Source of the DNA: a virus
Taxonomy: Duplodnaviria > Caudoviricetes
Direction: 5' to 3' (one strand)
IMG/VR virus record: IMGVR_UViG_3300037722_000745
Location: 1-64,000 of that record
Length of the DNA: 64,000 bases
In this document: one piece after another, positions 1-64,000 of the stretch
Numbering within the stretch: the stretch's first letter is position 1
Layout: each line of letters starts with the position of its first letter
The notes under the pieces: model-generated
What the model was told of the DNA's origin: nothing
Database searches by the model: none
What the model saw: the letters and a program-made list of their open reading frames with translations, nothing else
Program-made: the position numbers and the translations under genes

Positions 1-257
1 CTTGAGGGAGGTGAAAGCCTCCCTCGTAATTGAAACGTTGAGGACGCGACGTCTGAAGTCAAAACCGCGTTGACCTTGAGGGAGGTGAAAGCCTCCCTCG
101 TAATTGAAACGTGTTCAAAAACTCGGGCGATCCCTTGCGCGCGTAGACTTGAGGGAGGTGAAAGCCTCCCTCGTAATTGAAACGTGAGAGTGGTCCCAGG
201 ATGCCAATCTCTCTGCCGGGACTTGAGGGAGGTGAAAGCCTCCCTCGTAATTGAAAC
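1..257 (+). CRISPR. CRISPR array 1 (4 repeats, 3 spacers; may continue left of the window)
   Basis: Identical 36-nt repeat CTTGAGGGAGGTGAAAGCCTCCCTCGTAATTGAAAC at 1, 75, 148, 222; unique spacers of 38, 37, 38 nt; repeat has a GAGGGAGG/CCTCCCTC stem, GAAA loop and ATTGAAAC 3' handle. Confidence 0.97.
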
Positions 258-272
258 GAACAAACAAACGAC

Positions 273-713
273 CTACACGATGAGCCGAGTTCGCACCCAG
301 TCGGGTAAAGGATCACTCACCCGAAACCCGAATGCCAACCAGTAGGGAGGTTCGGTGGGTAATTGCAGAACTCGTCCTGCAATTACGATCTTCTGGAAGA
401 GGATCCCATACCCCACGATGATGGCGCTTGCGTTGGGCATAGTCTTGGCCCTATCGAAGATCGCTTCTGCCGTGGTGTTGAACACGTCCAGCACCCACTG
501 TTCTTGAGCAGGGGGTGCAAAAATATAGACCCTCTCTCGAGCATCCCCGAAGGTTAGAGCGAGTACAAGCACGGCTTCGAGCACTTCAGGGTTCAGTGCA
601 GAGTCAGAAAACCCTCGAGACTCCGGGAACTTGCTGTACAGCTCATCCTGCACAGCTGTTGGTTTCTTCCCCAGTAATGTGAAATGCTTGGTCTGAATGT
701 TGGACGAAGCCAT
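273..713 (-). CDS. hypothetical protein
   Basis: 146-aa ORF; GGTGTA element 10 nt upstream of the ATG. Confidence 0.7.
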   Translation of the reverse strand: MASSNIQTKHFTLLGKKPTAVQDELYSKFPESRGFSDSALNPEVLEAVLVLALTFGDARERVYIFAPPAQEQWVLDVFNTTAEAIFDRAKTMPNASAIIVGYGILFQKIVIAGRVLQLPTEPPYWLAFGFRVSDPLPDWVRTRLIV

Positions 714-723
714 GTGAGTTGTC

Positions 724-729
724 TACACC
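724..729 (-). promoter_or_regulatory. GGTGTA element (first of at least 14 copies found 9-12 nt upstream of start codons)
   Basis: Minus-strand copies (TACACC/TACACT/TACACG on +) at 724, 2881, 3187, 19452, 20974, 23025, 26534, 31989, 33925, 34205, 36538, 38100, 54830; plus-strand GGTGTA at 48503. Confidence 0.7.
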
Positions 730-879
730 ACGCGGCGACGTCTAGGACCTGAAAACGATCAGATTCGTCAGTGTGCAACACCCATACCAACACAACATGC
801 CCGTTAGTTCTCTTGTCCAGTGTCTAAATCATGGCTGACGCCGGACAGGTGTAGTAACTCCACTCACCAGGAGCAATGG

Positions 880-1713
880 ATGCGGCATTTAGGTATTGTT
901 CTTCTCTTCCTAACGTCTTGTGTCGGGGAGGCTCAAGAGGTTGCAACCCCAACAGCGGCGATTGTCCGGGAGGTTCCTTCTTCAGTGGAGCCGGTGCCAG
1001 TTGAGCCCACTCGAATGGTAGTGGTACCGGAGCGAGATCGTAAACGCCACACTGCAGTGCTGCTAGCGCGTGTGGCGATCAACGAAAACACTCGCCCCCT
1101 GCGCCCAGTCGAAGACAAGGGGACGGGAGGTCAGCCGACGGCTGATGCTAAGGCGATGATCCAAGAGCAAGTCGCTTTCGCTGAGTGGAAGAACGTCAGC
1201 TTGCGAGGAGCGATTGAATGGCAGTCCAAGTATGTGGCCGGAGTAGAAGAACCGAAAGAGGGTTCGCAACACGCTTGGACCTCGACGCTACCATCTCGAG
1301 GCGATGCCATGCCTAGAGGTTGGGTAGAGTGCACCAAAGAGATCCGAGCCGCCGGCACCGAGTGCGACGGGAATTGGGAAGTCTACGCTGACAACTGGGT
1401 TCGTTTCCGCACTTGGATGATCCAAGTCATTGTCCACGAGGGGCAAATCGAAGCTGAATGCGACGGAAACCCTATCACCTGGGGCTGCAGTGATGACGAC
1501 AAAATTGCCATCAACAGAGGTTTGTGTGTCATCGAGGGCTGCGGGGACCGTAACACATGGTGGGCATTCCCAGGTCATGGGTGTGATGAGCCAATGCGGG
1601 AGGTATTGGTAAGGGAGGGCTTGAAAAGGGAGTCCAGTTCCGTGTCCGCCCGAGAGATTATGAAGTCACTGAGAGAGAACTCCGACGACGACCAGTATGA
1701 CGACCCGTCCTGA
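880..1713 (+). CDS. putative lipoprotein, Cys-rich C-terminal part
   Basis: AGGAG 6 nt before ATG 880; hydrophobic N-terminus ending in lipobox-like LTSC. Confidence 0.65.
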   Translation: MRHLGIVLLFLTSCVGEAQEVATPTAAIVREVPSSVEPVPVEPTRMVVVPERDRKRHTAVLLARVAINENTRPLRPVEDKGTGGQPTADAKAMIQEQVAFAEWKNVSLRGAIEWQSKYVAGVEEPKEGSQHAWTSTLPSRGDAMPRGWVECTKEIRAAGTECDGNWEVYADNWVRFRTWMIQVIVHEGQIEAECDGNPITWGCSDDDKIAINRGLCVIEGCGDRNTWWAFPGHGCDEPMREVLVREGLKRESSSVSAREIMKSLRENSDDDQYDDPS

Positions 1714-2167
1714 GGATTCCTTTATTCCGCCACTACTGAGAGCGAGGTTAAGGATGACCGAACAAGATCTACTAGACTTTCGTCGCCGCTGCGTGGCGGC
1801 TCAGACAAACCATCGCACGATCGCGAAAGCAGAACACTACGCAGCTAGGTTGGAAGAGATTGCAGGGTCAATGCCCCTTGATCGAGGGATGCCAAAGAAT
1901 TCGACCCAACACTTGCTAGCTCTAACCGACAAGGCCCTGCGAGTCCTCTCTGGGGAAGAGACCGCAACCGCAAAGGCTGCTCCCAAAAAGGCGGCCAAAA
2001 AGGCGGCCAAAAAGAAATCGTCTAAGACAGCACATAAGCCTGTTGCCGAAACGACTGCTGCAGACAGCAGCGACAGTGAGCCTGCAGTGGATCCTGCAAA
2101 AGATCCTACCGGACCCGAAAGCAGCGACAGTGAGCACGCAGGGGAACCCGAGGACCCGACAGCCTAG
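1697..2167 (+). CDS. hypothetical protein with histone-H1-like KKAAKK tract
   Basis: AKAAPKKAAKKAAKKKSSK followed by an acidic tail with a duplicated SSDSE. Confidence 0.65.
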   Translation: MTTRPEDSFIPPLLRARLRMTEQDLLDFRRRCVAAQTNHRTIAKAEHYAARLEEIAGSMPLDRGMPKNSTQHLLALTDKALRVLSGEETATAKAAPKKAAKKAAKKKSSKTAHKPVAETTAADSSDSEPAVDPAKDPTGPESSDSEHAGEPEDPTA

Positions 2168-2871
2168 ATCAGCGTCGAGACCGCTTTAGTTGTAGCCTCA
2201 CGTAGATGGTCTAACGTTTGGTTGTTTTGAACCACGCTATCGAATTCGGAATCGGGAATTCCTCGCTGCTCCGATTCCGATTGGTGCCTTCCGTAGACAC
2301 CTTCTAGACCGGCGCCATCACGTAGGACCCGAATCACTTTTCCGCCGGCCTCTTTGATCATCTTGATCTCGTTGCGGAAGCGAACGTCTGGGATCACCAC
2401 ACCGACAAAGGAAGAGGGCTGACACAACAACCCTTCTTTCTGGGTGTAGTTGTAAGCTCCCGTCAGGATTTGATTTGCTGTGCGCACCCCAAGAGCCGCC
2501 CAGGTGTCCGGATAGCACTCGCGGCCCCATTCTGAACCTAACCGTTGAAGGGCCTCCCGAGGGGGCAAACAGGTGATACGAGTCCCGTTACAGTCGGGAC
2601 ACTTTTCGTCTAGCCCTACATGGTCAGCGCTGTAATGACCGTGACCGTGACATGATCGGCAAGGCCGTGGGTAGCGCTCATCTGGGATGTTCCTCGTCTC
2701 ACTGGGCCCCCACAGCTGATCGTCAGTGAACGCGTATACGTCGCGGACTATGCGCTTCAGAGGGTCGGCCAGCGCGACTTTGACAAAGTTGTGATCAGAA
2801 ACCAAGACGTCCGCCACACTATCTTTCCCTGAACTTGCGAAACCAGAGACTCCAATGATGACTTTGGGCAT
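2164..2871 (-). CDS. deoxynucleoside monophosphate kinase with inserted Zn finger
   Basis: N-terminal P-loop GVSGFASSGKD, ALADPLK, LQRLGSEWGR, IPDVRFRNE; CxxCxGxG...CxxCxG insert. Confidence 0.88.
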   Translation of the reverse strand: MPKVIIGVSGFASSGKDSVADVLVSDHNFVKVALADPLKRIVRDVYAFTDDQLWGPSETRNIPDERYPRPCRSCHGHGHYSADHVGLDEKCPDCNGTRITCLPPREALQRLGSEWGRECYPDTWAALGVRTANQILTGAYNYTQKEGLLCQPSSFVGVVIPDVRFRNEIKMIKEAGGKVIRVLRDGAGLEGVYGRHQSESEQRGIPDSEFDSVVQNNQTLDHLREATTKAVSTLI

Positions 2872-2902
2872 GCGGGCCCATACACCAGGCGCTGTGGCTT
2901 GA

Positions 2903-3175
2903 TCACTTCACGAGACCGCGCTGGCGAAGGTGATACAGCTCGTCCCCGAGCCATGTGATCTCTTGCAGACGGAACCACGGAGAGCGCGTTGGTTGCCCTA
3001 TCCCCTGTGTGATGCGCACACGGAAGTAGGGCTTCAGCCTCGGTCCATACGCGATCCCAGTCACCATCCCGGTCACCCCCTTTAGACCCTCTCGTGGGGC
3101 GTTTACCTCTACGATGTCACGGATGCTGATCCCCTTGACCTGGAGGTAAGGATCGCGGCGCTTACCCAGTCGCAT
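2903..3175 (-). CDS. small KOW/SH3-like hypothetical protein
   Basis: 90-aa ORF, IRDIVEV...GVTGMVTGI pattern; GGTGTA element 11 nt upstream. Confidence 0.55.
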   Translation of the reverse strand: MRLGKRRDPYLQVKGISIRDIVEVNAPREGLKGVTGMVTGIAYGPRLKPYFRVRITQGIGQPTRSPWFRLQEITWLGDELYHLRQRGLVK

Positions 3176-3194
3176 GGAGTTCTTGCTACACCGC

Positions 3195-4364
3195 TTACCG
3201 CATCGCCTCGGAGAGCACGGTGAACACCATACCCAGAGTGGCCCAGTCGGTCATCGGATCACGAAGCATATCCCCGACCGTGGTGACCTCTACGTAGGTC
3301 CGCTCGGAATCCTCTTCGACCCCATGGGCTTGACCGCGTAAGGTATGGAAGTAGTCCAGTTCAGCGGCCGTGATCTCTGCCGAGTAGGCATAAGCACAGA
3401 CAGAAGATAGCGTTCCGTAGAGTTGACGAGAAGACGCTGGTATCAAACGATCGGGATCGATATCGAATAATACCTCTTCATTCAACTCCTCGACCGCAGT
3501 GATTTTTGGGTCGGTCCCAGGTTTGGACGATCCGCCCGGCATCTCCCGGATGAAACCGTCTGACGTTCGACTAGGGCTCCTGAACTCCCGAACTAGGACA
3601 ACCTCAGTGCCTCTGAGCGTAGGAGCACGATGCCACAAGACCACCGAGGATATGTCAGGTCGGCCAAACACAAATTCGTTGCTTTTGACACGATCCTCCG
3701 ACGCAACATAGACCGACACCTTCAAGACCCAACAGAAGATGCGACGTGCTTTGGGCATGATGGATAGCCACAAGACCCGAGAGTCTAGAAGCTCGTTTCC
3801 TGCTCCCCTCTGCGCTTGATACCAACTCTGAAAGCTTTCTTGCTGCCAGATGTAAAGAGGTACGGTCGTCTCCCCTCCGGTACGAACGGCTCCCTCGCCA
3901 ACCATGTCAACAGCGGCTTCAAGGGCCTTGAGCAGTGTGGTGGCTTGCGGCACCTGAAGCTTATTGGCGTAGTACCGTTGGTAGGTGACCTTGGGGGCTG
4001 TGTCTGGCGCTCCTAACACCACCTTACCGGAGTATTTCCAGAGGCCCCACTCATCGTTCGTCGTGAATCCGGGCAGCCTCTCCAAGTCCCGCGGGATCCA
4101 GAACAAGATGCAGTCGGCTCGATTGAGAGCTGCCTCTTCCCATTCAACTTGCTCGTCGTAGTTCTCAGCCCACTTACCGTCGGCTGGCTCTGGTATATAC
4201 ACGTGACCGTCATACCCCAGCGACCTGAGGACCTGAAGTGCGGAAGGTCTCCAGCTCTCAACCTCAGACTCCCCTTTCTTGGGTTTGCGAGGGGTCGGTC
4301 CCGCGAGGAAGATGGACTTAGTTACTTTGGTTGGGAGAGGCTGACGTGCGTAGACTGGGATCAT
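3195..4364 (-). CDS. nucleoside 2-deoxyribosyltransferase-like domain fused to NUDIX hydrolase
   Basis: SIFLAGPT..SWR..EQVEWEEAALNRADCILFWIPRD..PGFTTNDEWG (NDT-like); C-terminal LVREFRSP..MPGGSS..TAVEELNEEV (NUDIX box variant). Confidence 0.85.
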   Translation of the reverse strand: MIPVYARQPLPTKVTKSIFLAGPTPRKPKKGESEVESWRPSALQVLRSLGYDGHVYIPEPADGKWAENYDEQVEWEEAALNRADCILFWIPRDLERLPGFTTNDEWGLWKYSGKVVLGAPDTAPKVTYQRYYANKLQVPQATTLLKALEAAVDMVGEGAVRTGGETTVPLYIWQQESFQSWYQAQRGAGNELLDSRVLWLSIMPKARRIFCWVLKVSVYVASEDRVKSNEFVFGRPDISSVVLWHRAPTLRGTEVVLVREFRSPSRTSDGFIREMPGGSSKPGTDPKITAVEELNEEVLFDIDPDRLIPASSRQLYGTLSSVCAYAYSAEITAAELDYFHTLRGQAHGVEEDSERTYVEVTTVGDMLRDPMTDWATLGMVFTVLSEAMR

Positions 4365-6096
4365 TGGTGGCGCCCTCTGACAAGGCTCGAAGCGTTCGCT
4401 TGGCAGCTTCGCGCTTCGCTTCCTTCTTGGAAGTCGCCTTGCCCTCCGCCGCTACACCAAAGAATTCACAATTACACACAAACGATGCCTGAGGATCCCC
4501 CGAGGAAGAAAAGCTATAGGTGGGTAACGCATGCCCTCGGCCTTGGGCCCATTCCTGCAACTCTGAAATGGGGTCCTTCCCGGCAATGACAGGTGACACT
4601 ACTGTGGAGGGTGCAAGAGCGTGGTCGTCCAACTCCAACGCAAAGGCGGCACGCCCCGCGAGAAAGCGTAGGGCCGCATGTTGCTTCGCTTTCTTCTTCG
4701 TGGTGCCAAAGCCAATTGCCCGTTCCTCGCCTTGTTGGGCCGCACACTCGAACTGAGGGGGCGCTGAAGAGAGGGTCGTTTCGTGAAACTCAACCCCTTC
4801 CCAACCCATCTGTGATGCCATGGCGAGAACCGAGACCGCCAACTCAGGCTTCCCCTGCAGGTATTGGACTGCCGCTCGTCGCAGGGGAACCCAGTCTTCG
4901 GGCGCCTCTGTGAAGGCCAAGGTGATGCAGACGAGAGGAAGCTGGTTGTCTCCTAGACGTCGCTCGTACTCGTCTATCAAACCCTCGCTGGGACAACCCC
5001 CTGAACGAGCTTCTACTTTGACAACGCGTTCCAGCTGTTTGTCGTTCAGATGACGTAAGCGTCCCCGCTCAACACGGCGTTGGGCGACCCGCGTTGCCGT
5101 GTTCTTCATGTGATTGGCTTTGGTCCGTCGTAGTTCCTCTAGCCCTGTGTTGATGCGTTCCGCTAGCTCGTCAAGCTGTGACTTATCACGAGGGTAAGGT
5201 CCACCAAGAAGATGCGCCCGCAGTTGCCCGTGGTTGAGCAAGTCGGGGTAGCGTCGGATCGGACTGGTAGCGTGCAGGTAGGCCGGTAGGTTCAGCCCAT
5301 AGTGCCCCGTGAGGGTGGCTCCGTAATGTGCTCGATCGAGCAGTAGGTGTGTCCGCTGGCGGACCGTATCAAGACTCACCAACGGCGTGTGTAGAGCGTC
5401 CTCAATCTGGCGCATCAGCTCAGACCGATCGGGAGCCGCTGCCCGAGCCACGTGGTTGCGAAACAAAAGCGGAATGTCTTGCTCTACAGCGAACTCGGCC
5501 ACGGCAGAGTTCGCCAACACCATAAGCTCTTGGACAACGATGTAGCCCACGGTGGCTTCGTGCTTCTTAATTTGTCGGAGATGCCCCTCTTCCGTGGTGA
5601 CCCACCCCGTGTTTAAGTCATAGAGAGCGAGCGCTCCCTGCAGCCGTCGTTGATTCAGCAACTGGTGGCTCAGAGTCACTGCGTGACGAAGCATCTCGGT
5701 GAAGGGAGTGTCCTGCGTCAGCACTGTTGGGATCTGTTCGTAGGAGAGCTTGGCTCTACTCTTGATGGTCGTCAGTCCCAGGCGGGTGTCGATCCGTTCT
5801 AAGTCGTTGTCGAGCTGGATTTCGATCGCCAACACCCTTCGGATTTTGTTCGGCCAAAGAGATAGGGTGGTCTCAGCCTGCCGGGGGAGCATGGGCAGAG
5901 TCCTGTTGGGTAGGTAACGGGACACAATGAGGTCCCGGGCCCGAAGATCGTCTTCGGAGTTAGGAGGGATTTCAGCCGCGGCATCGGCAATGTATATGAA
6001 GATCTTCCAACGATCTTCATATCTTTCGACCCACAGGGCGTCGTCCATATCCCGGGTCTCACGGGCGTCTATCGTAACAGCGGGCAAATTTCCCAT
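4318..6096 (-). CDS. RNase II/R (RNB) exoribonuclease with two C-terminal dsRNA-binding domains
   Basis: TIDARETRDMDDAL, TLPMLP, VQELMVLAN, HYGLNLPAYLHATSPIRRYPDL; dsRBDs ending FGTTKKKAKQHAA and KDPISELQEWAQ...GKATSKKEAKREAA. Probable start ATG 6096. Confidence 0.92.
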   Translation of the reverse strand: MGNLPAVTIDARETRDMDDALWVERYEDRWKIFIYIADAAAEIPPNSEDDLRARDLIVSRYLPNRTLPMLPRQAETTLSLWPNKIRRVLAIEIQLDNDLERIDTRLGLTTIKSRAKLSYEQIPTVLTQDTPFTEMLRHAVTLSHQLLNQRRLQGALALYDLNTGWVTTEEGHLRQIKKHEATVGYIVVQELMVLANSAVAEFAVEQDIPLLFRNHVARAAAPDRSELMRQIEDALHTPLVSLDTVRQRTHLLLDRAHYGATLTGHYGLNLPAYLHATSPIRRYPDLLNHGQLRAHLLGGPYPRDKSQLDELAERINTGLEELRRTKANHMKNTATRVAQRRVERGRLRHLNDKQLERVVKVEARSGGCPSEGLIDEYERRLGDNQLPLVCITLAFTEAPEDWVPLRRAAVQYLQGKPELAVSVLAMASQMGWEGVEFHETTLSSAPPQFECAAQQGEERAIGFGTTKKKAKQHAALRFLAGRAAFALELDDHALAPSTVVSPVIAGKDPISELQEWAQGRGHALPTYSFSSSGDPQASFVCNCEFFGVAAEGKATSKKEAKREAAKRTLRALSEGATNDPSLRTSASPNQSN

Positions 6097-6180
6097 TTTC
6101 TTTTTAGATTTAGCCGGGCTCCGGTGTAATACTTTCAACTCATCCCGTACTCTTTACCACGAGAGGGATGGATACACCGC

Positions 6181-6849
6181 ATGAGCCCAGACGTAGAAAA
6201 ATATCGGCGAGGTACCACTCGGGTGGAAGCGATCATCCTGAACATTGCTGGGTTCAGCGGGTTGGAGGCTCTTCCAGAGATCCGCGCTCGCTACAGTGAG
6301 CCGGGTCGTTTCTACCACACATGGGGGCACGCTATCGCCGTACTCGGCCGGGTCAACTACGTCTGCGAAGCCTTCTCTGGGGACGACTTGGCTCCCTTCA
6401 CACATGCTGATTTGCGACGGGCCGCCCTGCTCCACGATGTGATCTACGACGTGACGAAAGGCAGCCCACGGAACGAACAAGAGAGCGCCGCCTACGCCGC
6501 GACAGTGTTCTCGGATCCGGAGCGCTGCCAAGAGTTGATTCTGGCGACCGCAGAGCACGGCAAACCGGAAGCCGTCTCATTCCCCCTACCCGTGGCTCTC
6601 TTCCTCGATTCCGACTTGGCTTTCGCGTTCGCAGAAGAACGCTGGGAGAGTTTCGAGCAACGAAACCACGAGATCGAGCAAGAGTACATGCAGCACTTCG
6701 GTGCCATGGAAGTGCGGCGGGGGCGCCTTGCATTCCTACAACGTCTTCAGGGACAGCCTCACCTGTTCCTGACCGAGTATTTCCGAGAGCGCTTCGAGGC
6801 CAAGGCTCGCGAGCACCTGGGGCGCCTCATCGAGACGTACGAAGGGTAA
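6181..6849 (+). CDS. HD-superfamily metal-dependent phosphohydrolase (COG4339-like)
   Basis: RFYHTWGH, LLHDVIYD, NEQESA, LILAT..H, FLDSDLA, IEQEY, GRLAFL. Confidence 0.85.
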   Translation: MSPDVEKYRRGTTRVEAIILNIAGFSGLEALPEIRARYSEPGRFYHTWGHAIAVLGRVNYVCEAFSGDDLAPFTHADLRRAALLHDVIYDVTKGSPRNEQESAAYAATVFSDPERCQELILATAEHGKPEAVSFPLPVALFLDSDLAFAFAEERWESFEQRNHEIEQEYMQHFGAMEVRRGRLAFLQRLQGQPHLFLTEYFRERFEAKAREHLGRLIETYEG

Positions 6850-6852
6850 AGC

Positions 6853-7044
6853 ATGAGCGATGACGCCGGAACAATTCGATACGCCTCCGCGGGAGGCGAA
6901 GTCACCGTGATCCTGATCGGCTGCCAGTTTCTCTGCACTGCATGCGAGCAGTGGAAGCCGGGAGGGGAGTTCGGACTTCGGCGGATGCAGGACGGCAGCA
7001 TCCGTAACCAACCGCAGTGTAAGCCGTGCCGAGGGGAATACTGA
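6853..7044 (+). CDS. small Zn-finger protein
   Basis: CTAC..WKP..EF...CKPC; co-oriented and tightly packed. Confidence 0.6.
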   Translation: MSDDAGTIRYASAGGEVTVILIGCQFLCTACEQWKPGGEFGLRRMQDGSIRNQPQCKPCRGEY

Positions 7045-8147
7045 TGACTTACGACTGGAGCAACTACCACGGCAATCTGAAGAAGTGGCTGCCTGAGCGA
7101 ACTATCTACCTGACCCGCCACGGCAGCCACGCCTACGGCACGAACTTGCCGACCAGCGACCTGGACATCCGCGGCGTCACCATCGCTCCGATCCACTACT
7201 ACCTCGGAATCAGCGAGACGTTCGAGCAAGCTCTCCAGTCGAAGCCCGACGACTTCACGGTCTTCGACATCCGCAAGTTCGTGAAACTCGCGGCCGACGC
7301 CAACCCCAACGCTCTGGAGATCCTCTTCACCGATCCCGAGGATCACCTGCTGGTCACCCCGGCATCCGAGAAGCTGTTCGCTGCACGGCAGCACTTCCTG
7401 AGCAAGAAGGCCAAGCACACCTTCTCGGGTTACGCCCGAGCACAGATGAAGCGGATCCAGGGGCACTATCGGTGGCTCAAGGACCCGCCCAAGGCCCCGC
7501 CGACCCGGGCCGATTTCGGGCTACCCGAACGGACAGTCATCCCCGCAGACCAGCTCGCAGCGGCCCAGGCGGCCATCCAGAAGCAGATCGACCAGTGGGC
7601 CTGGCACGAGATGGAAGGGGTCGACCCTGCCATCCGCCAAGCTCTTCAAGACGAGTTCGCCCGCAGACTCGCTGAGATCACCCTCTGGGGTGAAGACGAG
7701 GTAGGCGATAAGACGTGGCGAGCCGCTTCTCGAGCGGTGGGCTATGACGCCAACTTCATCGAGCTACTGGACATGGAGCGCCGATACACGACCAAGCTCC
7801 GCGAGTGGCAGAATTACCAGAAGTGGCTCCGGGAGCGGAACCCAGCTCGTGCTGAATTGGAAGCTAAGTACGGAATGGACACCAAACACGCATCGCACCT
7901 CGTGCGTATCACTCGCATGTGCCGGGAGCTGTTGACCGAGGGTGTCGTTCGGGTTCGCCGGCCGGATGCTGCGGAGCTGCTGGCAATCCGCAACGGCGCC
8001 TGGACCTACGAAGAGCTGCTGGAGTACAGCGAACGTCAGGATGCAGAGCTGAACGAGCTGGTCAAGACTTCGACGCTGCCCAAGCAGCCAAACCGCAAGG
8101 CCCTCGACCAGCTCTGTATCGATCTGATTCAAGGGGCCAACGCATGA
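7044..8147 (+). CDS. pol-beta superfamily nucleotidyltransferase (RlaP-like)
   Basis: HGSHAYGTNLPTSDLDIRGV, ANPNALEIL, TFSGYARAQ, DTKHASHLVRI, LLAIRNGAW; ATGA overlap with the upstream gene. Confidence 0.88.
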   Translation: MTYDWSNYHGNLKKWLPERTIYLTRHGSHAYGTNLPTSDLDIRGVTIAPIHYYLGISETFEQALQSKPDDFTVFDIRKFVKLAADANPNALEILFTDPEDHLLVTPASEKLFAARQHFLSKKAKHTFSGYARAQMKRIQGHYRWLKDPPKAPPTRADFGLPERTVIPADQLAAAQAAIQKQIDQWAWHEMEGVDPAIRQALQDEFARRLAEITLWGEDEVGDKTWRAASRAVGYDANFIELLDMERRYTTKLREWQNYQKWLRERNPARAELEAKYGMDTKHASHLVRITRMCRELLTEGVVRVRRPDAAELLAIRNGAWTYEELLEYSERQDAELNELVKTSTLPKQPNRKALDQLCIDLIQGANA

Positions 8148-8986
8148 CCCACATGGACGAATCCGCCGCCATCATCGCCATTAAATCCCACATGGACGAT
8201 CTACTGGCCCGTGTCAACTCCGCCACCAAGTACCCTTCCATCGAAACGTATCACCGGCTTGAGCGGGGCAGACTCACGGACGAAGTTCAGGTGGACTTCG
8301 CGGGTGTAGGAGACATCATCGCGACCGAGAAGATCGATGGCACCAACTCGCGCGTCCTCCTGTTTCTCAACCACGAAGTCCTTCCCTGGCTGTTCGAGAA
8401 GTACCTCATCGGCTCCCGGGAAGATCTGCTGCACGCGAGGGGCGACCTCATCTACAACCCCGCCCAAGGTATCGTCGAAGGGGTGCGTCCTTTCGCAGAG
8501 CGGGTCCACAGTGGATCCCTGTGGAATAATAAGATCTACGTGTTCTTCGGCGAGGTCTACGGGGGCCGAGGAGTCACCCAAGCCAGCAAATTCTACTCTA
8601 AAGACGGATCCCAAGTCGGCTTCCGCCTATTCGACGCCATCGAATTCAAGGTACAGGACTTTCGTGACCTCATCGAGATGCCCAAGGAGAAAATCGCGGC
8701 CTGGCGCCAAAGCGGAGGTCAGCCCTTTGTGTCCGAGGCACGACTTCAGGAGTTCGCAGAGATGTTCGAGGTAGAGCTGACTCCTCGATTTGCAGCCCCG
8801 CCCATCCCCACCGAGCCCCACGAGACCCACGAGTGGCTCAAGCAGGTGCTGGCCGAAGGCTCTCGAGCCGTCCTTGGGGACGAGCCTGGCAAAGGCAAAC
8901 CCGAGGGCGTTGTGGTGCGAACCAGCGACCGCTCCAAGATCGCCAAGATCCGCTTCGAGGACTACGAAAGAGCTAACCGCAGATAA
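8144..8986 (+). CDS. ATP-dependent RNA ligase (Rnl2-like)
   Basis: KYPSIETY, motif I TEKIDGTN, FGEVYG, RLFDA, PEGVVVR, KIRFEDY; ATGA overlap at 8144. Confidence 0.85.
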   Translation: MTHMDESAAIIAIKSHMDDLLARVNSATKYPSIETYHRLERGRLTDEVQVDFAGVGDIIATEKIDGTNSRVLLFLNHEVLPWLFEKYLIGSREDLLHARGDLIYNPAQGIVEGVRPFAERVHSGSLWNNKIYVFFGEVYGGRGVTQASKFYSKDGSQVGFRLFDAIEFKVQDFRDLIEMPKEKIAAWRQSGGQPFVSEARLQEFAEMFEVELTPRFAAPPIPTEPHETHEWLKQVLAEGSRAVLGDEPGKGKPEGVVVRTSDRSKIAKIRFEDYERANRR

Positions 8987-9050
8987 ACAGCGTAAGGTTC
9001 TCGAGTTCTGCATTGACCAACGGGCGCTACCACGAGTTGTGGTTAGAACG

Positions 9051-9887
9051 ATGACCCTGATCTTCGTCACGAAAAGGACAGCCTGGGAACAGTATCAGGC
9101 CCACCGTGAGGCGTTCGGGAGCATCAACGGACCCTCCCTCAAGCGCATGAGGGACAGCCACGACCGGCACACCCAAACGGTGGAGTTCGTCCTGAAGGCT
9201 CTAGACAGCCTCCGGGTGACACCCTGGGTCATAGAAGGCGCCGAAACCCTGTTTCAAGCACAACCCGGAGACACCGTCCTCACGGTCGGAGGCGACGGCA
9301 CTTTCCTGTCCGCGAGCCACAATATCGGTCCGGAAGTCGGCATCATGGGGATCAACAGCGACCCCAAATTGAGCCGAGGACGCTTTTGTTCTGTGCTGTC
9401 CCCGACCAACGCCAATCGCGTGCTCAAGAAAGTCGTCTGGAAGCGGCGTAGAAAATTCCTGGTCCCCCGCATGTCCGTGAAAGTGGACGGGCTCGAAGTT
9501 TCTCGTCGAATCCTCAACGAAGCCCTGTTCAGCCACTCGTGCCCCGCTGCCATGACCCGGGTTATGGCCGGCAAGACCCGCTATGCATGCTCGGGCCTGT
9601 GGGTAGGCACCGCCGCGGGCTCGACCGGCGCCATCCGTTCGGCCGGGGGCAAGGTGCTCCCCCTACGGTCGCCTCTACTTCAGACCGTCGTCCGCGAGCC
9701 CTGTGAACTGGAGACTACAGGACACATCGTGTTGTGTAAGAAACGATTCGAGTTCGTGAGCAAAGTCGGTGATGCAACCCTGTACTTCGACGGCCCTTTC
9801 CTGAGAGTTCCCGTGGGGTTCGATCAAAAGATGACTTTCGAACTGTCCAGCGAGCCGCTGGTGATGGTCGGGCCTATACCGAGTTAG
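9051..9887 (+). CDS. NAD(+) kinase
   Basis: LTVGGDGTFLSAS, GINSDP, ILNEAL, SGLWVGTAAGSTGAIRSAGG, FDG. Confidence 0.9.
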   Translation: MTLIFVTKRTAWEQYQAHREAFGSINGPSLKRMRDSHDRHTQTVEFVLKALDSLRVTPWVIEGAETLFQAQPGDTVLTVGGDGTFLSASHNIGPEVGIMGINSDPKLSRGRFCSVLSPTNANRVLKKVVWKRRRKFLVPRMSVKVDGLEVSRRILNEALFSHSCPAAMTRVMAGKTRYACSGLWVGTAAGSTGAIRSAGGKVLPLRSPLLQTVVREPCELETTGHIVLCKKRFEFVSKVGDATLYFDGPFLRVPVGFDQKMTFELSSEPLVMVGPIPS

Positions 9888-9908
9888 CTCTTGTGTGCTT
9901 GCTACAGT

Positions 9909-10076
9909 ATGACCCTACACGAGCTACTGGAGGCGTTACACAAAGAGGGTGGTTTGGAACTACCTCTCGAACGAATCGAACGCCTCAAAGCCAAGTACCA
10001 TGACCTTGAGGGGCTGGCCGAGTGTGTGGACTCGCTAACCGCAAATCAGTCAAGCAACTCGAGTTCGTCTTCGTAG
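9909..10076 (+). CDS. small hypothetical protein
   Basis: Short co-oriented ORF after the NAD kinase gene. Confidence 0.4.
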   Translation: MTLHELLEALHKEGGLELPLERIERLKAKYHDLEGLAECVDSLTANQSSNSSSSS

Positions 10077-10411
10077 ACCTCTTCTCCGTACATCCCCCCT
10101 CCCCCGTCGTACCCATCGTCCAAATATCCAGGGTGGTAACCTTCGTGGACTTCACGATGGCAGTTAGCGCACAACAGTTCACACTTGTCCAACTCAGGCT
10201 TGGCTCTGGCCCATGAAGTTGCTTCCGAAATGGTGAAGTCCTTGGTCATGGGGTCAGTGTGATGGAAATCAAAAGCGGCCAGACACTTATCGTAGTCGCA
10301 GAGCCGGCACTTCCCTCCGAGGTATTCAACCGCCCTTTTCCGCAATTCCATACGCTTGCGGGCTGCCGAATTACGGCTATTCCAACGCTGAAGGTCACTC
10401 GGGGAACGCAT
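10046..10411 (-). CDS. HNH endonuclease
   Basis: LGGKCRLC..FDFHH.DP..KDF..ELDKCELLCANCHREVH. Confidence 0.88.
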   Translation of the reverse strand: MRSPSDLQRWNSRNSAARKRMELRKRAVEYLGGKCRLCDYDKCLAAFDFHHTDPMTKDFTISEATSWARAKPELDKCELLCANCHREVHEGYHPGYLDDGYDGGGGMYGEEVYEDELELLD

Positions 10412-10455
10412 TTACCCCAGTGGGCGTATTGAAAGATCCCGCACTATCGGTGTAG

Positions 10456-10707
10456 ATGAGTTTTACAGTGACCTTCCCACAAGCCCTACTCGCGTTCGGT
10501 TTGGACGAGTCTCTAGTGACGCTTTTGATGGAGCGATCGCTCCGTGATCCCATCATTCACGCCCATCTTACCCTTGCTGAAATTGGACAGCAGTCGGTGG
10601 TAGAAACGCTTGTCCAAGCGCTGGTATCCTCCAGCGAAAATCGGGATCGTCTCGTCAACGACCTGTGTGACGCGAAGGCCCGCCTGCCCTTTCGCGCTGC
10701 TAAGTGA
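10456..10707 (+). CDS. hypothetical protein
   Basis: 83-aa ORF preceded by GGTGTAG; stop lies 4 nt before the solitary CRISPR repeat. Confidence 0.55.
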   Translation: MSFTVTFPQALLAFGLDESLVTLLMERSLRDPIIHAHLTLAEIGQQSVVETLVQALVSSSENRDRLVNDLCDAKARLPFRAAK

Positions 10708-10711
10708 GCAT

Positions 10712-10747
10712 CCTGAGGGAGGTGAAAGCCTCCCTCGTAATTGAAAC
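10712..10747 (+). repeat. solitary CRISPR repeat unit
   Basis: CCTGAGGGAGGTGAAAGCCTCCCTCGTAATTGAAAC, 35/36 identical to the array repeat; no second repeat nearby; 9 nt before the rnhB ATG. Confidence 0.95.
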
Positions 10748-10756
10748 AAACGACCT

Positions 10757-11449
10757 ATGGCCTCCAGTAACCCCTCTATCCCGCCCGCCCTTGCACGGGA
10801 CCTCGCGACCGTTGATCATGTTTGCGGATCTGATGAGGTCGGTCTGGGATGCTGGGCAGGCTCTCTTGTGGTCTGCGCAGTTGTTGCCCACCGGTCCTGG
10901 GCGTTTCCCGGAGTCACCGACTCGAAGAAGCTCACCCCGGCAGCTCGAGAGCAGCTATACCCAAGACTGACCGCAGAAGAGTCTTTGTCCTACAACCTGG
11001 TGGAATTCTCGGCTCAAGAGATCGATGAGATGGGAGTTGGTGTAGCTTGGAAGAAGGCCCATAGCAACGCCATCCAGGGCGCCCTGGACCTCCACGAAAG
11101 CCGCGGGCACTCAGATACCCCTCTGGTCATCGTAGACGGCAACAGGGGACTTCTGGGCGCACTGGCGCTACCTAAAGCCGATTTGCTCATCCCTGCCGTC
11201 TCGGCCGCCTCCATCATCGCCAAGGTTTACCGTGACCGGCTGATGAAGAAACTGGACGCCGAATATCCCGGCTATGGGTTCTCTTCGCATGTGGGCTACG
11301 GGACGAAACAACATCAGAGGGCGCTTAGCCTCCGGGGTGTGTGTCCGATCCACCGGATGAGCTATGCACCGATGAAGTTCATGCGCAAGAAGACGGAAGA
11401 AGACCCCGGCCTCACTGCGTTGGGGACTGGGATCCATTGCGAGGACTGA
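10757..11449 (+). CDS. rnhB: ribonuclease HII
   Basis: GSDEVGLGCWAGSLVVCAV, DSKKLT, IVDGN, KADLLIPAVSAASIIAKVYRD, HVGYGT..H. Confidence 0.93.
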   Translation: MASSNPSIPPALARDLATVDHVCGSDEVGLGCWAGSLVVCAVVAHRSWAFPGVTDSKKLTPAAREQLYPRLTAEESLSYNLVEFSAQEIDEMGVGVAWKKAHSNAIQGALDLHESRGHSDTPLVIVDGNRGLLGALALPKADLLIPAVSAASIIAKVYRDRLMKKLDAEYPGYGFSSHVGYGTKQHQRALSLRGVCPIHRMSYAPMKFMRKKTEEDPGLTALGTGIHCED

Positions 11450-11509
11450 GTCTCGCCGCAGCGAGCAATGAGTGCGTGACTACACCAAGCCAACCCAATT
11501 CGGCTTCGG

Positions 11510-11746
11510 ATGTTGGGCTGGCCCTTAATGCGAGAGGCTCACGGTGTGTACCCACAATACACATTTGATACATCAGTGGGTTATGGCACGAAGGCACACC
11601 TAGAAGCGATTGAGTGTCACGGTCTCTGCTCTCTGCACCCCACACCGCCGAAGTTTCTCCCCTATGGCCGAAATCATCAGACGAGACGAAGACGAGTTCG
11701 ACATCTTCCAACTCGATCTTCAGGAGCTGGAATAGCTACGGTGTAG
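11510..11746 (+). pseudogene. C-terminal fragment of a second RNase HII
   Basis: YPQYTFDTSVGYGTKAHLEAIECHGLCSLH aligns with YPGYGFSSHVGYGTKQHQRALSLRGVCPIH of the upstream rnhB; catalytic N-terminus absent. Confidence 0.75.
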
Positions 11747-11858
11747 TCCGCCCAGGTGACAACTGAAAAATTTGAACGATCCCTCCAGGTGCTGTTGAGG
11801 GCTGGGATTGAGCGCACATCGCAGGCCACAGTTTGCAGAATACGAAAGGGCTTGCGAT

Positions 11859-12809
11859 ATGAGGACTAAACCGATCTTGAAGTGGGTCGGAGGCAAGAGC
11901 CAACTGCTCAAGCCGCTGGCTGAACTCATCACCAACAAGAGCCGCACCTACTACGAACCCTTCCTCGGTGGCGGGGCCGTGTTTTTCCATTTCGCCGATC
12001 ACTATCGCTTCCGGTCGGCTGTCCTCAACGACTACAACTCCGATCTGATCAACTGCTACGAGGTCGTGCGGGATCGACTACCAGAGCTGCTGCGACGCCT
12101 GGATGCTATCAAGCGCGAGCCCGACTGGAACACACGAGAATACTTCGAGGCCGTCCGAGCGCAAGAGCCCACGGACCCTATCGAACGGGCCGCTCGGCTC
12201 ATCTACCTCAACAAGACGGCCTTCAACGGACTGTATCGGGTCAACCGCGCCGGCAAGTTCAACGTTCCGTTCGGCAAGTACAAGAACCCGACGCTCTACC
12301 ATCATGCTACGATGATCGCGTGCTCTGAAGCGTTGCAAACTTACGCTACTCTTTGCACTGGCGACTATGCTGATGCGGTGAAGGACGCAAAAGAGGGAGA
12401 CCTTGTCTACTTCGATCCGCCCTACGTTCCCGTCTCGGAGACTTCCAACTTCACGTCCTACTCCAGCCAATTCGGGCCAGATGAGCAGCAACAACTCGCC
12501 ACCCTATTCCGAGAACTGTATGACCGTGGGGTGATCGTCGTCCAATCGAACTCAGATGCGCCACTGGTCCGCGAACTGTATGCAGGGTTTGACCAACACG
12601 TTGTGGGGGCAAAACGCAGCATCAATTCCAAGGGGGATAGGCGAGGCGAGGTCAACGAATTGGTGATCGTGGGAAAGCCTAAGGACCTAAGAATCGAAAT
12701 ACCTGCGGCACCTCACATGACCGACATCAGCCCTGTAGAATGCACTACTTGCGGCACTGTCTATAGTTCCTCAGCTATTGTCTGCCCATCCTGCTCTTTT
12801 GGAGCCTGA
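11859..12809 (+). CDS. dam: Dam-family DNA adenine methyltransferase with C-terminal Zn ribbon
   Basis: LKWVGGKSQL, EPFLGGGAV, YLNKTAFNGLYRVN, YFDPPY; CTTC..CPSC tail. Confidence 0.93.
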   Translation: MRTKPILKWVGGKSQLLKPLAELITNKSRTYYEPFLGGGAVFFHFADHYRFRSAVLNDYNSDLINCYEVVRDRLPELLRRLDAIKREPDWNTREYFEAVRAQEPTDPIERAARLIYLNKTAFNGLYRVNRAGKFNVPFGKYKNPTLYHHATMIACSEALQTYATLCTGDYADAVKDAKEGDLVYFDPPYVPVSETSNFTSYSSQFGPDEQQQLATLFRELYDRGVIVVQSNSDAPLVRELYAGFDQHVVGAKRSINSKGDRRGEVNELVIVGKPKDLRIEIPAAPHMTDISPVECTTCGTVYSSSAIVCPSCSFGA

Positions 12810-12932
12810 AATATGCCGACCAAACAACTCTTAAACTCTATTTCGACTGGAGCAAAGTCGGTTACGTGGCGGTCCCGGTTTGCTAGGCAAAGCTCTCCTG
12901 CGCCGATAATCTGTTTCTCGAGTATTGTGAGT

Positions 12933-13268
12933 ATGCCCAGTTACGATCGACGTCATGTTGTTGCAGCTCTTTCAGACGGGCCTGTAGGGCGTGCGCTACA
13001 ACCGGTGTGGAACAGACTCCACGACCTCGAAACTGACCTGGAGACAGCCGCCCATGAGTATGATGTGGCAGGCAGTTACATCGGTAAACCCGCGGAACGC
13101 GATGCCAAAGACATGGTACGTAAGATCCAAGAGGTCGTGAAGGAGTTGGAAGCGCTCTCAATGAAGAAGTTCGATCAGCTAGTAGACGCTGAAGCGAAAT
13201 TCCTTCGCAAGTACGGAAAGCCCGACGTCTACGTTGATCAAGTGCGGCGAGAAATCTTTCCTGATTAG
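12933..13268 (+). CDS. hypothetical protein
   Basis: Helical 111-aa ORF from ATG 12933. Confidence 0.6.
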   Translation: MPSYDRRHVVAALSDGPVGRALQPVWNRLHDLETDLETAAHEYDVAGSYIGKPAERDAKDMVRKIQEVVKELEALSMKKFDQLVDAEAKFLRKYGKPDVYVDQVRREIFPD

Positions 13269-13283
13269 GACCCGCGGTTCGAC

Positions 13284-13439
13284 TCAGTGTTGTTCGATCG
13301 TTTCTAGTTTGTCGTAGTAACGAGGGTCTTCGGTCAGATGATCGATCGCGATCTCGAGAGCTAAATCTCGATCGGACGTGTGCTCCGTCTCAACCTTGAT
13401 CCCCTTGGCAATCTGCTTAGGATCGAAGTCGCCGGGTTT
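13284..13439 (-). pseudogene. DUF5661-like domain remnant
   Basis: My translation: KPGDFDPKQIAKGIKVETEHTSDRDLALEIAIDHLTEDPRYYDKLETIEQH*; two in-frame TGA stops immediately upstream and no start codon. Confidence 0.7.
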
Positions 13440-13504
13440 TCAGCGGCTTCACAGCCGAGTGCAGGGCTCGATCACACGATCCGCAGGGGGTGTCTCCGTA
13501 CTCC

Positions 13505-14303
13505 TCACGGTATCGAACCAACACTCAGTCTCGCCTCGCTTTTCTCTTGCCGCTTACGTTGAGCCTTCGACATCTTAGCACGAGTCTCTGCACTCAACTT
13601 ACGCCCTAACCCTCTACCTTTGTTGGCAGCAGATATCTTGTCCTTGACTTCTTGACTTCTCGATTTACCAGTAATTGCTTGTGTGGCTTTTTTGGTTTGC
13701 CCTTTTCGGTATAGAGGGTTCCACCCACTAGCAATTTTTTTCTGCCAAGCCTCCTTGATAGCGGCGTTCCTCCTAGCTATGACTTGAGGTGATAGCTTAG
13801 GCCCAGGTTTGCCTCTTTTAGTGTCTGCCATTTTTCGGTAACTGGCCTCAGTTAGTACAGGACCTCTTCCCCTTTTGGCCGCAGACATGTTAGCTCTAGC
13901 TTCAGCCGTGTGAACCCTACCCTTATTGGCTTTAGATAGCTTGGCCTTTGTCGTAGAGGATTTTGGGTGGCCAGGAGATGCGCCCTCACCTCCATCAGTC
14001 GTATTGCACAGATTGCACCCTTGATCTCTGTGCCAAGCTATTTGCTTCTTCTCGGCCTCTTCCCAATCACCCACCCGACCCTGTCTCTAGTATTTTGAAA
14101 TCAGGCCGCAGGTCTTGTTGCAGCAAGGAACGAAGCTAACAAACAAGATGCGTGTTGGTCTTGGCTCTTTTCGCGTAGTGCAGATGATTCCTAAGCCGTT
14201 TAGGTACAGTCTGACAGGTCTTACCCACATAACGGATATCATCCGGGAACCTAGGATCAACCAGAGCGTAAATCACCCAAATGTTGTCAGAGAATTTTTC
14301 CAT
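13505..14303 (-). pseudogene. GIY-YIG/NUMOD3 homing endonuclease, inactivated
   Basis: From ATG 14303: VIYALVDPRFPDDIRYVGKT; TAG at codon 56 (14136-14138); frameshift near 14075 into the NUMOD3-repeat frame (TRAKMSKAQR); AT-richer than the flanks. Confidence 0.85.
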
Positions 14304-16455
14304 CTTTGAGGTAGGTGTCTTCTAGACCCGGTATAAGATATTGGCTATTAAGGGTAGTGGGTTCGTGGCCCACTTTCGCAGCCGCCAATTCTACAGCGTC
14401 CTTGAATTCTTTCTTCAACTGTTCTGCCTTCTTGGCCTTATCCTTAGGTAAAGGACCGCCTTTAGTCCGTGTCTGTCTTAAGGAAGATCTAACTTCGTCA
14501 TTGGCGTGGTAGCCGCGAATGTCCTTAGCCGTTGCGCCGAAGGGTTCGAGATAGGCGTTGACCTTCTCGGCGGTAACACAACCGTCGTCCCACGACAGAA
14601 CGCACGTGTCATCGCCTTCGAGCGAATTGTAAGCTTCACGTAGCGCCTTGCGGATGCCGGCGTCAGTGACTCTCTTCTCGTGCTTAACACCGGACTTGCC
14701 CGTGTACCGGATGAGCGCCCCGTCGGACTTGAAACTCACGTGGCGGCGTTGCCAACCCGTTACACCGAAGTGCCCCTCACTCGCAGACTCGTCGTTGCCG
14801 ACCCGTTCGTACGTGTGGTCCATGAGGGCGACCGCCAAAGCCGTCAACTTCGTCTCCGGGTCGCTCGACTTCAGATCCCGCTTGACCTGGGCTCGCAGCT
14901 TCTTGAGCGCCTTTCCGAGCTTGGCGATGCGCTCGGCCTTCTTATTGTTGCGCAGGGCCACCTGGCGCTCACTATAGAGGTAGATGGTGTTGCCTTTATC
15001 AGACTCCCGCTTGGCTTTGTATCTGGCGACAACAGTCTTGGCGTCAATCATAGGCCACCATACAGAGCTAGAATTTCCTTGGCCCAAGCAACTTTGTCCT
15101 CGACTCTCTGGCCCCTCTCGCATCTGCATGTAGGGCCTCTCGCAATGCCTTCGCATCGGAGAAAACTCGAAACTGGCCACGACCTGAGCTGATAGTAGGC
15201 TGCGCCCCAGAGCGGCTTTCTGGATGGTGCGGTCAATCCCTCCCCGTTTGGCAATTCGAAGACCTGCGACACGGAGATTGGGCAGAATCATCTGCACCCA
15301 ATGACGGATCAGCGGGTCAACTGTTCGAGGCCCATACCCAATGAGCATCCCCAGAGCCTCGCAGAAGGCTTCCTCTGGGTTCTTGCCTGCATACCCGGTG
15401 ACGGGGTTCTGCGGAACCGCGAAGGTATCCCCGCGGGCGACAGCAGCCTCGAAGTCCTCCTTCTTGCGGATTTCCCGCACCTCGCCGTGCCCGAACCCGA
15501 GCAGTTCAAGCTGGATGGCCAACGTCGGGTCCACGTCCTTGAGCAATTCACCCATTTCGTGGATCCACGCACCGTCAGGCCACAAGCGCAACGCCTTGTC
15601 GATATCGATCGGTCCGTAATTACCACGAATCGCGGTATCCCAGAACGTGCGATCCTTCTGCCCTAAGTACACCTTGTAGATGTGGTGGCCCATCTCATGC
15701 GCGAGGATCTTCGCGAGCATCTCGGGGCGCTCCCCTGCCGTCAACGACACCTCGATGTACCGACGCTCGTACCGACCCCCTTCATCAAGTTTCCCAACTA
15801 CCTTGGCGTGGATAGGTAGCATCATCCTGAGCATCGGCGGAAACACCTTGCCCGCCCTCTTCCGAAAGATCCGTAGACCGGCTCGGAAGCGCTCCCAGCT
15901 CCCCGCGTACTCACCCTCGATGTCTCCAATTACACGAACCTGGAAACCCTCGACCTCTACCTGGTCAACGTTGGTGATCGGCACATCGTAGTGCTCACGC
16001 CCGATCTCCGACAGGAAGTCGTCCAAGACCTTCCACAGCTCGCGGGCGATCCGCTTGAGCTTGGCGTCCCACTTCTTACTCGCTCGCTGATACTGCTGGA
16101 AGGCCCCTTCCTCCGTGAAATTCTCGTTGTATTTGTGCGGACGGTCCAGCGGCATCTCGTTCAGTGCGAGGTAGAAGTCCCAGCCGGTCTTCCGAAGCTT
16201 CCGCTCGTGCCAGTCTCTGAGATGCTCCGAGATCGAGTCGTCATATTTGAGCTGTTGGTTGACGAATTCGTCGAAGTAGATGCGGTTGAAGCGGTTGCGA
16301 AAAACCTTGAACGCCTCCCGCAGCTCGCTCGCCTGCTTGTAGTCTCGGACCCGCGGGATGTTCTTCGAGAGTTGCAGGAAGTCCTTCCGAAGCTTCTGGA
16401 TGGCGTCTCGGTCGATGCGAATCGACCGGGCAAGGACGGCAGCGGCAGTGGTCAT
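14287..16455 (-). CDS. zincin metallopeptidase-like domain in frame with DNA topoisomerase IB (topo domain 14287-15051, possibly with its own start)
   Basis: LAHEMGHH and YAGKNPEEAFCEAL; topo IB motifs TYERVGN, YTGKSG, TAKDIRGYHA, VGHEPTTLNSQYL; probable start ATG 16455 overlaps the upstream stop. Confidence 0.88.
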   Translation of the reverse strand: MTTAAAVLARSIRIDRDAIQKLRKDFLQLSKNIPRVRDYKQASELREAFKVFRNRFNRIYFDEFVNQQLKYDDSISEHLRDWHERKLRKTGWDFYLALNEMPLDRPHKYNENFTEEGAFQQYQRASKKWDAKLKRIARELWKVLDDFLSEIGREHYDVPITNVDQVEVEGFQVRVIGDIEGEYAGSWERFRAGLRIFRKRAGKVFPPMLRMMLPIHAKVVGKLDEGGRYERRYIEVSLTAGERPEMLAKILAHEMGHHIYKVYLGQKDRTFWDTAIRGNYGPIDIDKALRLWPDGAWIHEMGELLKDVDPTLAIQLELLGFGHGEVREIRKKEDFEAAVARGDTFAVPQNPVTGYAGKNPEEAFCEALGMLIGYGPRTVDPLIRHWVQMILPNLRVAGLRIAKRGGIDRTIQKAALGRSLLSAQVVASFEFSPMRRHCERPYMQMREGPESRGQSCLGQGNSSSVWWPMIDAKTVVARYKAKRESDKGNTIYLYSERQVALRNNKKAERIAKLGKALKKLRAQVKRDLKSSDPETKLTALAVALMDHTYERVGNDESASEGHFGVTGWQRRHVSFKSDGALIRYTGKSGVKHEKRVTDAGIRKALREAYNSLEGDDTCVLSWDDGCVTAEKVNAYLEPFGATAKDIRGYHANDEVRSSLRQTRTKGGPLPKDKAKKAEQLKKEFKDAVELAAAKVGHEPTTLNSQYLIPGLEDTYLKDGKIL

Positions 16456-17840
16456 GTGACGAGCCTCCAGCGGATCTGTACCTGGTCTGGCATGGGCTTG
16501 CCCAGAACGAAAAAGGCGAACGTCTCGGCGAAGTCTTCCGACACGTTCGTTTTGGCGTAAGCGCTCACCGTCTCCACAGAGGCGTTGTTGTCCGGGCTCA
16601 CATATCGCTGCTTCGGCCGAACGAAGTTCTTCTCGACCCAACCTTCACCACGTTCATGGGCGGCGACGAGGTCTTTCTGACGTTGGTTTCCAAACACGTA
16701 GCTAACCCAAGCGAGGAAGGGGGCCTCTAAAGAGGGATCCGACAAGAATCCTACCGCCCTGCGCGGCGAGAACTGAGCCTTCACGAGCGCCTGGAACATG
16801 TCCTGGCGCCCCTTAAGGTCGATACCCTTGCCACTGTAGGCGTCCTCGTAGGCATCCCGCTGGGCGGCGCTGAGCATTTTGTTCCACCACCGGTGGCCCA
16901 GCTCGTGGACCAACGTGTGGAGATCGTCGAAACGCTTTCGGGACTCGACGTTTAGCTTCAAGAGGTCGGCCGACTCGACGTACTTACCTGCAAAGCCCTT
17001 GCCGCTCTTGGCCCCCACCAGCTCAACCTTGCCGTACAGGGCCTTACCGAACCCCTTGGACTTGAGCCGGTCGGCCGCGGTGTCCAGGACCGCAAGGCTT
17101 TCAGCGTACTCGCTGGAACGGTAACCGTACTTGTTGACGATCTGGAAGGGCCCGTGCCGGAACTCCTTCTCGACCTCCGTGTACTCCTGAAGGCGGTTCT
17201 GAACCCGACGCAGGGAGGCCAGAGTCTCGGCGATGGAGTCTAGCGACAAGTTGATCCACGCCCGGGTCTCCCCATCCTCCTGATTGACGTAGCGCGACTC
17301 GAACGGGTACTGGAGCCGGCGAAGCCAGCTCAAGACGTTCTTCATCTTCCGTTGCTCGTCCTGGCGCTCGAACCGAACTCCCTCGAACATCGTCGCCAGG
17401 GGCTCCAGCATCTCCCCTAACCGGACAAAGAGGCGACGGGCTGTCGGGATGTCTCCTTCCTCGATAGCGCGCTCGATGGCCGGCCGGGCCTCGGTGAAGT
17501 CGCGAATATAGTCCGCCACGGGGCGGACCTCTGTTCCTGCGAACCGCATCACGACCCGCTGCGACTCTGAGGCGAGCTTGTCCAGGGCCTTAGTCTCAGG
17601 CACCGCTGCGGCCGGCAGCTTCCGAATCGTGTAGAGCCCCATGATCCGGTTGCTCTTGCGCCCCTTTGGGACGGGCTCGATCTCGATGTAGGGGATCCCG
17701 CTGGAGTCTAGGAACATGCGGACGATTTTGCCGCGCTTGTTCTTGAACTTTCCATACAGGATGTACTCGCCCGGTTTGAAGTAGGCAATCAGGTGGCGGG
17801 TGGCTACGCGGGCGGCCGGCTGGCGGAGTTCCTCGAACAT
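16452..17840 (-). CDS. modular protein with SH3/KOW-like N-domain and zincin (HELGH) domain
   Basis: LVHELGHRWW, YAKTNVSEDFAETF; VATRH and VVMRF motif copies. Confidence 0.78.
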   Translation of the reverse strand: MFEELRQPAARVATRHLIAYFKPGEYILYGKFKNKRGKIVRMFLDSSGIPYIEIEPVPKGRKSNRIMGLYTIRKLPAAAVPETKALDKLASESQRVVMRFAGTEVRPVADYIRDFTEARPAIERAIEEGDIPTARRLFVRLGEMLEPLATMFEGVRFERQDEQRKMKNVLSWLRRLQYPFESRYVNQEDGETRAWINLSLDSIAETLASLRRVQNRLQEYTEVEKEFRHGPFQIVNKYGYRSSEYAESLAVLDTAADRLKSKGFGKALYGKVELVGAKSGKGFAGKYVESADLLKLNVESRKRFDDLHTLVHELGHRWWNKMLSAAQRDAYEDAYSGKGIDLKGRQDMFQALVKAQFSPRRAVGFLSDPSLEAPFLAWVSYVFGNQRQKDLVAAHERGEGWVEKNFVRPKQRYVSPDNNASVETVSAYAKTNVSEDFAETFAFFVLGKPMPDQVQIRWRLVT

Positions 17841-17855
17841 GCCACCTAAAGTGGC

Positions 17856-18194
17856 CTACGCATGAATTATCCCCGATGTGTAGACGTAATCGCCGCGCTG
17901 AGCAGCGGAGGCCATGACAACCGCATCCACGACGCTGACCTTGCTGAGGCCAACAAGGGCCTCCCCCGCGATCCGGGCAAGACGCTCACACAGTGGCTCG
18001 ATGATGATCGCGCTCAGGATCGGGTTGATGCGGGATGGCTTGCCGCGGAACCACTCGACCAGAACCGGCGAGGGAACGGTCACGACCAGATCATCTTGCT
18101 CGGCCGCCGCAAGCACTGCCATCATTCGCCGTTCTTGTCGCTCAAGCGCGATGAGCGCACCCGTGTCGAGCGTCAGTCCGCAGCTGGCGCCCAT
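17856..18194 (-). pseudogene. PIN-domain (VapC-like) toxin, C-terminally truncated
   Basis: LTLDTGALIALER, VLVEW, VVDAVVMASA, then YTSGIIHA* where the TSD acidic residue and last strands are expected. Confidence 0.72.
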
Positions 18195-19441
18195 TCCCGC
18201 CGAATCTCCGCGATCTCGTCCTCCGAAGGGTTAACCCCAAGAGCGGCGGCGTCTTGCAGCAACTCTTTTCGCGCGGCTCGGGTTCTCTCGTACTCAGCAT
18301 ACCGCGCGTCGTAGTCGGCTGCGACCTCGTGACCGTGACGGCGGCAGTACGGTCGGTCAAGATCGTCGACCGCGACCGGCTGATTCCTGCCAGGATCTGC
18401 CGCAGGCGCTGGGTTTGTGACCGCCTTCTGTGCCTCATAGGCTTCGAGCAAGCCGCGGAACGTGATGAAGGGGTTGGCACCCTCTTCGAGCAGGGGGTTG
18501 AACTTGAGCGTGAAGCCGGCGGCGGGGGTGTGTCCGCCTCCCCCGTGCGCCTTGCAGAAGGCCCCGCAGTCGTAGCCGGTGTGAGACCGCGTCGAATAGA
18601 CCAGGCTCGCTGTCTGGTTGTCCGTGACTCCCATGTAGTCGAAGCCAACCACGAAGTCTGCATCCTCGTGGAGTAGCTCAGCGGCGTCGCTCGACAGCCG
18701 TGTCCCCGAGAACATCACGACCCGAGTGCCCAGAGGCGTCGTGAACCGCCACGAGTTCTCGATGGCTCGCTTAACTGCTTTCTCAGTGCGCTCGAACAAC
18801 GTCTTACCCATGATCCGACGCTCCGCCCACCAGCTCTGGTGGATCTGGGAGAAGGTGTCAGACTTGTCGATCCAACTCTCCGCGGGGAAGAACCTGAACG
18901 CCTCCGCCAGGTAGCAGGCGGGCTTCCACTCGGGGTCATTGCGACGCCACGTGTCGCGAATCCCGGACAGCCGAGCGATGGTCTCGACATTGTGCTGCTC
19001 GTAGCTGTCCCGCTCGCCACACAACGGGATCCAGACTTCCTCGTAGGCCAAGTTGGCTCCGGCAATCCCAGGGCGCTCGATCTCGTCGGCAAAGACGCCC
19101 ATGTCCCCGAACCCCATAACGATATCCTTGGCCTGCCTGTGATGGTCTAGAAGCATCGTGCCGGCAGCAGCGTATCGCTCGCCAATCTCACGCTCGATCT
19201 CGGCTTTAGCTTCTAGGTCCATCGCCTCCGAGCGGTTGACCCCCGGCGGGGAAAAGTTGCAGATCAACAACCCCTCTTCGGGCTCCATCGCCGTGTGCTC
19301 GGGCGTGTTGTACAGGATGAACCGGATCTCGGCGTCGGGAAGTACATCGTGCAAGATGACGGCCGAAGCCATCCCATCAGCGCAAGACTTGTGGACGATG
19401 ATCTTCTTGACGGCTCGGAGTTTGTCGATAGGTAGGGGCAT
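18173..19441 (-). CDS. DHH/DHHA1 phosphoesterase with antitoxin-like C-terminal extension
   Basis: VHKSCADGMASA, LLDHH, YSTRS, AHGGGGHTPAAGF; tail ELLQDAAALGVNPSEDEIAEIRREW overlaps the PIN start. Confidence 0.88.
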   Translation of the reverse strand: MPLPIDKLRAVKKIIVHKSCADGMASAVILHDVLPDAEIRFILYNTPEHTAMEPEEGLLICNFSPPGVNRSEAMDLEAKAEIEREIGERYAAAGTMLLDHHRQAKDIVMGFGDMGVFADEIERPGIAGANLAYEEVWIPLCGERDSYEQHNVETIARLSGIRDTWRRNDPEWKPACYLAEAFRFFPAESWIDKSDTFSQIHQSWWAERRIMGKTLFERTEKAVKRAIENSWRFTTPLGTRVVMFSGTRLSSDAAELLHEDADFVVGFDYMGVTDNQTASLVYSTRSHTGYDCGAFCKAHGGGGHTPAAGFTLKFNPLLEEGANPFITFRGLLEAYEAQKAVTNPAPAADPGRNQPVAVDDLDRPYCRRHGHEVAADYDARYAEYERTRAARKELLQDAAALGVNPSEDEIAEIRREWAPAAD

Positions 19442-19776
19442 TGGTGGCCTCTACACCGCGGATCAGCTCGGAATCGTAACTAACTCGGGGCGCCCGACCG
19501 GATCGATTCCGGCCCCAAGCAGCCGCGTTGCTGCCTGCACCGCGAAGCACTTGTCACTGGAGTGGATGCTCGAATAGAAGGTCAACAACGTCCGCGGTTC
19601 GACGACGCGGAAGCCGCCGGGTCGCACCAAGAAAGGGACGGCCCGGACGAAAAAGTCGATCGTGAGCCGAAAGGATTCCTCAGCGAAGCACCGCGAGCCC
19701 ATAGTTGATGCGATGCTCGGGCCACGTCATGAAGGAACCTTAATCCGTTCGATGGTGATGCGGTTGTGCACTCTAG

Positions 19777-20292
19777 TCACGGATCATACTCGTAGACAAA
19801 AACCAGCAGATCTTCAAGTGTACGCTGAATGATTGGCTCGATCACACTCCAATCCCCCTGGGCCAATCCGGTTCCAATTTTCGGCATATGAATGCTCGCC
19901 CCCTTGTCGCCCACCCCACTCCTAACCTCATGCAGACACTTCTCCAAAGCGTCGTAGCGGATTGGTGGACGGGTGTTCGGCTCCGACCCCTGATGCCGCC
20001 CCCGGTTGGCCTTCCCGTACCCTTCCTGTGCGATCATGTTCACAACTGACAGCGGCGGTTCCCCCTGCACCGGGACGATCTGAATCTCCCCTAGCTTGAA
20101 ATCGCCGGCAAGTAGGGTGCGGCCCTCTCGATACCATTTTCGGTACTCCCGCTCCGGCTCCGGCCACCGCTTCGAAAGGGCTAAGACAAAGCCCCTACCC
20201 CACCCGCCACAGTTGTTGCACACATGCGCGATGAAACGGGGCCCGCCCGTATCGATAGGCTTGGTAGCGTCCCCTTTGCGGTAGTAGATCAT
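19777..20292 (-). CDS. macro-domain (ADP-ribose processing) protein
   Basis: YRKGDAT, IAHVCNNCGGWGRGFVLAL, VVNMIAQ, IRYDAL, HMPKIGTGLAQGDW. Confidence 0.92.
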   Translation of the reverse strand: MIYYRKGDATKPIDTGGPRFIAHVCNNCGGWGRGFVLALSKRWPEPEREYRKWYREGRTLLAGDFKLGEIQIVPVQGEPPLSVVNMIAQEGYGKANRGRHQGSEPNTRPPIRYDALEKCLHEVRSGVGDKGASIHMPKIGTGLAQGDWSVIEPIIQRTLEDLLVFVYEYDP

Positions 20293-20314
20293 CTTGTTGA
20301 ATCTCGTAAGTCAG

Positions 20315-20587
20315 ATGTTCAGCCCTGAAGATATCCACGCGATCAACAACTTGCACCAAGTCCTCTTGATTGGCACTGATGCCGGCTACGGACTCACCAA
20401 GGAGAACAAATCCTGTGTGTTGGAGTTCGCCTTGCCTGTGGTTGATCAATCTCCAGTGGTGGTGAGAGTTGCCCCCAACGTGTTCGGCTCAGAACGCCTC
20501 CATGAATGGACGGGGTCAACGATTAAAGAAGCTGTGGAGAACGCTCACGAGAGCATCCGCACTTGGGTACAAGCTACACCAAGATAG
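20315..20587 (+). CDS. hypothetical protein
   Basis: Plausible ORF filling the gap between the macro and SLOG genes. Confidence 0.45.
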   Translation: MFSPEDIHAINNLHQVLLIGTDAGYGLTKENKSCVLEFALPVVDQSPVVVRVAPNVFGSERLHEWTGSTIKEAVENAHESIRTWVQATPR

Positions 20588-20963
20588 GCGGGAACAGGAT
20601 CTCAAATCGGACTTTAGCGACCCACAGCTTATGGGCCATGTCCCGGGTTCCACGATTTTCGTGGTGGGTTGAGAACCCGAACGCCTTGTCGATGCGGATG
20701 CCGTTCTTGTCCGGGTGTTCCTCAGAGAGCATCCGGGCGTTGCGACGGTGGCCGGCGGCTTTACCGTATTCCTCCCAGTCCTCGTCAGGGATAGGGTACT
20801 CACGGATTTCAAACCCTAGACTTTTGCCAACCTGGCCGGCGAGGCGATCCGCTCCGTGCGCTCCGCCGTGTACTAGGACAGTGTCTTTCGGAAGCTTAGA
20901 CAGGATCCGGTAGATGATCCCATCCCACAACCATTCCCGAGAGCCGAAGACGAGGATCTTCAC
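20574..20963 (-). CDS. SLOG-family (DUF2493/YspA-like) protein
   Basis: MKILVFGSREW, LVHGGAHGADRLA, AAGHRRNARM, GTRDM. Confidence 0.88.
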   Translation of the reverse strand: MKILVFGSREWLWDGIIYRILSKLPKDTVLVHGGAHGADRLAGQVGKSLGFEIREYPIPDEDWEEYGKAAGHRRNARMLSEEHPDKNGIRIDKAFGFSTHHENRGTRDMAHKLWVAKVRFEILFPPILV

Positions 20964-20984
20964 TCAGCGGGGCTACACCAACCT

Positions 20985-21644
20985 TTAGAACGAATTTCGC
21001 TTGGCTCGGATGGCATCCAGCAGCTCGTTGCGGATCTCCTGGTTCACCACTTTGTCCCGGCGAGGCTTGGTGTCGGCGTACCAAGCGTTGAGGTCCTCCA
21101 TGCTCCCTAATGCCTCCAGCTCCGCCAGCAACCTCCGCTGATCGTCTAGCTCATGGAACTGTGCCGGTGACTCTTTGAAGATTTTCGAATCCTCGCTTGT
21201 AGCAGCCTCAGGCACATCCGAGAGTTTCACCGTGATATCAGTCGCCCAGCGAGCGGCTTCGAAAGCTCTGTCGAGCACCGCTCTCCCTCGCTCCTCTTGC
21301 GCCGCGTCCCCACCCAAGATGGCATTTAGGATTTCCCTGACGGCTTCTAGCGCACCTACTACGGCGTCGTACTGGGCCTGGGTCTTGATGCCTGGCATCT
21401 GCCGTCGAAGCAGTTCGGCCATCATCAATTCAGGGTCCTTGAGGGCTTCCTCGTTCTGCGCACTCTTAACAAGCGCTTCCCAATCCAACCATTCGTACCC
21501 TTGGGTGAGGCCCTTCCAATACGAGGCGTGTGTGTCTCCCTTACGAATAGCCTGGAGAGCTAATCGGGTGACCTCACTCCGCCAGGCTTCCTCACCATGC
21601 AACTCTTTGAACTGTTCCAAATGATCCACAACCGTTGTCTGCAT
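20985..21644 (-). CDS. hypothetical protein
   Basis: 219-aa helical ORF in a tightly packed operon. Confidence 0.7.
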   Translation of the reverse strand: MQTTVVDHLEQFKELHGEEAWRSEVTRLALQAIRKGDTHASYWKGLTQGYEWLDWEALVKSAQNEEALKDPELMMAELLRRQMPGIKTQAQYDAVVGALEAVREILNAILGGDAAQEERGRAVLDRAFEAARWATDITVKLSDVPEAATSEDSKIFKESPAQFHELDDQRRLLAELEALGSMEDLNAWYADTKPRRDKVVNQEIRNELLDAIRAKRNSF

Positions 21645-21916
21645 CAGTTTTCGTCCTTAGGCTTGATCAACCTGTCGTAGAGCCGTTGAGACAAGACGCC
21701 ATGCTCGACCACACCAGATTCTCGCAACAGCATCTCGTACAACCCCTTGAGCAGCTCAGCTCCCGTCGTCCGATCTTGCATAACCCTAAGACAGGGGGAG
21801 CAGTAAGATACTTCATCCGGGGCCGTCGGCCCGATGGCTGCCTTCTCTTCCTCGGTGAGGGTGAACGTGTCCCCTTGCTCGTAGTCTTTGTTGCAGACCA
21901 CACAAGTGTTAGCCAC
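21644..21916 (-). CDS. small Zn-binding hypothetical protein
   Basis: CVVC...CSPC; overlaps both neighbours. Confidence 0.65.
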   Translation of the reverse strand: MANTCVVCNKDYEQGDTFTLTEEEKAAIGPTAPDEVSYCSPCLRVMQDRTTGAELLKGLYEMLLRESGVVEHGVLSQRLYDRLIKPKDEN

Positions 21917-22508
21917 GAACTCTCCTCACATACGTTCTGGCCGCGTCCTCTATCGCAATTTCTCCTAGGTCAACCGACTCTCCTAGTAGCACTGCCGCCG
22001 GAAGAGGCATCAACAGAGGTATGACCCCTATCCGCCGTAGGTGTCGTCCTACGTCTTCCGTGTACCTCGCAATGAGTTCGGTGTTAGGTACAAAATCCCC
22101 ATCTAGTTCGTGAGGATGGCAACGGTAGGGATCTCCCCGAGCGAAGGTTGTTCGGCAATGTAAGGGTCTAGCATTGTACCCCAAACAACACCCCTCTGAA
22201 AGCAGTGCGCATGGGATGTTGCTCAGCATCCACACCTCCATCGCCAAGCCGGCCACTCTGTCTTGAGCCGCCCCAAGACGTGCCCTTAAGGACGAGGTCC
22301 ACAGGCTCTGAGATTTCAAATGCCGATAGAGCAACAACCCCTCTACCAAGGTGATCAGAAACGGATGGTGGCAGCAATGCGAACACCCTTTAGAGCATGT
22401 GACAGGGCCACCCTGCCTAACTTTCTGCTCATGGTCCGAACTGGTCTGGATTTGAATAGCCTTCACATCTGCTACGGACCGTTCGACCAGCACAGAAAGG
22501 CGTCTCAT
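21909..22508 (-). CDS. YkgJ-like Zn/Fe-chelating Cys-cluster protein
   Basis: CSKGCSHCC, PCALLSEGCCLGYNARPLHCR. Confidence 0.85.
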   Translation of the reverse strand: MRRLSVLVERSVADVKAIQIQTSSDHEQKVRQGGPVTCSKGCSHCCHHPFLITLVEGLLLYRHLKSQSLWTSSLRARLGAAQDRVAGLAMEVWMLSNIPCALLSEGCCLGYNARPLHCRTTFARGDPYRCHPHELDGDFVPNTELIARYTEDVGRHLRRIGVIPLLMPLPAAVLLGESVDLGEIAIEDAARTYVRRVRG

Positions 22509-23014
22509 GTGTCGTCATCCGTCAGCAGATGCGAGTACAGATTGCCGATCTTAGGGGCGGGTTGGGCTGTCGTACTCTGCTGCGGACCACGACTTGGTCT
22601 ACGTTGGGAAGAAGACAGGAAGCCTCGTGGGATGTTCACCGGGAAACTGCGCCCACCATTGTTGGTTAGGGTGAGACGATCCCTGAACCCTAATCCTAGT
22701 GTAGAGTTCACAAACAATGCCCCACCCATCTGAAAGGGGTCGACCTTAACCCAATCGACTAGCCAAGCCAGAGGCTGCGACCCGTTGTGTACCGAGACAA
22801 GACGTCCGGGGCGGTTAGTCAATGTGACAAAAGGCCAATCTCGGGTAGGATTACAGAGGATCTCTGCCCCCAGAGCCTCAGCTTCACCATCCACAGCCCC
22901 CAAACTCTCTGTGGTGTGCTGCTCAGATTCTAAAATCGCAGTCCCAGTGGTAGCGTCGATCTTATGGACAAACCATAACAGGGACTTCCAACGCACCAGG
23001 TCGCCTACTTCCAT
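22505..23014 (-). CDS. hypothetical protein
   Basis: Start ATG 23014 (MEVGDLVRWK) supported by GGTGTA 10 nt upstream. Confidence 0.65.
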   Translation of the reverse strand: MEVGDLVRWKSLLWFVHKIDATTGTAILESEQHTTESLGAVDGEAEALGAEILCNPTRDWPFVTLTNRPGRLVSVHNGSQPLAWLVDWVKVDPFQMGGALFVNSTLGLGFRDRLTLTNNGGRSFPVNIPRGFLSSSQRRPSRGPQQSTTAQPAPKIGNLYSHLLTDDDT

Positions 23015-23187
23015 GGGCCTAACATACACCACGTGAGGCCGTCGTAGTACTCGGCCACCCCTCGTGTCGCGTCCTCCACGCGCTCGTCGTAGCACACGCT
23101 GCAGTAGGGGTTCTCGGCGAACGAGCGCGGCGACTCCGCCATCGGTCGGCCACAGTATCGACAGCATTGGACGCGCTCGTAGATCAT
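23005..23187 (-). CDS. small Zn-finger protein
   Basis: CRYCG...YCSVC. Confidence 0.5.
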   Translation of the reverse strand: MIYERVQCCRYCGRPMAESPRSFAENPYCSVCYDERVEDATRGVAEYYDGLTWCMLGPWK

Positions 23188-23311
23188 CTCTTAGCCGCCC
23201 GCGAGCCAGTCTTCAGACTGAGCTTCGGCGTTTCCACGAACTCCTGCAGCGCTCGGTCGATGAAACTTCCCAAGCTTCGATGTGGGATTCGAACAACGGT
23301 TCTTCATCCCT

Positions 23312-23349
23312 AGAAAGAGGGGTCGAACGTCTGTCCGACCCCTCTTTCT
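23312..23349. terminator. 14-bp perfect hairpin
   Basis: AGAAAGAGGGGTCG-N10-CGACCCCTCTTTCT just downstream of the H1-like gene. Confidence 0.55.
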
Positions 23350-23384
23350 CGAGAGGCGTGGGCCTCCCAAAGATGATCCGTCGA

Positions 23385-24179
23385 TCAGCTCAACTGTGAT
23401 GAGAGGTCGGCCATGTTCAGGCCAGACTCAGCCAGCATAGTCTCTGCCGGGGACTCTGTGGGGGTGTCCGGCGACTCGTTAGTTTCAATGGGCGCTGCCT
23501 TCGTGGTAGATTCTTCAGGCTCCGCCGGGGCTTCCTGCTGCTTGGCGGCACCGTTCTTCTTCCCCGACTTACCCTTCTTTGGGCCTCGACGCGATCGCCC
23601 CTTCATGGCATTCAGGGTCTCTGCTCTCACGACGTCCGTCAAGAACTTGGCGACTCGATACTGACCTCGAACGATCTCCCCGCCATTCAAGGCCGGCAAG
23701 AACAAGGGCCCATGAACATCCTTCGCCGCACTGAAAGTCGTGGCAACATGGGCCTTGAGTTTCTTCCCATCCGAGGTGGACAACCCCTCAGCGATGAGAA
23801 GGTCTGCCACTTCTTTCGCTCTGTGGGCCTTCCGGCCCATGACCTTCATCATTTTGCTAGCCATGCTACCGCCCTCTTTGGGCTTACGACCCTTCGTGGT
23901 GGGCGCGGGCGTAGCGGAAGCCTTGGCCTTTCTACCAGCCTTCTTCTTGCCAGCCTTCTTCTTGGCCTTTCTACCGGCTTTCTTCTTACCCGTCTCCGCA
24001 TCCGGGAAGACTTCCGCAAACTTCGAGGCTTGTGTCTGGAGGGTCTCAACTGCCGCATACGCGGTGTCGAAATCCTTCTTGGCTTTCAGCAATGCCGCTT
24101 CTGTTGTTGCCTTGGCCTTCTGAGCGGCAGCAAGGCTCTTGCTCAGCTCTTCCCGCGCTTTCTTCAAAATCGCATCCAT
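23385..24179 (-). CDS. Lys/Ala-rich histone-H1-like DNA-binding protein
   Basis: Tandem GKKKAGRKAK repeats, central wHTH-like segment, acidic tail; AGGAG 6 nt before ATG 24179. Confidence 0.7.
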   Translation of the reverse strand: MDAILKKAREELSKSLAAAQKAKATTEAALLKAKKDFDTAYAAVETLQTQASKFAEVFPDAETGKKKAGRKAKKKAGKKKAGRKAKASATPAPTTKGRKPKEGGSMASKMMKVMGRKAHRAKEVADLLIAEGLSTSDGKKLKAHVATTFSAAKDVHGPLFLPALNGGEIVRGQYRVAKFLTDVVRAETLNAMKGRSRRGPKKGKSGKKNGAAKQQEAPAEPEESTTKAAPIETNESPDTPTESPAETMLAESGLNMADLSSQLS

Positions 24180-24244
24180 GCTCATCTCCTGATTCGATGT
24201 TATCGTTATCGTCGGCCGATGGGCAGGGCCGGAAACTTCGTTCC

Positions 24245-24274
24245 AGCTCAATAAGATTCACACCCTATTGAGCT
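24245..24274. promoter_or_regulatory. 9-bp inverted repeat, operator-like
   Basis: AGCTCAATA-N12-TATTGAGCT upstream of the H1-like gene. Confidence 0.45.
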
Positions 24275-24409
24275 AACAACGCGCCTCGAATCTAACCCTC
24301 GGAATACAACACTGCAATAGCAATGTGTGGAATTCAACAGGACGAGATCCACAAAAACTATGGAGCCTGCTTCAATCGGGACCCGAATTACACTCGTAAA
24401 TACACGATA

Positions 24410-24649
24410 CTATTCGGTGAATTCCCGGTCCAGGTCACGATCATGAATAACTCCAAGGCGGCGCAAGCATTGCTCCTCTCGACCCGAGCTTAGCGCCTTG
24501 CGCAGTTCCTGGGTCCGTCGATCATTGGCCGACTCAGCGCGTTGGAGCGCTCTACGAGCAAGCCGTCTCCAGTCCTCCTTACGACTGGGGGCTTGAGGTC
24601 GTTGAGCACTCTTTTTCTGCGGGCGCTGGCCCAGGTGTCTTAGAGGCAT
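24410..24649 (-). CDS. small basic hypothetical protein
   Basis: 79-aa ORF. Confidence 0.45.
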   Translation of the reverse strand: MPLRHLGQRPQKKSAQRPQAPSRKEDWRRLARRALQRAESANDRRTQELRKALSSGREEQCLRRLGVIHDRDLDREFTE

Positions 24650-24986
24650 GGTTGTCCGTGGGGGCTAACTGTTGCTGAATAGCCTCTTCCATCGAAAGAA
24701 CTTCGTCGCGCGTGGCTCCCATCGAAGTCGCGATCAATTGCAGGACGATTTCCCGTTGCAGCGCCAGCTCCCCCCGAAGAGCCTCGATGTCTTCTCTCAT
24801 CTTGTCAAAGGCGGGTCGGATGGTCTGAACAGCCCGACCGAACTCCTCCATCCGTGCGCTGAACGCCTTCATTTCCTCTAGGTGGGGCTGGACCTCACGG
24901 GCCAGCTTCTCAGCGATGTTCTCTAGAGAGCCGCCGGGAGAGGATCCTGTTCTCTTGGCATGTGATCGTCGTGCGTGACGGTTCAT
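24579..24986 (-). CDS. coiled-coil hypothetical protein
   Basis: 135-aa ORF beginning MNRHARR. Confidence 0.6.
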   Translation of the reverse strand: MNRHARRSHAKRTGSSPGGSLENIAEKLAREVQPHLEEMKAFSARMEEFGRAVQTIRPAFDKMREDIEALRGELALQREIVLQLIATSMGATRDEVLSMEEAIQQQLAPTDNHASKTPGPAPAEKECSTTSSPQS

Positions 24987-24991
24987 AGCCG

Positions 24992-25393
24992 TTATTGGGC
25001 AAAAGGCGGTTTGCCACGAAACAGAGCGTAGAATGGGATGGACCCGCTGTTGTGGGGTTGGTTGAGGAGAGCCTGCTCCACATCAGATTGCTCTACCGTA
25101 GGCAGCTTAGGGACTGTCTTCGCGAGGTTGATCAGACCCTGGTCCGAAGTCACTTTCAGCAGATCACTCCTCGCCTTATCGTCCCGTTCGAGAACATGGA
25201 TGATTTGCTCATCGCACATCGTATCGAGGAGACAGATGCCAGGAGCACTTGCATCGTTTGGGCTACAACCTCGTTCGACCCACACGTTCTCTGTACCGGG
25301 GACGTAAAGATCACATCGAGTCGCTGTTGGGGTTTCACACTCCGCTGGAATCTCGCAGGTACATGGAGTGGACTGGCAGCCGCAAGTAGACAT
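24992..25393 (-). CDS. Cys-rich hypothetical protein
   Basis: 133-aa ORF, N-terminal CGC..CTC. Confidence 0.6.
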   Translation of the reverse strand: MSTCGCQSTPCTCEIPAECETPTATRCDLYVPGTENVWVERGCSPNDASAPGICLLDTMCDEQIIHVLERDDKARSDLLKVTSDQGLINLAKTVPKLPTVEQSDVEQALLNQPHNSGSIPFYALFRGKPPFAQ

Positions 25394-25408
25394 AGGTGAG
25401 ACCTCAGT

Positions 25409-25705
25409 CTAAGGGTTGGGAAAAGTGGATTCTGATTGGAGCCAGTCGACCCGAAAAACCAGGGTGCTCTCGTGCTGTTCTGGGTTAGCACAAACCACCC
25501 TCATACGAGCGTATAGATGGGGAGCCCTACGGCGTAGGGCATGGTTGCTTGGGGCTCCTTCGGTAGGCTGCCCGCAGCGTTCGCACTTCCATGCTTTCAC
25601 ATGTGCGATCAGCTCATCCACACCGCACGTAATGATGGAGCGATCTACTTCAGCGTGCGTGAGATCTTCCGAATCCTCCACCAGTGCTGTATCTAGGTCA
25701 TCCAC
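25409..25705 (-). CDS. Zn-ribbon hypothetical protein
   Basis: GTG 25705 overlaps the upstream stop; CERCG...C..H. Confidence 0.55.
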   Translation of the reverse strand: MDDLDTALVEDSEDLTHAEVDRSIITCGVDELIAHVKAWKCERCGQPTEGAPSNHALRRRAPHLYARMRVVCANPEQHESTLVFRVDWLQSESTFPNP

Positions 25706-26522
25706 GGGTGACTGGCAAACGGGATGGGGTTGTGTTCCGTTTTTTGGGGGACAAGGTCTTATCCCCCACATAACAGTACGCACACCCATAGTTGCACGAT
25801 TCGTTGACTGTGAAGGGATCGATCGCAACAACACAGCCACAGTCCATTACGTGGCTGCTCCCATCGAAATCCGTGGGAAACACGCAAGCACCCGTTCGAA
25901 ACAACGCTCCGGAATGGTGGATGAAGCTCTGATCATCCGCACACAGGATCGTTTGTAGCCCGAACACCTTTGCTTCCTCAGATAGGGCGTTCAATAGGTC
26001 AAAACGCTCTGACACCCCTCGGGTCTCAGGTAGCCCATCGTTGTTTTGGAGGTAAGAGACGAAGACATGCCTGAGCCCAGCTATCGAAGCGTAGGCAAGC
26101 AGTCGCTGGAAACGGCTGTACAATTCGTGTTCCGGAAGCTGGGGAATAGGACTGAACCGCCAGTAGGTGTGCTCGTACGCTCGAGACGTCTCAATGAGTA
26201 GCCTGCCAGCCTCGTCCAACGAAGGGGCCCCTTTCTCAACTTCCCCCCAACCCGTGATCGTCATCTGCACGACCGTACGGTAAGGATCTAGCAGCTTTTG
26301 ATCCAGAAGGAGATTCGTGGGGTTCTTCGTCCAAAAGATCAACCCAAGCGTGTCGGCTGGAGATAAGGACCAGACGCTTGGAGACGCAGTGCGAGGATCA
26401 ATTGCCACCATTTGACGTAGTTCCAGACAGGACTTAAACCACGACCACTTCGACACTGGGAGATCGGTCCAGCGGGAAAGGCTGTAAGGCACACGGTCTA
26501 CAACGCCACTGCGAAGGGACAT
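25698..26522 (-). CDS. DUF1848-family radical-SAM-like protein
   Basis: SLSRWTDLP, LIFWTKNP, QMTITG, WRFSPI, C-terminal CGC...SCNYGCAYCY. Confidence 0.85.
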   Translation of the reverse strand: MSLRSGVVDRVPYSLSRWTDLPVSKWSWFKSCLELRQMVAIDPRTASPSVWSLSPADTLGLIFWTKNPTNLLLDQKLLDPYRTVVQMTITGWGEVEKGAPSLDEAGRLLIETSRAYEHTYWRFSPIPQLPEHELYSRFQRLLAYASIAGLRHVFVSYLQNNDGLPETRGVSERFDLLNALSEEAKVFGLQTILCADDQSFIHHSGALFRTGACVFPTDFDGSSHVMDCGCVVAIDPFTVNESCNYGCAYCYVGDKTLSPKKRNTTPSRLPVTRG

Positions 26523-26578
26523 AGTCCATAGACTACACCAGTCCGCACCATTCGTGTGGGCCTACCGTGAAAAGTCGA

Positions 26579-27118
26579 TCAAGTCTTTCGCGTCACCGGA
26601 CGGTAGCCAGCCCGAGACGGCTCGACCCGGAAGCCCAATTTCTTACCGAGGGCCGCTAACGCCGCAAGGGCCGCTCGAGCAGAGGTTCTAGGGTTCCCGC
26701 CCTCATCAACCGGGTGCTCAAGGTCAACACGGCTTTCCTGACGCTCTCCAGCGCTCTCCTGGTGGAAGGCCAGCGGTCCGGATGTCTGGTGGCCGATTAC
26801 GCGAAGCGGCGCCTCGTAGGTACCCCCATCGTCTGCCACAACCTTGATCGTCGTATTGTTGATGTCTTGAATCGTGTCCCGATTGAACGGCTTGCTCTTG
26901 CTCTTTGGAACGAACACGACACTCATCCGAGACACCCCATAACCGTAGCCGGCCTGGTGGTACCGCCCCACTACCCTTTCAGCGGAGGTTTTGAAACGGT
27001 CCTTGTTCTTCTCGTGTTCCTCTCGCCATTTCTCAGCGTCTTCAGGACTCATGTCCTTCGTGGGGTCGGCAGGTTTACCCTCCTCAAACCGCGACAGGAC
27101 TTCCGTATTTGTCATCAT
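26579..27118 (-). CDS. hypothetical protein carrying VLSRF and VVGRY motifs
   Basis: MTNTEVLSRFEEG...KTSAERVVGRY. Confidence 0.7.
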   Translation of the reverse strand: MMTNTEVLSRFEEGKPADPTKDMSPEDAEKWREEHEKNKDRFKTSAERVVGRYHQAGYGYGVSRMSVVFVPKSKSKPFNRDTIQDINNTTIKVVADDGGTYEAPLRVIGHQTSGPLAFHQESAGERQESRVDLEHPVDEGGNPRTSARAALAALAALGKKLGFRVEPSRAGYRPVTRKT

Positions 27119-27125
27119 CTTACCC

Positions 27126-27844
27126 TCAAGTCCACTGCGAGAAGTGGGTGCTGTAGCTAATCTTGTTCTTCTTCAACCAATCAGAGAATTGGCCCCAAGA
27201 TACGTTCTTGAGAGCCTTCGGATCGCCCGACAGCATCTTGTACATCTTCCGACCCGCAGCAGGAGAGGATGCTTCGTAAAGCGTGTAGTGAGGGTCGTGA
27301 TTCTGCAGATCCGAGTTCGGGCTGTACGCCTTAAAGTTGGTCCACTCGACCTTCACCGTGAAGTCCTTGCCTTCGACGCTGAACGGGTCTATGCCCTCTG
27401 GTTCGACCTGCAGGTAGAAGACTTGCGCTTCCCGCCATTTGGAACTATCGATGATCCAGGGCCTCTTTACGTCAAGCTCCTCGGTCACCGCTTTGGCCGC
27501 CTCCTGCACAGCGTCACCGATCTTCTTCTTGATCTTGTCGTAGTCATCCGACTTGCTCAGGCTAGCCTTGGCCAGGATGTTCGGTACGAGGAAGCGACCC
27601 CAAGCACGTTCCTGGCTGCCGCGCTCGCTGAGATTCTCGTCAGCATTCCACCGGGGCAGGATTGGTCGGGCTACTTGAGTTCGCAAAGTCGCAACTTTCG
27701 CTTGCCCTTTTGGGGCAGCTCCTCCAGCTTCCAGCCGTGCCGCCACCAGGTCAAACGCGCATCACGACCGATGAACTTCCCCTCCCCAACCGCCGCCATA
27801 CGGCGTTGGTAGCGGGCGACCACTCGAAGCACTGAACTGTCCAT
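27126..27844 (-). CDS. VVARY-motif protein split by a -1 frameshift
   Basis: 57-aa ORF 27671-27844 (MDSSVLRVVARYQRR...PQKGKRK) overlaps the -1 frame ORF that runs to 27126. Confidence 0.65.
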
Positions 27845-27867
27845 GCTCTACACAGAGCATAAAAACT

Positions 27868-29121
27868 CTAAGCCGTGCCTGCCGCGGGTGAGCGACCGAT
27901 CAGTGCGGCCCCTGGGTTATGCACAGCTTCAGCGGTGATCCGAATGGAGGCTATATCGCACTGGTCCGGGACCTCGAACGAATAGGACTTGAGCACCGCC
28001 TTCATAATGGCTCGCAACGCCCTAGCTCCCGTAGACCGTTTCTTCGCCAACCTTGCGATTTCGCGAAGGGCCTCGGGGTCAAATTGTAGGTCCACCCCGT
28101 CCAAGGAAAAGAGCCCTCGAAATTGCTTGCAAAGGGCATTCTTGGGCTCGATCAGAACTCGTACCAGCTCATCCTCGGTAAGCTCATAGATTGAGGTGAT
28201 GACGGGCAGCCGGCCGACGATTTCCGGGATCATGCCGAACTCCTCGATATCGTCCGTCGTCACATGCCGATAGAGAGCTGTTTTGTCGTACTTTTCCCGG
28301 CGGCTCGAGCCAAATCCTATCCCCGCTGACTTGTTGAGCCGGTCAGCAATGACTTCCTCAATCCCTGCAAACGAGCCCGCCGCGATGAACAGGATGTTCT
28401 TGGTGTCCACCGTGTCGCAGCGCGTGAGCCCCGAAACGGATCGGACCCCCATCCCCCGCGGGACGGCCACCTTCGAGCCCTCCAGGAGCTTCAGGAGGGC
28501 CTGCTGGACGCCTTCCCCCGTCACGTCCCGGTACCCTGAGACGCCCCGACCCGATTTCCGTCCGAGCTTGTCGAACTCGTCAAGGACCACGATCCCCCAC
28601 TCAGCCTGCTCGATACTCTGGTTGGCATCCGCCAGGAGCCCCTGAAGCACGGACTCCACATCGTCACCCACGTAGCCGGATTGAGTGAGTCTCGTGCAAT
28701 CGGCAACGTAGAAAGGCACACCCAACGTTCTAGCCACACCTCGCGCAATGTGCGTCTTACCGCACCCTGATGGTCCCAACATGAGGATGTTGGACTTCTC
28801 CACCTCGATCTCTTCACCATCGACCTGGACAATCCCGTTCGTTGCCCGTCGTCGGTAATGCTCGTAGACCGCGATTGCAACCTCGCGCTTGGCTTCGTCC
28901 TGCGCGATGACCGTCTCGCTCAAAGCCTCGAAGATCTCCCGAGGTCTTTTTAGGGTAAGGACGTCAGAGTTCTCTGCCTTGCCGGCCTCTCGGGCGAGCA
29001 CTTGGGAGGCTCCGTCCACACAGTTGTTGCAAATGTGCGTGCCGTCCTTGGCCCCAATCAGATGCTGTACCTCATTTCTAGGCCGACCGCAAAAGTTACA
29101 GCGCTTTAACTCTTTCGGCAT
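27868..29121 (-). CDS. clpX: ATP-dependent Clp protease ATP-binding subunit ClpX
   Basis: CNFC/CNNC Zn domain, GPSGCGKT, TQSGYVGDDVE, LDEFDK, GEGVQQALLK, IGF loop, PEIVGRLP, GARALR. Confidence 0.96.
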   Translation of the reverse strand: MPKELKRCNFCGRPRNEVQHLIGAKDGTHICNNCVDGASQVLAREAGKAENSDVLTLKRPREIFEALSETVIAQDEAKREVAIAVYEHYRRRATNGIVQVDGEEIEVEKSNILMLGPSGCGKTHIARGVARTLGVPFYVADCTRLTQSGYVGDDVESVLQGLLADANQSIEQAEWGIVVLDEFDKLGRKSGRGVSGYRDVTGEGVQQALLKLLEGSKVAVPRGMGVRSVSGLTRCDTVDTKNILFIAAGSFAGIEEVIADRLNKSAGIGFGSSRREKYDKTALYRHVTTDDIEEFGMIPEIVGRLPVITSIYELTEDELVRVLIEPKNALCKQFRGLFSLDGVDLQFDPEALREIARLAKKRSTGARALRAIMKAVLKSYSFEVPDQCDIASIRITAEAVHNPGAALIGRSPAAGTA

Positions 29122-29194
29122 TCCGTGGTCCTTGGCGGTGTCGACACGCTCGTCATACTACACCGCCAAACGCCAAACCGAAATCCACTGGTTA

Positions 29195-30415
29195 CTACAC
29201 CGACAGGCCCTCCCGCGTCAGCGGACTCATAAACCGCCGGATCACTCGCGCAGCCGCATCCTTCTTGCGCTTCTTGGGTTTGGGGTTCTTGCGCTTGCCC
29301 TGAAGCCAACCCTCATTTTTGTTTGTGATCTTGAGCTTTAGCGGCTTGACCTTTGAGGCGGCGGTCTTCTTACCCTTACCCCCTTCACTGATGATCGTTC
29401 CCGTGAGGTCGGAGGCGCCCATGATTAAAAACTCCGCTTCGTCGAACGAATACGGGTAGGTCTCGGATCCAATCTCCGGCCGAACGAGCGAGCTTGCAAA
29501 GATGCGCTCGACAGGGATCTTGTACTCGACGACACGGCCAAAACGCTTAGCGATGTCCGGGTTCGCCGTGAATGACGACAGCTCGCGGGACTCTACGTTC
29601 ACAGGTGTCCCCACAGATGGTGGTACGTCGCCAACCCCCTGGCCCTGAAACCCACGGTAGAGAGTCAGCTCTTTGATGCCTTGGCTCCTGAAATACGCCT
29701 GTTGGAAGTCGTATAGCTTCTTTACGTACGTCTTCAATTTAGGGTTGCTCGCCGCCTTTTGTCGCGCTTTTGTGAGCGCCCCACCGGTCGCTCCGTCAAC
29801 CTCTTTGTCTTCCGGGGCAATGTGCCCGCTAACACCCAAGGACGACACAAGGCCCTGCATTTCCGAGCTGGAGTGATCCCAGTTCCCGTAGTTGTCGTAC
29901 TGGTAACTACCTGCCGAGGTCGTCCATTGACGAAAGAAACGTTCGTGCAACTTACTCTCGGACTTGTTCAAGACCTTCTTCTGGAAGTGGGACCCGATCT
30001 CGTGGCCACCCACATAGATAGCCTTCTCCGCCTCCGATAGCTTAGGGAATAACTTCCCGACAAGGTCCTCGTCAGAACCATAGGTGTTGAATTTGTTCTT
30101 CTTGGGCTCGAAGGCGTCGAGATCTTCTTTGGCCTCTTCAGTGATCCGGTCGAATGTCTTACCGTGCTGGGCAATGACCGCCTCAAGGTCCTCATTCGTC
30201 GACTTCAGAACACCCTTGAAGGTTGACTTTTCGCTGCTCGGCCTCCCGCTGTAGTCTCCTCCGCCTTCCTCAGAGAACTCTTGCTTCGGCTTGCGGACCC
30301 AATGTTTCTTAAGATCAGCCTTCGGGTGCTCCTGTAAATACGTTCGGAGCGCTTCCTCGGTGGAAAACTCCTTGGCGTACCGATCAACAACACGCCGAGC
30401 AACGAGGGAAGACAT
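29195..30415 (-). CDS. ADP-ribosyltransferase (R-S-E clade), probably virion-associated
   Basis: LTLYRG, LSSFT, FDEAEFL; N-terminal ARRVVDRY; probable start ATG 30415. Confidence 0.78.
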   Translation of the reverse strand: MSSLVARRVVDRYAKEFSTEEALRTYLQEHPKADLKKHWVRKPKQEFSEEGGGDYSGRPSSEKSTFKGVLKSTNEDLEAVIAQHGKTFDRITEEAKEDLDAFEPKKNKFNTYGSDEDLVGKLFPKLSEAEKAIYVGGHEIGSHFQKKVLNKSESKLHERFFRQWTTSAGSYQYDNYGNWDHSSSEMQGLVSSLGVSGHIAPEDKEVDGATGGALTKARQKAASNPKLKTYVKKLYDFQQAYFRSQGIKELTLYRGFQGQGVGDVPPSVGTPVNVESRELSSFTANPDIAKRFGRVVEYKIPVERIFASSLVRPEIGSETYPYSFDEAEFLIMGASDLTGTIISEGGKGKKTAASKVKPLKLKITNKNEGWLQGKRKNPKPKKRKKDAAARVIRRFMSPLTREGLSV

Positions 30416-30416
30416 T

Positions 30417-31187
30417 TCAGACCCCGCCGTAGACGATGCAGTCCTCGCTCCAGCGAAGACCGTCACACTGCACTTTCCCCTCTGGAGAGACGATACAGAC
30501 ACCCCCCTCACCGAAGTCGTTTGGAACTTCCTTCCCGTAACGATTGCCCACGATAAGGTGAGAGTTGTTGTCGCGAGCGAACTCTATCCAAGGAGTCGCT
30601 GGAAAGGCCCCGTCACCCCAATTCGCCGAGAGCGCCACGATGTCAGCATCCCCAACCTCGTAGAACGCCTTCCAAGCATCGTCCTTCTTGTCACGAACAT
30701 CTCGGCACACAAGCAACCCGAGCTTTCGCGTCTTGCCATCCCGACCGACGATCTTCCGGATCGGGGGGTTTGCCCGCCCCTCGGTCGCCCATAGGTAGTC
30801 GTTGCCGAAGAAGTTGACCTTCCTGTGCGACTCGAAGGCCCCGTCAGGGCACATAAGCACCTGCGAGTTGTAAAGATCGCCTGTTCCGGGATCTCTTTCC
30901 ACAATCCCCCAGGCCAGGTACGTTTGATACGCCCTAGCAATGGCAAAGAAAGCCGACAGACTCGACCAAGGCTTCGGAGGCGACTTAGGGTCAAAATCCG
31001 TTAGCACCTCCGCCATCGGTTCTGCCTCAGCTCTGCTCATCATTGAATAGCCCGACAATGCCAGCTCCGGCATGACTAGGATCTCCGCTTGGGATCGTGC
31101 CGCCGTAAGCGCTAATTGCCCGAGACGCTTTAAGTTACCTCGGACGTCGCGCGGTTTAGGACAGAACTGGATTGCTGCAACCTTCAA
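30417..31187 (-). CDS. carbon-nitrogen hydrolase (nitrilase superfamily)
   Basis: KVAAIQF, MPELA (E), HRKVN (K), LLVCRD (C), GNRYG. Confidence 0.92.
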   Translation of the reverse strand: MKVAAIQFCPKPRDVRGNLKRLGQLALTAARSQAEILVMPELALSGYSMMSRAEAEPMAEVLTDFDPKSPPKPWSSLSAFFAIARAYQTYLAWGIVERDPGTGDLYNSQVLMCPDGAFESHRKVNFFGNDYLWATEGRANPPIRKIVGRDGKTRKLGLLVCRDVRDKKDDAWKAFYEVGDADIVALSANWGDGAFPATPWIEFARDNNSHLIVGNRYGKEVPNDFGEGGVCIVSPEGKVQCDGLRWSEDCIVYGGV

Positions 31188-31228
31188 TGGAGGGACTCCT
31201 CACCATGGGTCTCTCCATAGGTAAAATG

Positions 31229-31978
31229 TCAGGCCGCGAATTGTTGTCTCCATCGCCTGATGCGGGTACCAACGAACATACGGCCGAATCCAACTTTCGG
31301 TCCGACACACATGGCTGAAGTTGGGTACTTACCCGTCCTGCCTGAGGGGTAGTTCGCATAGTACCCGCCATCCACGCCTTGGGTAATGATCGCTCTTTCA
31401 AGCAGCCCGCAGACAACCTTATGAGCGTCGTCGACATCTGATCGGAAACGCACAAACATAGAGCCACCCACAGACGCTACGTCCAGCACTTGCAACTTGC
31501 GGAAAAGCACTCCTAACTTCTGCGCCTCATTCAGAACTAGGAAAGCTACCTGAGCGTAATCCTCACCTCGCAGAAGCTGCACCGCGAAGTAGGTGTTCAA
31601 AAAGGAGGGCCCGACATCCACCTTTGGCCGGATATCTGATCTAGACCGAGGGCGGGCTAGTCGTGTTGGTGGGGGATCCTTCAATGATCCCATCTCTGCG
31701 GTGGGTACAGGCGGGACCGGAGGCACAGTCACGCTGGTTGCGATTGCGATCGGCGATGGGGGAGGGGTAATTTCATCCGGCATAGCACTAGCCCTCGGTG
31801 GATCTGGGACCTTCACAGCCGGCATCTGAATGGCTGGTTTCAAAGGTGCTGGGCCTTGTCTCAGACGCCAAATCGTCTTTCGGCTCACACCGTACTTGGC
31901 AGCCAACTTGGTATCAGATGGCTCAGCGTGAAGCTCCACAAGGATTTGCCCTTTCAGTTCATCAGTTAACCGTGTCAC
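31229..31978 (-). CDS. HTH-containing hypothetical protein
   Basis: N-terminal SDTKLAAKYGVSRKTIWRL; Pro-rich linker. Confidence 0.65.
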   Translation of the reverse strand: MTRLTDELKGQILVELHAEPSDTKLAAKYGVSRKTIWRLRQGPAPLKPAIQMPAVKVPDPPRASAMPDEITPPPSPIAIATSVTVPPVPPVPTAEMGSLKDPPPTRLARPRSRSDIRPKVDVGPSFLNTYFAVQLLRGEDYAQVAFLVLNEAQKLGVLFRKLQVLDVASVGGSMFVRFRSDVDDAHKVVCGLLERAIITQGVDGGYYANYPSGRTGKYPTSAMCVGPKVGFGRMFVGTRIRRWRQQFAA

Positions 31979-32077
31979 TGGGTATTCCTACACTCCCGTT
32001 AGGTACAACAGATCAAAAACATCGAATGAACTTCGATGTTGTGCTGACCCTACCCCCGAGAGAAAAATGGACTAGGT

Positions 32078-33364
32078 TTATTTGGCCTCAATGTCTTGAG
32101 AGCCCCGACGGATGCTCCATGCATCGGGCGACTTGTCTTCGTGTATCGTCAATTCAGGGTACAGGGTACGTAGAGCTGACGCCATCTTCTGGGCTACGAC
32201 CCGCAAGGTAGGATGCACCATGGCTCCGGAACGCAGTTCGATGAGATACAGCGTGCCAGGAAGTCCGCGTGTGACATGACACGGAACGTTGTAGCCCATT
32301 GCGACATAGTGCTGCTTCTCACTGTCTGGAGCAGGTAGGGCTTGGATTGCAGCCGTCTGTCTTTCGAGTAGCCAAGCAGCCTCTTCGACCAGAGCTGGCG
32401 CCAAATTATCTAGGTACCACTGATTGAAGCCCCATCTAGTTCTCAGAAGGGGCATCCGACACACACCGTTTCGATGCCTCTGTAAGTCTCTAAAGCTGCC
32501 GAAGTCCAGGAGGAACCGATAGGCCACTTGACCCAGAGAGTCGTAACGATGGGGTAGCCGGCAATGCGGTGGTCGGTCTTTGAGGATCGGATCCTCCCAC
32601 CATGAGCCTGAAATCAATCGTGCCTCACACACGACGTCGTCATCCAGAGCCTCATTTGGATCGTACAAGTGATCCACGTTAGCCAGAGCTAGGTACTGTT
32701 CAGTAGCTTCATAGCGCTTGTGGCCGAAACTGTGAGGGTACTTGTCTTGGAGTTCGAACAGTAACTTGTGAGCGGTTTCTCTCACCTCTCTCACTGGGTA
32801 GTACCGCAAGTTAGCTAAGTGATCAGCAGCCTGTCTCAAGTCTGAGTGCCACGACACGTACGTCCTACAGCCCGCGGGCAGGAAACCACGCAACACATCA
32901 AAAGCACGGGTTTTGATCGCCTTCGTGTACTCCTTAGAGTCTTCGCCTTGACAAGGATACAACTCAGTTAGATGTTGGATCTGAGGAGCCATAGACGAGC
33001 TGTAGAAGGACATCCAACGATCTTGAACCTCTTTCCCTTCCAATGTGCCCAGGGGGTTCAACGCTCCTTGCCGAGTCATGTCCATGTAGCGAGTAGACGC
33101 CTCTTGGCCCCTATATAGAGGCGTATCCTGGATCGCTTTAGCCACGAGCATCGAGACATTTTCGATGTAGATTGTAGTGCTACCGCAATCCCCAATCGAA
33201 GCGTGGTTATAGCCTACGTAGTACTGGCCCATGAAATTACCAGAGCCTACCTCCCTGACCTTCGCACGATGATCTACAACACTCTTTGGGCTACGAGAGT
33301 ACAACGCCTGCATCATAGCATTGTCCTCAGGGTGCTCATCGTCAATGATGTGGATTTCAGTCAC
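32078..33364 (-). CDS. thyX: FAD-dependent thymidylate synthase
   Basis: YNHASIG, GQEASTRY, RGFLPAG, FRDLQRHR (long duplicated-type ThyX). Confidence 0.9.
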   Translation of the reverse strand: MTEIHIIDDEHPEDNAMMQALYSRSPKSVVDHRAKVREVGSGNFMGQYYVGYNHASIGDCGSTTIYIENVSMLVAKAIQDTPLYRGQEASTRYMDMTRQGALNPLGTLEGKEVQDRWMSFYSSSMAPQIQHLTELYPCQGEDSKEYTKAIKTRAFDVLRGFLPAGCRTYVSWHSDLRQAADHLANLRYYPVREVRETAHKLLFELQDKYPHSFGHKRYEATEQYLALANVDHLYDPNEALDDDVVCEARLISGSWWEDPILKDRPPHCRLPHRYDSLGQVAYRFLLDFGSFRDLQRHRNGVCRMPLLRTRWGFNQWYLDNLAPALVEEAAWLLERQTAAIQALPAPDSEKQHYVAMGYNVPCHVTRGLPGTLYLIELRSGAMVHPTLRVVAQKMASALRTLYPELTIHEDKSPDAWSIRRGSQDIEAK

Positions 33365-33912
33365 AGGGCTCGTACCTTTCTTAGAACTTCATCCCAGTCC
33401 ATCACCCTAAGATGGTCGTATTGCGTTAGGGTGTGAGTCACCGGCGTATGCCAAACGAGCCCTACACCTGTGGGATGGTGTCGCATCCACTTCGCGACGT
33501 TTTCTGGGTTGTCGTCGAGGAACATATCACCGCTTACGCGATGTTTCGCGGCGGTGTGGATGATCTCCATCTCGTGAAACCCGAAGACGTGGATGAGCCA
33601 CCACGTGCGATCCCAAACCCACGTAGGGCTTGGGAACGGTTGGGTTACAACTGTCACGTCCACGAACCCTCTTAGCTCGGTGATCGCTTCGGTGGCACCT
33701 TCGACAGGCTTGAACTGGCGGCAGAAGCCTGGCTCTTCGAGCACTTTGAAGATCGACTTTCGTTCTTCTTGTTTGAAATCAGCAAAGAGGTCCCACTGAT
33801 CGAAATCTTCGAGAGCCATCTTGCGGCCTAAAGCCTGCCTAATGGCTCTCAAAATCGGGTTGTGGATATCCGCCAGAACCCCGTCAACATCAACAAGAAC
33901 GTGTTTCCGCAT
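33361..33912 (-). CDS. 5'(3')-deoxyribonucleotidase (HAD)
   Basis: LVDVDGVLAD, PVEGA, GDMFLDDNP. Confidence 0.9.
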   Translation of the reverse strand: MRKHVLVDVDGVLADIHNPILRAIRQALGRKMALEDFDQWDLFADFKQEERKSIFKVLEEPGFCRQFKPVEGATEAITELRGFVDVTVVTQPFPSPTWVWDRTWWLIHVFGFHEMEIIHTAAKHRVSGDMFLDDNPENVAKWMRHHPTGVGLVWHTPVTHTLTQYDHLRVMDWDEVLRKVRAL

Positions 33913-33933
33913 GCGGAGGATCAGTACACCGGT

Positions 33934-34194
33934 TCACCCATCCGTTGGTAGAGAAATCACAACGTATCCGTGCTGAAGTGAGTACGTTTGCAGCTCAGCA
34001 TCTGTAGCCGGACGCAAAACCCCCTCAGCTACTAGACGGTCTAGCAGCTCCTCGGTTCGGCGTAGACTGAACCTACCTCGCAACCACGACGCCACAGGGC
34101 CTACCATGACGATTCGACAAGACTCATAGCGTAGGTATTTCAGGACGCTCTGCCGCCCCTGATCCAACGTGAGAGGTTTCTCCATCCAATGCAT
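33934..34194 (-). CDS. small wHTH-like hypothetical protein
   Basis: 86-aa ORF with motif 10 nt upstream. Confidence 0.55.
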   Translation of the reverse strand: MHWMEKPLTLDQGRQSVLKYLRYESCRIVMVGPVASWLRGRFSLRRTEELLDRLVAEGVLRPATDAELQTYSLQHGYVVISLPTDG

Positions 34195-34360
34195 TAACAG
34201 CCTCTACACGAATGCCTTCTGCTTCTAGCAGTACTACAAGTGCTTTCACGTTGGTAGTCAAAACTGTGAAGGCATTCATACCCGGCTCGATGAGGATCAA
34301 CGGGTCTTTGACCTGCAAAGACGTGGTCGAGTATGCGCGTATGGAGTAGTAATGAGGCAT
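34124..34360 (-). CDS. small hypothetical protein
   Basis: TGATG coupling with the upstream gene at 34360. Confidence 0.45.
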   Translation of the reverse strand: MPHYYSIRAYSTTSLQVKDPLILIEPGMNAFTVLTTNVKALVVLLEAEGIRVEAVNALDGETSHVGSGAAERPEIPTL

Positions 34361-35481
34361 CAGAGAATTTCAGCTACGTGCTCCTCTGGCACCACACCTA
34401 GGTCGTAAGGCGTCGCCCGCGCTGAATCTACAACCACTAGGCACTTGACATCTGCACCTACTTCCCACCGATCTAGGAACTCTCGAGATCGACAGACGTA
34501 ACTCCCTTCATCGATACAGATACGTACAATCGGAGTCTTCGACTCGTTCAACAACGTGGGCTTAGCTCCAGGTACAGGGAGCACCCTTCTACCCGGCATG
34601 AAGCGCTCCGCTATCCACAGGGACGTCGGCAGCGAATCGTTGGTGGGAACGGGTTCTGCTTCGTGAACCAACTGCGCTACGAGTTGGGCTATACCGCGGA
34701 CCCACTGACCGAGGATCCGATGCTTGAGCGACCCGAGTGTGTCGTGGTCTACATTCATGGCCAACGGATCCGACACCGGAGTCACAATGCGAGCCGAAGC
34801 CGTGTGGTTCGCACTCTGCGACGCAAGCGGCTCGATGGAACACAAGCGTAGGAATTCGGACACGACCCCCTGCTGTTGCTCGCCCCACAACCCTGGAAGA
34901 GTCTGCTCCAGCAACTCCACCAGGTGTTTGCGACCAGCGGCCGTCGCTCGTAGTAGCCTCGGATCCCCTTCTTGTCGTAGCAGTTCCGTCGTTGAGGACC
35001 GCTGAGTCAGCGTTTCGAGAATCCGTTGATCCCGGCCACGGGTGAACTGCCACTGTACGATTAAGCCTTCCAGCTCAGGTTTGAGACGTGGTAAAGGCTG
35101 GGCCATGTGGCCCGTTTCACGTGCAACGGGTTGCGGAACGTAGATGTCGTCCTCCGAAACCTTAGCGATAGCCTTCCCGGTCTCTCGGGACACAATGAGG
35201 ATGTGTTCGCCGACCTGGCGGAACTCGTCGGCGAGGTACTCGCAGGTCTCCCACAGATCCTGTGGGTCGGTCAGGACTTCCTGGAGGGCTGTAAACAACG
35301 TGTCCGCTAGTGCCCCTGCAGGCTTGTCCTGTGCTCGGACGTCGTGGAAGATGGCCTGGAGATTGGGGCTGGCTTGGATGGCCGCACGGGCCGCCAGAAG
35401 CGTGTCTCGGACTGGTTTAGCAAGGCTGTCAACCGTCACTGCAATTTGCGTGGTTTCCAAGGTGCTCATCTGCACGCTCAC
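34360..35481 (-). CDS. hypothetical protein
   Basis: 373-aa ORF overlapping its neighbours. Confidence 0.7.
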   Translation of the reverse strand: MSVQMSTLETTQIAVTVDSLAKPVRDTLLAARAAIQASPNLQAIFHDVRAQDKPAGALADTLFTALQEVLTDPQDLWETCEYLADEFRQVGEHILIVSRETGKAIAKVSEDDIYVPQPVARETGHMAQPLPRLKPELEGLIVQWQFTRGRDQRILETLTQRSSTTELLRQEGDPRLLRATAAGRKHLVELLEQTLPGLWGEQQQGVVSEFLRLCSIEPLASQSANHTASARIVTPVSDPLAMNVDHDTLGSLKHRILGQWVRGIAQLVAQLVHEAEPVPTNDSLPTSLWIAERFMPGRRVLPVPGAKPTLLNESKTPIVRICIDEGSYVCRSREFLDRWEVGADVKCLVVVDSARATPYDLGVVPEEHVAEIL

Positions 35482-35978
35482 TCGTCCTCATCGACGTCGC
35501 GCAGAATCCTCGCCATAGCCTTGGCAAACTCCACCGGCCGTCCCACCTCCCGCTCAGTGCGAGTCTTTGAGACAACCATCATCTCGATGTCTTGCTTTTG
35601 GCTCATCGTTCTCTCTGGCGCTGCACTACGATGTGGGTACATTGCTGACATGCCTGCTGATGCGACAAAGGCTCGCATCCGCTCGACGGCTGACTCCAGC
35701 TCGCCAGACTCGATCGCCCACGCCTCGTGCATCTTGTCGCTTCGATCGACCAGAAGGCCAACCACTTCGCCTTCCTCGGTTCTGGACAGCCGCGCGTATC
35801 TCGTATGGGAGCCGCTTTCCAGCACTTCCGAGGAAAAGACATAGACTGCTACGCCGCCTTCCGGATCGGAGACGATGCGACTCGGTTCGAGACCATCGGC
35901 CCTCAGGGCCTGCAACAAGCCCACGGCCTCGTCGAGACCGTCCGCCAGCTCTTCAATTTGTGTAGCTTTGCCTAGCAT
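35478..35978 (-). CDS. hypothetical protein
   Basis: Probable start ATG 35978. Confidence 0.55.
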   Translation of the reverse strand: MLGKATQIEELADGLDEAVGLLQALRADGLEPSRIVSDPEGGVAVYVFSSEVLESGSHTRYARLSRTEEGEVVGLLVDRSDKMHEAWAIESGELESAVERMRAFVASAGMSAMYPHRSAAPERTMSQKQDIEMMVVSKTRTEREVGRPVEFAKAMARILRDVDEDE

Positions 35979-36528
35979 CCCATTCTCGTGCGGCAATGAA
36001 CTCTCGATGTAGCACAGGGGCCGTCCCTCTCTCTGATTCCCAGAAGCTCCAGTCTTGTACCCGCGGGCTCGTAATGAACAGCGTCCAAGCACCCTTCGAT
36101 GGATCCCGTAGATCCACCCGATGGTAGGTGTTCCACCGAAGGATGTTGAACGAGCCAGGCCGGAACGTAGACCGCTGCCGTCCTTGAGCGGTCCAACGCT
36201 CTTCGTGATACCCGTTGGTCAGGATGAGGCTGAAAGCCCATCCCCATGGGTGGTTGTGCAACGCTTGGTCGAGATCTCCTCGATAGAAGTAGTGCAGGTA
36301 GATGCTAGGAAGTGGGGGTCGATCCAACCAGCTCTGCACACCATCCGGCAATCTCCACCAGACGTCCCTAGGGATCGCTTCTCGCACCCACGCCCGCCTG
36401 AAGATGTAGCAACGATCCAGGTAGGGATCGCCTTTCGTATGAAAGACCTGGTGAGGCCGCCACTGCTTGATCCGCTCGCAGACAGCAACGATGAGAGGTT
36501 CAGCAAGCTCAACGGTTCGATGGATCAT
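35953..36528 (-). CDS. cupin-like phage protein
   Basis: LHNHPW, SLILTNGYHEE, YHRVDL, WTLFIT. Confidence 0.75.
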   Translation of the reverse strand: MIHRTVELAEPLIVAVCERIKQWRPHQVFHTKGDPYLDRCYIFRRAWVREAIPRDVWWRLPDGVQSWLDRPPLPSIYLHYFYRGDLDQALHNHPWGWAFSLILTNGYHEERWTAQGRQRSTFRPGSFNILRWNTYHRVDLRDPSKGAWTLFITSPRVQDWSFWESERGTAPVLHREFIAAREWDARQSYTN

Positions 36529-36542
36529 GACGGTATCTACAC

Positions 36543-38090
36543 CTAGCCGATCGCTAGGTCCCGATCCGGCCCTCCTGGGTCCGCTGCAAAGCGAGCCCGC
36601 ACCCCATCGTCGACAAGAGCATCGAATCCGACCCAGTCCAGGGTCTCACGAATTTCATCGGTCATCGTTCGGACAATCCGCGGCTTGCGGTTCAGCTCTG
36701 AGACCAAAAGGGCTTCATCGAGTGCTTCTTTACCCGCTACGAAACTTCGGACCATTGCCGCTTTGATGGCTTGTTCAATCTCCCGACCTACCATATCTTT
36801 CGCTGCCTCAGCCAATCGGTACAGGTCGAAATCGGAGTGGTTCTGTCGCCGCTTCAAGAGATGAATCTTGATGATGTCGATCCGATCTACTGTCGAAGGC
36901 AAGTCAAAGAACCACCTCTCATCCATTCGGTTGGTAAACTCTACCGGAAGAGTCTTCAGAGAGTTGGCTGTTAGTGCCAAGCACACTGGGACTTTAGTCT
37001 CTTGGTGCCAAGTAGACAGCGCACCGATCATTCGAGACGTTGTGCCTGCATCCGTGTAGGACGAAGAATGCCCACCGGAGAGGGACTTCTCGGCTTCGTC
37101 GCACCAGACTACGCAGGGCGCCACCGACTCAATGATCTGTATCGCCTGGTAGGTGTTGCTCTCGGAGTCCCCCACGCCAGATTGTCGGAGCTTACCCAGG
37201 TCCAGCTGGAGCAAAGGTAACCCCCAGGCGTTAGCTAGGCACTTAATCGACAACGACTTACCCGACCCCCAGATCCCTACGGCTAGCACCCCCTTCGGTG
37301 GTTCCAACCCAAACTCACGACCCTCAGGGGACCACGCCACAGCGGTCTCTGCAGCCCATGCTTTGAACCGCCCAACCCCGCCGACTTGATCGAAGTCGTA
37401 CGCAGATGCATCTACATAGTCGATCAAGTTTGTCTTCTTCAGCTGCCGAAAGCGGTACTCCGAAAGCATCTTCTCATCCGCGTTGCCTCGAGTCTTCTTG
37501 TACGTCTGGATCAGAGCTGCTTGAATTTCAAACCCAGTGAGACCGGAAAACAAAGTCGACGTCTCAGACGGGACTTCGATCTTAAGAGCCTCACAGGTAT
37601 TAGAGACGATCTCCTGAATCTCCGAGGAGGACAAACCGGAGTCGTAAACGACCTCGGTGTACCTCGCCAGCTTCCTAGGAATCAGACACTGGTTGCCCAC
37701 GCAAATTAGCACCTTGACCGTGTTCACGTCCTGGTGCCCCTGATGGATGATATTCAGGATGCGACGTTGAATATGAGGATCTTTGAGCCATCGCTCCGGG
37801 TCGGTCAGGATGTAAAACTCTTGGCTCTCCGGCGTTGGCTCTTTGTAGATCTCTATCAGCGCATCATGGATGTTGATCGTCTTCTTGTTCTCCGCGTGGG
37901 CCTTCGTAACCCAGTCCTGAGTTAGATTCGCGAGTGGAAGTAACCCGAGAGCGGCGTTGTAGACCTTGACGTGGTCTACCCTGCTCCGCATCGCCTCTTG
38001 AAGCTGCACGAGGAACCGATCCTCTTCCTCCGTAACGAAGTAGATCAGACGGGTCACCGACTTCAAATGGAGTACTAGTTCGTCATGCAT
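36543..38090 (-). CDS. AAA+ ATPase, Ycf46-like
   Basis: FDQVGG, PKGVLAVGIWGSGKS, VVWCDEAEK, TAN..LPVEF..RMDERWFFDLP, GREIEQ. Confidence 0.88.
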   Translation of the reverse strand: MHDELVLHLKSVTRLIYFVTEEEDRFLVQLQEAMRSRVDHVKVYNAALGLLPLANLTQDWVTKAHAENKKTINIHDALIEIYKEPTPESQEFYILTDPERWLKDPHIQRRILNIIHQGHQDVNTVKVLICVGNQCLIPRKLARYTEVVYDSGLSSSEIQEIVSNTCEALKIEVPSETSTLFSGLTGFEIQAALIQTYKKTRGNADEKMLSEYRFRQLKKTNLIDYVDASAYDFDQVGGVGRFKAWAAETAVAWSPEGREFGLEPPKGVLAVGIWGSGKSLSIKCLANAWGLPLLQLDLGKLRQSGVGDSESNTYQAIQIIESVAPCVVWCDEAEKSLSGGHSSSYTDAGTTSRMIGALSTWHQETKVPVCLALTANSLKTLPVEFTNRMDERWFFDLPSTVDRIDIIKIHLLKRRQNHSDFDLYRLAEAAKDMVGREIEQAIKAAMVRSFVAGKEALDEALLVSELNRKPRIVRTMTDEIRETLDWVGFDALVDDGVRARFAADPGGPDRDLAIG

Positions 38091-38119
38091 GAGCTTCTGT
38101 ACACCTTCACAGGGCCAAA

Positions 38120-38151
38120 GTGACAGGCCCTACGCTTAACGGGCCTGTCAC
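38120..38151 (-). terminator. 11-bp hairpin, probable terminator
   Basis: GTGACAGGCCC-N10-GGGCCTGTCAC, followed on the minus strand by TTT, between DUF1257 and AAA genes. Confidence 0.6.
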
Positions 38152-38166
38152 ACACGAACACGGTTG

Positions 38167-38493
38167 TTAGCCCATGCTCCACATGAGGATGACGTTCTCT
38201 TCCTCATCGACCAGACGCTGTTCGATGTGGACACCGTTCTTAGCGTGCTCTGCCCGTGCTTTAGCCTCTCCGTAATATTGACGAAGGAGACCGAATTTCG
38301 ACGAGGTGTGACCGTAGTCACTATCACCTTGAACGCGTCCGGTTCGAAGATCCAGGACAGCATCCCGTAGGTCCCCAGACTTCAAAAAGATCTGGTCTCC
38401 CGCGAGGTCGTACAGGATCCCAGCTTGCTTGAGTGCCTGACACGCAAGATCTGGGTCCGTAATTTCAGTTTGCAGTGTGATTGCCCGTGACAT
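38167..38493 (-). CDS. DUF1257/Ycf35-like protein
   Basis: TLQTEITDPDLACQAL; adjacent to Ycf46-like ATPase. Confidence 0.65.
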   Translation of the reverse strand: MSRAITLQTEITDPDLACQALKQAGILYDLAGDQIFLKSGDLRDAVLDLRTGRVQGDSDYGHTSSKFGLLRQYYGEAKARAEHAKNGVHIEQRLVDEEENVILMWSMG

Positions 38494-38532
38494 GTTTCCG
38501 TTTTCCTTTCTTTTCACCCTCAGGGGAAGTAC

Positions 38533-38706
38533 TCACTCAAACGTGGTTTCGTGCGCCGTGTCGCAATCAGGACCCGTAACTTCCTCGTTCTTCTGAGTCC
38601 CGATATGCTGTGTGAGCTTGTAAACTTCCCGGCAGTCCTGACCGCCTCTCTCGAGCACTTCGACGATAACTTCGCCGTTTTTCTTAATGATGGTACGTCC
38701 GCGCAT
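38533..38706 (-). CDS. DUF2997-like small protein (absent from the ORF track)
   Basis: AGGAGG RBS; MRGRTIIKKNGEVIVEVLERGGQDCREVYKLTQHIG..., 57 aa. Confidence 0.65.
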   Translation of the reverse strand: MRGRTIIKKNGEVIVEVLERGGQDCREVYKLTQHIGTQKNEEVTGPDCDTAHETTFE

Positions 38707-38724
38707 ATGACCTCCTAGCCGCTA

Positions 38725-39378
38725 CTACACCGAATCTCCTCCAACTCGGATCTTCTGCCCAGGTTTAACGATCTTGATGTCAGCGGTATCCGTGGTCGGA
38801 ACGGGCCTGTCCCAATTATTGGACGCAGTAGGTGCCGGCTTTCCGGACCCAATCATCCGTCCCTGTTGTAGGGGGGTGTTGCTGAAAGCGAGGTCAGGGC
38901 CCAACCTACCTGGGGTAGGGGCCTTGACCTCGGATTCCAGTTCGGAAGTTGAAGGCGGCGGTGGAAGCTCAGATCCTTCCACCGCTGACTCGTTTAGGTC
39001 GGATGGTGACGAGGACTCTTGGGGGATTTCCGGCTCTCTCACCTTCAGATCGGGAGTCGGATGAGGAGAAGGTGCTGGCTGAGAAGTTAGAGCTAGTGGA
39101 TCTACCCAACCGGAATTGATCGATGGTTCAAGGCACACAAAACCTTGTGCTGCAAGTTTTGGGTATCTAGGATCCTCCGGCTTGAGACGGGGCACCTCAG
39201 AAAAAAGACGCTCATACCACGTGCTCACACGCGAATCGAAAAGAGACGTGCCGAACTTCGATCTCACGCACTCCGGTTGGATACAATGCTTGCAGCACTC
39301 CTCGGTGAATTGCTGTAACGGTGCCCCCTGAACGTTGCACTCACCGTAAAGATCTCGTCGTTTCTGTGTCACAGTCAA
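38725..39378 (-). CDS. hypothetical protein, Cys-rich N-terminus
   Basis: 217-aa ORF coupled to the polymerase gene. Confidence 0.65.
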   Translation of the reverse strand: MTVTQKRRDLYGECNVQGAPLQQFTEECCKHCIQPECVRSKFGTSLFDSRVSTWYERLFSEVPRLKPEDPRYPKLAAQGFVCLEPSINSGWVDPLALTSQPAPSPHPTPDLKVREPEIPQESSSPSDLNESAVEGSELPPPPSTSELESEVKAPTPGRLGPDLAFSNTPLQQGRMIGSGKPAPTASNNWDRPVPTTDTADIKIVKPGQKIRVGGDSV

Positions 39379-42239
39379 TCCGGGCAGATCAAATTGTACT
39401 CACGTAGAAGAGATACTAATGCTTTCGTATCTACTCGAAGCCCCAACTCAGGTGAGACCAACGTCTCACCTAGAACGTCGGTTACGTGTAACACCGCCCC
39501 GTTCTCACTATCCCCGCTGTCCAACACAAAGCGAACCATCTGATCTACTGTCTGTGAATTGAGTCTCTCTATCCTCAACACCAAGTGCGTCGACTCCTCT
39601 CCCAAAGAAGTTGGCGGAGGCATTGAGGGTCCGTGCTCCTCAGGAGCCCTCACCGCGGTCTCCACAGCGGTAGAGGGCTCCGGCTTCTTCTCTGAGATCA
39701 GCTTCTTCTCTGAGGCCGGCTCCTTAGGAGGGGCTGCAGGTATGTTTGAGAACGGAGCCTCAGGTGTGGTGGGTTCACCACTTCGTGTGCCAGGCTCTTT
39801 TCCCATCAACCATGGAGCGCTCACCACCCGAAAGACGTTGCCTTCAAGTATCTCCTGCTTGTCAGGGGTCTCGACAACCTCACCTTGTTTGTTGACCTTG
39901 GCTTTACGCGTTGTACTGTAAGCGTATCCGTTGAGCACGACCTCTGTGTCCGTGGGCTCGTAGTCCTCCGAAACACGACGTGTCTCGAATCCGGAAGCCC
40001 AGTTGAACCCAATGAGAGGCTCAACGACCAGTGGCACCTTCCATGAGGGATTGCGAGGGATGTGCCACGGAGATTCCATGTACTCCACCAGAACAGGCAC
40101 CACTTCCGCGACTCGATCGTGACGTACTTCCAGCACCACTTCGTCATGCACGGTGAGAAGTAACCGAACTGAGTCGTCCCCCCCGCCGCCTTTGAGCCAA
40201 CCTCGCTTGAAGAACGCTTTGTGTAGCAACACAAGCGCTATCTTCATGATGTCCGCGCCGCAACCTTGGATCGCGTAATTGACCGAGTGCCGTTCGCAAG
40301 CCGCTCGGATCGCACGATCCTCTGAGTTCGCATCCGGAATCGACAGCCAACGACCCATTGCGGTTCGAACCCCCAAGTCCTTCTTGACCGCTCTGTGTTG
40401 GGACTTGAGCCACTTCGAGAAAACGGGCACGGACTTGTCAAACGCCTGCTTCCGACGACGAGCCTCCAAGTCATCGCAATTGGTGGCCCGTACGATGGAC
40501 TGGGGCCCCCCACCGTAAAGCAACGCAAAATTAGCCGTCTTTCCCGCAGAGCGCTCCTCTTTACTGACCTCTTGTTTGCCGAAAAAAGCCCGTGCCGTAA
40601 TAGAGTGGAGATCTCCGGTACCGTGTAGGAACTCGTTGATCCACACAGGCTCCCCAGACACGTTAGCCGCGATCCTAAGCTCTTCGCCCGCGTAGTCCGC
40701 CTTGATCATCGTGAAGCCCTCGCGGGCCTCAAACACTCTACGGATCTCTGAACCGCCGGGGATACCGTGAACCGGGACTCCTGAATAGCCGTGATCGGGG
40801 TTACCCGCAGGAGCTGAAAAACGTCCCGTACCGGCTCCCGTCTGCTTGAAACTGAACCTCAGCTCGTCGTTTTCGTCAGGGTTGTTGGCCAGACTGGTCA
40901 GGTAGGTACTGATGAACTTCTCGACACCACGGAACTCGACAATATCCTTAAGGATGGAAGGGGCATTGTCCTTTGCCGCCAAGGCAGAAAGTGTGGCCTC
41001 ATCCGTTTTGTATTGCTGAGACGCCTCGTTCTTTTCAGGCTTCGGGCTGATGTCCATCCCCTTTGGCGCGGGGGAGAACAAGAACTCCGAAAGTTGCTTC
41101 GGGCTGTTGGGATCTAGACCACGAATCCCCCGCTGCTCAATCGCAAAACGCTGGATGCGCTCCAAAAGCGCCGTACGCTTCAAAGTTTGCTCTTGGAGTT
41201 CTTTACGCACCGCCTCACGAGTGATGCGGACGCGATTACGCTCCATTGGACGAAGAGTGCAAGAAGTTTGCTTCTCCAACTTGTACGTGAAGCTGTAATC
41301 CTTTCCTCTTGCAAACGGCACAAGATCTGGAATCGTGCACAGCTTGTATGTGCAGATCGCGTCGGACCCGGCGTACCTCAACACCCCAGGCTCGTCAGGA
41401 GACAACTTGTCGAACCTGATGTCCTTCTTCTTACCGAAGAACAACTCCTTGAGTTCGATCATCTCGTACGGATTGCCATCCGGATCCCGCAGCAGCTCCT
41501 TGGCCTTGAACTTCAAGCTGAGGCGTTTGTCAGCGGCATACTTCACGAACGCGGCCAACATCCCGTCTTCAAAAGACTCTGGGTGCCACCAGTCTATGCC
41601 GGTGACTGGGAATAGGAACTCTTGATCGAACTGGGCGTTCCAAAACGCGATGACGACTTGTGGCGGTTTGGAGATCTGATACGACAACGGGTCTTTCTGA
41701 ATAGCCTCAGGAGTACCCTCAGGAATCGCGGCATGGCACAAGCGAGTGATGGCAGCGTCGACACCTTCGACCGGTACGTTTAGCTCCTCACCATCGCCCC
41801 CATCAGGACGATGTCTGACAGGAATGTAGAATCCTTCCTCCCCATCATACGAGAGGCAGTATCCCACGATCTTGTCCACCGTCTCAGGCTTACCTTGGTC
41901 GTTGTAGAAGATGCGGTTGTCGAGTCCTTCAGTCTCTAGATCAAGGGAGCAGAAACCGCGCTTGATGCATTCGGTCACAATCGCATCGGCCTGCTCAACG
42001 GAGACGACCCTAGTGAATGTGTGGTACTTCATCCACGGCTTCACAATGTCGGGAACCGATCGATCTAGTTGCAAACCCCCTGTCGTGAACAAAGCTGTGG
42101 GATCGTCGTCTGCACTCTCTTCTAGGAGAGCGGACTTAGAGCTGGGAACCCGAACCGGCTCCCCTGGCTTACCCTCATCCTCGTTCTCGTCCAGCATAGC
42201 GAGGATGCCGTCAAGGTCGTCAAGGTCTTCGTCGCTCAT
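39375..42239 (-). CDS. polA: DNA polymerase, family A, with 3'-5' exonuclease
   Basis: SLDLETEGL, NAQFD, YAGSDA; TGRFS, KADYAGEELRI, GKTANFALLYG, NYAIQG, TVHDE. Confidence 0.96.
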   Translation of the reverse strand: MSDEDLDDLDGILAMLDENEDEGKPGEPVRVPSSKSALLEESADDDPTALFTTGGLQLDRSVPDIVKPWMKYHTFTRVVSVEQADAIVTECIKRGFCSLDLETEGLDNRIFYNDQGKPETVDKIVGYCLSYDGEEGFYIPVRHRPDGGDGEELNVPVEGVDAAITRLCHAAIPEGTPEAIQKDPLSYQISKPPQVVIAFWNAQFDQEFLFPVTGIDWWHPESFEDGMLAAFVKYAADKRLSLKFKAKELLRDPDGNPYEMIELKELFFGKKKDIRFDKLSPDEPGVLRYAGSDAICTYKLCTIPDLVPFARGKDYSFTYKLEKQTSCTLRPMERNRVRITREAVRKELQEQTLKRTALLERIQRFAIEQRGIRGLDPNSPKQLSEFLFSPAPKGMDISPKPEKNEASQQYKTDEATLSALAAKDNAPSILKDIVEFRGVEKFISTYLTSLANNPDENDELRFSFKQTGAGTGRFSAPAGNPDHGYSGVPVHGIPGGSEIRRVFEAREGFTMIKADYAGEELRIAANVSGEPVWINEFLHGTGDLHSITARAFFGKQEVSKEERSAGKTANFALLYGGGPQSIVRATNCDDLEARRRKQAFDKSVPVFSKWLKSQHRAVKKDLGVRTAMGRWLSIPDANSEDRAIRAACERHSVNYAIQGCGADIMKIALVLLHKAFFKRGWLKGGGGDDSVRLLLTVHDEVVLEVRHDRVAEVVPVLVEYMESPWHIPRNPSWKVPLVVEPLIGFNWASGFETRRVSEDYEPTDTEVVLNGYAYSTTRKAKVNKQGEVVETPDKQEILEGNVFRVVSAPWLMGKEPGTRSGEPTTPEAPFSNIPAAPPKEPASEKKLISEKKPEPSTAVETAVRAPEEHGPSMPPPTSLGEESTHLVLRIERLNSQTVDQMVRFVLDSGDSENGAVLHVTDVLGETLVSPELGLRVDTKALVSLLREYNLICPD

Positions 42240-42615
42240 CTGAAGGGGGCTCCAATACAGCCAACACGTACACCTCCGAACGCCATAGCTTGATCACTTC
42301 CCCCGCTAAGGCCCCAGGTGAGACCCCAGCAGGCTCAAAGCACCACGGCATCTTCGAAGACAACACCAAGCAACGCCGTTTCACGTGGAACGGGCATGAC
42401 TTCTCGTGCTCACACCGTTGGGACGGAAGTTTCCGCAGCATTCCTTCGGGCGGTGGTCCGAGCTGATCTACCAAAAGTCGTGTCCAGCCGTGCAGCGCGT
42501 GGTCCATGACTTCTTTGGTGACCTCAGGTATATCCATCACCCCCTGTAGAGGTCGCCACTCCTCTTCCCAAACGCCATCCTCGTTGTAGATGAGATACAG
42601 CTCGATGCGGCCCAT
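42220..42615 (-). CDS. hypothetical protein
   Basis: Cys-containing ORF between polymerase and primase ZnF. Confidence 0.6.
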   Translation of the reverse strand: MGRIELYLIYNEDGVWEEEWRPLQGVMDIPEVTKEVMDHALHGWTRLLVDQLGPPPEGMLRKLPSQRCEHEKSCPFHVKRRCLVLSSKMPWCFEPAGVSPGALAGEVIKLWRSEVYVLAVLEPPSDERRRP

Positions 42616-42616
42616 C

Positions 42617-43240
42617 TCAACGCTTGGTATCGACAGCCGCCGAGGCACGAACCTTCTCTCCGATCTTGGAGACTACTTGAGTCACCAGCTTCTTGGTCTC
42701 GTCGAGTGTCAGAGAGCCTCGATCCCGCATGGACCGAATCTGGTCCAACAAGGACCCGATTCTCAAGTGAGACCCCATCTCAAAATGATCACGTTCTTCG
42801 CGCAATCGGTGCTCGCACGCATCGAAGAGATCCTCGATCTCTTCCACCAGAGGATCGTACTCGTCGGCTAGCTGAGGGATGCTTGCTTTGGGAGGCGTGA
42901 GGCCAAAAGCACGTTCGATGTTGAACAAGGTCTCGCTGAATTTGGCTTCTCCATTGTACTGCCGCCATAGACTGATCGCGTCCCATCGCTTGTGGCAAGC
43001 GAAACACCAAACGTGCGACTTGCTCTGTGGGTCTTCTGGGAAATAGCGAGCACTGGGGTTCTTGTCTTCGCCATGGAACGGGCACGAGATCTGTTCTTCG
43101 CGTTGACCTCCATAACGCAAAGAAATACCGTGACGAACTAGCACATCACCGGCTGTAACCTCGTCGTGGATATGAGCCACTCGAGCTTTCAACCATTGAT
43201 GCATGAGGTCTCTGCGATCGTTGTCGAAGTACCCCATCAC
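42617..43240 (-). CDS. CHC2 Zn-finger primase N-terminal domain protein
   Basis: SCPFHGEDKNPSA..WCFACHKRWDAI; no TOPRIM domain. Confidence 0.85.
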   Translation of the reverse strand: MMGYFDNDRRDLMHQWLKARVAHIHDEVTAGDVLVRHGISLRYGGQREEQISCPFHGEDKNPSARYFPEDPQSKSHVWCFACHKRWDAISLWRQYNGEAKFSETLFNIERAFGLTPPKASIPQLADEYDPLVEEIEDLFDACEHRLREERDHFEMGSHLRIGSLLDQIRSMRDRGSLTLDETKKLVTQVVSKIGEKVRASAAVDTKR

Positions 43241-44715
43241 AACCCAACGTCCAGCTCGTTCAAGTAGGTGTCGTGACCGTCAACCGAGAACCCTTTCGGC
43301 TCCATTCGCCTAGAAGACAGGATCCTACGACAAGAGAAATTGACATGGGCTTCGAAGGGTTCAAACAGAGGGTTGTCGCGGTTCTTTAGGTTAGTGAATT
43401 TAGTCCTGCCTTGCTGCCGTAGTTCTGTGTTGAGGTAAGTCGTAGTGATGATGTCCGCAGTTTTCTCACAAGAATTCGCGTACGTGAGGGCGCGCATCCT
43501 GTAGACACCCTCATTTTTGTCTGCCTCGTCCTTACCCATGCGATTAATTTGGAACAGCATCAGCACCGCTACGCCGTTGTTGTGGTCGAAGTTGAGGGCT
43601 AGACGCTTAGAGTCGTTGATCACAGAGTTGAGTTCGATCGTGTAATCACGGTTCCTGCGTGCCTTGCGGGCTTCAATCCACTGCCCGTGATCTAGGACAA
43701 CAAGTCCGACCTCAAACTCTTTGTGTAGCAGCTCAAGGTGCGACCGGACGTCATCCATCGTCCACTCCCGATCTGGAGTGACGACCTCAAACGTTGTGTA
43801 CCCAGGGTTGTCGCGGAAGTCTGGAACGACGAGTTCGTAGTAGAACTCCTTCTCTTGTTTCGTCAAAGTTCCATCTCGAATAGACCGGTAGTCCAAGGGT
43901 TCGTAGCCCATTCGAGCAAACCGAGGATTGGCTGAGTGTAGTGCGAAGATGTTCCGTCGGATCTGCTCCCGTGGCATCTCAAACGAAACGTAGACGACGT
44001 TCTTCCGGAACTTGGTTACCGCGTTGTAGCACCAGTTGATTGCCAATGTGGACTTCAGCTCACCTGGAAAACCAGCGTGGATCCATAGCTCGCTCTTTTT
44101 AGCTCCCTTGCACGCCTCATCAATTTCATCAATCCCAGACAGGGTGCCGAACACCTTTCCTTTGTCCCGCTCCGCTAAGTCGTACTCCTCTTTCATCTTG
44201 TCCGCATCTTCGCGGATGTCTCCATGAATTTGAACGTTGGTGTCTGCGAGACGCAACTCCTGTGACCGCTGGGCGAAGTGTAGGATGGCGTCGTCGACAC
44301 CCTTCTTCACCTCCCCCGACTTCTTGTCCTCAATTCCCTTGTGGAGGATCTCCGCAGTCTCCTTGAGTAAGGTCATGGCGCGGACCCTACCTTGCTCCTC
44401 CTGAAGCTCCCGCAGCAGGCTAGAGAAGCTGGCACGAATGCGAGGCCGCTCAACTTGCAGATCTTTCAGCCGCTCGATCTCTTCGACACCGCCGATCTTC
44501 TCGAAGTGTTCCAACACCGTCTGAGCCGACGGCATCTCGAAATACTGGGTGAAGAAGCTCTCGAGGTATTTGTAGAGACGATCGTCCTCCGGTCGGCCCC
44601 AGGCAAACTGCTCTATCTCGATACAGCGACGTAGGCGCTGGAAGTTCCTGACCAGCTGCTCGGGAGTGACTTCCTTGTCAAATTCTATGATCGACCGCAA
44701 AAGGCGTTTTGGCAT
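43237..44715 (-). CDS. DnaB-like replicative helicase
   Basis: TLSGIDEID, AGFPGELKS (Walker A variant), YVSFEM, VVLDHG, FQINR, KNRD. Confidence 0.88.
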   Translation of the reverse strand: MPKRLLRSIIEFDKEVTPEQLVRNFQRLRRCIEIEQFAWGRPEDDRLYKYLESFFTQYFEMPSAQTVLEHFEKIGGVEEIERLKDLQVERPRIRASFSSLLRELQEEQGRVRAMTLLKETAEILHKGIEDKKSGEVKKGVDDAILHFAQRSQELRLADTNVQIHGDIREDADKMKEEYDLAERDKGKVFGTLSGIDEIDEACKGAKKSELWIHAGFPGELKSTLAINWCYNAVTKFRKNVVYVSFEMPREQIRRNIFALHSANPRFARMGYEPLDYRSIRDGTLTKQEKEFYYELVVPDFRDNPGYTTFEVVTPDREWTMDDVRSHLELLHKEFEVGLVVLDHGQWIEARKARRNRDYTIELNSVINDSKRLALNFDHNNGVAVLMLFQINRMGKDEADKNEGVYRMRALTYANSCEKTADIITTTYLNTELRQQGRTKFTNLKNRDNPLFEPFEAHVNFSCRRILSSRRMEPKGFSVDGHDTYLNELDVGL

Positions 44716-44717
44716 GA

Positions 44718-45593
44718 TTACCAGGGCCCCTTACGCTTCGGATGGTATTTGGAGCCCGATGACCCGGGCGGCAGCAGATCGTCGGAGTTTGATTGGGATG
44801 GCCTCGAAGTTGATTGGGATGACTTAGACTGGTCAAACAAATTGCTTTTCGGTGGGTCGACTCCCATCCCAATTGCATTGTCGTTATCCTCGACTTCCTC
44901 CTGTACCTCTCTGCGCAATCGGTTGACTCTCTCTCTAGCTTCCTCAACCCCCCCACCCAGATCGACTATGTCATAGTTCTCTTGGATGTAGCCCCAAGCA
45001 CCAGGAGTGTAGGCTTCATGCCCTGGGCCAAAGAACTCAACATCCTCCGCAATCCAGGTGGGTTTGCCTGCGCCCATTCGAATCGCCATCGTTTCATGAA
45101 GCACATCCCCAGCAGCTCTGTTCCGGTGGAGAACCCCGAGCCGTATGATGACTAAGCTCGGCGGTAGAAGAAGATCGTTGAGGTTGTTGTAAGTGGCGAT
45201 CGTCTCCCGGTTTTCCTTGGATCTCTTCGTGTAGGCAAAGTCCCCAAGCCATACCCGCACCAGCTCCTGGTCGTCCGTGGTCCGAAACGTGAAACCCTTG
45301 GAGTATTCCCACTTCACCGAAAGGACCCAACGCAAGTGCCGGCAAACCATCTCCCAGGTCCCCCTCAGGAACAGGTTCTCTTGGGTGGCATCCCGGTCTT
45401 CAGTGTAGAGAGGACTCCGAACGTGCTTCACGCCTGAAATGACGGGACCCAGAAATGCATGAAGCTGCTTGCGTTTGAGACAAATGCACGGAATCGGAAT
45501 CAGGTCCTCGCCGTCGGTCTCATAGCGCCAGTGTTTTCCTTTGCACTGTGGGCATATGGTCTCCTCAGGCACGATTGGTAGATACACCGGCAT
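44718..45593 (-). CDS. possible DnaC/DnaI-like helicase loader
   Basis: CPQC...CIC Zn motif then degenerate P-loop fold (LLLPPSLVIIRLG, KPTWI); next to DnaB. Confidence 0.5.
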   Translation of the reverse strand: MPVYLPIVPEETICPQCKGKHWRYETDGEDLIPIPCICLKRKQLHAFLGPVISGVKHVRSPLYTEDRDATQENLFLRGTWEMVCRHLRWVLSVKWEYSKGFTFRTTDDQELVRVWLGDFAYTKRSKENRETIATYNNLNDLLLPPSLVIIRLGVLHRNRAAGDVLHETMAIRMGAGKPTWIAEDVEFFGPGHEAYTPGAWGYIQENYDIVDLGGGVEEARERVNRLRREVQEEVEDNDNAIGMGVDPPKSNLFDQSKSSQSTSRPSQSNSDDLLPPGSSGSKYHPKRKGPW

Positions 45594-48429
45594 CCGAGTC
45601 TCGCAGACTCTTCATCAGCTCGTAGGAGAAGCTACCCTCACTCTCGAAATTCAAAGCTCCGACCGCAGCTTCCCCAAGCACTTTGTCGATCAGGTCTTTC
45701 TTGCTTTGAAGGATTTGGAGTGTGTAGTGATCGATCGTCTTTTTTGCTCGACCCGGACGCTCCGCTACTAGGTGGATCGCTACGACGTGTTGGTGAGGAG
45801 AGCCGATACGAATCGGTCGCCCGAGAAGCTGGACGTAGTTCCCCCACGACCAAGGAGCATTGTAGAAGATCATCGCCGCAGCGGCTTGTAGGTTGATCGA
45901 CTCCGAACCCGCATCTGAGATGAAGATGACCCGCACATCGGATTCAGGATCCTGAAACTCCAGCATGGCCCTCTGCCGAGCTGGATTGGTCTTGGTGTCG
46001 ACTACTTTGCCTGTGATCGCCGTGCTCTCCACCCCAGCTTTCTTGCACAACTCCTGAAGACGGGGGATGAGGGACGCGAATCGTGTGTACACAATCACCT
46101 TCTCCCCATCGAACTCCCCGGTGATCAGATCCAACATGGCTTCCTCTTTCGAGGACAAGGATTTCACGTTGTCCGCCTCACCCAACAACTCGAGCCCGAT
46201 AGTGTCCCCCTCTTCGAAGCGAAGTAAGCTCAGAGAATCAACCGTTTGTTGGCAGTAGATGAGCGCAGTCAGCGTTTTGGTCTCTTCGTAGTCCCGCACC
46301 TCTCCGTCCCCCAAAGCGAGCACGCCTGACAGTGCCTCCTCGTACTTCGTGTTCTCCGCTTTAGATAACGTGACCCGAACGTCGCGCGTGAGAAGCTTGG
46401 GAAGCTCGTCCGAAATCTCATGCTTCGGCCGTCCGAGGAAGAACGGATCAATGCGCATCCGGAACAGCTCCAGGTTCTTGTACCCGATGATGATCGGAAT
46501 TTTCCTTCGACCTCCTACAGGTTGCCACTTGACCTCGCAGAACAGGTCGAGGAACTTCGTCTTCGTCGTGAAGACTCTTGGGTAGATGCACTTGTAGATG
46601 GCGTAACCCTCGATCAAGTTGTTCTTGAGCAAGGTAGCTGTGAGCCCGTAACAACGATTTGCATGGCTGGCTAGCTCTGAACACACCTGCCACGTCTTTG
46701 TCGACGGGTTCTTGAACGCGGTGCAGTTAGAAACTAGGGCCCCTCCAGCTATGTAGTTATGGTTACCCTCGACCTCCAAGTCATAGACGTAGTCAAGATG
46801 CTCCCGCACCTTGGGGGCACGCTTCCATGGAGTTTTAGCCAGCACCACATCCCGTACCAAACCAACCGTAGGGTTACGATCCAAACTCTCCAACAGGAGT
46901 GGTTCTTTACCTGGAAACTTGTGCTCCACCCCAGGTAAAGAGCCAGGCAACAGCTCTAGGAACCTGTCGGCCGCCTCTGCGTCCAAGTACAACACCCAAT
47001 GACGACCTGACTTGCTAATCTGCGCCTGAACCCCCCACCGCCACCGAAGCCAACCCGCTAACAATTCGTTCTCGCCGTAGGTGAATCCTTGCGTGTTTAA
47101 AATAATACGACGGCGAACCACCCCTTCTTTGGTTGTGTGCGTCTGCAACGATCCGTCATCCCCATACCAGATCGCAAGACCTAACGGGCCAACGCGGCTC
47201 AACCATTCTACAGAGGGGTGCTTACGGCCTTCTCGATGCGTAGTCAGTGTTGAACACAAATGTGGGTTGGCTCGTAGCCTGAACCGGCAAATGGGAGAAC
47301 CCCCGTACCCGCTAGGGGTTGTGCTAATCTCAGAGGTGCCAAGCGAGGCTAACAAGCCCTTCTTGAAATCCAGGTATCTTCGCTGTGCTTGCCCATGTAC
47401 AAAAGACACCCCCCACAAACTACGCTTGGGGTGGGACACACTAGCATCCCCAAGCAAACCCCCCAGAATAATCTGGAGTTGATCATCAGAAGGTATTGTG
47501 TCCGTAAAGGTAGCTGTCTCGGAGCCCTTCCTAAGACGCCCTGCTTCCGTTGGTTTGCCGTCGCATCTGTAGAATTTATGATTTCTGGTTACGATCACGC
47601 TGTTGGCATACCGAAACTCAAGTTTCACCAACCCCTTCGTGCGCAATGGGTTACGGACCCAACGGATTACCCGGCGTGGTTCCATGGAGTTGGTCGCCCA
47701 GTTCCATGACAACACGGATACAGGTTCTCGCCCGCATACGATCTTGCCTATCAACCGCTCAGAGCCATCAGCTAAGCGTATTGGAGTGTGGTACTCGAAA
47801 CATTCGTCGTACACGACAGTGAGGCCGTCGATCTTCTGCATGAGGCCGTTCAACAACCCGGGGCTCATCGGCTTCTTCATGTCCGGCTGCCCGTTCTTCT
47901 TGAGCGGACGGGTGGCTCCCTGATTCCAGTCGCGGACCAAGGGAGCATACCCCATGACCATCACCGCTTTCGGGTCGTCCGGGCCCGTTGGATGATTCAA
48001 AAAAGCGTCGTAGGTTTCCCGACGCTCATCCGGACCTCCGTTTGCCAAGTAGACTTGAATACCTGTGGCGAACTTGTCGATCTCTGCCGCCCACTGACGC
48101 AGGGCGCTCTTGGGGGTGATCACGACCACTTTGTTCGTCGGTTCTTTCTGCCAGGTGTAGCAAAAAGCTGCAATGCAGGTGGGCGTCTTGCCCGTGCCAG
48201 TGGCGTCCCCGAGCACCATCCTCTTCATCGACATCAGATGGAAGACCGCCTGGACTTGATAGTACCGGAGCTTGAACGGCTGGACTTTGCCGTCGATGCC
48301 CACGATCTCAGATCGCAGCATCGAGATGGGCTTGAGCGCTACCGTCTTGCTCTCCCGGACCTTTTTGAGAAGCTCGTAGACCTTCCTGTGCTTCTCTACC
48401 GGATCTTCTTTAGGTGTTTTCGCGGCCAT
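45565..48429 (-). CDS. SNF2-family helicase with intein
   Basis: LGDATGTGKT, YDE|C, LTATLLKN, VIVYTRF, GSESINLQ, WSWGNYVQLLGR. Confidence 0.93.
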   Translation of the reverse strand: MAAKTPKEDPVEKHRKVYELLKKVRESKTVALKPISMLRSEIVGIDGKVQPFKLRYYQVQAVFHLMSMKRMVLGDATGTGKTPTCIAAFCYTWQKEPTNKVVVITPKSALRQWAAEIDKFATGIQVYLANGGPDERRETYDAFLNHPTGPDDPKAVMVMGYAPLVRDWNQGATRPLKKNGQPDMKKPMSPGLLNGLMQKIDGLTVVYDECFEYHTPIRLADGSERLIGKIVCGREPVSVLSWNWATNSMEPRRVIRWVRNPLRTKGLVKLEFRYANSVIVTRNHKFYRCDGKPTEAGRLRKGSETATFTDTIPSDDQLQIILGGLLGDASVSHPKRSLWGVSFVHGQAQRRYLDFKKGLLASLGTSEISTTPSGYGGSPICRFRLRANPHLCSTLTTHREGRKHPSVEWLSRVGPLGLAIWYGDDGSLQTHTTKEGVVRRRIILNTQGFTYGENELLAGWLRWRWGVQAQISKSGRHWVLYLDAEAADRFLELLPGSLPGVEHKFPGKEPLLLESLDRNPTVGLVRDVVLAKTPWKRAPKVREHLDYVYDLEVEGNHNYIAGGALVSNCTAFKNPSTKTWQVCSELASHANRCYGLTATLLKNNLIEGYAIYKCIYPRVFTTKTKFLDLFCEVKWQPVGGRRKIPIIIGYKNLELFRMRIDPFFLGRPKHEISDELPKLLTRDVRVTLSKAENTKYEEALSGVLALGDGEVRDYEETKTLTALIYCQQTVDSLSLLRFEEGDTIGLELLGEADNVKSLSSKEEAMLDLITGEFDGEKVIVYTRFASLIPRLQELCKKAGVESTAITGKVVDTKTNPARQRAMLEFQDPESDVRVIFISDAGSESINLQAAAAMIFYNAPWSWGNYVQLLGRPIRIGSPHQHVVAIHLVAERPGRAKKTIDHYTLQILQSKKDLIDKVLGEAAVGALNFESEGSFSYELMKSLRDSDAGVSTNRA
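46726..47802 (-). mobile_element. intein with LAGLIDADG homing endonuclease (359 aa)
   Basis: Starts CFEYHTPI after YDE; ends VYDLEVEGNHNYIAGGALVSN before Cys+1; internal GGLLGDAS and IWYGDDG. Confidence 0.93.
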
Positions 48430-48517
48430 CTTGCGTGGCCAGCTACACCAACGGGAAGCTCACACTGAGCTTCCCTACGTCCCACGGCGGATGCGGCCGT
48501 TCGGTGTAGCCCCCTGC

Positions 48518-49819
48518 ATGTGGGACTACATCGTCGAAGCTCTTCAACCTCAGCTGAAAAACGAATTCTTTTCGGGTGGCGCCCTTTTGGTGGTGCTCAC
48601 AGCTACCCTGGCCGCTTTACGGAACGTGCCGCGTCGCCTGTGGGCCCTGCTCCAACGTCGATTCGTCACTACGGTCGATATCTCTGATCATGACCCTGCT
48701 TTCTTCTGGGTCCAAAAATGGCTCGGAGATCAGCCTTACACGAAGACCAAAGCCCGCTTGCTAACCGCATCCACTCGAACGGGTCCGGTCAAGGGCGACA
48801 TTGTCTCAAGTCCTTCCGTCGTCGAGCAGTCTGAGCGCAAGCGGCAACTCACCGAGATCGTGTTCAGCCCAGCGCCTGGGGCCCACCTCATCCGTTTCAA
48901 AGGACACTTCATCCTGTTGACCCGTATCCGCCGGGAAGGCGAGAACATTACTGGCGAGGTTGCCTACCATGAGTCGATCGAGTTTCGAGCCCTGTCTCGA
49001 AAGGTCATTCGGGATCTGATCTACGAAGCTCGTGAATACGCCTTTCCGCCTGAGGATGATCGGATTGCGATCATGAAGCCTAACTACCACGGCTGGAGGA
49101 TCTCCCAGCGGCGTCCTCCAAGACCCTTCGACTCAGTGATCCTCTCCGGCGGACAACTCGCGGAGATCAAGGATGACCTCATCTGGTTTTTCGGTGCCAA
49201 GGAGTGGTATTTCGACCACGGGATCCCCTACCAACGGGGCTTCCTCTTCCACAGTCCACCAGGCAACGGCAAAACGTCGGTGGTCGTCGCACTCGCCAGC
49301 CATTTCGATCGAGACATCTACATCATCTCGCTCACAGCGGTTACCGACAACCAGCTTACGAACATCATGGCAGAGCTACCCGAACATTCTATCGTCCTCA
49401 TTGAAGACGTGGATTGCGTCTATCAAGAGCGCAAGAGAGTCGAGGGGCATGAGCAACTAACGTTCGCTGGCTTCCTTAACTCAATTGACGGAGTCAGCGC
49501 TCCCACAGGTCGAGTGCTTGTGATGACCACCAATCACCCCGAACTCCTTGACTCGGCGTTGATTCGACCCGGTCGTATTGATCGGAAATTCGAATTCCGC
49601 AACGCTGATGGGGACATGGCTCAACGGCTGTTCGAACGGTTCTTCCCCCAACACAAAAAACTCGCCACGGAGTTCGGAAAAATCGTGGCTAGCGCCCCAC
49701 GCGAGCTTCCCATGGCCGATTTGCAGGAGCACCTGATCGCGCACCGAAAAGACCCAGAGGCGGCTGTGACCGCTCTGCGTCCAAGTGTGCCCATTGTGGA
49801 TCTGAGACAGTCGGTGTAG
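48518..49819 (+). CDS. BCS1-like AAA+ ATPase
   Basis: N-terminal TM and BCS1_N-like region, RPFDSVIL, YQRGFLFHSPPGNGKTS, IEDVD, FLNSIDG, TTNHPELLDSALIRPGRID; GGTGTA 9 nt before ATG 48518. Confidence 0.88.
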   Translation: MWDYIVEALQPQLKNEFFSGGALLVVLTATLAALRNVPRRLWALLQRRFVTTVDISDHDPAFFWVQKWLGDQPYTKTKARLLTASTRTGPVKGDIVSSPSVVEQSERKRQLTEIVFSPAPGAHLIRFKGHFILLTRIRREGENITGEVAYHESIEFRALSRKVIRDLIYEAREYAFPPEDDRIAIMKPNYHGWRISQRRPPRPFDSVILSGGQLAEIKDDLIWFFGAKEWYFDHGIPYQRGFLFHSPPGNGKTSVVVALASHFDRDIYIISLTAVTDNQLTNIMAELPEHSIVLIEDVDCVYQERKRVEGHEQLTFAGFLNSIDGVSAPTGRVLVMTTNHPELLDSALIRPGRIDRKFEFRNADGDMAQRLFERFFPQHKKLATEFGKIVASAPRELPMADLQEHLIAHRKDPEAAVTALRPSVPIVDLRQSV

Positions 49820-49925
49820 TGTCGCGCTGTTTTTTGATTTGTCGGACATCCGCGATTCGACGCTGTAACCCTGCGGGCAGCAACCGGAAGCCCACCTCCC
49901 TTGAGTGGGACATAGGAGGAACGAA

Positions 49926-50963
49926 ATGACGAATCAATTGCTGGTCCGGTTGGCCCGCGCTTACCAAACTACAAACACGCCTATCCGCCTATCTTCAGAC
50001 GTCTACACGAATGAGTACCTCGACTGCCGGCAAGCCCTAAGCGACCCTCGGACCCTCCAACTTGCCTGTAGGGCCCTCCTGGAGGCGCTGAGAGACGAGG
50101 GTGTAGACATCGAAGCCCTTGGGGGCATGACGATGGGGGCCGACCCCCTGGCGGTCGGAGCTGCCCTTCTCGACCTCGAACGAGAGGCCCCCAACACTTG
50201 TTGTTGGTTCAGCGTGCGGAAGCTTCCCAAGGAACACGGGACGGGACGCAAGATCGAAGGGTTTGTTCGTCCTGGCTCTCGAGTTGCGGTTCTTGACGAC
50301 GTGATCACCACCGGAAGCTCCTTGACGAGTTCGATTCTCAACTGCCGTGACGCCGGCATGGAGGTTGTCCTAGCTCTGGGGCTTGTCAACCGCGGGGCGC
50401 TCGCTGAGGTCGCCGGGGTCAAAGTCGTGTCGATCCTGGACTTCTCCGACGTGGCGTTCGTGGGGCAGGCTCGCGAATTTGCCTTCAAGGCCCATGATGG
50501 ACAAATGTACGGATCGACTCCGTACAGCGAGCACCTGGAAGAGACGGTCCAGGTGCTCGTGACTACGCTGCCTGATTGCCCGCCCGAATTGCTCGCCGCC
50601 GCTTACCTACACGACGTGTTAGAAGACACCTTCTTGACGACAGACGATCTGCATGAAGCCACCTCGGGGCGTGTCGTCGGCCTTGTGGACGCCTGTACGG
50701 ATGGAAAGGGCCAGAACCGCCGAGAACGAAAAGAGAGGCCCTTCGAGCTGATTCCGAAACGGCCTGACTCCATCCTGGTGAAGCTCGCCGATCGCATCGC
50801 CAATGCCGAACGCTGCCGGGCCACCGGAGACAGTCGACTTAACATGTACCGAAAGGAGCATTCGGTATTCATCGCCCGACTCAACCATGCCCCAACCTCT
50901 CCTGGATTGAGTCCCAAGCCCCTGTGGGAGCGGTTGACAAATGCTCTGTCCAACTCAGGATAG
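49926..50963 (+). CDS. orotate phosphoribosyltransferase fused to RelA/SpoT-type HD hydrolase
   Basis: GMTMGADP, RKLPKEHGTGRKIEG, VLDDVITTGSS; then HDGQ..PYSEH, LHDVLEDT, KLADRIAN. Confidence 0.88.
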   Translation: MTNQLLVRLARAYQTTNTPIRLSSDVYTNEYLDCRQALSDPRTLQLACRALLEALRDEGVDIEALGGMTMGADPLAVGAALLDLEREAPNTCCWFSVRKLPKEHGTGRKIEGFVRPGSRVAVLDDVITTGSSLTSSILNCRDAGMEVVLALGLVNRGALAEVAGVKVVSILDFSDVAFVGQAREFAFKAHDGQMYGSTPYSEHLEETVQVLVTTLPDCPPELLAAAYLHDVLEDTFLTTDDLHEATSGRVVGLVDACTDGKGQNRRERKERPFELIPKRPDSILVKLADRIANAERCRATGDSRLNMYRKEHSVFIARLNHAPTSPGLSPKPLWERLTNALSNSG

Positions 50964-51193
50964 CGAAGCCTAAGCAGGCACTGAGTCCCGCTGCGGCGGG
51001 GCCTCGCTATGGTCGCCGCTGATCGTTCGCGAACGGTCGGACTGTGCGTATGACCTCGGACCTTCCCGACAGATCGCGGAGGCGCGCAAGGCGCCGGTAC
51101 CGAGAAAAGACAGGGCCCGCCTAGCCTCTTTCAACGCAGTTTCAAAGTCCTTCTTTACCTTGGAACCACCTCTCGACTATCCCAAACGGAAGC

Positions 51194-52303
51194 TCACCGG
51201 GCGTCGTTTAGGATCTCGACGAATTCAGGCGCCAGGTCCATCCCAAGCACGTAGTGGGCAAACGCCTCCGCGAAGTTCTCCCGCACATTCGTGGCTCCGT
51301 ACGGTGTGACTGCGAGAGGCTCGCGGATGACCTTGTCCGTCATCACGTCGGCGTCCTTCGAGCCCTTGGCCGTGGCATGAAGCTTCGACTCGTCGATCTT
51401 GCCCGCCAAGTAGTCCGCCATATCGCGCTTGATGTTGAGCGGCCCGTCCACGCTTCTCAACCACGTCTCTAGCTCGGGCGACATCTTCGGCAACGGATGA
51501 CCTAAAGCTCGGGTCTTTGCGAGATCAACCACCTCGTCTGCCACCTGATCGCGTAGCTTCGCATCGAAGTGGATGACCTCGTGCTCGCGCTTCGTCGATA
51601 GGCCCCAGAATTTGTTTCGAAGCTGAGATTCCAGGAATTTGTAGTCGAAGCGGTGCCCTAACTCGTGGATGAGGGTGTAGATGTCGTCGAATCGCTTACG
51701 AGCGTTCACACTTAAGTGGACCGTATCATCCGTGTGGACGTAGTGTGCGGCTGTCTTTCGAGACAAGCTCGTCGCCAGAAACACACGCCCATAGAGCACC
51801 TTCGGGAACTTCAGTCGGATCTTAGCCGCAGCGCTGTCCAGGGCGCTGAGCGAAGTATCCAACTGCTTTTTGGTGATGCCAGGCACGGGGATCACCAAAA
51901 ACGGCCCGTGCTGAATCTCGCGTTCCTTGTCCCCCGCGGCGGTAGCCAGTTCTAGAGTTCGGATCGCACGGCCCCAATCCTTCGCCTCACGCAGGGCCAT
52001 GTCCGACAGGATCTGGTTGGAGAGATCTTGGTGCTCGTAGTTCATCTTGAACACACGGATCGCCTTGCGTAAGGAGTTCAGAGAATTGCGCTTGGTCTTA
52101 CCAAGGGCCCAGAACCAGTCCGGGGGCGTGTTCCCGTCGGGTACGATCAACTCTACGACCCTCTCGCCAAACTCAATGAGGGGTTTGGGATCGCTCTTGG
52201 TCTCCAGCGCTTTTAGGGCTCGATCGTACTCGGGCTTGAGCTTGACGCCTGTGCGTGCCCAAAGATATCGCCCAACAACGTGAGCAGAGCGAGTCCGGAG
52301 CAT
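51194..52303 (-). CDS. zincin (HELGH) protein with N-terminal VVGRY motif
   Basis: LIHELGHRFD, YGATNVRENFAEAF. Confidence 0.78.
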   Translation of the reverse strand: MLRTRSAHVVGRYLWARTGVKLKPEYDRALKALETKSDPKPLIEFGERVVELIVPDGNTPPDWFWALGKTKRNSLNSLRKAIRVFKMNYEHQDLSNQILSDMALREAKDWGRAIRTLELATAAGDKEREIQHGPFLVIPVPGITKKQLDTSLSALDSAAAKIRLKFPKVLYGRVFLATSLSRKTAAHYVHTDDTVHLSVNARKRFDDIYTLIHELGHRFDYKFLESQLRNKFWGLSTKREHEVIHFDAKLRDQVADEVVDLAKTRALGHPLPKMSPELETWLRSVDGPLNIKRDMADYLAGKIDESKLHATAKGSKDADVMTDKVIREPLAVTPYGATNVRENFAEAFAHYVLGMDLAPEFVEILNDAR

Positions 52304-52310
52304 TCTCCCG

Positions 52311-53462
52311 TTACCCCTTCATTTGTGCTGCTGCGGCTTCCAGCACCGCTACGGCGTCCTTTGGAAGGTCCTCAAACTTCTCCGTCATCCAAGTCAGGAT
52401 GACCTTGCCCCTCCGAAGCCGAGTTAGGTTCTTCTTCGCTCCGTAGCTATAGTCTCCGAAAATTGCCCTCGGAAGCACCTTTCCGCCCAATCGGGCCCCA
52501 AGATACTTCTGCGTATCCCGCTCACTCAAGTAGTACTGCCTGCCGTTCAGGATCAAGGCGACCTTGTAGTAGTCACCGTGGTATGCGCCATCCCAGAAGT
52601 TGTGACGAGCCTTTGGCTCCGGGTAGTACCCAGGCTTCTCGTTGAACGTCCGCTCCTGGTTGATCTCCACAACCTGTTTCCTACCGGCTACCGCGGGGGA
52701 GTCGCCCGTGACCTCACCGCTGTTGACAAGCCAGTGCTTAATCGAGGTCGGGGCTCCCGTCGGAAGTCTGGTCCCGAGTCTCCAACCCTTGGCGTCGAGC
52801 ACCTTCGAATTGAATCGCCCCGGGAACTTCATCTCCTTAAGCGCCTTGATGACGTTGCGGTATAGCCAGGAGGGATTTGTGCCCTCGTCCTTACTGATCG
52901 TGTGCTCAACTGAACGAAGCGTCCAAACGTCCTCGTTATAGCTACCGCCGATAAAGTGGTCGTGCCGTTGGTGATGGTGCGCTGCTACAAAGACGTGCTG
53001 CCGCTCAGTGCGACCGTATGCCACGAAGTAACGATCACTCAAGCTAGATTCGTCGCCCATCCAGCCCTTACCCCGCTGGTACGGCGTGACGAACTTCCAC
53101 TCCACACCGCCCGGGATCCCTGCCTTGGCTTCAGCTTGCTCGAAAGTGACTTCCTTCTTCGGAGGCGGTGTCCACTGGGTCGTATAGCCTGGATCCTTCG
53201 TAGTCGTACTGGGGCTCGTACTAGGCCCTGAAGGCCGTCGATCGTACGTGGGACGAGCCTTCCCTGTCAGGATGTCGTAGGCCAGGCCGACCGCCTTGAA
53301 GTCCTCTTCCTTCCCCCCTCGGTCAGGATGCATCTGGAGAGCCTTCGCTCGGTAGGCACTCTTGATGTCTCCAGGGCTTGGCGTACTCGTGGGAGGAAAG
53401 CCAAGCACACTCTTGGCCTCTTCCAGAGACATCGCCATCTTTAGGAATTTATGACGATCCAT
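52311..53462 (-). CDS. J-domain protein
   Basis: AKSVLG..IKSAYRAKALQMHPDRGGKEEDFKAVGLAYDIL. Confidence 0.85.
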   Translation of the reverse strand: MDRHKFLKMAMSLEEAKSVLGFPPTSTPSPGDIKSAYRAKALQMHPDRGGKEEDFKAVGLAYDILTGKARPTYDRRPSGPSTSPSTTTKDPGYTTQWTPPPKKEVTFEQAEAKAGIPGGVEWKFVTPYQRGKGWMGDESSLSDRYFVAYGRTERQHVFVAAHHHQRHDHFIGGSYNEDVWTLRSVEHTISKDEGTNPSWLYRNVIKALKEMKFPGRFNSKVLDAKGWRLGTRLPTGAPTSIKHWLVNSGEVTGDSPAVAGRKQVVEINQERTFNEKPGYYPEPKARHNFWDGAYHGDYYKVALILNGRQYYLSERDTQKYLGARLGGKVLPRAIFGDYSYGAKKNLTRLRRGKVILTWMTEKFEDLPKDAVAVLEAAAAQMKG

Positions 53463-53507
53463 TTCACTCTAGGGCAGGACACAAGTTGTTCCGTACACGC
53501 CGGGCGC

Positions 53508-53927
53508 TCAGTAGAGCACTGGCTTTCGCCGATTGATAATCTGCACACTCTCGCTTTTGACCCCAAGCTCAGACCTGACTAGAGCGAGCGGAACTTCCGG
53601 ATCATAGTCCCCACAAGAAAATACGTCCATGCTGAAGAATTCTTGCAGAGGCCAACAGTGGATGGCGATGTGGCTTTTGTTGATTACGCAAAGCCCAGTA
53701 ATCCCACCCTCATCTTCAAAAACACCCGTCTCCTGAGAACGCCTAAGCGTGTCTATATCGATGGGGACTTCGATGAAATCCGGACCAATCAAGATCGTCA
53801 TGTTCAGCGCTTCCACAATTCCATGGAAGAGCGCCCTGAGACGATCCGTCCCGAACACTTTGGGGTCGTGCACGAAGGCGTCAATCGTGACATGAACCCC
53901 AGCGCTTTCAATAATTCGACCTCTCAT
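53508..53927 (-). CDS. S-adenosylmethionine decarboxylase-like proenzyme, paralogue 2
   Basis: GITGLCVINKSHIAIHCWP..MDVFSC; ATGA overlap with paralogue 1. Confidence 0.82.
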   Translation of the reverse strand: MRGRIIESAGVHVTIDAFVHDPKVFGTDRLRALFHGIVEALNMTILIGPDFIEVPIDIDTLRRSQETGVFEDEGGITGLCVINKSHIAIHCWPLQEFFSMDVFSCGDYDPEVPLALVRSELGVKSESVQIINRRKPVLY

Positions 53928-54394
53928 CCTAGAACTCGCTCCACAACCCGAGAAGCTGCTGGACGGAGAGAGCTGGCTGGCGTTGCAAGATCTCGAGTGT
54001 GCTTCCTGATCCCCATGCAAGGGCCGCCCTCTAACCCACGCCCGCGTTCAACGTAGACCAGTTCAGAGACTGTAGCTTGGAGGCCCGATCGCAGAACGTG
54101 GTGGGCTTGATGCGGGTCCCCTTCCCCGCACGTGTAGAAATCAACCGCAGCGTACCCGTGTTCAGGCCAGGTGTGGATCGATAGATGTGACTCCTCGATC
54201 ACCACAACACCGCTCACTCCTTGTGGATCGAACGGCTGGAACTTCGAGAACACGATGTTGGTCCTAGCCGCCACCGCAGCCTGCTTCATCAGCGCTTGTA
54301 TTTGAAGCACATTGTTGAGGGCCTCGAACGGACACCCCATGTACTCAATGAGCAGATGCTTACCGTGAGTGTCCACGTCGAGTCTCCCGGGCAA
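53924..54394 (-). CDS. speD: S-adenosylmethionine decarboxylase proenzyme
   Basis: GKHLL, FDPQGVSGVVVIEESHLSIHTWPEHGYAAVDFYTCG. Confidence 0.92.
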   Translation of the reverse strand: MPGRLDVDTHGKHLLIEYMGCPFEALNNVLQIQALMKQAAVAARTNIVFSKFQPFDPQGVSGVVVIEESHLSIHTWPEHGYAAVDFYTCGEGDPHQAHHVLRSGLQATVSELVYVERGRGLEGGPCMGIRKHTRDLATPASSLRPAASRVVERVLG

Positions 54395-54441
54395 CCCAAC
54401 TGCCGCCCCCTAGCCGAGCTGATAAATCGTTCTGCGAGGGC

Positions 54442-54819
54442 CTAGGTTCGGTCGTAGACCTCGACCGGGGGTTTAGGGTCCGGGAGGCCCAGAGCCACCC
54501 GCTCGGCCGCTGAAAGCTTTTTGAGGGCCCGCTCGCGGACTTCCTCGGTCTTCGCATCGACATGCTCGTCTAGCTTAGCGGGCTCCCCATCGAGAATGTA
54601 CGCGTAGACGGTGTTGCTGCCCGGACGAGTCTGATGGACGATAGCTTTCGCGCTAACAACTTTCCCCGAGTCCCCAGGCCCCCTACCGCCTAGATTCTGG
54701 GCCACTAACTGAGCTTTCCCCTCGGTCGAACAGGCCCCCACGCGCTCCACAAGCTGACCATCCATGTTGGTCGAGTAAACCAACCATACCGTCTTCACGT
54801 TCAGAGAAGCTGTCTCCAT
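54442..54819 (-). CDS. hypothetical protein
   Basis: 125-aa ORF ending RALKKLSAAERVALGL; GGTGTA 10 nt upstream. Confidence 0.65.
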   Translation of the reverse strand: METASLNVKTVWLVYSTNMDGQLVERVGACSTEGKAQLVAQNLGGRGPGDSGKVVSAKAIVHQTRPGSNTVYAYILDGEPAKLDEHVDAKTEEVRERALKKLSAAERVALGLPDPKPPVEVYDRT

Positions 54820-54837
54820 GACTCCTAGTTACACCAA

Positions 54838-55473
54838 CTAGAACGCGAAGAAGACCGAAACAAGCGGGTTGTGACGCCAATCCCCCCAGGTCAGGGCGTA
54901 GCCCGCATAGAGGCCAAAGTTGGTCGTCAGATCGACTCCCAGGCCCGCTCCAATCGAACGAAAGCCAACGTAGGCGTTGACGTTCGCCCAGTCAATGAAG
55001 AAAGGCTCCACCAAGAATCCGCCGTCCAAGGTATCTTGCAACTCATCCGTGTCGTCTTGAAATGCCTCGGCGATCAAGAAGCCGAAGGTTGCCTTGATCC
55101 GCAATCGGAAGCCCCACGTCCGCTCGACCTCCTGGGCTACCTGAAGCTTCACCTGAGACTCGGCTTCGATTTTGTAGTGGCACCACTCTAGATGGACCTT
55201 GAAGGGGTGCTTACCGGTGCCTGAGCCGTATACACGGCCTTCCTTATCGACGATGACCGTAACCGAGTCTGCAGTGGCCTTAGGCGTGTTCTCATCCAGA
55301 CACTTACGCTCTTGCAGAAGCTGGACGAACGTCTCCATGTCCGCATCCGGGACGCACGTGTGGCCCTCCGGACACGGAGGTTCGGGGTTCTCTACCGGTG
55401 GAGGGGGCGGTTCCTGTCCCCATGTCATCTGGACAGGAACTAGCAGGAGTAGAAGTAGAGTTGGGATCGTCAT
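54838..55473 (-). CDS. secreted protein with beta-barrel-like C-terminus
   Basis: Signal-peptide-like N-terminus; alternating aromatic/Gly strands; terminal Phe (VFFAF). Confidence 0.6.
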   Translation of the reverse strand: MTIPTLLLLLLVPVQMTWGQEPPPPPVENPEPPCPEGHTCVPDADMETFVQLLQERKCLDENTPKATADSVTVIVDKEGRVYGSGTGKHPFKVHLEWCHYKIEAESQVKLQVAQEVERTWGFRLRIKATFGFLIAEAFQDDTDELQDTLDGGFLVEPFFIDWANVNAYVGFRSIGAGLGVDLTTNFGLYAGYALTWGDWRHNPLVSVFFAF

Positions 55474-56045
55474 CCGCCGTATTTCGCAAGCAGATCGTCT
55501 ACGGATTTGGCTGGCACCTTCGACTCGCTCTTCACAGTGATCACGAACTTCTCAGGCTTCACCACGACTACTTTGTCGACATCCCGAGCCTTGACCCCAA
55601 CCGGCAATTGGATCTCGACAGGCTTGGGTTCATCAGGAGGCTGAAACACCACTGTATCGGGATTTGAAAAAACGCCTGGGTCCTTGATGGGCACAACAAC
55701 CGCCTGCGTCATACCCTTAGAATCCGGCTTTCCCTGAGGGATGAGTTTCCCCTTGGCGTCAACCCGATCCTCAGGCACGCTGTTCGCCACATCGATAGCT
55801 TTCTTCTCCGGGTTCTTCTTGCCGAACAGCTTACCCAACACCCCGCCGACCTGGACGTTTTTGACCCCGATGGCAACTAGAACGATGGCCACGACAACAA
55901 CGACAAGAGCCGCACCCGGTCCAAGGAGCCAGCGAAGTGCCGCCTTCCCGATCCAAACGAGCTTCTCCCACAGGCTTCTCCACAAGCTGCCCTCAGGCTG
56001 TGAAGGCAGCTGCGGTTCAACTGGGGGTGTTGGAATTGGCTTCAT
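55470..56045 (-). CDS. single-TM membrane protein
   Basis: Hydrophobic ALVVVVVAIVLVAIGV then Pro/Lys-rich domain. Confidence 0.6.
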   Translation of the reverse strand: MKPIPTPPVEPQLPSQPEGSLWRSLWEKLVWIGKAALRWLLGPGAALVVVVVAIVLVAIGVKNVQVGGVLGKLFGKKNPEKKAIDVANSVPEDRVDAKGKLIPQGKPDSKGMTQAVVVPIKDPGVFSNPDTVVFQPPDEPKPVEIQLPVGVKARDVDKVVVVKPEKFVITVKSESKVPAKSVDDLLAKYGG

Positions 56046-56446
56046 TAACCGGTTGACTCTTCTGAAGGCGTGCCCATGGGCTTACTTAGATCGACCCCAC
56101 GCTTCTTGAGCATCTTGTAGACCATAGCCGAACAGCCACCGATAACGATGCCGTTGAAGATACGACCTCCCAACTCCGCGGGGCCAGACTCACCATGCAG
56201 GTAGCTGACGTTCATCAACGCGATCAGCATCCCTACGGTAGGCGGCAAGACATAGAGAATGACCTGGTTCCAGTACCGCCCGAAGGTAGTCGCATAGGTC
56301 ACCTCTGGGTCATTCTCATCGGCCTTCTTTTTGACTGACGGGATGGCCGTCTCAACGATCTTCCGAACTGTAAACGTGAGTATGATGACAGCAACACCGT
56401 AGACCAGACTACCGATATGCCACAACTGATTTAATGCGTTGTCCAT
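56045..56446 (-). CDS. holin-like membrane protein
   Basis: Three hydrophobic segments and a basic C-terminus. Confidence 0.5.
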   Translation of the reverse strand: MDNALNQLWHIGSLVYGVAVIILTFTVRKIVETAIPSVKKKADENDPEVTYATTFGRYWNQVILYVLPPTVGMLIALMNVSYLHGESGPAELGGRIFNGIVIGGCSAMVYKMLKKRGVDLSKPMGTPSEESTG

Positions 56447-56461
56447 AGCTGCCTCCTAGCA

Positions 56462-56740
56462 CTAGTTATTCACACGTTCTTTGTCATCACTTACCCCCCT
56501 ACGAACACACCTCTCAAGTCTCTGAGTCAGCGCAGAACGATCCGAAACCTCATCTACCTTGTGTAATGTCCCCGCTTCCCACCGTTCGATCTTGCTGAGC
56601 TGCTGCCGAAGTTGCGTTGCCTGTGAGGAGACCAACCCAGGAGTCGCAAGAGTCGCTTTGATCCTCGCCCTAGCCGTTCTGGCACCTTCACGGCGTTGGC
56701 TGACGGAGAGATCAAGGTAGCTTCGTTGAATCAAGGGCAT
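56462..56740 (-). CDS. hypothetical protein
   Basis: 92-aa ORF in the late operon. Confidence 0.6.
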   Translation of the reverse strand: MPLIQRSYLDLSVSQRREGARTARARIKATLATPGLVSSQATQLRQQLSKIERWEAGTLHKVDEVSDRSALTQRLERCVRRGVSDDKERVNN

Positions 56741-56742
56741 GG

Positions 56743-59700
56743 CTACGCCTTACGGGTCAACGGGATTGCCGACGAGTCAATGAGCATCCGAGTGTTGTTG
56801 CGCACAAGCGGATGCCCCTCAATTCGATAGAGGTCCGCAGCCGCATACCCCTCTCCGGTGCCATTCGTACCAATACGGATGGGCGTCGGGGCTGAGGACC
56901 CAATGGGCGCATCGTAAACGCTGGTCAGAATCAGCATCATCAGCTCACTGCCAGCCGATGCCTCATTTGAACCCACGTTGGTAACGGAGTTCCGAACCAA
57001 CATGGCCCGTCCTTGAAGCGTACGAACATGATCCGTAGTGGCCGTGGCTACCGAGTTGTTCAGAGATACTGAGCCTCCGGGCCTCGGCCCGGAAGCCACA
57101 AACACGGAGCCACCACGATGCGTGCGGAAGTTCGTGTCCAGAGCGAAGTTGTTGGCCTCCCCATCTACATGGACCAAAACATCTCCAGGAGACCCAACTC
57201 CAGAGGTCGCGGTGCTCAGACGCACCTCGTGATGCTCGAGAGCCGGCGATGCAAGACCTGTGGATTGCCCTGATCCCACGGTATTTCGGTAGACGAGAGG
57301 AGCCATCACGTCCGTGTACCCGAAGTGCTGACCTCGGAAATCCTTGTCACGAAACAACGCTCCTAGAGGCAGCCGCTCCGTGCACCCGAGATACTCGGTA
57401 CCGATGTCCGGCCCGTCTCCAGCGAAGTTCGTAGGGAGAGCCTTGGGTCGTGGGTCCACACCAGAAGACGGCGGGTAGACGGACGGATCCTCGTAGGCCA
57501 CATTGGTGAACACCAAATCAGCGTCCGAAGCGTCTCCTGAATAGCGGCCCGTACCCAACGAGGTCGCGAAACTCAAGGAAGCTAGCACCTCCAACGCCTT
57601 CTCATTAGGCCGAGTCAGGTTGTCCGCATCCAATTCAGTCGACACCACATCAAAGGCATCGTCTGACATGAGCGGTCCAGGGACGTACGGGAGATCGATG
57701 TAGCTGTTCTGAGATCCCCAAGCATCCCCTTGGTACGGGGTGCGACTGTAGTTCACCAGGATCTGATCGGAGGCCGTAGCGGGTCCTGGGAGAAGCGCCG
57801 AAGGACCCGTAACACGCTTGTTGATGTTGTCTTCTCGGCTACCCGCAGCTCCCGGGTCTCCTCCGCTGCCCACATCGTCCCACGCGTTAACATTGCCAGG
57901 GCGGGTCAGTATGAGACGAGCCTCTGAATTCAGATCGAATGTGCCACGGTCAAACCCAAACACGGCCGCCTCTACCACATAGGTGCCCGAGGCGAAGTCC
58001 GCGATGGGGTTCGGCGACCGGGTGATATCGATCGCGTTGGCGTTCAAGATGAAAGTCGAGTCCCCATCCGAGTCAATTTCAATCCACATGGGCGGCCCAT
58101 CGCCCGACCTCATAGCCTGTCGCAGGAGATTCGTTGCGGTGCCGCCTCCGCCTGGCCCGCGCTCATCGGTGAAAGGGGTGCTCGAACTGATGTAGTCCTG
58201 GGCCTCGTAGACACCGAACAGGCGAGCAGCGCCATAGAAGGGCGGCAATTCCAGCCCCTCTCGACCTAGCCCTCGGGAGTCAGTGAAAAAACGCATCCCA
58301 GCAGTCTGATTCCCACTGATAACTCCCGCTGTGTTGAAACTGAGGGGGTTCGACGCAAAATCAATCTGGCTGAATACAGAGTATCGAAAAGAGGTGTTGC
58401 TATACGCAATGTAGTTGAATTGGTTCTCAACCACAGCGCCTGGAGTGCTCCGGATCATGTAGTTGATGCCGCTAGCAAAGTCGCCATCCTCCGCAATCAT
58501 TGGCACGTTCAACTCGCCCCAGCCCGGGACAAGGTGCCGGGGTAGGCTGACATAGATGTTGTTGAACGCGGGGTCCCCCGCTGATTGACTACAAAACAAC
58601 CCAAGGGGGTCTGTCTGTGTCCACTTCGGCGTGACGCCATCGACTGCGTTGAGGGGCATGACTCCTTGGGCGCTGTGAGTCGTGTAGCTGATGCCCACAG
58701 TAGCCTGGGCTCGAACAGGACGGTCGAGGGTGTAGCTAGTGGCTCCAACACTGAGGATCGTATAACGACCGGCGCCGGGTCCAGACGGAATCACCAAGGC
58801 ATCCCCGCCAACCGTAGTCCCTACACCACTCGCGTCCTCAAACACCGGCGTGTTAGCGCTGCTTGTGAAGCCTGTCGCACTGGTCAGTTTGGGAGTTGGA
58901 ACAGGGTTCGCTGCGTCCCCATCCACTGTCAGAAGATTGGGGAATTCGATTCGACGGAAAGGCGTAGCAATCACGGTCTTGCTGCCAAGATCCGCGTACA
59001 TCTCCGTGATCGACGGTAGCAAGCCGTTGAACTCTGCCGTCCGGTACTTCGCCCACAGAGGAGCCCACGCGACACGTGCTACGTGGTTGGTGTCAGGGAT
59101 GCCTCGCTCCTGCACCATCAGCAGCGACGACGGGTTGAGATAGGTGATGTTGTGCAGCGAGTCGGGGCGACGTGCGAGACCGCGTCCCGGACCATAGACT
59201 GCATGCACCCGGATGTGGAGCTGACGCGGAGACGCCGTCGTCGTAAGCTGGCTCGGGAAGCTTCCCGATAGCGTGATGATCAGGTTGTCCGCAGGCCCTG
59301 GGACCGCTGGCGTCACTGTGTACATGGTCGACGGTAGGTCGCCCGTCTCGCCAGCAAGACGCAGTTGAACAGCGCCCGTAACGCTGTCATTCAGCCACCG
59401 GATCTGATCCGTAGCACCCGCTTGAAGCCCCGTTTTGAGTTGGTTGACGGGGATCTCAATGATGTCGCCGGCTGTGAATTGGTTGCCGACCGTCTGGTTC
59501 GTCGTGTTAACGGTCAGAGATAACGACCACGGCTCGTTGATCGCCACACCAGGGCCCGGCGGCACAACACCCGAGTTGGGTCGAACCACGCACTCGATTG
59601 GTTGGATCGTCGCCGCATCAGAGAAGACCGTACGGATGTTGTCTGGAGCGTCGAGTTGCGTCACGCCCAATGACACCGCGGCCGACTGAATCGCATCCTG

Positions 59701-61062
59701 GTAATGGACGAAGGTCCCTTGGGGCCCACCGCCGGAGCGCTTCCAGTTGGCTCGCAGCTCACCCCTCAGCAGCTTGTCGACGTTGTTCTGAAGCAGCGCC
59801 GTGTAGTCCATCCCGTTAGGATTGACCGAGTGCCGTAAGTCGAGAATATCAGTGAGAGCGATCTGGTCTGAAAACAGCTCGTCGGGGCGCCCAGAAATGA
59901 CACGGATCTCAGACCCCGCCAAGTGAGCTTCCCCGATCGTTCCGTTGGTGCCTCGAGTCAGACCATTCAGCGTCGTACCGGTGATCGATGTGTAGGTCAG
60001 GATCTCGTCGCCGATTTGAATCGTCACCGCCGTCGCCGGGGAGGCGGGGAGCGGAATATTCGTGACTGAAGCAAGCGTCGCCGAAGTGGCCGTTGCGTTG
60101 AGATCCGCCGCAAGGGTTGGAACGGTAGAGAACGTCTTAACGCCTGTGCGATCGACTGCCGTCGGGTTGCGGTCGAACCCCCCATTCAAGTTCTGCGATG
60201 GGTTTCCATTCCAACCAATCGAGTTCCTACGGAACACCACCGCGATCGGAACGGCATAGCTATAGCCATCCACGGTCCCTAGCGAGGAACTAGTCCCATC
60301 ACCCGCACGCCACAACCCAGGGTCCCCCAGCTCCTCCCGCATGTTTTCAAACGTGAACGCAGTCACAGCCGAAGCCGCACCCTGCGCTTTGACAACCACA
60401 GGATCGAAGCCATCCGGGTATGTCGTCAGACCTACCAAGCCCTTGACCACACGGATGCGGTACTGGATTTGAACTCGCTGCTCTGTCTCAAACCCAAGAG
60501 CAGGATCGAGCAAATCATCTGGGAGAAAAGAGCTGCCAGACTCGACATTACCGTAGCGGTAGATGCCACTAGCAGACGGCTTGTTTGTAGTTGACGGGTT
60601 AGGCTGAATCCTGGCCTTCCACACCTCCAAAAAGACGAAGTCAATCCGGAAGTCCCCTGAATTGGAGGGAGGGGGATCAAGCGCAATGACGTTCGTCGTG
60701 TCGGTGTCATTAGGACTCCCGGGAGGAGTGCCCGTCCGTGTGCCTGTCACCGGGATCAACCACCCGTTGACGTTCGCCCACATGATAGATCGCTGCTCAC
60801 CGGCTCGCTGCGGACCGAACTTGAACCAGTTCGACCATGTGGAGTGGGTTTGGTAACTTGCCTGGGGGTTGGTCTCGTTACCCAAAAACCCAGAAGGTGT
60901 GCCGCGCAAAACCGCAGACTGCAAAGCTTCGTGAGCCAACTGCTGTTGCAGTATCAGAGCTGCGTCGGTTGGAGGCTTGCCCTGCTGCCAAATAGTGGTG
61001 ATGTACTGCGTGTCTGCCGATTGCAGGACACGGGACACTCCGGGACCTAGATTGTCGCTCAT
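56743..61062 (-). CDS. large virion structural protein (tail/baseplate-like), 1439 aa
   Basis: Gly/Thr/Ser-rich beta protein with IQIGDEILTYT..LTRGTNGT..AHLAG module common in tail proteins. Confidence 0.7.
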   Translation of the reverse strand: MSDNLGPGVSRVLQSADTQYITTIWQQGKPPTDAALILQQQLAHEALQSAVLRGTPSGFLGNETNPQASYQTHSTWSNWFKFGPQRAGEQRSIMWANVNGWLIPVTGTRTGTPPGSPNDTDTTNVIALDPPPSNSGDFRIDFVFLEVWKARIQPNPSTTNKPSASGIYRYGNVESGSSFLPDDLLDPALGFETEQRVQIQYRIRVVKGLVGLTTYPDGFDPVVVKAQGAASAVTAFTFENMREELGDPGLWRAGDGTSSSLGTVDGYSYAVPIAVVFRRNSIGWNGNPSQNLNGGFDRNPTAVDRTGVKTFSTVPTLAADLNATATSATLASVTNIPLPASPATAVTIQIGDEILTYTSITGTTLNGLTRGTNGTIGEAHLAGSEIRVISGRPDELFSDQIALTDILDLRHSVNPNGMDYTALLQNNVDKLLRGELRANWKRSGGGPQGTFVHYQDAIQSAAVSLGVTQLDAPDNIRTVFSDAATIQPIECVVRPNSGVVPPGPGVAINEPWSLSLTVNTTNQTVGNQFTAGDIIEIPVNQLKTGLQAGATDQIRWLNDSVTGAVQLRLAGETGDLPSTMYTVTPAVPGPADNLIITLSGSFPSQLTTTASPRQLHIRVHAVYGPGRGLARRPDSLHNITYLNPSSLLMVQERGIPDTNHVARVAWAPLWAKYRTAEFNGLLPSITEMYADLGSKTVIATPFRRIEFPNLLTVDGDAANPVPTPKLTSATGFTSSANTPVFEDASGVGTTVGGDALVIPSGPGAGRYTILSVGATSYTLDRPVRAQATVGISYTTHSAQGVMPLNAVDGVTPKWTQTDPLGLFCSQSAGDPAFNNIYVSLPRHLVPGWGELNVPMIAEDGDFASGINYMIRSTPGAVVENQFNYIAYSNTSFRYSVFSQIDFASNPLSFNTAGVISGNQTAGMRFFTDSRGLGREGLELPPFYGAARLFGVYEAQDYISSSTPFTDERGPGGGGTATNLLRQAMRSGDGPPMWIEIDSDGDSTFILNANAIDITRSPNPIADFASGTYVVEAAVFGFDRGTFDLNSEARLILTRPGNVNAWDDVGSGGDPGAAGSREDNINKRVTGPSALLPGPATASDQILVNYSRTPYQGDAWGSQNSYIDLPYVPGPLMSDDAFDVVSTELDADNLTRPNEKALEVLASLSFATSLGTGRYSGDASDADLVFTNVAYEDPSVYPPSSGVDPRPKALPTNFAGDGPDIGTEYLGCTERLPLGALFRDKDFRGQHFGYTDVMAPLVYRNTVGSGQSTGLASPALEHHEVRLSTATSGVGSPGDVLVHVDGEANNFALDTNFRTHRGGSVFVASGPRPGGSVSLNNSVATATTDHVRTLQGRAMLVRNSVTNVGSNEASAGSELMMLILTSVYDAPIGSSAPTPIRIGTNGTGEGYAAADLYRIEGHPLVRNNTRMLIDSSAIPLTRKA

Positions 61063-61333
61063 CCCTGTTACCTTCTGATCCGATTTGCAAGCCCACTAGA
61101 CAGGCTGTCAAATGGGCCGGCTTATAGGGAGTTTCTCGGTTTTCGAGAGGCCCGGTGGTGTGTTACCCTCGGGAGTCTCTCGCATTCTGCGGGTTCTCTG
61201 AGAATTCAATAGGTTAGAAAGATCCGGATCCCGATCGGCCTCTGGATCCAAGGGGTCCCAACCCATGATCCCACAGGGGGGTCTCGCAAACCGCCTTGTG
61301 AACCTCCGAATTCACACGGTTTCTCAGAATCCC
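61063..61333 (+). promoter_or_regulatory. CRISPR leader, divergent from the structural gene
   Basis: About 270-nt non-coding region ending GGGGGGTCTCGCAAAC...CAGAATCCC before the first repeat; the variant repeat lies at the far end. Confidence 0.6.
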
Positions 61334-61884
61334 CTTGAGGGAGGTGAAAGCCTCCCTCGTAATTGAAACAAGACGGCGAAGGGCAACGCAACCTCGGAAC
61401 CTACGGGCTTGAGGGAGGTGAAAGCCTCCCTCGTAATTGAAACTGCTCGCTGAGTGATCGATCGAGATTGGTGGTGAAGCTTGAGGGAGGTGAAAGCCTC
61501 CCTCGTAATTGAAACCTGGAGCTGGGTAGCCGCTGCCTCCGCTGCCATGGCCCTGCTTGAGGGAGGTGAAAGCCTCCCTCGTAATTGAAACCAGGAAGCC
61601 CAGGCCGTCTACGCGTCGCAGAGCGACCCTTGAGGGAGGTGAAAGCCTCCCTCGTAATTGAAACCAGACAACTGAGTTCCTACGGAACACCACCGCGATC
61701 GGGCTTGAGGGAGGTGAAAGCCTCCCTCGTAATTGAAACGACGGGCGACGTCGTCGCTGGCCTGCCGGGATTCGGCTTGAGGGAGGTGAAAGCCTCCCTC
61801 GTAATTGAAACCAGGCGGCTGCGCTCCTTGACGGCGGCGACGAATCCGCTTGAGGTAGGCGGATGCCTACCTCGTAATTGAAAA
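61334..61884 (+). CRISPR. CRISPR array 2 (8 repeats, 7 spacers)
   Basis: Same repeat at 61334, 61408, 61480, 61556, 61629, 61704, 61776 and variant at 61849; spacers of 38, 36, 40, 37, 39, 36, 37 nt. Confidence 0.98.
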
Positions 61885-61938
61885 CTTTAAGATTTACCGA
61901 CCTTGAACTGTAATACTCTAGAGGGGGCCTAAAAAACC

Positions 61939-64000
61939 ATGACCAGATCCATTTTCGTTTTCTCTCTGATTCTAACCGCCTGTAGTACCGGGGGCCCTAT
62001 CGAACTACCCTCCTCCAAGGAAGGGTTCTCAGATGGAGGGGCTAGTTTCGTTGGCTCTGAACTTAGCGATGACGGGGGTAATAACCCAACGATCTCCGAC
62101 TCCAGCGTCACAGCCGACGGATCGTCTACAGCAGCCGACGGATCGTCTACAGACGCACACAAGCCAGAAGAAGCGGACGGGGGGGCCCCACCAGTCGATG
62201 CTGGGTCTCCCGCCGATGCGGACGCGGAGACAGACACCGAAGACGGAGGGGACTCCGATCTTCGTACTCCTGATGGGGGCGAAACAGAAACGGACGCGAC
62301 TCCCGACGACGATTGCCCAGGCTCTGGCCCGGGAGTAAAGTGTGAAGGTCGGGACAGATTCGCGTGCGTCTCCGGACAGTGGGTCATACAAGAGACTTGT
62401 GACCACACGTGTCAAGCAGGGGCTTGTGTAGGGGAGTGTGACCCGGGAAGCACGGACTGTTTGAACGAGCACCCGCGGACTTGTAACTCCAACGGGCTAT
62501 GGGACGTGGGTTTGGCTTGCTCGTTTGTATGCTCGGAAGGTTCCTGCGTAGGCGAGTGTGACCCCGGGGCCACCGACTGCCAAGGCGATGTGCCTCGAAC
62601 CTGCAACTCGCAAGGGCAGTGGGTAGAGAGTTCGGCCTGCGCGTTTGTATGCTCCGACGGAGCCTGCGTGGGGGTGTGTGAACCAGGCGATCGAAATTGC
62701 TCGGGAGACACTCCTCGTCAGTGCGATGCTTCGGGCCAGTGGGTCAACGAAGCCGCTTGTCCCTTCGTTTGCAGTGAAGGTGTGTGCTCCGGTGCATGCG
62801 ACCCAGGAGCAACAAGCTGCGCAGGGGACACCCCCCGTACGTGCAATGATTCCGGTGTGTGGGTCAACGGAACGACGTGTCCTTTCACATGCTCGGGAGG
62901 TTCGTGTACCGGGGTGTGTGAGCCTGGCGACCGTGATTGCTCGGGCCTGACACCCCGAAGCTGCAATGCCGCGGGGCAGTGGGTCAACGAGACCGCTTGT
63001 CCCTTCGTTTGTTCGGGAGAGGGCGTCTGTATCGGAAGCTGCACTCCGAACGACACTGATTGCCAGGGAGATGTCCCCCGGACTTGCAATTCGCAGGGTC
63101 AATGGGTGAGCGGTTCTGCCTGCCAGTTCGTGTGCTCTGACGGTGCCTGTACCGGCGTGTGCGAACCTGGCGATGTCCAGTGCTCGGGGAGCCAGATTCA
63201 AACCTGCAACTCGCAGGGCCAATGGGGCACTGCGGCCAACTGCCCAAGCGTGGCCGGTGCCAATGCTTACTGCCTGAACGACGCCTGCACCTTCGACTGC
63301 CAGCTCGACTACGACGATTGCGACGGCAACCCTGCCAACGGCTGCGAAGCCCACCTGGAGACCGACAGCAACAACTGCGGGAGCTGCGGACACTCTTGCT
63401 GCGGGGGTGCTTGTGGCAGCGGGACATGCGAGGTCTACGATTCCGGACTCCGCACCGTTTCCACCTGGGAGGTAGACTCCAACAGCATTTATACGACCGC
63501 CGTTAACGGTCAGACGGTGACCATCCAGCAGACACCACGTGAAGGGGGCGCCACATCGGCGATGGCCTCAATCACTGGCGACACAACATCCCCCCGGGTC
63601 ACCGATTTGGCCTCAAACGGAACCAACCTGTTTTGGAGCCTTCGAGAAGGGGGGGTGTTGTCGGTGCCGCTCGACGGTTCTGGACAGTACGAGTCCTGGT
63701 ACATAAACACCATCGACACATTCACCGTCAGTTCCAATCACGGGGCGTACACGTGGTACAACCTCTCAGCCACCGGAGAGCTATTGTTGGATGCTACTCG
63801 GGTTTACTGGTTCGGGACCAGCTCCGGTTTCGTCAACTGGAAGTGGCTGGTGACCCCCACACAGACCGGCGGGTCATTCGTGCTACCTGACGCTCCGACC
63901 CATCTAGTCTCAGATGGGGATTATATCTACGCGACGCCCCATACGGCACTGAATCCAATCAGCCGTCACAACCTTGCGTTCGACAACAACGAGAGCTTCG
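61939..64000 (+). CDS. myxobacterial-type Cys-rich repeat lipoprotein (runs off the window)
   Basis: MTRSIFVFSLILTAC lipobox; acidic DAG-rich linker; 40-aa six-Cys repeats; DCDGNPANGCE..NNCGSCG motif; open to 64000, so missing from the ORF track. Confidence 0.85.
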   Translation, partial: MTRSIFVFSLILTACSTGGPIELPSSKEGFSDGGASFVGSELSDDGGNNPTISDSSVTADGSSTAADGSSTDAHKPEEADGGAPPVDAGSPADADAETDTEDGGDSDLRTPDGGETETDATPDDDCPGSGPGVKCEGRDRFACVSGQWVIQETCDHTCQAGACVGECDPGSTDCLNEHPRTCNSNGLWDVGLACSFVCSEGSCVGECDPGATDCQGDVPRTCNSQGQWVESSACAFVCSDGACVGVCEPGDRNCSGDTPRQCDASGQWVNEAACPFVCSEGVCSGACDPGATSCAGDTPRTCNDSGVWVNGTTCPFTCSGGSCTGVCEPGDRDCSGLTPRSCNAAGQWVNETACPFVCSGEGVCIGSCTPNDTDCQGDVPRTCNSQGQWVSGSACQFVCSDGACTGVCEPGDVQCSGSQIQTCNSQGQWGTAANCPSVAGANAYCLNDACTFDCQLDYDDCDGNPANGCEAHLETDSNNCGSCGHSCCGGACGSGTCEVYDSGLRTVSTWEVDSNSIYTTAVNGQTVTIQQTPREGGATSAMASITGDTTSPRVTDLASNGTNLFWSLREGGVLSVPLDGSGQYESWYINTIDTFTVSSNHGAYTWYNLSATGELLLDATRVYWFGTSSGFVNWKWLVTPTQTGGSFVLPDAPTHLVSDGDYIYATPHTALNPISRHNLAFDNNESF
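62437..63243 (+). repeat. tandem ~120-nt coding repeats
   Basis: Six full and one partial copy of C[DE]PGxxxCxGxxPRxCxxxGQWVxxxxCxFxCSxGxCxG. Confidence 0.85.

Follow-up and report, generated by a model that had tools for sequence, protein, structure and literature searches.

Several proteins encoded in a 64,000-nucleotide stretch of a Caudoviricetes virus record (IMGVR_UViG_3300037722_000745, positions 1 to 64,000; the window), which stems from an uncultured huge phage, carry the same short peptide, which raises the question of what reads it. The initial annotation had noticed a shared motif, VVxR[YF], on about seven proteins and proposed that it loads enzymes into the head or marks sites for a maturation protease. 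All of the peptides it quoted were recovered at their places, on the minus strand. The motif is not described in the open-access literature that we searched, and a megablast comparison of the window with deposited phages returned no match.

The motif is enriched beyond chance. A motif search over the whole proteome, which had been proposed alongside that claim, was run on the 354 called genes of the whole 323-kb phage contig and found nine copies of RV[VI]xR[YF] against 0.28 expected from per-protein shuffles. The looser pattern V[VLI]xR[YF] occurs 20 times (6.7 ± 2.6 in shuffles), with six copies falling within residues 1-20 against 0.39 expected, and among 72 permutations the tag's residue order is the commonest in these genes. 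Its full form spans ten residues, L-A-x-R-V-[A/V]-x-R-[Y/F/W/H]-[L/Q] (consensus LALRVAARYL), the best-conserved positions being R at +3, the aromatic residue at +4 and L at -4. The tag usually lies 5-10 residues from the N-terminus and sometimes at the C-terminus, 1-13 residues from the end. Because codons vary synonymously among the copies, the motif acts at the peptide level; on this ground and that of the C-terminal copies, we rejected a DNA or RNA signal. An i/i+4 pattern and an AlphaFold model both predict a helix, and the tag most likely forms a short amphipathic helix that presents two arginines on a single face. Each genome encodes 15-30 tagged proteins.

The window contains the following carriers and neighboring genes:

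14287..16455, minus strand: protein A, 722 aa; a zincin-like domain (HEMGH), a linker, a tag and a topoisomerase IB domain
16452..17840, minus strand: protein B; a small N-terminal domain that bears a tag, then a linker, another tag and a zincin-like domain (HELGH ... EDFAE)
26579..27118, minus strand: 179-aa protein; a SRFEEGKPADPT...KDRFK module at the N-terminus, then a true tag, SAER-VVGRY
27126..27746, minus strand: 3' piece of a split gene, without its own tag
27671..27844, minus strand: 5' piece of the split gene, directly downstream of clpX, 23 nt past the clpX stop
27868..29121, minus strand: ClpX, full length, between two carriers; candidate reader of the tag
29195..30415, minus strand: ADP-ribosyltransferase (DRAT-like; Pfam DRAT, 4e-6, above cut-off), directly upstream of clpX
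51194..52303, minus strand: protein F, a zincin-like paralogue with an N-terminal tag, MLRTRSAH-VVGRY (52265-52279)

In protein A the tag MIDAKT-VVARY (15019-15033) precedes the topoisomerase IB domain (about 14353-14952; residues 502-701, Pfam Topoisom_I, 3.5e-22), and in protein B the first tag, AAR-VATRH, lies at 17793-17810 and the second, SQR-VVMRF, at 17541-17558 (VVMRF, 17555-17541). The ADP-ribosyltransferase is tagged at both ends, with MSSLVARR-VVDRY at 30377-30394 (VVDRY, 30391-30377) and AAAR-VIRRF at 29231-29248 (VIRRF, 29245-29231). The carrier that starts at 27844 is only the 5' piece of a gene whose reading frame is broken by a frameshift near 27700. This piece begins MDSSVLR-VVARY, with the tag at 27809-27826 (VVARY, 27823-27809), and the 3' piece matches residues 73-238 of an intact homologue (47% identity over 166 residues, E = 8e-48). 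That 239-aa homologue, found behind clpX in a related phage, has two tandem tags at its start. The true tag of the 179-aa protein lies at 26960-26977 (VVGRY, 26974-26960). More carriers lie beyond the window, for example at 163910-164287, 176093-176503, 196682-197305, 242548-243051, 305150-305683 and 308114-309268.

Three of the copies first listed fared less well. VLSRF (27100-27086) is not a tag but part of a separate repeated module, SRFEEGKPADPT...KDKFK, which is common to the 179-aa protein, a head-module protein (152845-154437, twice) and proteins of G002 and G005. VVASF, which is off consensus, was also rejected; it sits in the protein A linker, a segment that resembles read-through. 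VLARS is doubtful, being off consensus with the aromatic residue missing.

We found that the carriers are less uniformly unrelated than had been claimed: several unrelated families are indeed represented, but B, F, the N-terminal part of A and two carriers from beyond the window are zincin-like paralogues with HExxH...ENFAE. In BLAST, protein F matches protein B, the 308114-309268 protein and zincin-like proteins of G005 and G003 at 1e-14 to 1e-51. The HExxH and ENFAE motifs are invariant in 32 homologues. Pfam matches to Peptidase_Mx/Mx1 fall below cut-off, and an AlphaFold model of a zincin-like carrier has a pLDDT of 91, its only PDB matches being weak ones (E = 0.09-0.5) to collagenases, anthrax lethal factor, LTA4 hydrolase and Wss1. 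Judged by these motifs, the main carrier family consists of putative zincin-like (gluzincin-type) metallopeptidases. That five carriers fall within one superfamily could mean that the tag has no function and reflects chance or the shared N-terminal ancestry of one expanded family. This is highly improbable given the strong excess over shuffles and the presence of the tag on unrelated folds, at both termini and in orthologues across phages.

The conservation of the tag is clearest among related phages. Orthologues at 30-60% identity retain it, and in contigs of distant huge phages it is kept on orthologues that include topoisomerase IB, the ADP-ribosyltransferase and more than 100 zincin homologues; several of these proteins bear tandem tags. 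Two zincin homologues on short contigs carry an alternative tag, YSYDRR, and no further YSYDRR carriers were found around them. Stand-alone topoisomerase IB orthologues begin with the tag (MSLLKVVAKY, ..SERVAARY, MTSIAARVAARY), and the ADP-ribosyltransferase orthologue of G003 begins MHDPASIRVARLF. A stand-alone orthologue of protein B, G005_352924, begins MTSTMVYRVATRY, its alignment starting at B residue 95, and a tagged 86-aa protein of G002 matches B residues 11-72. Because the internal tags line up exactly with the starts of orthologous stand-alone proteins from other phages, we regard them as relics of gene fusion. The proposal of a portable tag thus holds up: the tag is portable, terminal and modular, and belongs to no single fold.

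The same alignments bear on the suggestion that the tag is a maturation-protease site at which modular polyproteins are cut at domain boundaries. The internal tags of A and B do lie between domains, but their match to orthologue N-termini points to fusion, and most tags sit within 10 residues of a terminus, some of them near C-termini, where cleavage would free nothing useful. The phage's protease is of the T4 gp21 type, which cleaves after Glu, and the sequence after the tag shows no conserved cleavage context of the Glu type. We consider this explanation very unlikely and have set aside the polyprotein reading.

The strongest association of the tag is with a gene that the initial annotation overlooked: a full-length phage ClpX encoded among the carriers. 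The protein matches Pfam zf-C4_ClpX (1.5e-13) and AAA_2 (5e-23), and its residues 6-401 align with solved ClpX structures at E = 4e-101. It contains a C4 zinc-finger N-domain (residues 6-43), Walker A and B motifs, a GYVG pore loop and an IGFG ClpP-docking loop. Across 11 aligned phage ClpX proteins, the zinc-binding domain (ZBD) and the GYVG and IGF-type loops are conserved, in contrast to the RKH loop. By its sequence, the phage ClpX thus has all the motifs of an active, ClpP-docking unfoldase. Of 18 related records, 14 contain it, all three complete genomes among them. Most relatives lack a ClpP of their own, and the ClpP-docking loop is still kept. Among deposited phages, the closest ClpX proteins are those of Bacillus phage G, Atu_ph07, Phosso and Lak, at no more than 45% identity; a single-sequence search for relatives in viral contigs gave nothing, and alignment-based searches succeeded.

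Linkage between clpX and the tag is strong. The gene immediately after clpX starts with a tag in 16 of 26 distinct loci of the clade, against a background of 4-7% tagged starts obtained by the same procedure for all genes of four genomes (P about 6e-13 to 1e-12). A stricter family-level estimate, which predates the clustering, gave 9/19 (P = 1.6e-6). These tagged genes belong to 11 families that are unrelated by BLAST. Additionally, the gene before clpX is often tagged: the ADP-ribosyltransferase here, a zincin-like gene in G011 and G008, and in G001 a zincin-like gene with an internal tag. Tag density within 15 kb on either side of clpX is not raised (9/161 versus 69/1742, P = 0.21), so the association is confined to the adjacent genes. 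All compared genomes fall within one clade, and the co-occurrence of ClpX and the tag is therefore not independent evidence. At ClpX loci outside the clade (no more than 46% identity, mostly low GC), about 500 flanking genes contain no strict tags; the tag is thus restricted to this clade and does not generally accompany phage ClpX. In keeping with what had been observed for the N-termini of the metabolic and replication proteins, we found no tag on the window's polymerase, helicases, ClpX or nucleotide-metabolism enzymes.

We propose, with a probability of roughly one half, that the tag is a docking tag or degron for the phage ClpX. The phage-encoded ClpX would be its most likely reader: carriers would be tethered to ClpX through the tag, with the zinc-binding N-domain as the probable site, and ClpX would then unfold or remodel them, with degradation involving host ClpP. 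Alternatively, a small tagged protein may serve as an adaptor, in the manner of SspB. We infer physical binding between ClpX and the tag, its site, and its outcome, be it timed turnover, adaptor function or remodelling. A single complex prediction, which combined zinc and two copies of the ClpX N-domain (residues 1-52) with residues 1-40 of the ADP-ribosyltransferase, scored 0.02 and speaks neither for nor against binding. The phage ClpX proteins fall into two subgroups, one of which has two extra residues in the strand matching the E. coli XB site, and both occur with the same tag; covariation of the ZBD sequence with the tag consensus gave no signal.

The closest precedent for docking on ClpX, although a loose one, is the ClpX-binding (XB) tail of SspB. 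XB and the phage tag are both short, portable peptides attached to a flexible end, and they have R-V-[V/A] in common, part of an L-R-V-[V/A] core that the tag copies match to varying degrees: among 117 N-terminal tag copies, the arginine is present in 77 and is immediately preceded by leucine in 30. In both systems the cognate ClpX has an intact zinc-binding domain, and here it is encoded beside the tagged genes. The phage tag differs in being longer, with R at +3, the aromatic residue at +4 and L at -4 having no XB counterpart, and in occurring on 15-30 proteins per genome rather than on one adaptor. It also differs in being mostly N-terminal and predicted helical; in PDB entry 2DS8, XB is reportedly bound as a beta strand. 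The E. coli SspB tail reads RGGRPALRVVK (PMC8808172, PMC3983244). XB binds the ClpX ZBD at any position in the chain, is present in two copies per adaptor dimer and, when fused to GFP, makes it a ClpXP substrate (PMC12373786). The ZBD is described as a docking site shared by adaptors and substrates (PMC7804408).

The phage tag also resembles ClpX degrons, which occur at either terminus of diverse proteins and destine these for one AAA+ unfoldase; in the present case the unfoldase is encoded by the phage and has no RKH loop. Flynn et al. in 2003 are said to have defined five degron patterns, comprising C-motifs of the ssrA/MuA type and N-motifs of the lambda O type, and the phage tag presumably matches none of the five.

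Several carriers look as though they belong to an injected arsenal, with an ADP-ribosyltransferase like T4 Alt, putative peptidases and topoisomerase IB. The tag might attach cargo enzymes to the inner surface of the capsid, or to its scaffold, core or portal, for packaging and subsequent injection. It would then be akin to the T4 capsid-targeting sequence, to the helices by which scaffold proteins bind the coat or to encapsulin cargo peptides. Genes of head and packaging modules are tagged more often than those elsewhere (8/79 versus 70/1828 in four genomes, odds ratio 2.8, P = 0.013), although this enrichment is modest and amounts to eight genes. The small tagged gene at 163910-164287 lies directly upstream of the prohead protease, which matches phrog_18299 and is T4 gp21-like; we take its position to be that of genes 67 and 68, which belong to the prohead core in T4. 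The gene at the corresponding place in G005 bears the second, alternative tag in the form YDYDRR, the general pattern being Y[SD]YDR[RT]. Additionally, a tagged topoisomerase IB directly follows the large terminase in G002 and G003, and the terminase genes have a tagged 136-aa gene just ahead of them. Capsid loading is nevertheless less likely than docking on ClpX: the tag is absent from capsid, scaffold and portal proteins, and the 11 unrelated tagged families behind clpX are left unexplained. In the contig, the major capsid protein is encoded at 156706-157587, a scaffold-like protein at 158332-159567 and the portal at 167903-170980.

Comparison with known loading peptides cuts both ways. The T4 capsid-targeting sequence is likewise an N-terminal peptide of about ten residues on unrelated proteins, including an ADP-ribosyltransferase, and some of the phage carriers are likewise encoded in the head module. 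The phage tag differs from it in having C-terminal, tandem and internal copies, in its coupling to clpX and in showing no sequence similarity. The T4 sequence is a strict N-terminal leader, which the prohead protease removes at an [LI]-x-E site; no conserved Glu follows the phage tag. The tag's form, an amphipathic basic helix at either terminus, is also that of loading peptides. Microcompartment encapsulation peptides and encapsulin cargo-loading peptides are short amphipathic helices at the N- or C-termini of unrelated enzymes and are read by one shell protein, and the encapsulin shell has the HK97 fold typical of phage capsids. Their sequences are unrelated to the tag, and our analysis found no shell or capsid reader.

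ClpX and a head protein are both only candidate readers, and the tag might instead dock its carriers at the membrane, or to another partner such as a host protein or the J-domain chaperone system of the phage. A basic, amphipathic helix at a terminus typically targets a protein to the membrane, and the tag has such a pattern, with arginines and aromatic residues. Carrier F lies directly downstream of a DnaJ-domain gene (52311-53462), and a J-like gene occurs near clpX in G008. We think this rather unlikely: membrane-targeting helices usually vary far more between families and phages than the tag does, and no alternative partner has a genomic association matching that of clpX.

Returning to ClpX as the reader, the two associations would be united if ClpX acted as a cargo-handling motor that recognizes the tag and unfolds or threads enzymes into the prohead or to the head-assembly machinery, besides their destruction by host ClpP. 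We regard such a motor as improbable; if true, it would account for both the clpX linkage and the head-module carriers and give the ClpX genes of huge phages a function. Huge phages encode hundreds of proteins without known function. If the tag defines 15-30 clients per genome, it would name the clients of a phage unfoldase or the cargo of the head, and it could be transplanted to control the fate of other proteins. The clpX linkage reduces the question of the reader to a single, simple binding experiment.

VVxR[YF] had been proposed in the initial annotation as a capsid-loading or maturation signal. All of the peptides quoted there are present on the minus strand where it placed them, but three do not belong with the rest: VLSRF at 27100 belongs to another repeated module, and VVASF and VLARS are off consensus. 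We counted motifs in the 354 genes called on the whole contig of the record (G000; 323,174 bp, 56% G+C, 68% complete by CheckV estimate), whose first 64 kb form the window; a search of deposited phages with the window returned no near relative. V[VLI]xR[YF] occurs 20 times in this proteome, compared to 6.7 ± 2.6 in per-protein shuffles, with six copies in the first 20 residues (0.39 expected). With a preceding arginine, RV[VI]xR[YF] occurs nine times against an expected 0.28, and the observed residue order is the commonest of 72 permutations of identical residue sets. Because the copies use different synonymous codons, the signal resides in the peptide. When alanine is allowed at position 2, further carriers appear beyond the window, such as MELSAERVAARY, MGTLAKRVAARW, MSERSERVATRF, MPHATRVIERF, MVASVKERVVRRY and MLTVRVVARF. 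The tag is a real feature of these proteins.

In a logo of 117 copies at N-termini, to which four genomes contribute 49 and zincin homologues 68, the consensus is L(-4) A(-3) L(-2) R(-1) V(0) [A/V](1) x(2) R(3) [Y/F/W/H](4) [L/Q](5). Its hydrophobic stripe and its arginine pair both have i/i+4 spacing, a pattern of the type predicted to form a short amphipathic helix, and an AlphaFold model of one carrier places the tag in a helical N-terminal extension at low confidence. For the zincin-like carrier at 308114-309268 (384 aa), 164 homologues were identified; contigs of 450-620 kb carry many of them, and the majority of the homologues start M-D-P-L-A-x-R-V-A-x-R-[YFWH]. Several carry two tandem tags (..RVAxRYLGVDPLAYxVARRF..), and others have a different peptide, Y[SD]YDRR, in the tag's place. 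Among three nearly whole related genomes (G002, G003 and G005), G005 has 18 N-terminal copies (3.2 expected) and 12 C-terminal copies (4.0 expected); the tag is also present in G002 and G003, in fewer copies. Tags at C-termini stop 1-13 residues short of the stop codon, as in RVAARYLETS, RVASRFE and RVANRWLA.

This RV-tag co-exists with another terminal tag, Y[SD]YDR[RT], here called the second tag. The second tag occurs eight times in G005 (0.3 expected), seven of them at the extreme N-terminus, and four times in G003 (G005 and G003 loci L051-L090). Some zincin orthologues have it in place of the RV-tag, as does the small gene upstream of the prohead protease. Two carriers lie on the G000 contig:
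79622-81301: second-tag carrier with N-terminus MTSERYSYDKR and an RV-tag at its C-terminus
129002-129931: second-tag carrier with C-terminus YSYDRTGL

The carriers had been described as otherwise unrelated, which does not hold for three window proteins:
14287-16455, minus strand: protein A, zincin-like and topoisomerase IB
16452-17840, minus strand: protein B, zincin-like
51194-52303, minus strand: protein F, zincin-like
B, F and the N-terminal part of A belong as paralogues to a single zincin-like family (HExxH ... ENFAE) that includes two more carriers on the contig. Stand-alone orthologues from other phages have N-termini that coincide exactly, in alignments, with the internal tags of A and B: the topoisomerases IB begin MSLLKVVAKY, ..SERVAARY or MTSIAARVAARY, and a zincin begins MTSTMVYRVATRY. 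The internal copies are therefore marks of gene fusion rather than processing sites, which makes the suggested role as protease sites unlikely, while the idea of a portable tag gains support.

Zincin and topoisomerase IB are two separate genes in relatives. In the 722-aa open reading frame of A, a Cys/Trp-rich stretch (residues about 440-500, window 14953-15140) joins the two halves; it looks like a translated former intergenic spacer, and A may be a recent fusion or have lost a stop codon. The gene behind clpX, of which the carrier at 27844 forms the 5' piece, is split by a frameshift; its homologue in a related phage (G010) is a single 239-aa open reading frame. The 1-nt shift lies near 27700, just past ..PQKGKRK (window 27671-27746), and may be explained by misassembly, by a pseudogene or by programmed frameshifting. 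VLSRF derives from a 37-residue module, SRFEEGKPADPTKxMSPEDAxKW...KDKFK, found as a single copy in a 179-aa window protein (residues 8-45 of 26579-27118; window 26985-27097), as two C-terminal copies in a 530-aa head-module protein (G000 152845-154437) and as three copies in a G002 homologue.

Tagged genes adjoin a phage clpX:
27868-29121: full-length ClpX
29195-30415, minus strand: ADP-ribosyltransferase (ART), tagged at both ends, directly upstream of clpX
The ClpX has a C4 zinc-finger N-domain, Walker motifs, a GYVG pore loop and an IGFG ClpP-docking loop (E = 4e-101 against solved ClpX structures), and the MDSSVLRVVARY gene begins 23 nt downstream. Such a ClpX is encoded in 14 of 18 related virus records found via the zincin family, including all three complete genomes; of the four records that lack it, three are fragments with 29-32% completeness and the fourth is 68% complete. 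A ClpX alignment used to search viral contigs retrieved 80 loci, and we defined the huge-phage clade by ClpX at least 48% identical. In 14 of 24 distinct clade loci, or 16 of 26 when G000 and G005 are included, the gene that immediately follows clpX begins with the tag, and the 16 tagged proteins, once the tag is trimmed, fall into 11 BLAST-unrelated families. Given the background rate of 4-7%, obtained by the identical procedure on all genes of four genomes that encode 150 aa or more, this corresponds to P of about 6e-13; a stricter family-level estimate that predates the clustering (9 of 19) gives P = 1.6e-6. The upstream neighbor of clpX is also frequently tagged, and about 500 flanking genes of ClpX loci outside the clade contain no strict tags. 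Tags are no denser than elsewhere within ±15 kb of clpX (P = 0.21), so the clpX signal is strictly one of adjacency. ClpP is encoded in only one of the three complete relatives and was not found on the G000 contig, and the ClpP-docking loop of the phage ClpX is conserved despite this scarcity.

Other elements recur around clpX. In the ART, the tag is followed by a conserved module, F-S-T-[PE]-E-A-L-K-x-Y-L-x-E-H-P-x-A-D-x-x-K-H (residues 19-42, window 30290-30360), that also lies 1-3 genes from clpX in at least five relatives (loci including L042, L127, L129 and L135). Stand-alone ClpX-type zinc fingers exist besides the full ClpX, at the C-termini of 201-aa and 121-aa open reading frames (L035, G005 262060-262170; L050, G007 67611-67700), and could compete with it for identical ligands. 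Conserved company in the clpX region includes a DnaJ-domain protein (window 52311-53462) and, at window 19777-20292 and 25698-26522, a DUF1848 protein and a protein judged macro-domain-like by sequence alone; relatives have a carbon-nitrogen hydrolase just upstream of clpX. Inteins interrupt ClpX in both G001 and G008, as well as the window's SNF2 helicase (45565-48429).

The tail of Escherichia coli SspB that binds ClpX (XB), RGGRPALRVVK (PMC8808172, PMC3983244), binds the dimeric zinc-binding domain at any chain position, and GFP fused to it becomes a ClpXP substrate (PMC12373786). Because L-R-V-[V/A] is common to this tail and the phage tag, we propose that the tag tethers carriers to phage ClpX. 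Tethered carriers would be unfolded by ClpX and, with host ClpP, destroyed at a set time; alternatively, the small tagged proteins behind clpX might act as adaptors. The best-conserved residues of the tag fall outside the XB core, and the tag appears helical, not strand-like. Reading of the tag by phage ClpX is the best-supported explanation, to which we would assign a probability of about 0.5.

Some carriers are associated with the head module of G000, which also includes a Q/E-rich scaffold-like protein and a capsid-like protein:
159633-163910: prohead protease with two inteins (L114, phrog_18299), at least one with a LAGLIDADG endonuclease
167903-170980: portal
173463-175475: large terminase
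The gene immediately upstream of the prohead protease is tagged and encodes 125 aa, and its positional counterpart in G005 begins with the second tag, MYDYDRR. A tagged topoisomerase IB directly follows the terminase in G002 and G003, and tagged genes make up 8 of 79 in head modules compared to 70 of 1828 elsewhere (P = 0.013). These placements favor the originally suggested capsid-loading signal, a role that we regard as possible and less likely. Iyer et al. (PMC7824862) raised the possibility that ClpX of phages translocates unfolded proteins or helps to assemble virions; loading of tagged cargo into heads by ClpX would unite the clpX linkage with the head-module carriers, and we think it very improbable.

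The tag would act as an address label. It is similar to XB-type ClpX tethers in sequence, to T4 capsid-targeting sequences in cargo and to encapsulation peptides in shape and placement, and the tests that define these systems did not assign it to any of them. A full-text search of open-access literature for the motif found no description. What is new is the clade-wide statistical coupling of a terminal tag to clpX, the fusion origin of its internal copies and a putatively helical consensus that co-exists with a second tag.

Follow-up and report, generated by a model that had tools for sequence, protein, structure and literature searches.

A CRISPR array carried by a huge phage holds a spacer that matches one of the phage's own genes closely but imperfectly, which raises the question of what such a guide is directed against and how its carrier tolerates it. 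The window analysed here is a stretch of 64,000 nt that forms the start of a 323-kb huge-phage record, 68% complete. Spacer 5 of array 3 (61665–61703, + strand; alternatively 61665–61702, if its variable first base is counted as repeat) aligns ungapped and on the same strand with positions 60212–60250 (+) at 34 of 39 identities, including 29 contiguous ones (60221–60249) and with mismatches at spacer positions 3, 4, 8, 9 and 39. Directly 5' of this near-self protospacer, on the non-target strand, lies TTC (60209–60211, +), the canonical PAM of type I-C interference, which is formed here by Asn-Trp codons. Re-alignment reproduced all of these features as the first-pass annotation had described them, and the mismatches it had assigned to the seed end are indeed located in the PAM-proximal seed. 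L001 and L002, the relatives nearest to the phage, both have TTC at the homologous place, which is so in only 8 of 51 relatives overall.

The near-self match is confirmed. An exact 29-mer match would be expected by chance about 1e-9 times (about 44 spacers, both strands of 323 kb), which rules out coincidence, and spacer 5 gives the only significant self-match among approximately 48 spacers (all of this repeat family together with those of the Cas12j array). Both spacer 5 and the mismatched self allele are unchanged in two further JGI metagenome assemblies from other samples; among Logan contigs, the self allele is unchanged in six runs, one of which also yielded the spacer. The carrier genome thus presents a feature of virus-borne arrays directed against kin, namely a near-identical copy of the target with mismatches in the seed.

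The record belongs to a Biggiephage-like, lytic-type huge phage; a bacterial chromosome with a prophage is ruled out, as this is a 323-kb virus contig bearing phage replication genes. The phage occurs in sediment and soil samples, and its record has a terminal tandem repeat. Besides the I-C-like arrays, the same phage carries a CasPhi/Cas12j locus, which has a 7-repeat array of its own (718-aa ORF, genome 218,308–220,464; E 2e-159 to CasPhi-2, 7LYS). Array 3 (61334–61884, +) comprises eight repeats of 36 nt and seven unique spacers of similar length (36–40 nt), with the near-identical repeats recurring regularly at a spacing of 72–76 nt. The repeat is predicted to fold into a 9–10 bp stem capped by a GAAA loop, with ATTGAAAC at the end of the 11-nt 3' tail (−18.2 kcal/mol, z −5.7), and a hairpin with an 11-nt tail is the substrate form of Cas5c. 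The terminal repeat (61849–61884, +) is degenerate, with six changes, its hairpin being kept through paired changes. MAFFT alignment of upstream regions revealed a leader of ~195 nt on the 5' side that is common to arrays 3, 4 and 5 (61138–61333, +, for array 3), in which no sigma-70-like promoter was found. Array 1 (1–257, +) belongs to the same repeat family and is cut by the contig start, with at least eight repeats in another sample, and a solitary copy of the repeat (35/36) lies at 10712–10747 (+); altogether the phage has several arrays of 4–13 repeats. Array 3 is identical in three assemblies, and hence shows no sign of ongoing acquisition.

Three features, the ATTGAAAC 3' end, the conserved leader and the degenerate last repeat, indicate that array 3 is read on the + strand, rather than from the opposite one. 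In related phages the arrays are co-oriented with, and downstream of, cas operons. Given this orientation and the minus-strand position of the target gene, the crRNA would be antisense to the gene's mRNA, which bears out an earlier proposal; array and gene are divergent neighbours.

We found no type I cas gene in the 323 kb of this incomplete record, and tblastn with the proteins of a complete 411.6-kb relative, G001, recovered nothing of a Cascade of the phage's own. A type I-C variant operon is, however, present in relatives. G001 itself has over 60 repeats with this architecture in an array adjoining genes for Cas5c, Cas8c, Cas7c and a ResIII/DEAD helicase, and its operon is without Cas1, Cas2 and Cas3. 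In all, three related huge-phage contigs, two of them longer than 400 kb, place the operon beside arrays of the same repeat architecture. The genes for Cas5c, Cas8c, Cas7c and the helicase were found in G001 and at three further loci (L140, L141 and L147): a 453-kb and a 10-kb contig have the operon with arrays or a first repeat, and a third contig, of 5.7 kb, bears the operon but no repeat. These relatives and our phage share a repeat hairpin and, after it, an 11-nt tail with ATTGAAA(C/T) at its end, each lineage having a repeat of its own where a repeat was seen. Since type I-C proteins accompany repeats of this type in related phages, it is reasonable to take TTC as the PAM, as first suggested. 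Our record is colinear with G001 280–410 kb plus 1–121 kb, and its missing region corresponds to G001 121–280 kb, which holds the operon; the effector may therefore be encoded in the unassembled third of the genome. Word-based and profile searches for Cas7c, with the encoding contigs looked up, turned up another four lineages, as well as a single canonical I-C locus of bacteria, all without this phage's repeat, and tied no Cas7c to this phage; one candidate, Cas7c P0132, occurs unlinked in JGI sample 3300037705, which also holds the phage. A PDB sequence search with the helicase gave no match.

These observations bear on whether the arrays function at all and on whose effector they would use. 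That they are orphans, lacking a working effector and leaving the match with no present function, would agree with the lack of type I cas genes in the 323 kb and of any spacer with a known target. This reading is improbable, given that repeats, hairpin and leader are kept nearly perfectly over at least four arrays and that the unassembled third corresponds to the operon-bearing region of the relative. The first-pass annotation had instead invoked a host Cascade. Neither 185,579 species genomes nor JGI metagenome contigs contained the repeat or its 3' half, and a relaxed two-handle search for the repeat returned only unrelated cyanobacterial and other bacterial arrays in addition to G001. No host CRISPR-Cas with an identical repeat was thus found in these sets, and in related huge phages an I-C variant Cascade is phage-encoded and goes with repeats specific to the lineage, so that this part of the proposal is not upheld. 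Priming, which had also been raised, is unlikely because the phage-borne systems lack Cas1, Cas2 and Cas3.

The same searches weigh on the notion that the spacer is a relic of host immunity, taken from an ancestor of the phage by a host I-C array, escaped through seed mutation and later transferred to the phage's array when identical repeats recombined. A seed-escape signature beside an intact TTC is the expected trace of host targeting, and Logan contigs contain extra leader and repeat junctions beyond those of the 323-kb record. Nevertheless, those extra leader copies that can be compared occur there at the same depth as the phage, the repeat is lineage-specific among huge phages and no bacterial genome or metagenome contig bearing it was found, all of which leave this origin highly improbable.

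The protospacer lies in a 1439-aa gene (56743–61062, − strand), an ORF whose product is probably a tail-like virion protein. The gene is conserved on more than 200 huge-phage contigs (202 related viral loci, 977 homologues), and the protein weakly matches tail entries of PHROG (E 1e-7 and 6e-6). A PDB sequence search gave no match for it, an AlphaFold2 model of residues 1–520 was too poor for use (pLDDT 39), and a PHROG scan of the large ORFs neighbouring the gene returned no annotation. Features resembling DUF4815 were also noted, as a lead only. The protospacer spans an invariant FRRN motif and an adjoining variable dipeptide. In frame, spacer 5 reads ...FRRNSVVW and the phage's own site ...FRRNSIGW, so that the coding difference reported earlier is seen as Val-Val in the spacer against Ile-Gly in self. 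Val-Val is the common state of the gene family; among 121 homologues no other has Ile-Gly. The rows sister to the phage in a 44-homologue tree read VV, VS, VS, VV and TV, and the closest relatives carry the spacer's bases at positions 8 and 9, and in L002 also at position 4. The comparison indicates that the Ile-Gly allele was derived on the phage's own branch, where at least three of the four seed substitutions (positions 3, 4, 8 and 9) arose. These four internal mismatches would all land within positions 1–9 with P = 0.0065, weighted by site variability. A paralogue was rejected as source of the spacer: the one found shares the N-terminal domain (genome 71,124–72,353, 36% identity) and no spacer matches it, and G001 has none in the region corresponding to the missing part of our record.

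Known relatives match the spacer at only 15–29 of 39 positions, compared with 34 for self, which indicates a source far nearer to this phage than any of them. To this extent the earlier proposal of a close relative stands; a phage with the exact protospacer did not emerge from any of the sets searched. It was absent from IMG/VR viral contigs (29-mer search), from JGI metagenome contigs (25-mer covering the four mismatch positions), from the homologous place of related IMG/VR loci where this could be located, including the eleven best matches, from contigs of eight sequencing runs at 80–85% likeness, from five whole records of related huge phages and from GenBank phages. Sampling may explain why no related virus in these sets matches the spacer exactly or better than self does. 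The other spacers gave nothing above chance against the phage's own genome, G001 and 117 loci, or against the five related whole records; nor did the spacers of arrays 3, 4 and 5 against GenBank phages, or two further spacers against IMG/VR. Competition is consequently not shown by the remaining arrays, because no other spacer has an identifiable target.

A derived, unique self allele facing an ancestral-like spacer might alternatively record an autoimmune accident, in which the spacer was acquired from the phage's own ancestral genome, seed mutations followed, and the spacer now persists as a fossil, harmless and without any role against kin. The restriction of the internal mismatches to the seed (P ~0.007) is as such an escape predicts, the array lies only 1453 nt from its target (P ~0.006–0.009 under random placement), no external target was found and the arrays are static between samples. 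The same data, however, fit acquisition from a sibling with the ancestral allele just as well. Moreover, recombination between repeats should in time remove a fossil spacer, yet this one is retained in every assembly seen, and self-acquisition needs the adaptation module of a host, because the phage-borne systems lack Cas1 and Cas2; no such module was found. We consider this history possible, though on the unlikely side.

The antisense orientation of the crRNA also suggested that the phage might regulate itself, with the crRNA, in a nuclease-free Cascade or as a free antisense RNA, tuning expression of the phage's large gene by means of its 29 nt of perfect match. Complementary to the mRNA, the crRNA would pair with the non-template strand, and transcription repression by nuclease-less phage systems was suggested by Al-Shayeb et al. 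(PMC7162821). A helicase replaces Cas3 in the related phage systems, and here array and gene are divergently placed. On the other hand, R-loops of type I Cascade start at the PAM-proximal seed, and three mismatches within positions 1–8 normally abolish binding. No type I effector is known to act on RNA. The mismatched residues are, in addition, a lineage-specific novelty rather than a conserved regulatory site, and related phages have no comparable self-match. Self-regulation finds no support in these comparisons and we judge it quite improbable.

We therefore favour kin-directed exclusion in which self is shielded by its seed changes and the effector is probably phage-borne, a reading to which we assign a probability of roughly 0.55. 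Spacer 5 would be a genuine spacer of a phage-borne, type I-C-like array, recording an ancestral or sibling Val-Val allele of a conserved, probably virion, gene of the phage. The resident gene keeps the TTC PAM and carries four substitutions confined to the PAM-proximal seed. Cascade loaded with the spacer 5 crRNA would therefore not be expected to form an R-loop on the DNA of the carrier. The same complex would still bind the DNA of a co-infecting close relative with the unmutated allele, resulting in superinfection exclusion directed at kin. We infer that the effector is more likely the type I-C variant Cascade of the phage lineage (Cas5c, Cas8c, Cas7c and a non-Cas3 helicase) than that of the host. 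Overall, the interpretation offered by the first-pass annotation is partly supported.

A more elaborate version of kin-directed exclusion, which we regard as doubtful, would treat the array as a weapon and the resistant allele, 1.45 kb away, as the tightly linked immunity to it. A nuclease-free phage Cascade would use the crRNA to silence the conserved virion gene of co-infecting kin with the ancestral allele, the four seed substitutions would have arisen stepwise under self-silencing, and linkage would be kept since recombination with kin would yield self-targeting genomes. If real, this arrangement would give a virus the CRISPR-based counterpart of a poison-antidote or greenbeard locus.

Self-matching spacers are known from cells as well; a survey of CRISPR autoimmunity by Stern et al. 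in 2010 reportedly found them tolerated through mutation of the target or seed. The present case is alike in that self is matched partially and is mutated at the end critical for recognition, but that survey concerned bacterial chromosomes and prophages, whereas here array and target both reside on a lytic-type huge phage. Closer in kind are the type I-C variant CRISPR-Cas systems of huge phages that also bear CasPhi/Cas12j (Al-Shayeb et al. 2020, Nature 578:425; PMC7162821). Shared with them are the CasPhi-bearing huge phage, a repeat hairpin with an 11-nt tail as in Cas5c-type processing, relatives with Cas5c, Cas8c, Cas7c and a non-Cas3 helicase and no Cas1 or Cas2, and multiple compact arrays. 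Our phage differs in that its 323 kb contain no such operon, and that paper describes no near-self spacer bearing seed-restricted mismatches.

Virus-borne arrays aimed at close kin through near-self spacers are an established concept (PMC7099407, PMC11656645). Mini-arrays against related viruses were described by Faure et al. 2019 and by Medvedeva et al. 2019 (SPV1/SPV2); Iranzo et al. 2020 (PMC7099407) modelled them, and a review covers them (PMC11656645). As in those viruses, the spacer resembles the carrier's homologous sequence closely without being identical to it, and kin exclusion is the role proposed. Unlike the mini-arrays, which have one or two spacers, host-identical repeats and host Cas, this phage has several longer arrays and a probably phage-borne effector, with no repeat-bearing host and no exact-match relative found. 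The case fits the known anti-kin use of virus-borne CRISPR and not a new mechanism; because that use is already established, the case serves as an instructive example and introduces no new principle. The derived, seed-restricted changes would nonetheless be a clear footprint of CRISPR-driven evolution within a phage gene. If our reading is true, the locus would supply a natural guide for studying the I-C variant of huge phages, together with two targets that both have TTC, one being the exact ancestral site and the other the self site with its four mismatches. This combination would make it testable whether this helicase-bearing, Cas3-less system binds, silences or destroys DNA, which PAM and seed it uses, and whether huge phages employ it against their kin.

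In the CRISPR array at 61334-61884 (array 3), a 36-nt repeat occurs eight times and separates seven spacers of 36-40 nt, as read from the sequence and by a repeat finder. Ungapped, same-strand alignment of its fifth spacer (61665-61703) with 60212-60250 gives 34 of 39 identical positions, including 29 contiguous identities (60221-60249; chance expectation for a 29-mer match ~1e-9). Mismatches fall at positions 3, 4, 8, 9 and 39, the last of which may belong to the repeat, since the repeat's first base varies, and TTC adjoins the near-self site at 60209-60211. The site lies inside a minus-strand ORF of 1,439 aa (56743-61062); translated in its frame, spacer 5 gives ...FRRNSVVW where the gene has ...FRRNSIGW. 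When every spacer was compared by BLAST with the genome as a whole, this was the sole significant self-match. Re-reading of the sequence, the repeat finder and BLAST thus reproduce the match, the TTC and the mismatch positions of the first-pass annotation.

The target gene is conserved among huge phages (202 IMG/VR loci, 977 proteins), and the protospacer spans an invariant FRRN motif and a variable dipeptide that precedes an almost invariant Trp. It had been described as a virion gene. Weak PHROG tail-protein matches (1e-7 and 6e-6, residues 304-416), DUF4815-like features, its large size, its wide conservation and its location bordering a cluster of very large genes point modestly to a probable virion protein; the protein has no Pfam or PDB match and no usable AlphaFold support, and PHROG assigns nothing to the large ORFs next to it. 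Immediately downstream of the target gene lie genes for an S-adenosylmethionine decarboxylase-like protein and a DnaJ-domain protein (53508-54020 and 52311-53462, both minus strand). Further along, a 954-aa SNF2/DEAD-type helicase (45565-48429, minus strand) has a LAGLIDADG homing-endonuclease match mid-protein (residues 314-506), possibly an intein. Between arrays 3 and 4, on the array strand, lies an ORF that runs from 61939 through the window's end at 64000 to genome position 64,380; its 813-aa product is rich in cysteine, has an N-terminus resembling that of lipoproteins, and repeats with a period of 120 nt (40 aa).

In the corresponding stretch of related genes, only 15-29 of the spacer's 39 positions are identical (26 of 39 in the two closest relatives, at 77-79% protein identity), whereas the carrier's own allele matches at 34, with every synonymous site in the 29-nt stretch identical. 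Because the self match lies so far above those of the relatives, the spacer's source would sit on the carrier's own terminal branch, as a very close sibling or a direct ancestor, much as had been proposed. Among 121 homologues only the carrier has the dipeptide Ile-Gly; the nearest ones most often have Val-Val. With both residues masked, a tree of 44 homologues groups the carrier with five others, which have VV, VS, VS, VV and TV, in a supported clade. Both closest relatives have the spacer's bases at positions 8 and 9, and one of them does at position 4. Taken with the tree, this sharing indicates that at least three of the four seed differences arose in the carrier lineage and that the spacer keeps the older state. 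Confinement of all four differences to positions 1-9, the seed end noted in the first-pass annotation, has a probability of 0.0065 when weighted by site variability in the family (0.0017 unweighted), and the adjacent TTC is retained at the self site. A search for a phage with the exact protospacer, the suggested check, found no carrier among homologous loci, assemblies and Logan contigs, and no exact target is known. The seven-spacer array and the self allele are identical in two other JGI assemblies, and Logan contigs of six runs, which as contigs drop rare variants, cover the protospacer without any alternative letter, with the spacer unchanged in one. Across these assemblies and contigs the configuration of array and allele is thus fixed and stable. 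No RNA runs are listed.

The repeat folds into a hairpin of 9-10 bp closed by a GAAA loop, beyond which an 11-nt tail ends in ATTGAAAC (-18.2 kcal/mol, z -5.7), and arrays 3, 4 and 5 share a conserved leader of ~195 nt on their upstream side. The terminal repeat of array 3 (61849-61884) has six changes, in which compensatory substitutions keep the 9-10-bp hairpin (-17.5 kcal/mol). In G001, a related complete huge phage (IMGVR_UViG_3300033489_000001), an array of more than 60 repeats with the same architecture lies directly downstream of a cas operon and is co-oriented with it. Given the hairpin and tail, the conserved leader, the degenerate last repeat and this arrangement in G001, the crRNA of array 3 is predicted to be the plus-strand sequence, complementary to the mRNA of the minus-strand target gene; the opposite-strand reading, named beforehand as decisive against the proposal, is not borne out as far as sequence can tell. 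The array 3 repeat class goes with type I-C proteins, one of the two types named in the first-pass annotation, judging from the operons beside same-architecture arrays in related phages. The canonical PAM of type I-C is 5'-TTC.

The G001 operon encodes Cas5c (PADLOC 2.6e-26), Cas8c (PADLOC 1e-29; Pfam Csd1 1e-31), Cas7c (PADLOC 3.6e-47; Pfam 3e-48), a 771-aa ResIII/DEAD helicase with no Cas3 or HD signature, and a conserved protein with no assigned function. The same operon is present on contigs of 453 kb (L140), 10 kb (L147) and 5.7 kb (L141); repeats stand beside it on L140 (arrays) and L147 (a first repeat), with a different sequence on each, and are absent from L141. The G001 array beside this operon (189.1-193.6 kb; positions 1-4000 of locus L118) is unusually heterogeneous: its repeats differ among themselves, many have paired changes on both stem sides, and some units are fused or truncated.

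The carrier's IMG/VR virus record is one linear sequence of 323,174 bp (CheckV completeness 68%), of which the window is the first 64 kb. It encodes DNA polymerase A, a DnaB-like helicase, a primase and an SNF2-type helicase, is colinear at the protein level with the 411.6-kb G001, and has a 718-aa ORF matching CasPhi-2 (218,308-220,464, minus strand; PDB 7LYS, E 2e-159) with its own adjoining array. These genes, the colinearity and the arrays place the genome within the Biggiephage type of Al-Shayeb et al. 2020 (PMC7162821). The CasPhi/Cas12j array (217,705-218,179) has seven repeats, and none of its six spacers matches the carrier's genome or the related loci compared; at a distance of 23 kb, a mini-array (194,554-194,659) has two copies of the CasPhi-array repeat. 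At least four arrays (1-257, 61334-61884, 64598-65526 and 120214-121201) are built from the array 3 repeat family, which also has solitary copies at window 10712-10747 and at genome positions 223,772 (preceded by part of the leader), 285,970 (minus strand), 286,131 and 322,376 (minus strand). The record starts inside array 1 (1-257), which is longer at a contig end from another sample (L162, JGI 3300053780), with at least four further spacers; every contig seen breaks within this array. Array 4 (64,598-65,526) mixes two loop variants of the repeat and contains two spacers twice each (64708/64856 and 64779/65076), which suggests internal duplication. The record ends in a tandem repeat of period ~55 nt and at least 3.5 copies (323,000-323,174), which probably caused the assembly break.

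Whose effector would use these crRNAs bears on the earlier attribution to host Cascade. Neither Cas7, Cas5, Cas1 nor I-G Cas7 is detectable in the 323 kb, and tblastn with the six G001 operon proteins gave no match there. This absence is uninformative because what is assembled is the counterpart of G001 280-410 kb and 1-121 kb; the counterpart of 121-280 kb, where G001 has its array and operon (189-202 kb), is the unassembled part. Cas7c profile and word searches for the carrier's own operon led to several other lineages. One Cas7c protein (P0132) comes from JGI sample 3300037705, which also contains the carrier, with no link between them; on a 3.1-kb contig of that sample (L168), the beginning of a helicase follows a Cas7c that belongs to the phage I-C variant clade, and no Cas5c or Cas8c lies upstream of the Cas7c. 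Several observations speak against a host source. Neither the repeat nor its invariant 3' half occurs in 185,579 species genomes, JGI metagenome contigs or other IMG/VR contigs, and a looser search, for any array sharing the 11-nt tail, recovered nothing from bacteria but unrelated repeats. Logan contigs contain leader and repeat junctions beyond those in the record, and in two runs the leader-like contigs are as deep as the phage itself. We give a slight edge in likelihood to a phage-borne effector over one from the host.

In type I systems, R-loop formation begins at the PAM and needs pairing at positions 1-5, 7 and 8. By analogy with types I-E and I-C, mismatches at positions 3, 4, 8 and 9 should block engagement of the self site, so that the crRNA would ignore the carrier and recognize genomes with the ancestral allele beside TTC. 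Virus-borne arrays aimed at close relatives are known to hold spacers 'closely similar ... although not identical' to the carrier's own sequence (PMC7099407), and the same kin-targeting logic has been described elsewhere (PMC11656645); spacer 5 resembles these in its near-identical own copy. The effector may destroy its target or only block it, and blocking was suggested for nuclease-less phage systems by Al-Shayeb et al. (PMC7162821). The main rival is autoimmune escape: the phage would have drawn the spacer from its own genome and escaped it through the seed mutations, which would leave the spacer as a fossil. On sequence data self-escape and kin targeting are inseparable, and both may belong to one history as successive steps. 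Self-regulation by the mismatched crRNA, raised in the first-pass annotation, and capture of a host spacer by the phage array are each possible but poorly supported; priming, also raised there, is unlikely because the phage systems are without Cas1, Cas2 and Cas3. Array and near-self site are 1453 nt apart, with array and gene divergent, a closeness of probability ~0.006-0.009 under random placement (0.006 for a genome of ~475 kb). By inference only, tight linkage of spacer and resistant allele would prevent self-targeting recombinants.

The earlier interpretation is therefore partly supported: strand, I-C type, TTC, seed-restricted mismatches and a very close source stand, host Cascade lacks support, and there is no known exact target. 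Both components are of kinds already known, the huge-phage I-C variant and virus-borne near-self spacers against kin. The target gene bears a clear escape-type footprint, and spacer 5 with its near-self site is a usable guide-and-target pair for testing an uncharacterized phage CRISPR system.

Follow-up and report, generated by a model that had tools for sequence, protein, structure and literature searches.

The CRISPR array at 61334–61884 in the genome of a huge phage ends in a repeat that differs from its seven identical predecessors at 6 of 36 bases and still forms a complete nine-pair hairpin. We consider it reasonably probable that this repeat is an old allele, its fold retained owing to its role as 3′ hairpin of the last crRNA. 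The window, by which we mean the whole 64,000-nt stretch analysed, is the start of a 323-kb record (IMGVR_UViG_3300037722_000745) that is 68% complete and carries 42 tRNA genes and a tmRNA. Homologous arrays in related phages vary in the same manner on a much larger scale, and they link the repeat to a helicase-linked type I-C variant.

The last repeat is diverged and stable

The seven identical 36-nt repeats start at 61334, 61408, 61480, 61556, 61629, 61704 and 61776 and, with spacers 1–6, occupy 61334–61811 (+ strand). They are preceded by a leader (61138–61333, + strand) that shares 90–93% identity with the leaders of two other arrays of the same phage. This shared leader upstream of 61334, together with a wobble pair that works only on the + strand, orients the array on that strand, so the repeat starting at 61849 is the trailer repeat and hence the oldest. 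It lies opposite the leader, follows a last spacer of normal length (37 nt, 61812–61848, + strand), and the array ends with it. Its changes (61849–61884, + strand), numbered by repeat position, are 8 G>T, 12 T>C, 14 A>G, 16 A>T, 21 C>A and 36 C>A. Five of the six fall inside a 14-nt core (P about 0.02). The change at position 36 can alternatively be read as one extra A ahead of C, and this last base may mark the boundary to native phage DNA or have arisen by slippage of a single A.

The same trailer repeat was found in JGI contigs from two other assemblies (L064 and L065) and, with zero differences, in Logan contigs of three sequencing runs (X1, X4 and X5, from 2020 and 2025). It is therefore a stable feature and not an assembly error. 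None of the sequencing runs listed as carrying the sequence is an RNA run. A second array of the phage does vary in length, with 10 repeats in L064 and 14 in the window's genome (L001); the absent block has duplicated spacers, and the disparity could reflect strain variation or an assembly difference.

A search of 24 related records with the last spacer found no target. Spacer 5 has a near-match with five mismatches in the phage's own structural gene (60209–60250, + strand), the mismatches sitting at the PAM-side end, and TTC stands in front of it. TTC is the usual type I-C PAM; a 5′-TTC flank at targets was seen in this single case.

The hairpin and the 3′ tag are retained

Folding placed the 9-bp hairpin of the trailer repeat at 61852–61873 (+ strand), with the 5′ arm at 61852–61860, the loop at 61861–61864 and the 3′ arm at 61865–61873. 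The four basal pairs are unchanged. One pair has been compensated, the G-C pair at repeat positions 8 and 21 (61856/61869) having become T-A, and the loop-closing U-G wobble has become C-G through the change at position 12 (61860). Two loop bases are also altered. All nine stem pairs are thus Watson–Crick in the variant, exactly the base changes and the retained stem that the initial annotation had described. The minimum free energy is −17.5 kcal/mol, compared with −18.2 kcal/mol for the consensus, with z = −5.5, and the variant stem pairs with a probability of about 1.0 when the whole array transcript is folded. When three substitutions were placed in the stem in all possible ways, 1.9% of the outcomes kept every pair and 0.2% gave a perfect Watson–Crick stem, under a null model that assumes independent point mutation. 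The intact fold exceeds what chance would leave after independent point decay.

Position 25 of the 36-nt repeat is the last of the stem, and the 11 nt that follow (61874–61884, + strand) are single-stranded, as in type I-C repeats; the first 10 are unchanged. Eleven nucleotides is the length of the type I-C crRNA 5′ tag, and Cas5d products carry a tag of this length (PMC5965381). The single-stranded part is thus longer than the 8-nt Cas6 handle assumed in the initial annotation. The same observations bear on the idea that the hairpin has turned into an intrinsic terminator ending the array transcript, to which we give practically no weight: a stable GC-rich stem does stand at the array end with AT-rich DNA after it, but there is no U-tract on either strand, a terminator scan made no call, and the 8 nt after the variant stem are those of the internal repeats.

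Relatives link the repeat to a type I-C variant

Pfam scans of the phage's own 68%-complete record detected no cas1, cas5, cas6, cas7 or RAMP genes, with no match in this incomplete record to PF01867, PF10040 or RAMP models. tblastn with the proteins of a relative (G024, below) found no cas genes in it either, and look-ups of Cas7 homologues matched other phages or bacteria and none in the window's phage. Since no cas genes were found in this partial record, we assigned the enzyme through relatives.

A search for the tandem tag led to G024 (IMGVR_UViG_3300033489_000001), a complete 412-kb relative in which the ortholog of a neighbouring structural gene is 70% identical. In G024, cas5c, cas8c, cas7c and an SF2 helicase gene are followed downstream by an array of homologous repeats, and the same operon accompanies related arrays in G011, G018, L106, L133 and L135. 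cas1 is absent from G024, G011 and G018, and no cas6 was found in the surroundings of the operons in the relatives. A helicase-linked type I-C variant has been reported in huge phages that carry CasΦ (Cas12j) (Al-Shayeb 2020, PMC7162821). We infer, by way of these relatives, that the array belongs to this variant family.

The cutting enzyme is then likely to be a Cas5c-type nuclease that would read the stem base and the 3′ tag, both of which are intact in the trailer repeat except for the last base. [quoted passage not shown] The Tyr and His that are catalytic in canonical Cas5d are missing from the G024 Cas5c (L100 2–691, − strand), as is also remarked in PMC7162821, and the nuclease could therefore come from the host.

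These relatives also bear on the suggestion, made in the initial annotation, that the variant is cut by a different Cas6, here widened to include its capture by recombination from another host system in which it is the main repeat. An import is conceivable because several repeat alleles occur in blocks in this phage, including a swap of the 4-base loop at the leader end of two arrays. The repeat family adjoins Cas5c-type operons in which no cas6 was found, however, and the tag and stem base are unchanged. The variant was searched for as a main repeat elsewhere, as the initial annotation had proposed, and neither it nor the consensus occurs as a repeat in viral contigs, GTDB genomes or metagenomes, where partial-pattern matches were few, single and outside arrays; with even the consensus missing from the three collections, the blank result for the variant counts for little. 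We hold this origin to be highly improbable.

INPHARED and PLSDB gave matches at chance level, and Rfam gave no match to a CRISPR family. Neither the leader nor the repeat pattern was found in 23 related phages. An RNA model run on related phages recovered one weak non-repeat match in G008 and a lone repeat-like element in G009; the latter, a hairpin with the same 11-nt tag, sits directly ahead of a start codon (L069 1500–1545), and the G009 record holds no second exact copy of the tag.

Repeats of related phages vary under an almost constant fold

In G024 the array at L099 9028–13629 (− strand) has more than 60 repeats, most of the older ones differing, with compensated stems; the 61 scored repeats comprise 39 distinct hairpins. 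Among 40 distinct rows, 97.5% of cells are paired and 44 are double-change cells, although the paired cells cannot be counted as independent events and a prior filter of the scored repeats for pairing inflates the percentage. None of 500 shuffles reached this pairing, and registers slid along the repeat paired 54–71% of cells. Identical alleles recur at non-adjacent positions in this array, which suggests that spacer-repeat units have been shuffled.

The G011 array (L111 8525–10870) begins with 11 near-uniform leader-side repeats and then gives way abruptly to a patchwork in which stems are almost perfectly compensated and spacers irregular in length. Its trailer repeats hold 17 double Watson–Crick changes; their three basal pairs are fixed, and 102 of 105 variant cells are perfect. 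Divergence rises towards the trailer in L106 (rho 0.59). In L133, two arrays (5200–7170 and 14720–16680) flank the type I-C variant operon and interleave at least seven loop alleles on the same 8-bp stem as in the window's phage; one of their repeats has the same G>T change at stem position 5, uncompensated. Across four arrays, G-U wobbles outnumber A-C mismatches by 38 to 20 (nominal P 0.025), and in L133 by 12 to 1 and 16 to 1. An excess of G-U over A-C is as expected for selection acting on + strand RNA. We take the pair counts of the family as supportive of such selection, not as proof.

The null model and the extensive covariation in homologous arrays argue for a structure kept by selection rather than decaying, as the initial annotation had proposed; that part of its claim is supported, but one repeat taken alone cannot separate selection from correction by template switching. 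In such an event, a point change in one arm would be copied to the other during replication, giving a perfect palindrome with no selection required. The route is economical here. All three stem changes follow from a point mutation at position 21 and a single symmetric 5-nt switch, with only the two loop bases and the last base left over. With its G-U wobble lost, the variant is now perfectly palindromic as DNA; a repeat copy at genome position 286131 has its entire hairpin inverted, and the G011 variants are almost all perfect. Template switches that restore Watson–Crick pairs, enriched at 4-nt GNRA loops, have been described (PMC8794818). Repair of a DNA palindrome, however, predicts no strand bias, and the relatives keep G-U far more than A-C; moreover, the changes spare the stem base and tag that the enzyme would read. 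As a full account of the trailer repeat, we see template switching as possible but rather unlikely. The two processes are compatible: switching may supply variants and selection may keep them.

Other copies of the repeat in the same genome and the insertion site

Four arrays of the repeat, along with several lone copies, occur in the 323-kb record, with a shared leader of about 195 nt. A 721-aa open reading frame with a Cas12-type C-terminus adjoins an array of a different repeat in the same genome; this second system is of the Cas12j type, a label that rests on size and context. Two of the phage's other arrays (L001 4599–5153 and L002 8215–8323) have an alternative 4-base loop allele in their leader-side repeats and consensus-loop repeats on the trailer side. 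At L004 5971–6167 (genome 285970–286166), two oppositely oriented repeats surround a leader fragment, and the inverted-hairpin copy at 286131 is one of them; it has the same extra A at its end as the trailer repeat. Derivation of the trailer variant from an inverted alternative-loop allele was considered and not preferred, as it takes as many steps as derivation from the consensus. The second array of the window's phage occupies the site before a 206-aa gene at which G024 has a lone repeat, just ahead of the ortholog (L102 15444–15480; G024 343443–343479).

The record starts inside the array at window positions 1–257, of which L070 shows at least eight repeats. This array closes with an A/C-rich motif resembling that at the end of the cas-linked G024 array, and the cas operon missing from the record may therefore stand immediately before the contig start. 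This array, which has the same consensus, and the array at genome 120–121 kb both end in perfect repeats.

That last observation speaks against divergence having been favoured in its own right, as a block to recombination at the trailer repeat and collapse of the array, with the hairpin kept for processing. An anti-recombination role has been proposed for terminal repeat polymorphisms generally (PMC8047081), and the five changes clustered in the 14-nt core do interrupt the longest identical stretch. Survival of a divergent trailer is nevertheless expected passively, and we think such a role improbable.

Downstream of the array, a gene for a Cys-rich lipoprotein (813 aa; 61939–64000, + strand, extending past the window) begins 54 nt after the trailer repeat. 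It occupies the same place in related phages that have no arrays, and the idea of the gene as cargo that arrived with the arrays was rejected for this reason. The DNA directly 3′ of the repeat (61885–61915, + strand) loosely resembles the upstream region in these array-less relatives (weak alignment, 54% mean column identity) and is probably native phage DNA with a promoter-like stretch of the lipoprotein gene. Because array-less relatives have the gene there, with loosely similar DNA upstream, a leader-plus-array block was probably inserted into a native intergenic region ahead of it.

The hairpin might have a second job on the lipoprotein transcript, in which cleavage of the last repeat would release or stabilise an mRNA read through from the leader; the gene follows on the same strand with no terminator between. 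The gene seems, however, to retain its own promoter-like stretch, as in the array-less relatives, and a consensus repeat would serve such cleavage equally well, leaving the changes unexplained. We judge this very unlikely.

Discussion

Our preferred reading remains that of an old allele kept in shape by crRNA processing. The trailer repeat would be the oldest unit of the leader-plus-array block inserted before the native lipoprotein gene. It is known that the leader-side repeat serves as template for new units and that recombination exchanges internal repeats. Trailer repeats are known to be rarely replaced, often polymorphic and stable (PMC8047081), so this one would have retained an older allele. 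Selection for processing would permit change in the loop and upper stem as long as pairing persists, and the observed pattern is of this kind: the four basal pairs and 10 of the 11 tag bases are intact, and the changes lie in the upper stem and the loop. They spare the parts read by a Cas5c enzyme, and homologous arrays vary alike. Processing probably still releases the last crRNA, one of the options raised in the initial annotation, its 3′ hairpin supplied by the variant repeat.

More tentatively, and more probably wrong than right, one may picture the arrays of the type I-C variant, which lack Cas1–Cas2, as holding a shuffled pool of repeat alleles of differing sequence but the same fold. 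Template switching could generate these alleles and co-infecting phages could exchange them as spacer-repeat units, giving arrays that resist collapse by recombination, the terminal repeat described here being a relic of the pool. If so, the family would naturally supply non-repetitive repeats from which stable multiplex arrays could be built.

A single diverged trailer repeat is a common feature, and this one is a small, expected but real example of a fold probably kept for guide-RNA cutting. It is also a natural data point on the needs of the variant's still uncharacterised processing enzyme, suggesting that it requires a stem with an intact base plus the 11-nt tag but leaves the loop and upper stem free to change. 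Of greater interest is the patchwork of compensated repeats across the family, which opens such substrate rules to testing and provides a clean setting for telling selection on RNA from template-switch mutation. Diverged trailer repeats, compensatory stems and the phage type I-C variant are all already published. Our literature search found no paper describing covarying repeats within arrays of this variant, and repeat variation within its arrays was not met in the consulted part of PMC7162821.

The helicase-linked type I-C variant described there likewise belongs to a huge phage with a Cas12j-like gene and a separate array of its own. In the relatives, homologous repeats lie beside cas5c–cas8c–cas7c–helicase, and the 11-nt tag is alike, as is TTC in front of the single spacer near-match, whereas here the cas operon is absent from the incomplete 68% record. 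Polymorphic terminal repeats as reviewed in PMC8047081 resemble ours in that the last repeat differs from a uniform array and is stable across samples. Theirs typically change at the 3′ end, weakening the symmetry; in our repeat, five of six substitutions are in the hairpin core, and the hairpin is kept. The terminal repeats of Cas12a arrays, which block extraneous crRNAs (PMC6610086), are likewise under selection of their own, but in the opposite direction: since the last type V repeat has no spacer to serve, those changes break the structure, whereas the last repeat of a type I array provides the last crRNA with its 3′ hairpin. Template-switch hairpin mutations (PMC8794818) share the simultaneous paired changes, the loss of G-U and the 4-nt GNRA parent loop; they were traced in rRNA and miRNA histories, whereas here such an event is a possibility for one repeat. 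Finally, structured CRISPR repeats are known to covary (Kunin 2007, PMC1896005), with paired substitutions, G-U pairs and relaxed loops as in our arrays. That covariation was seen between organisms, and here it is seen between the repeats of one array.
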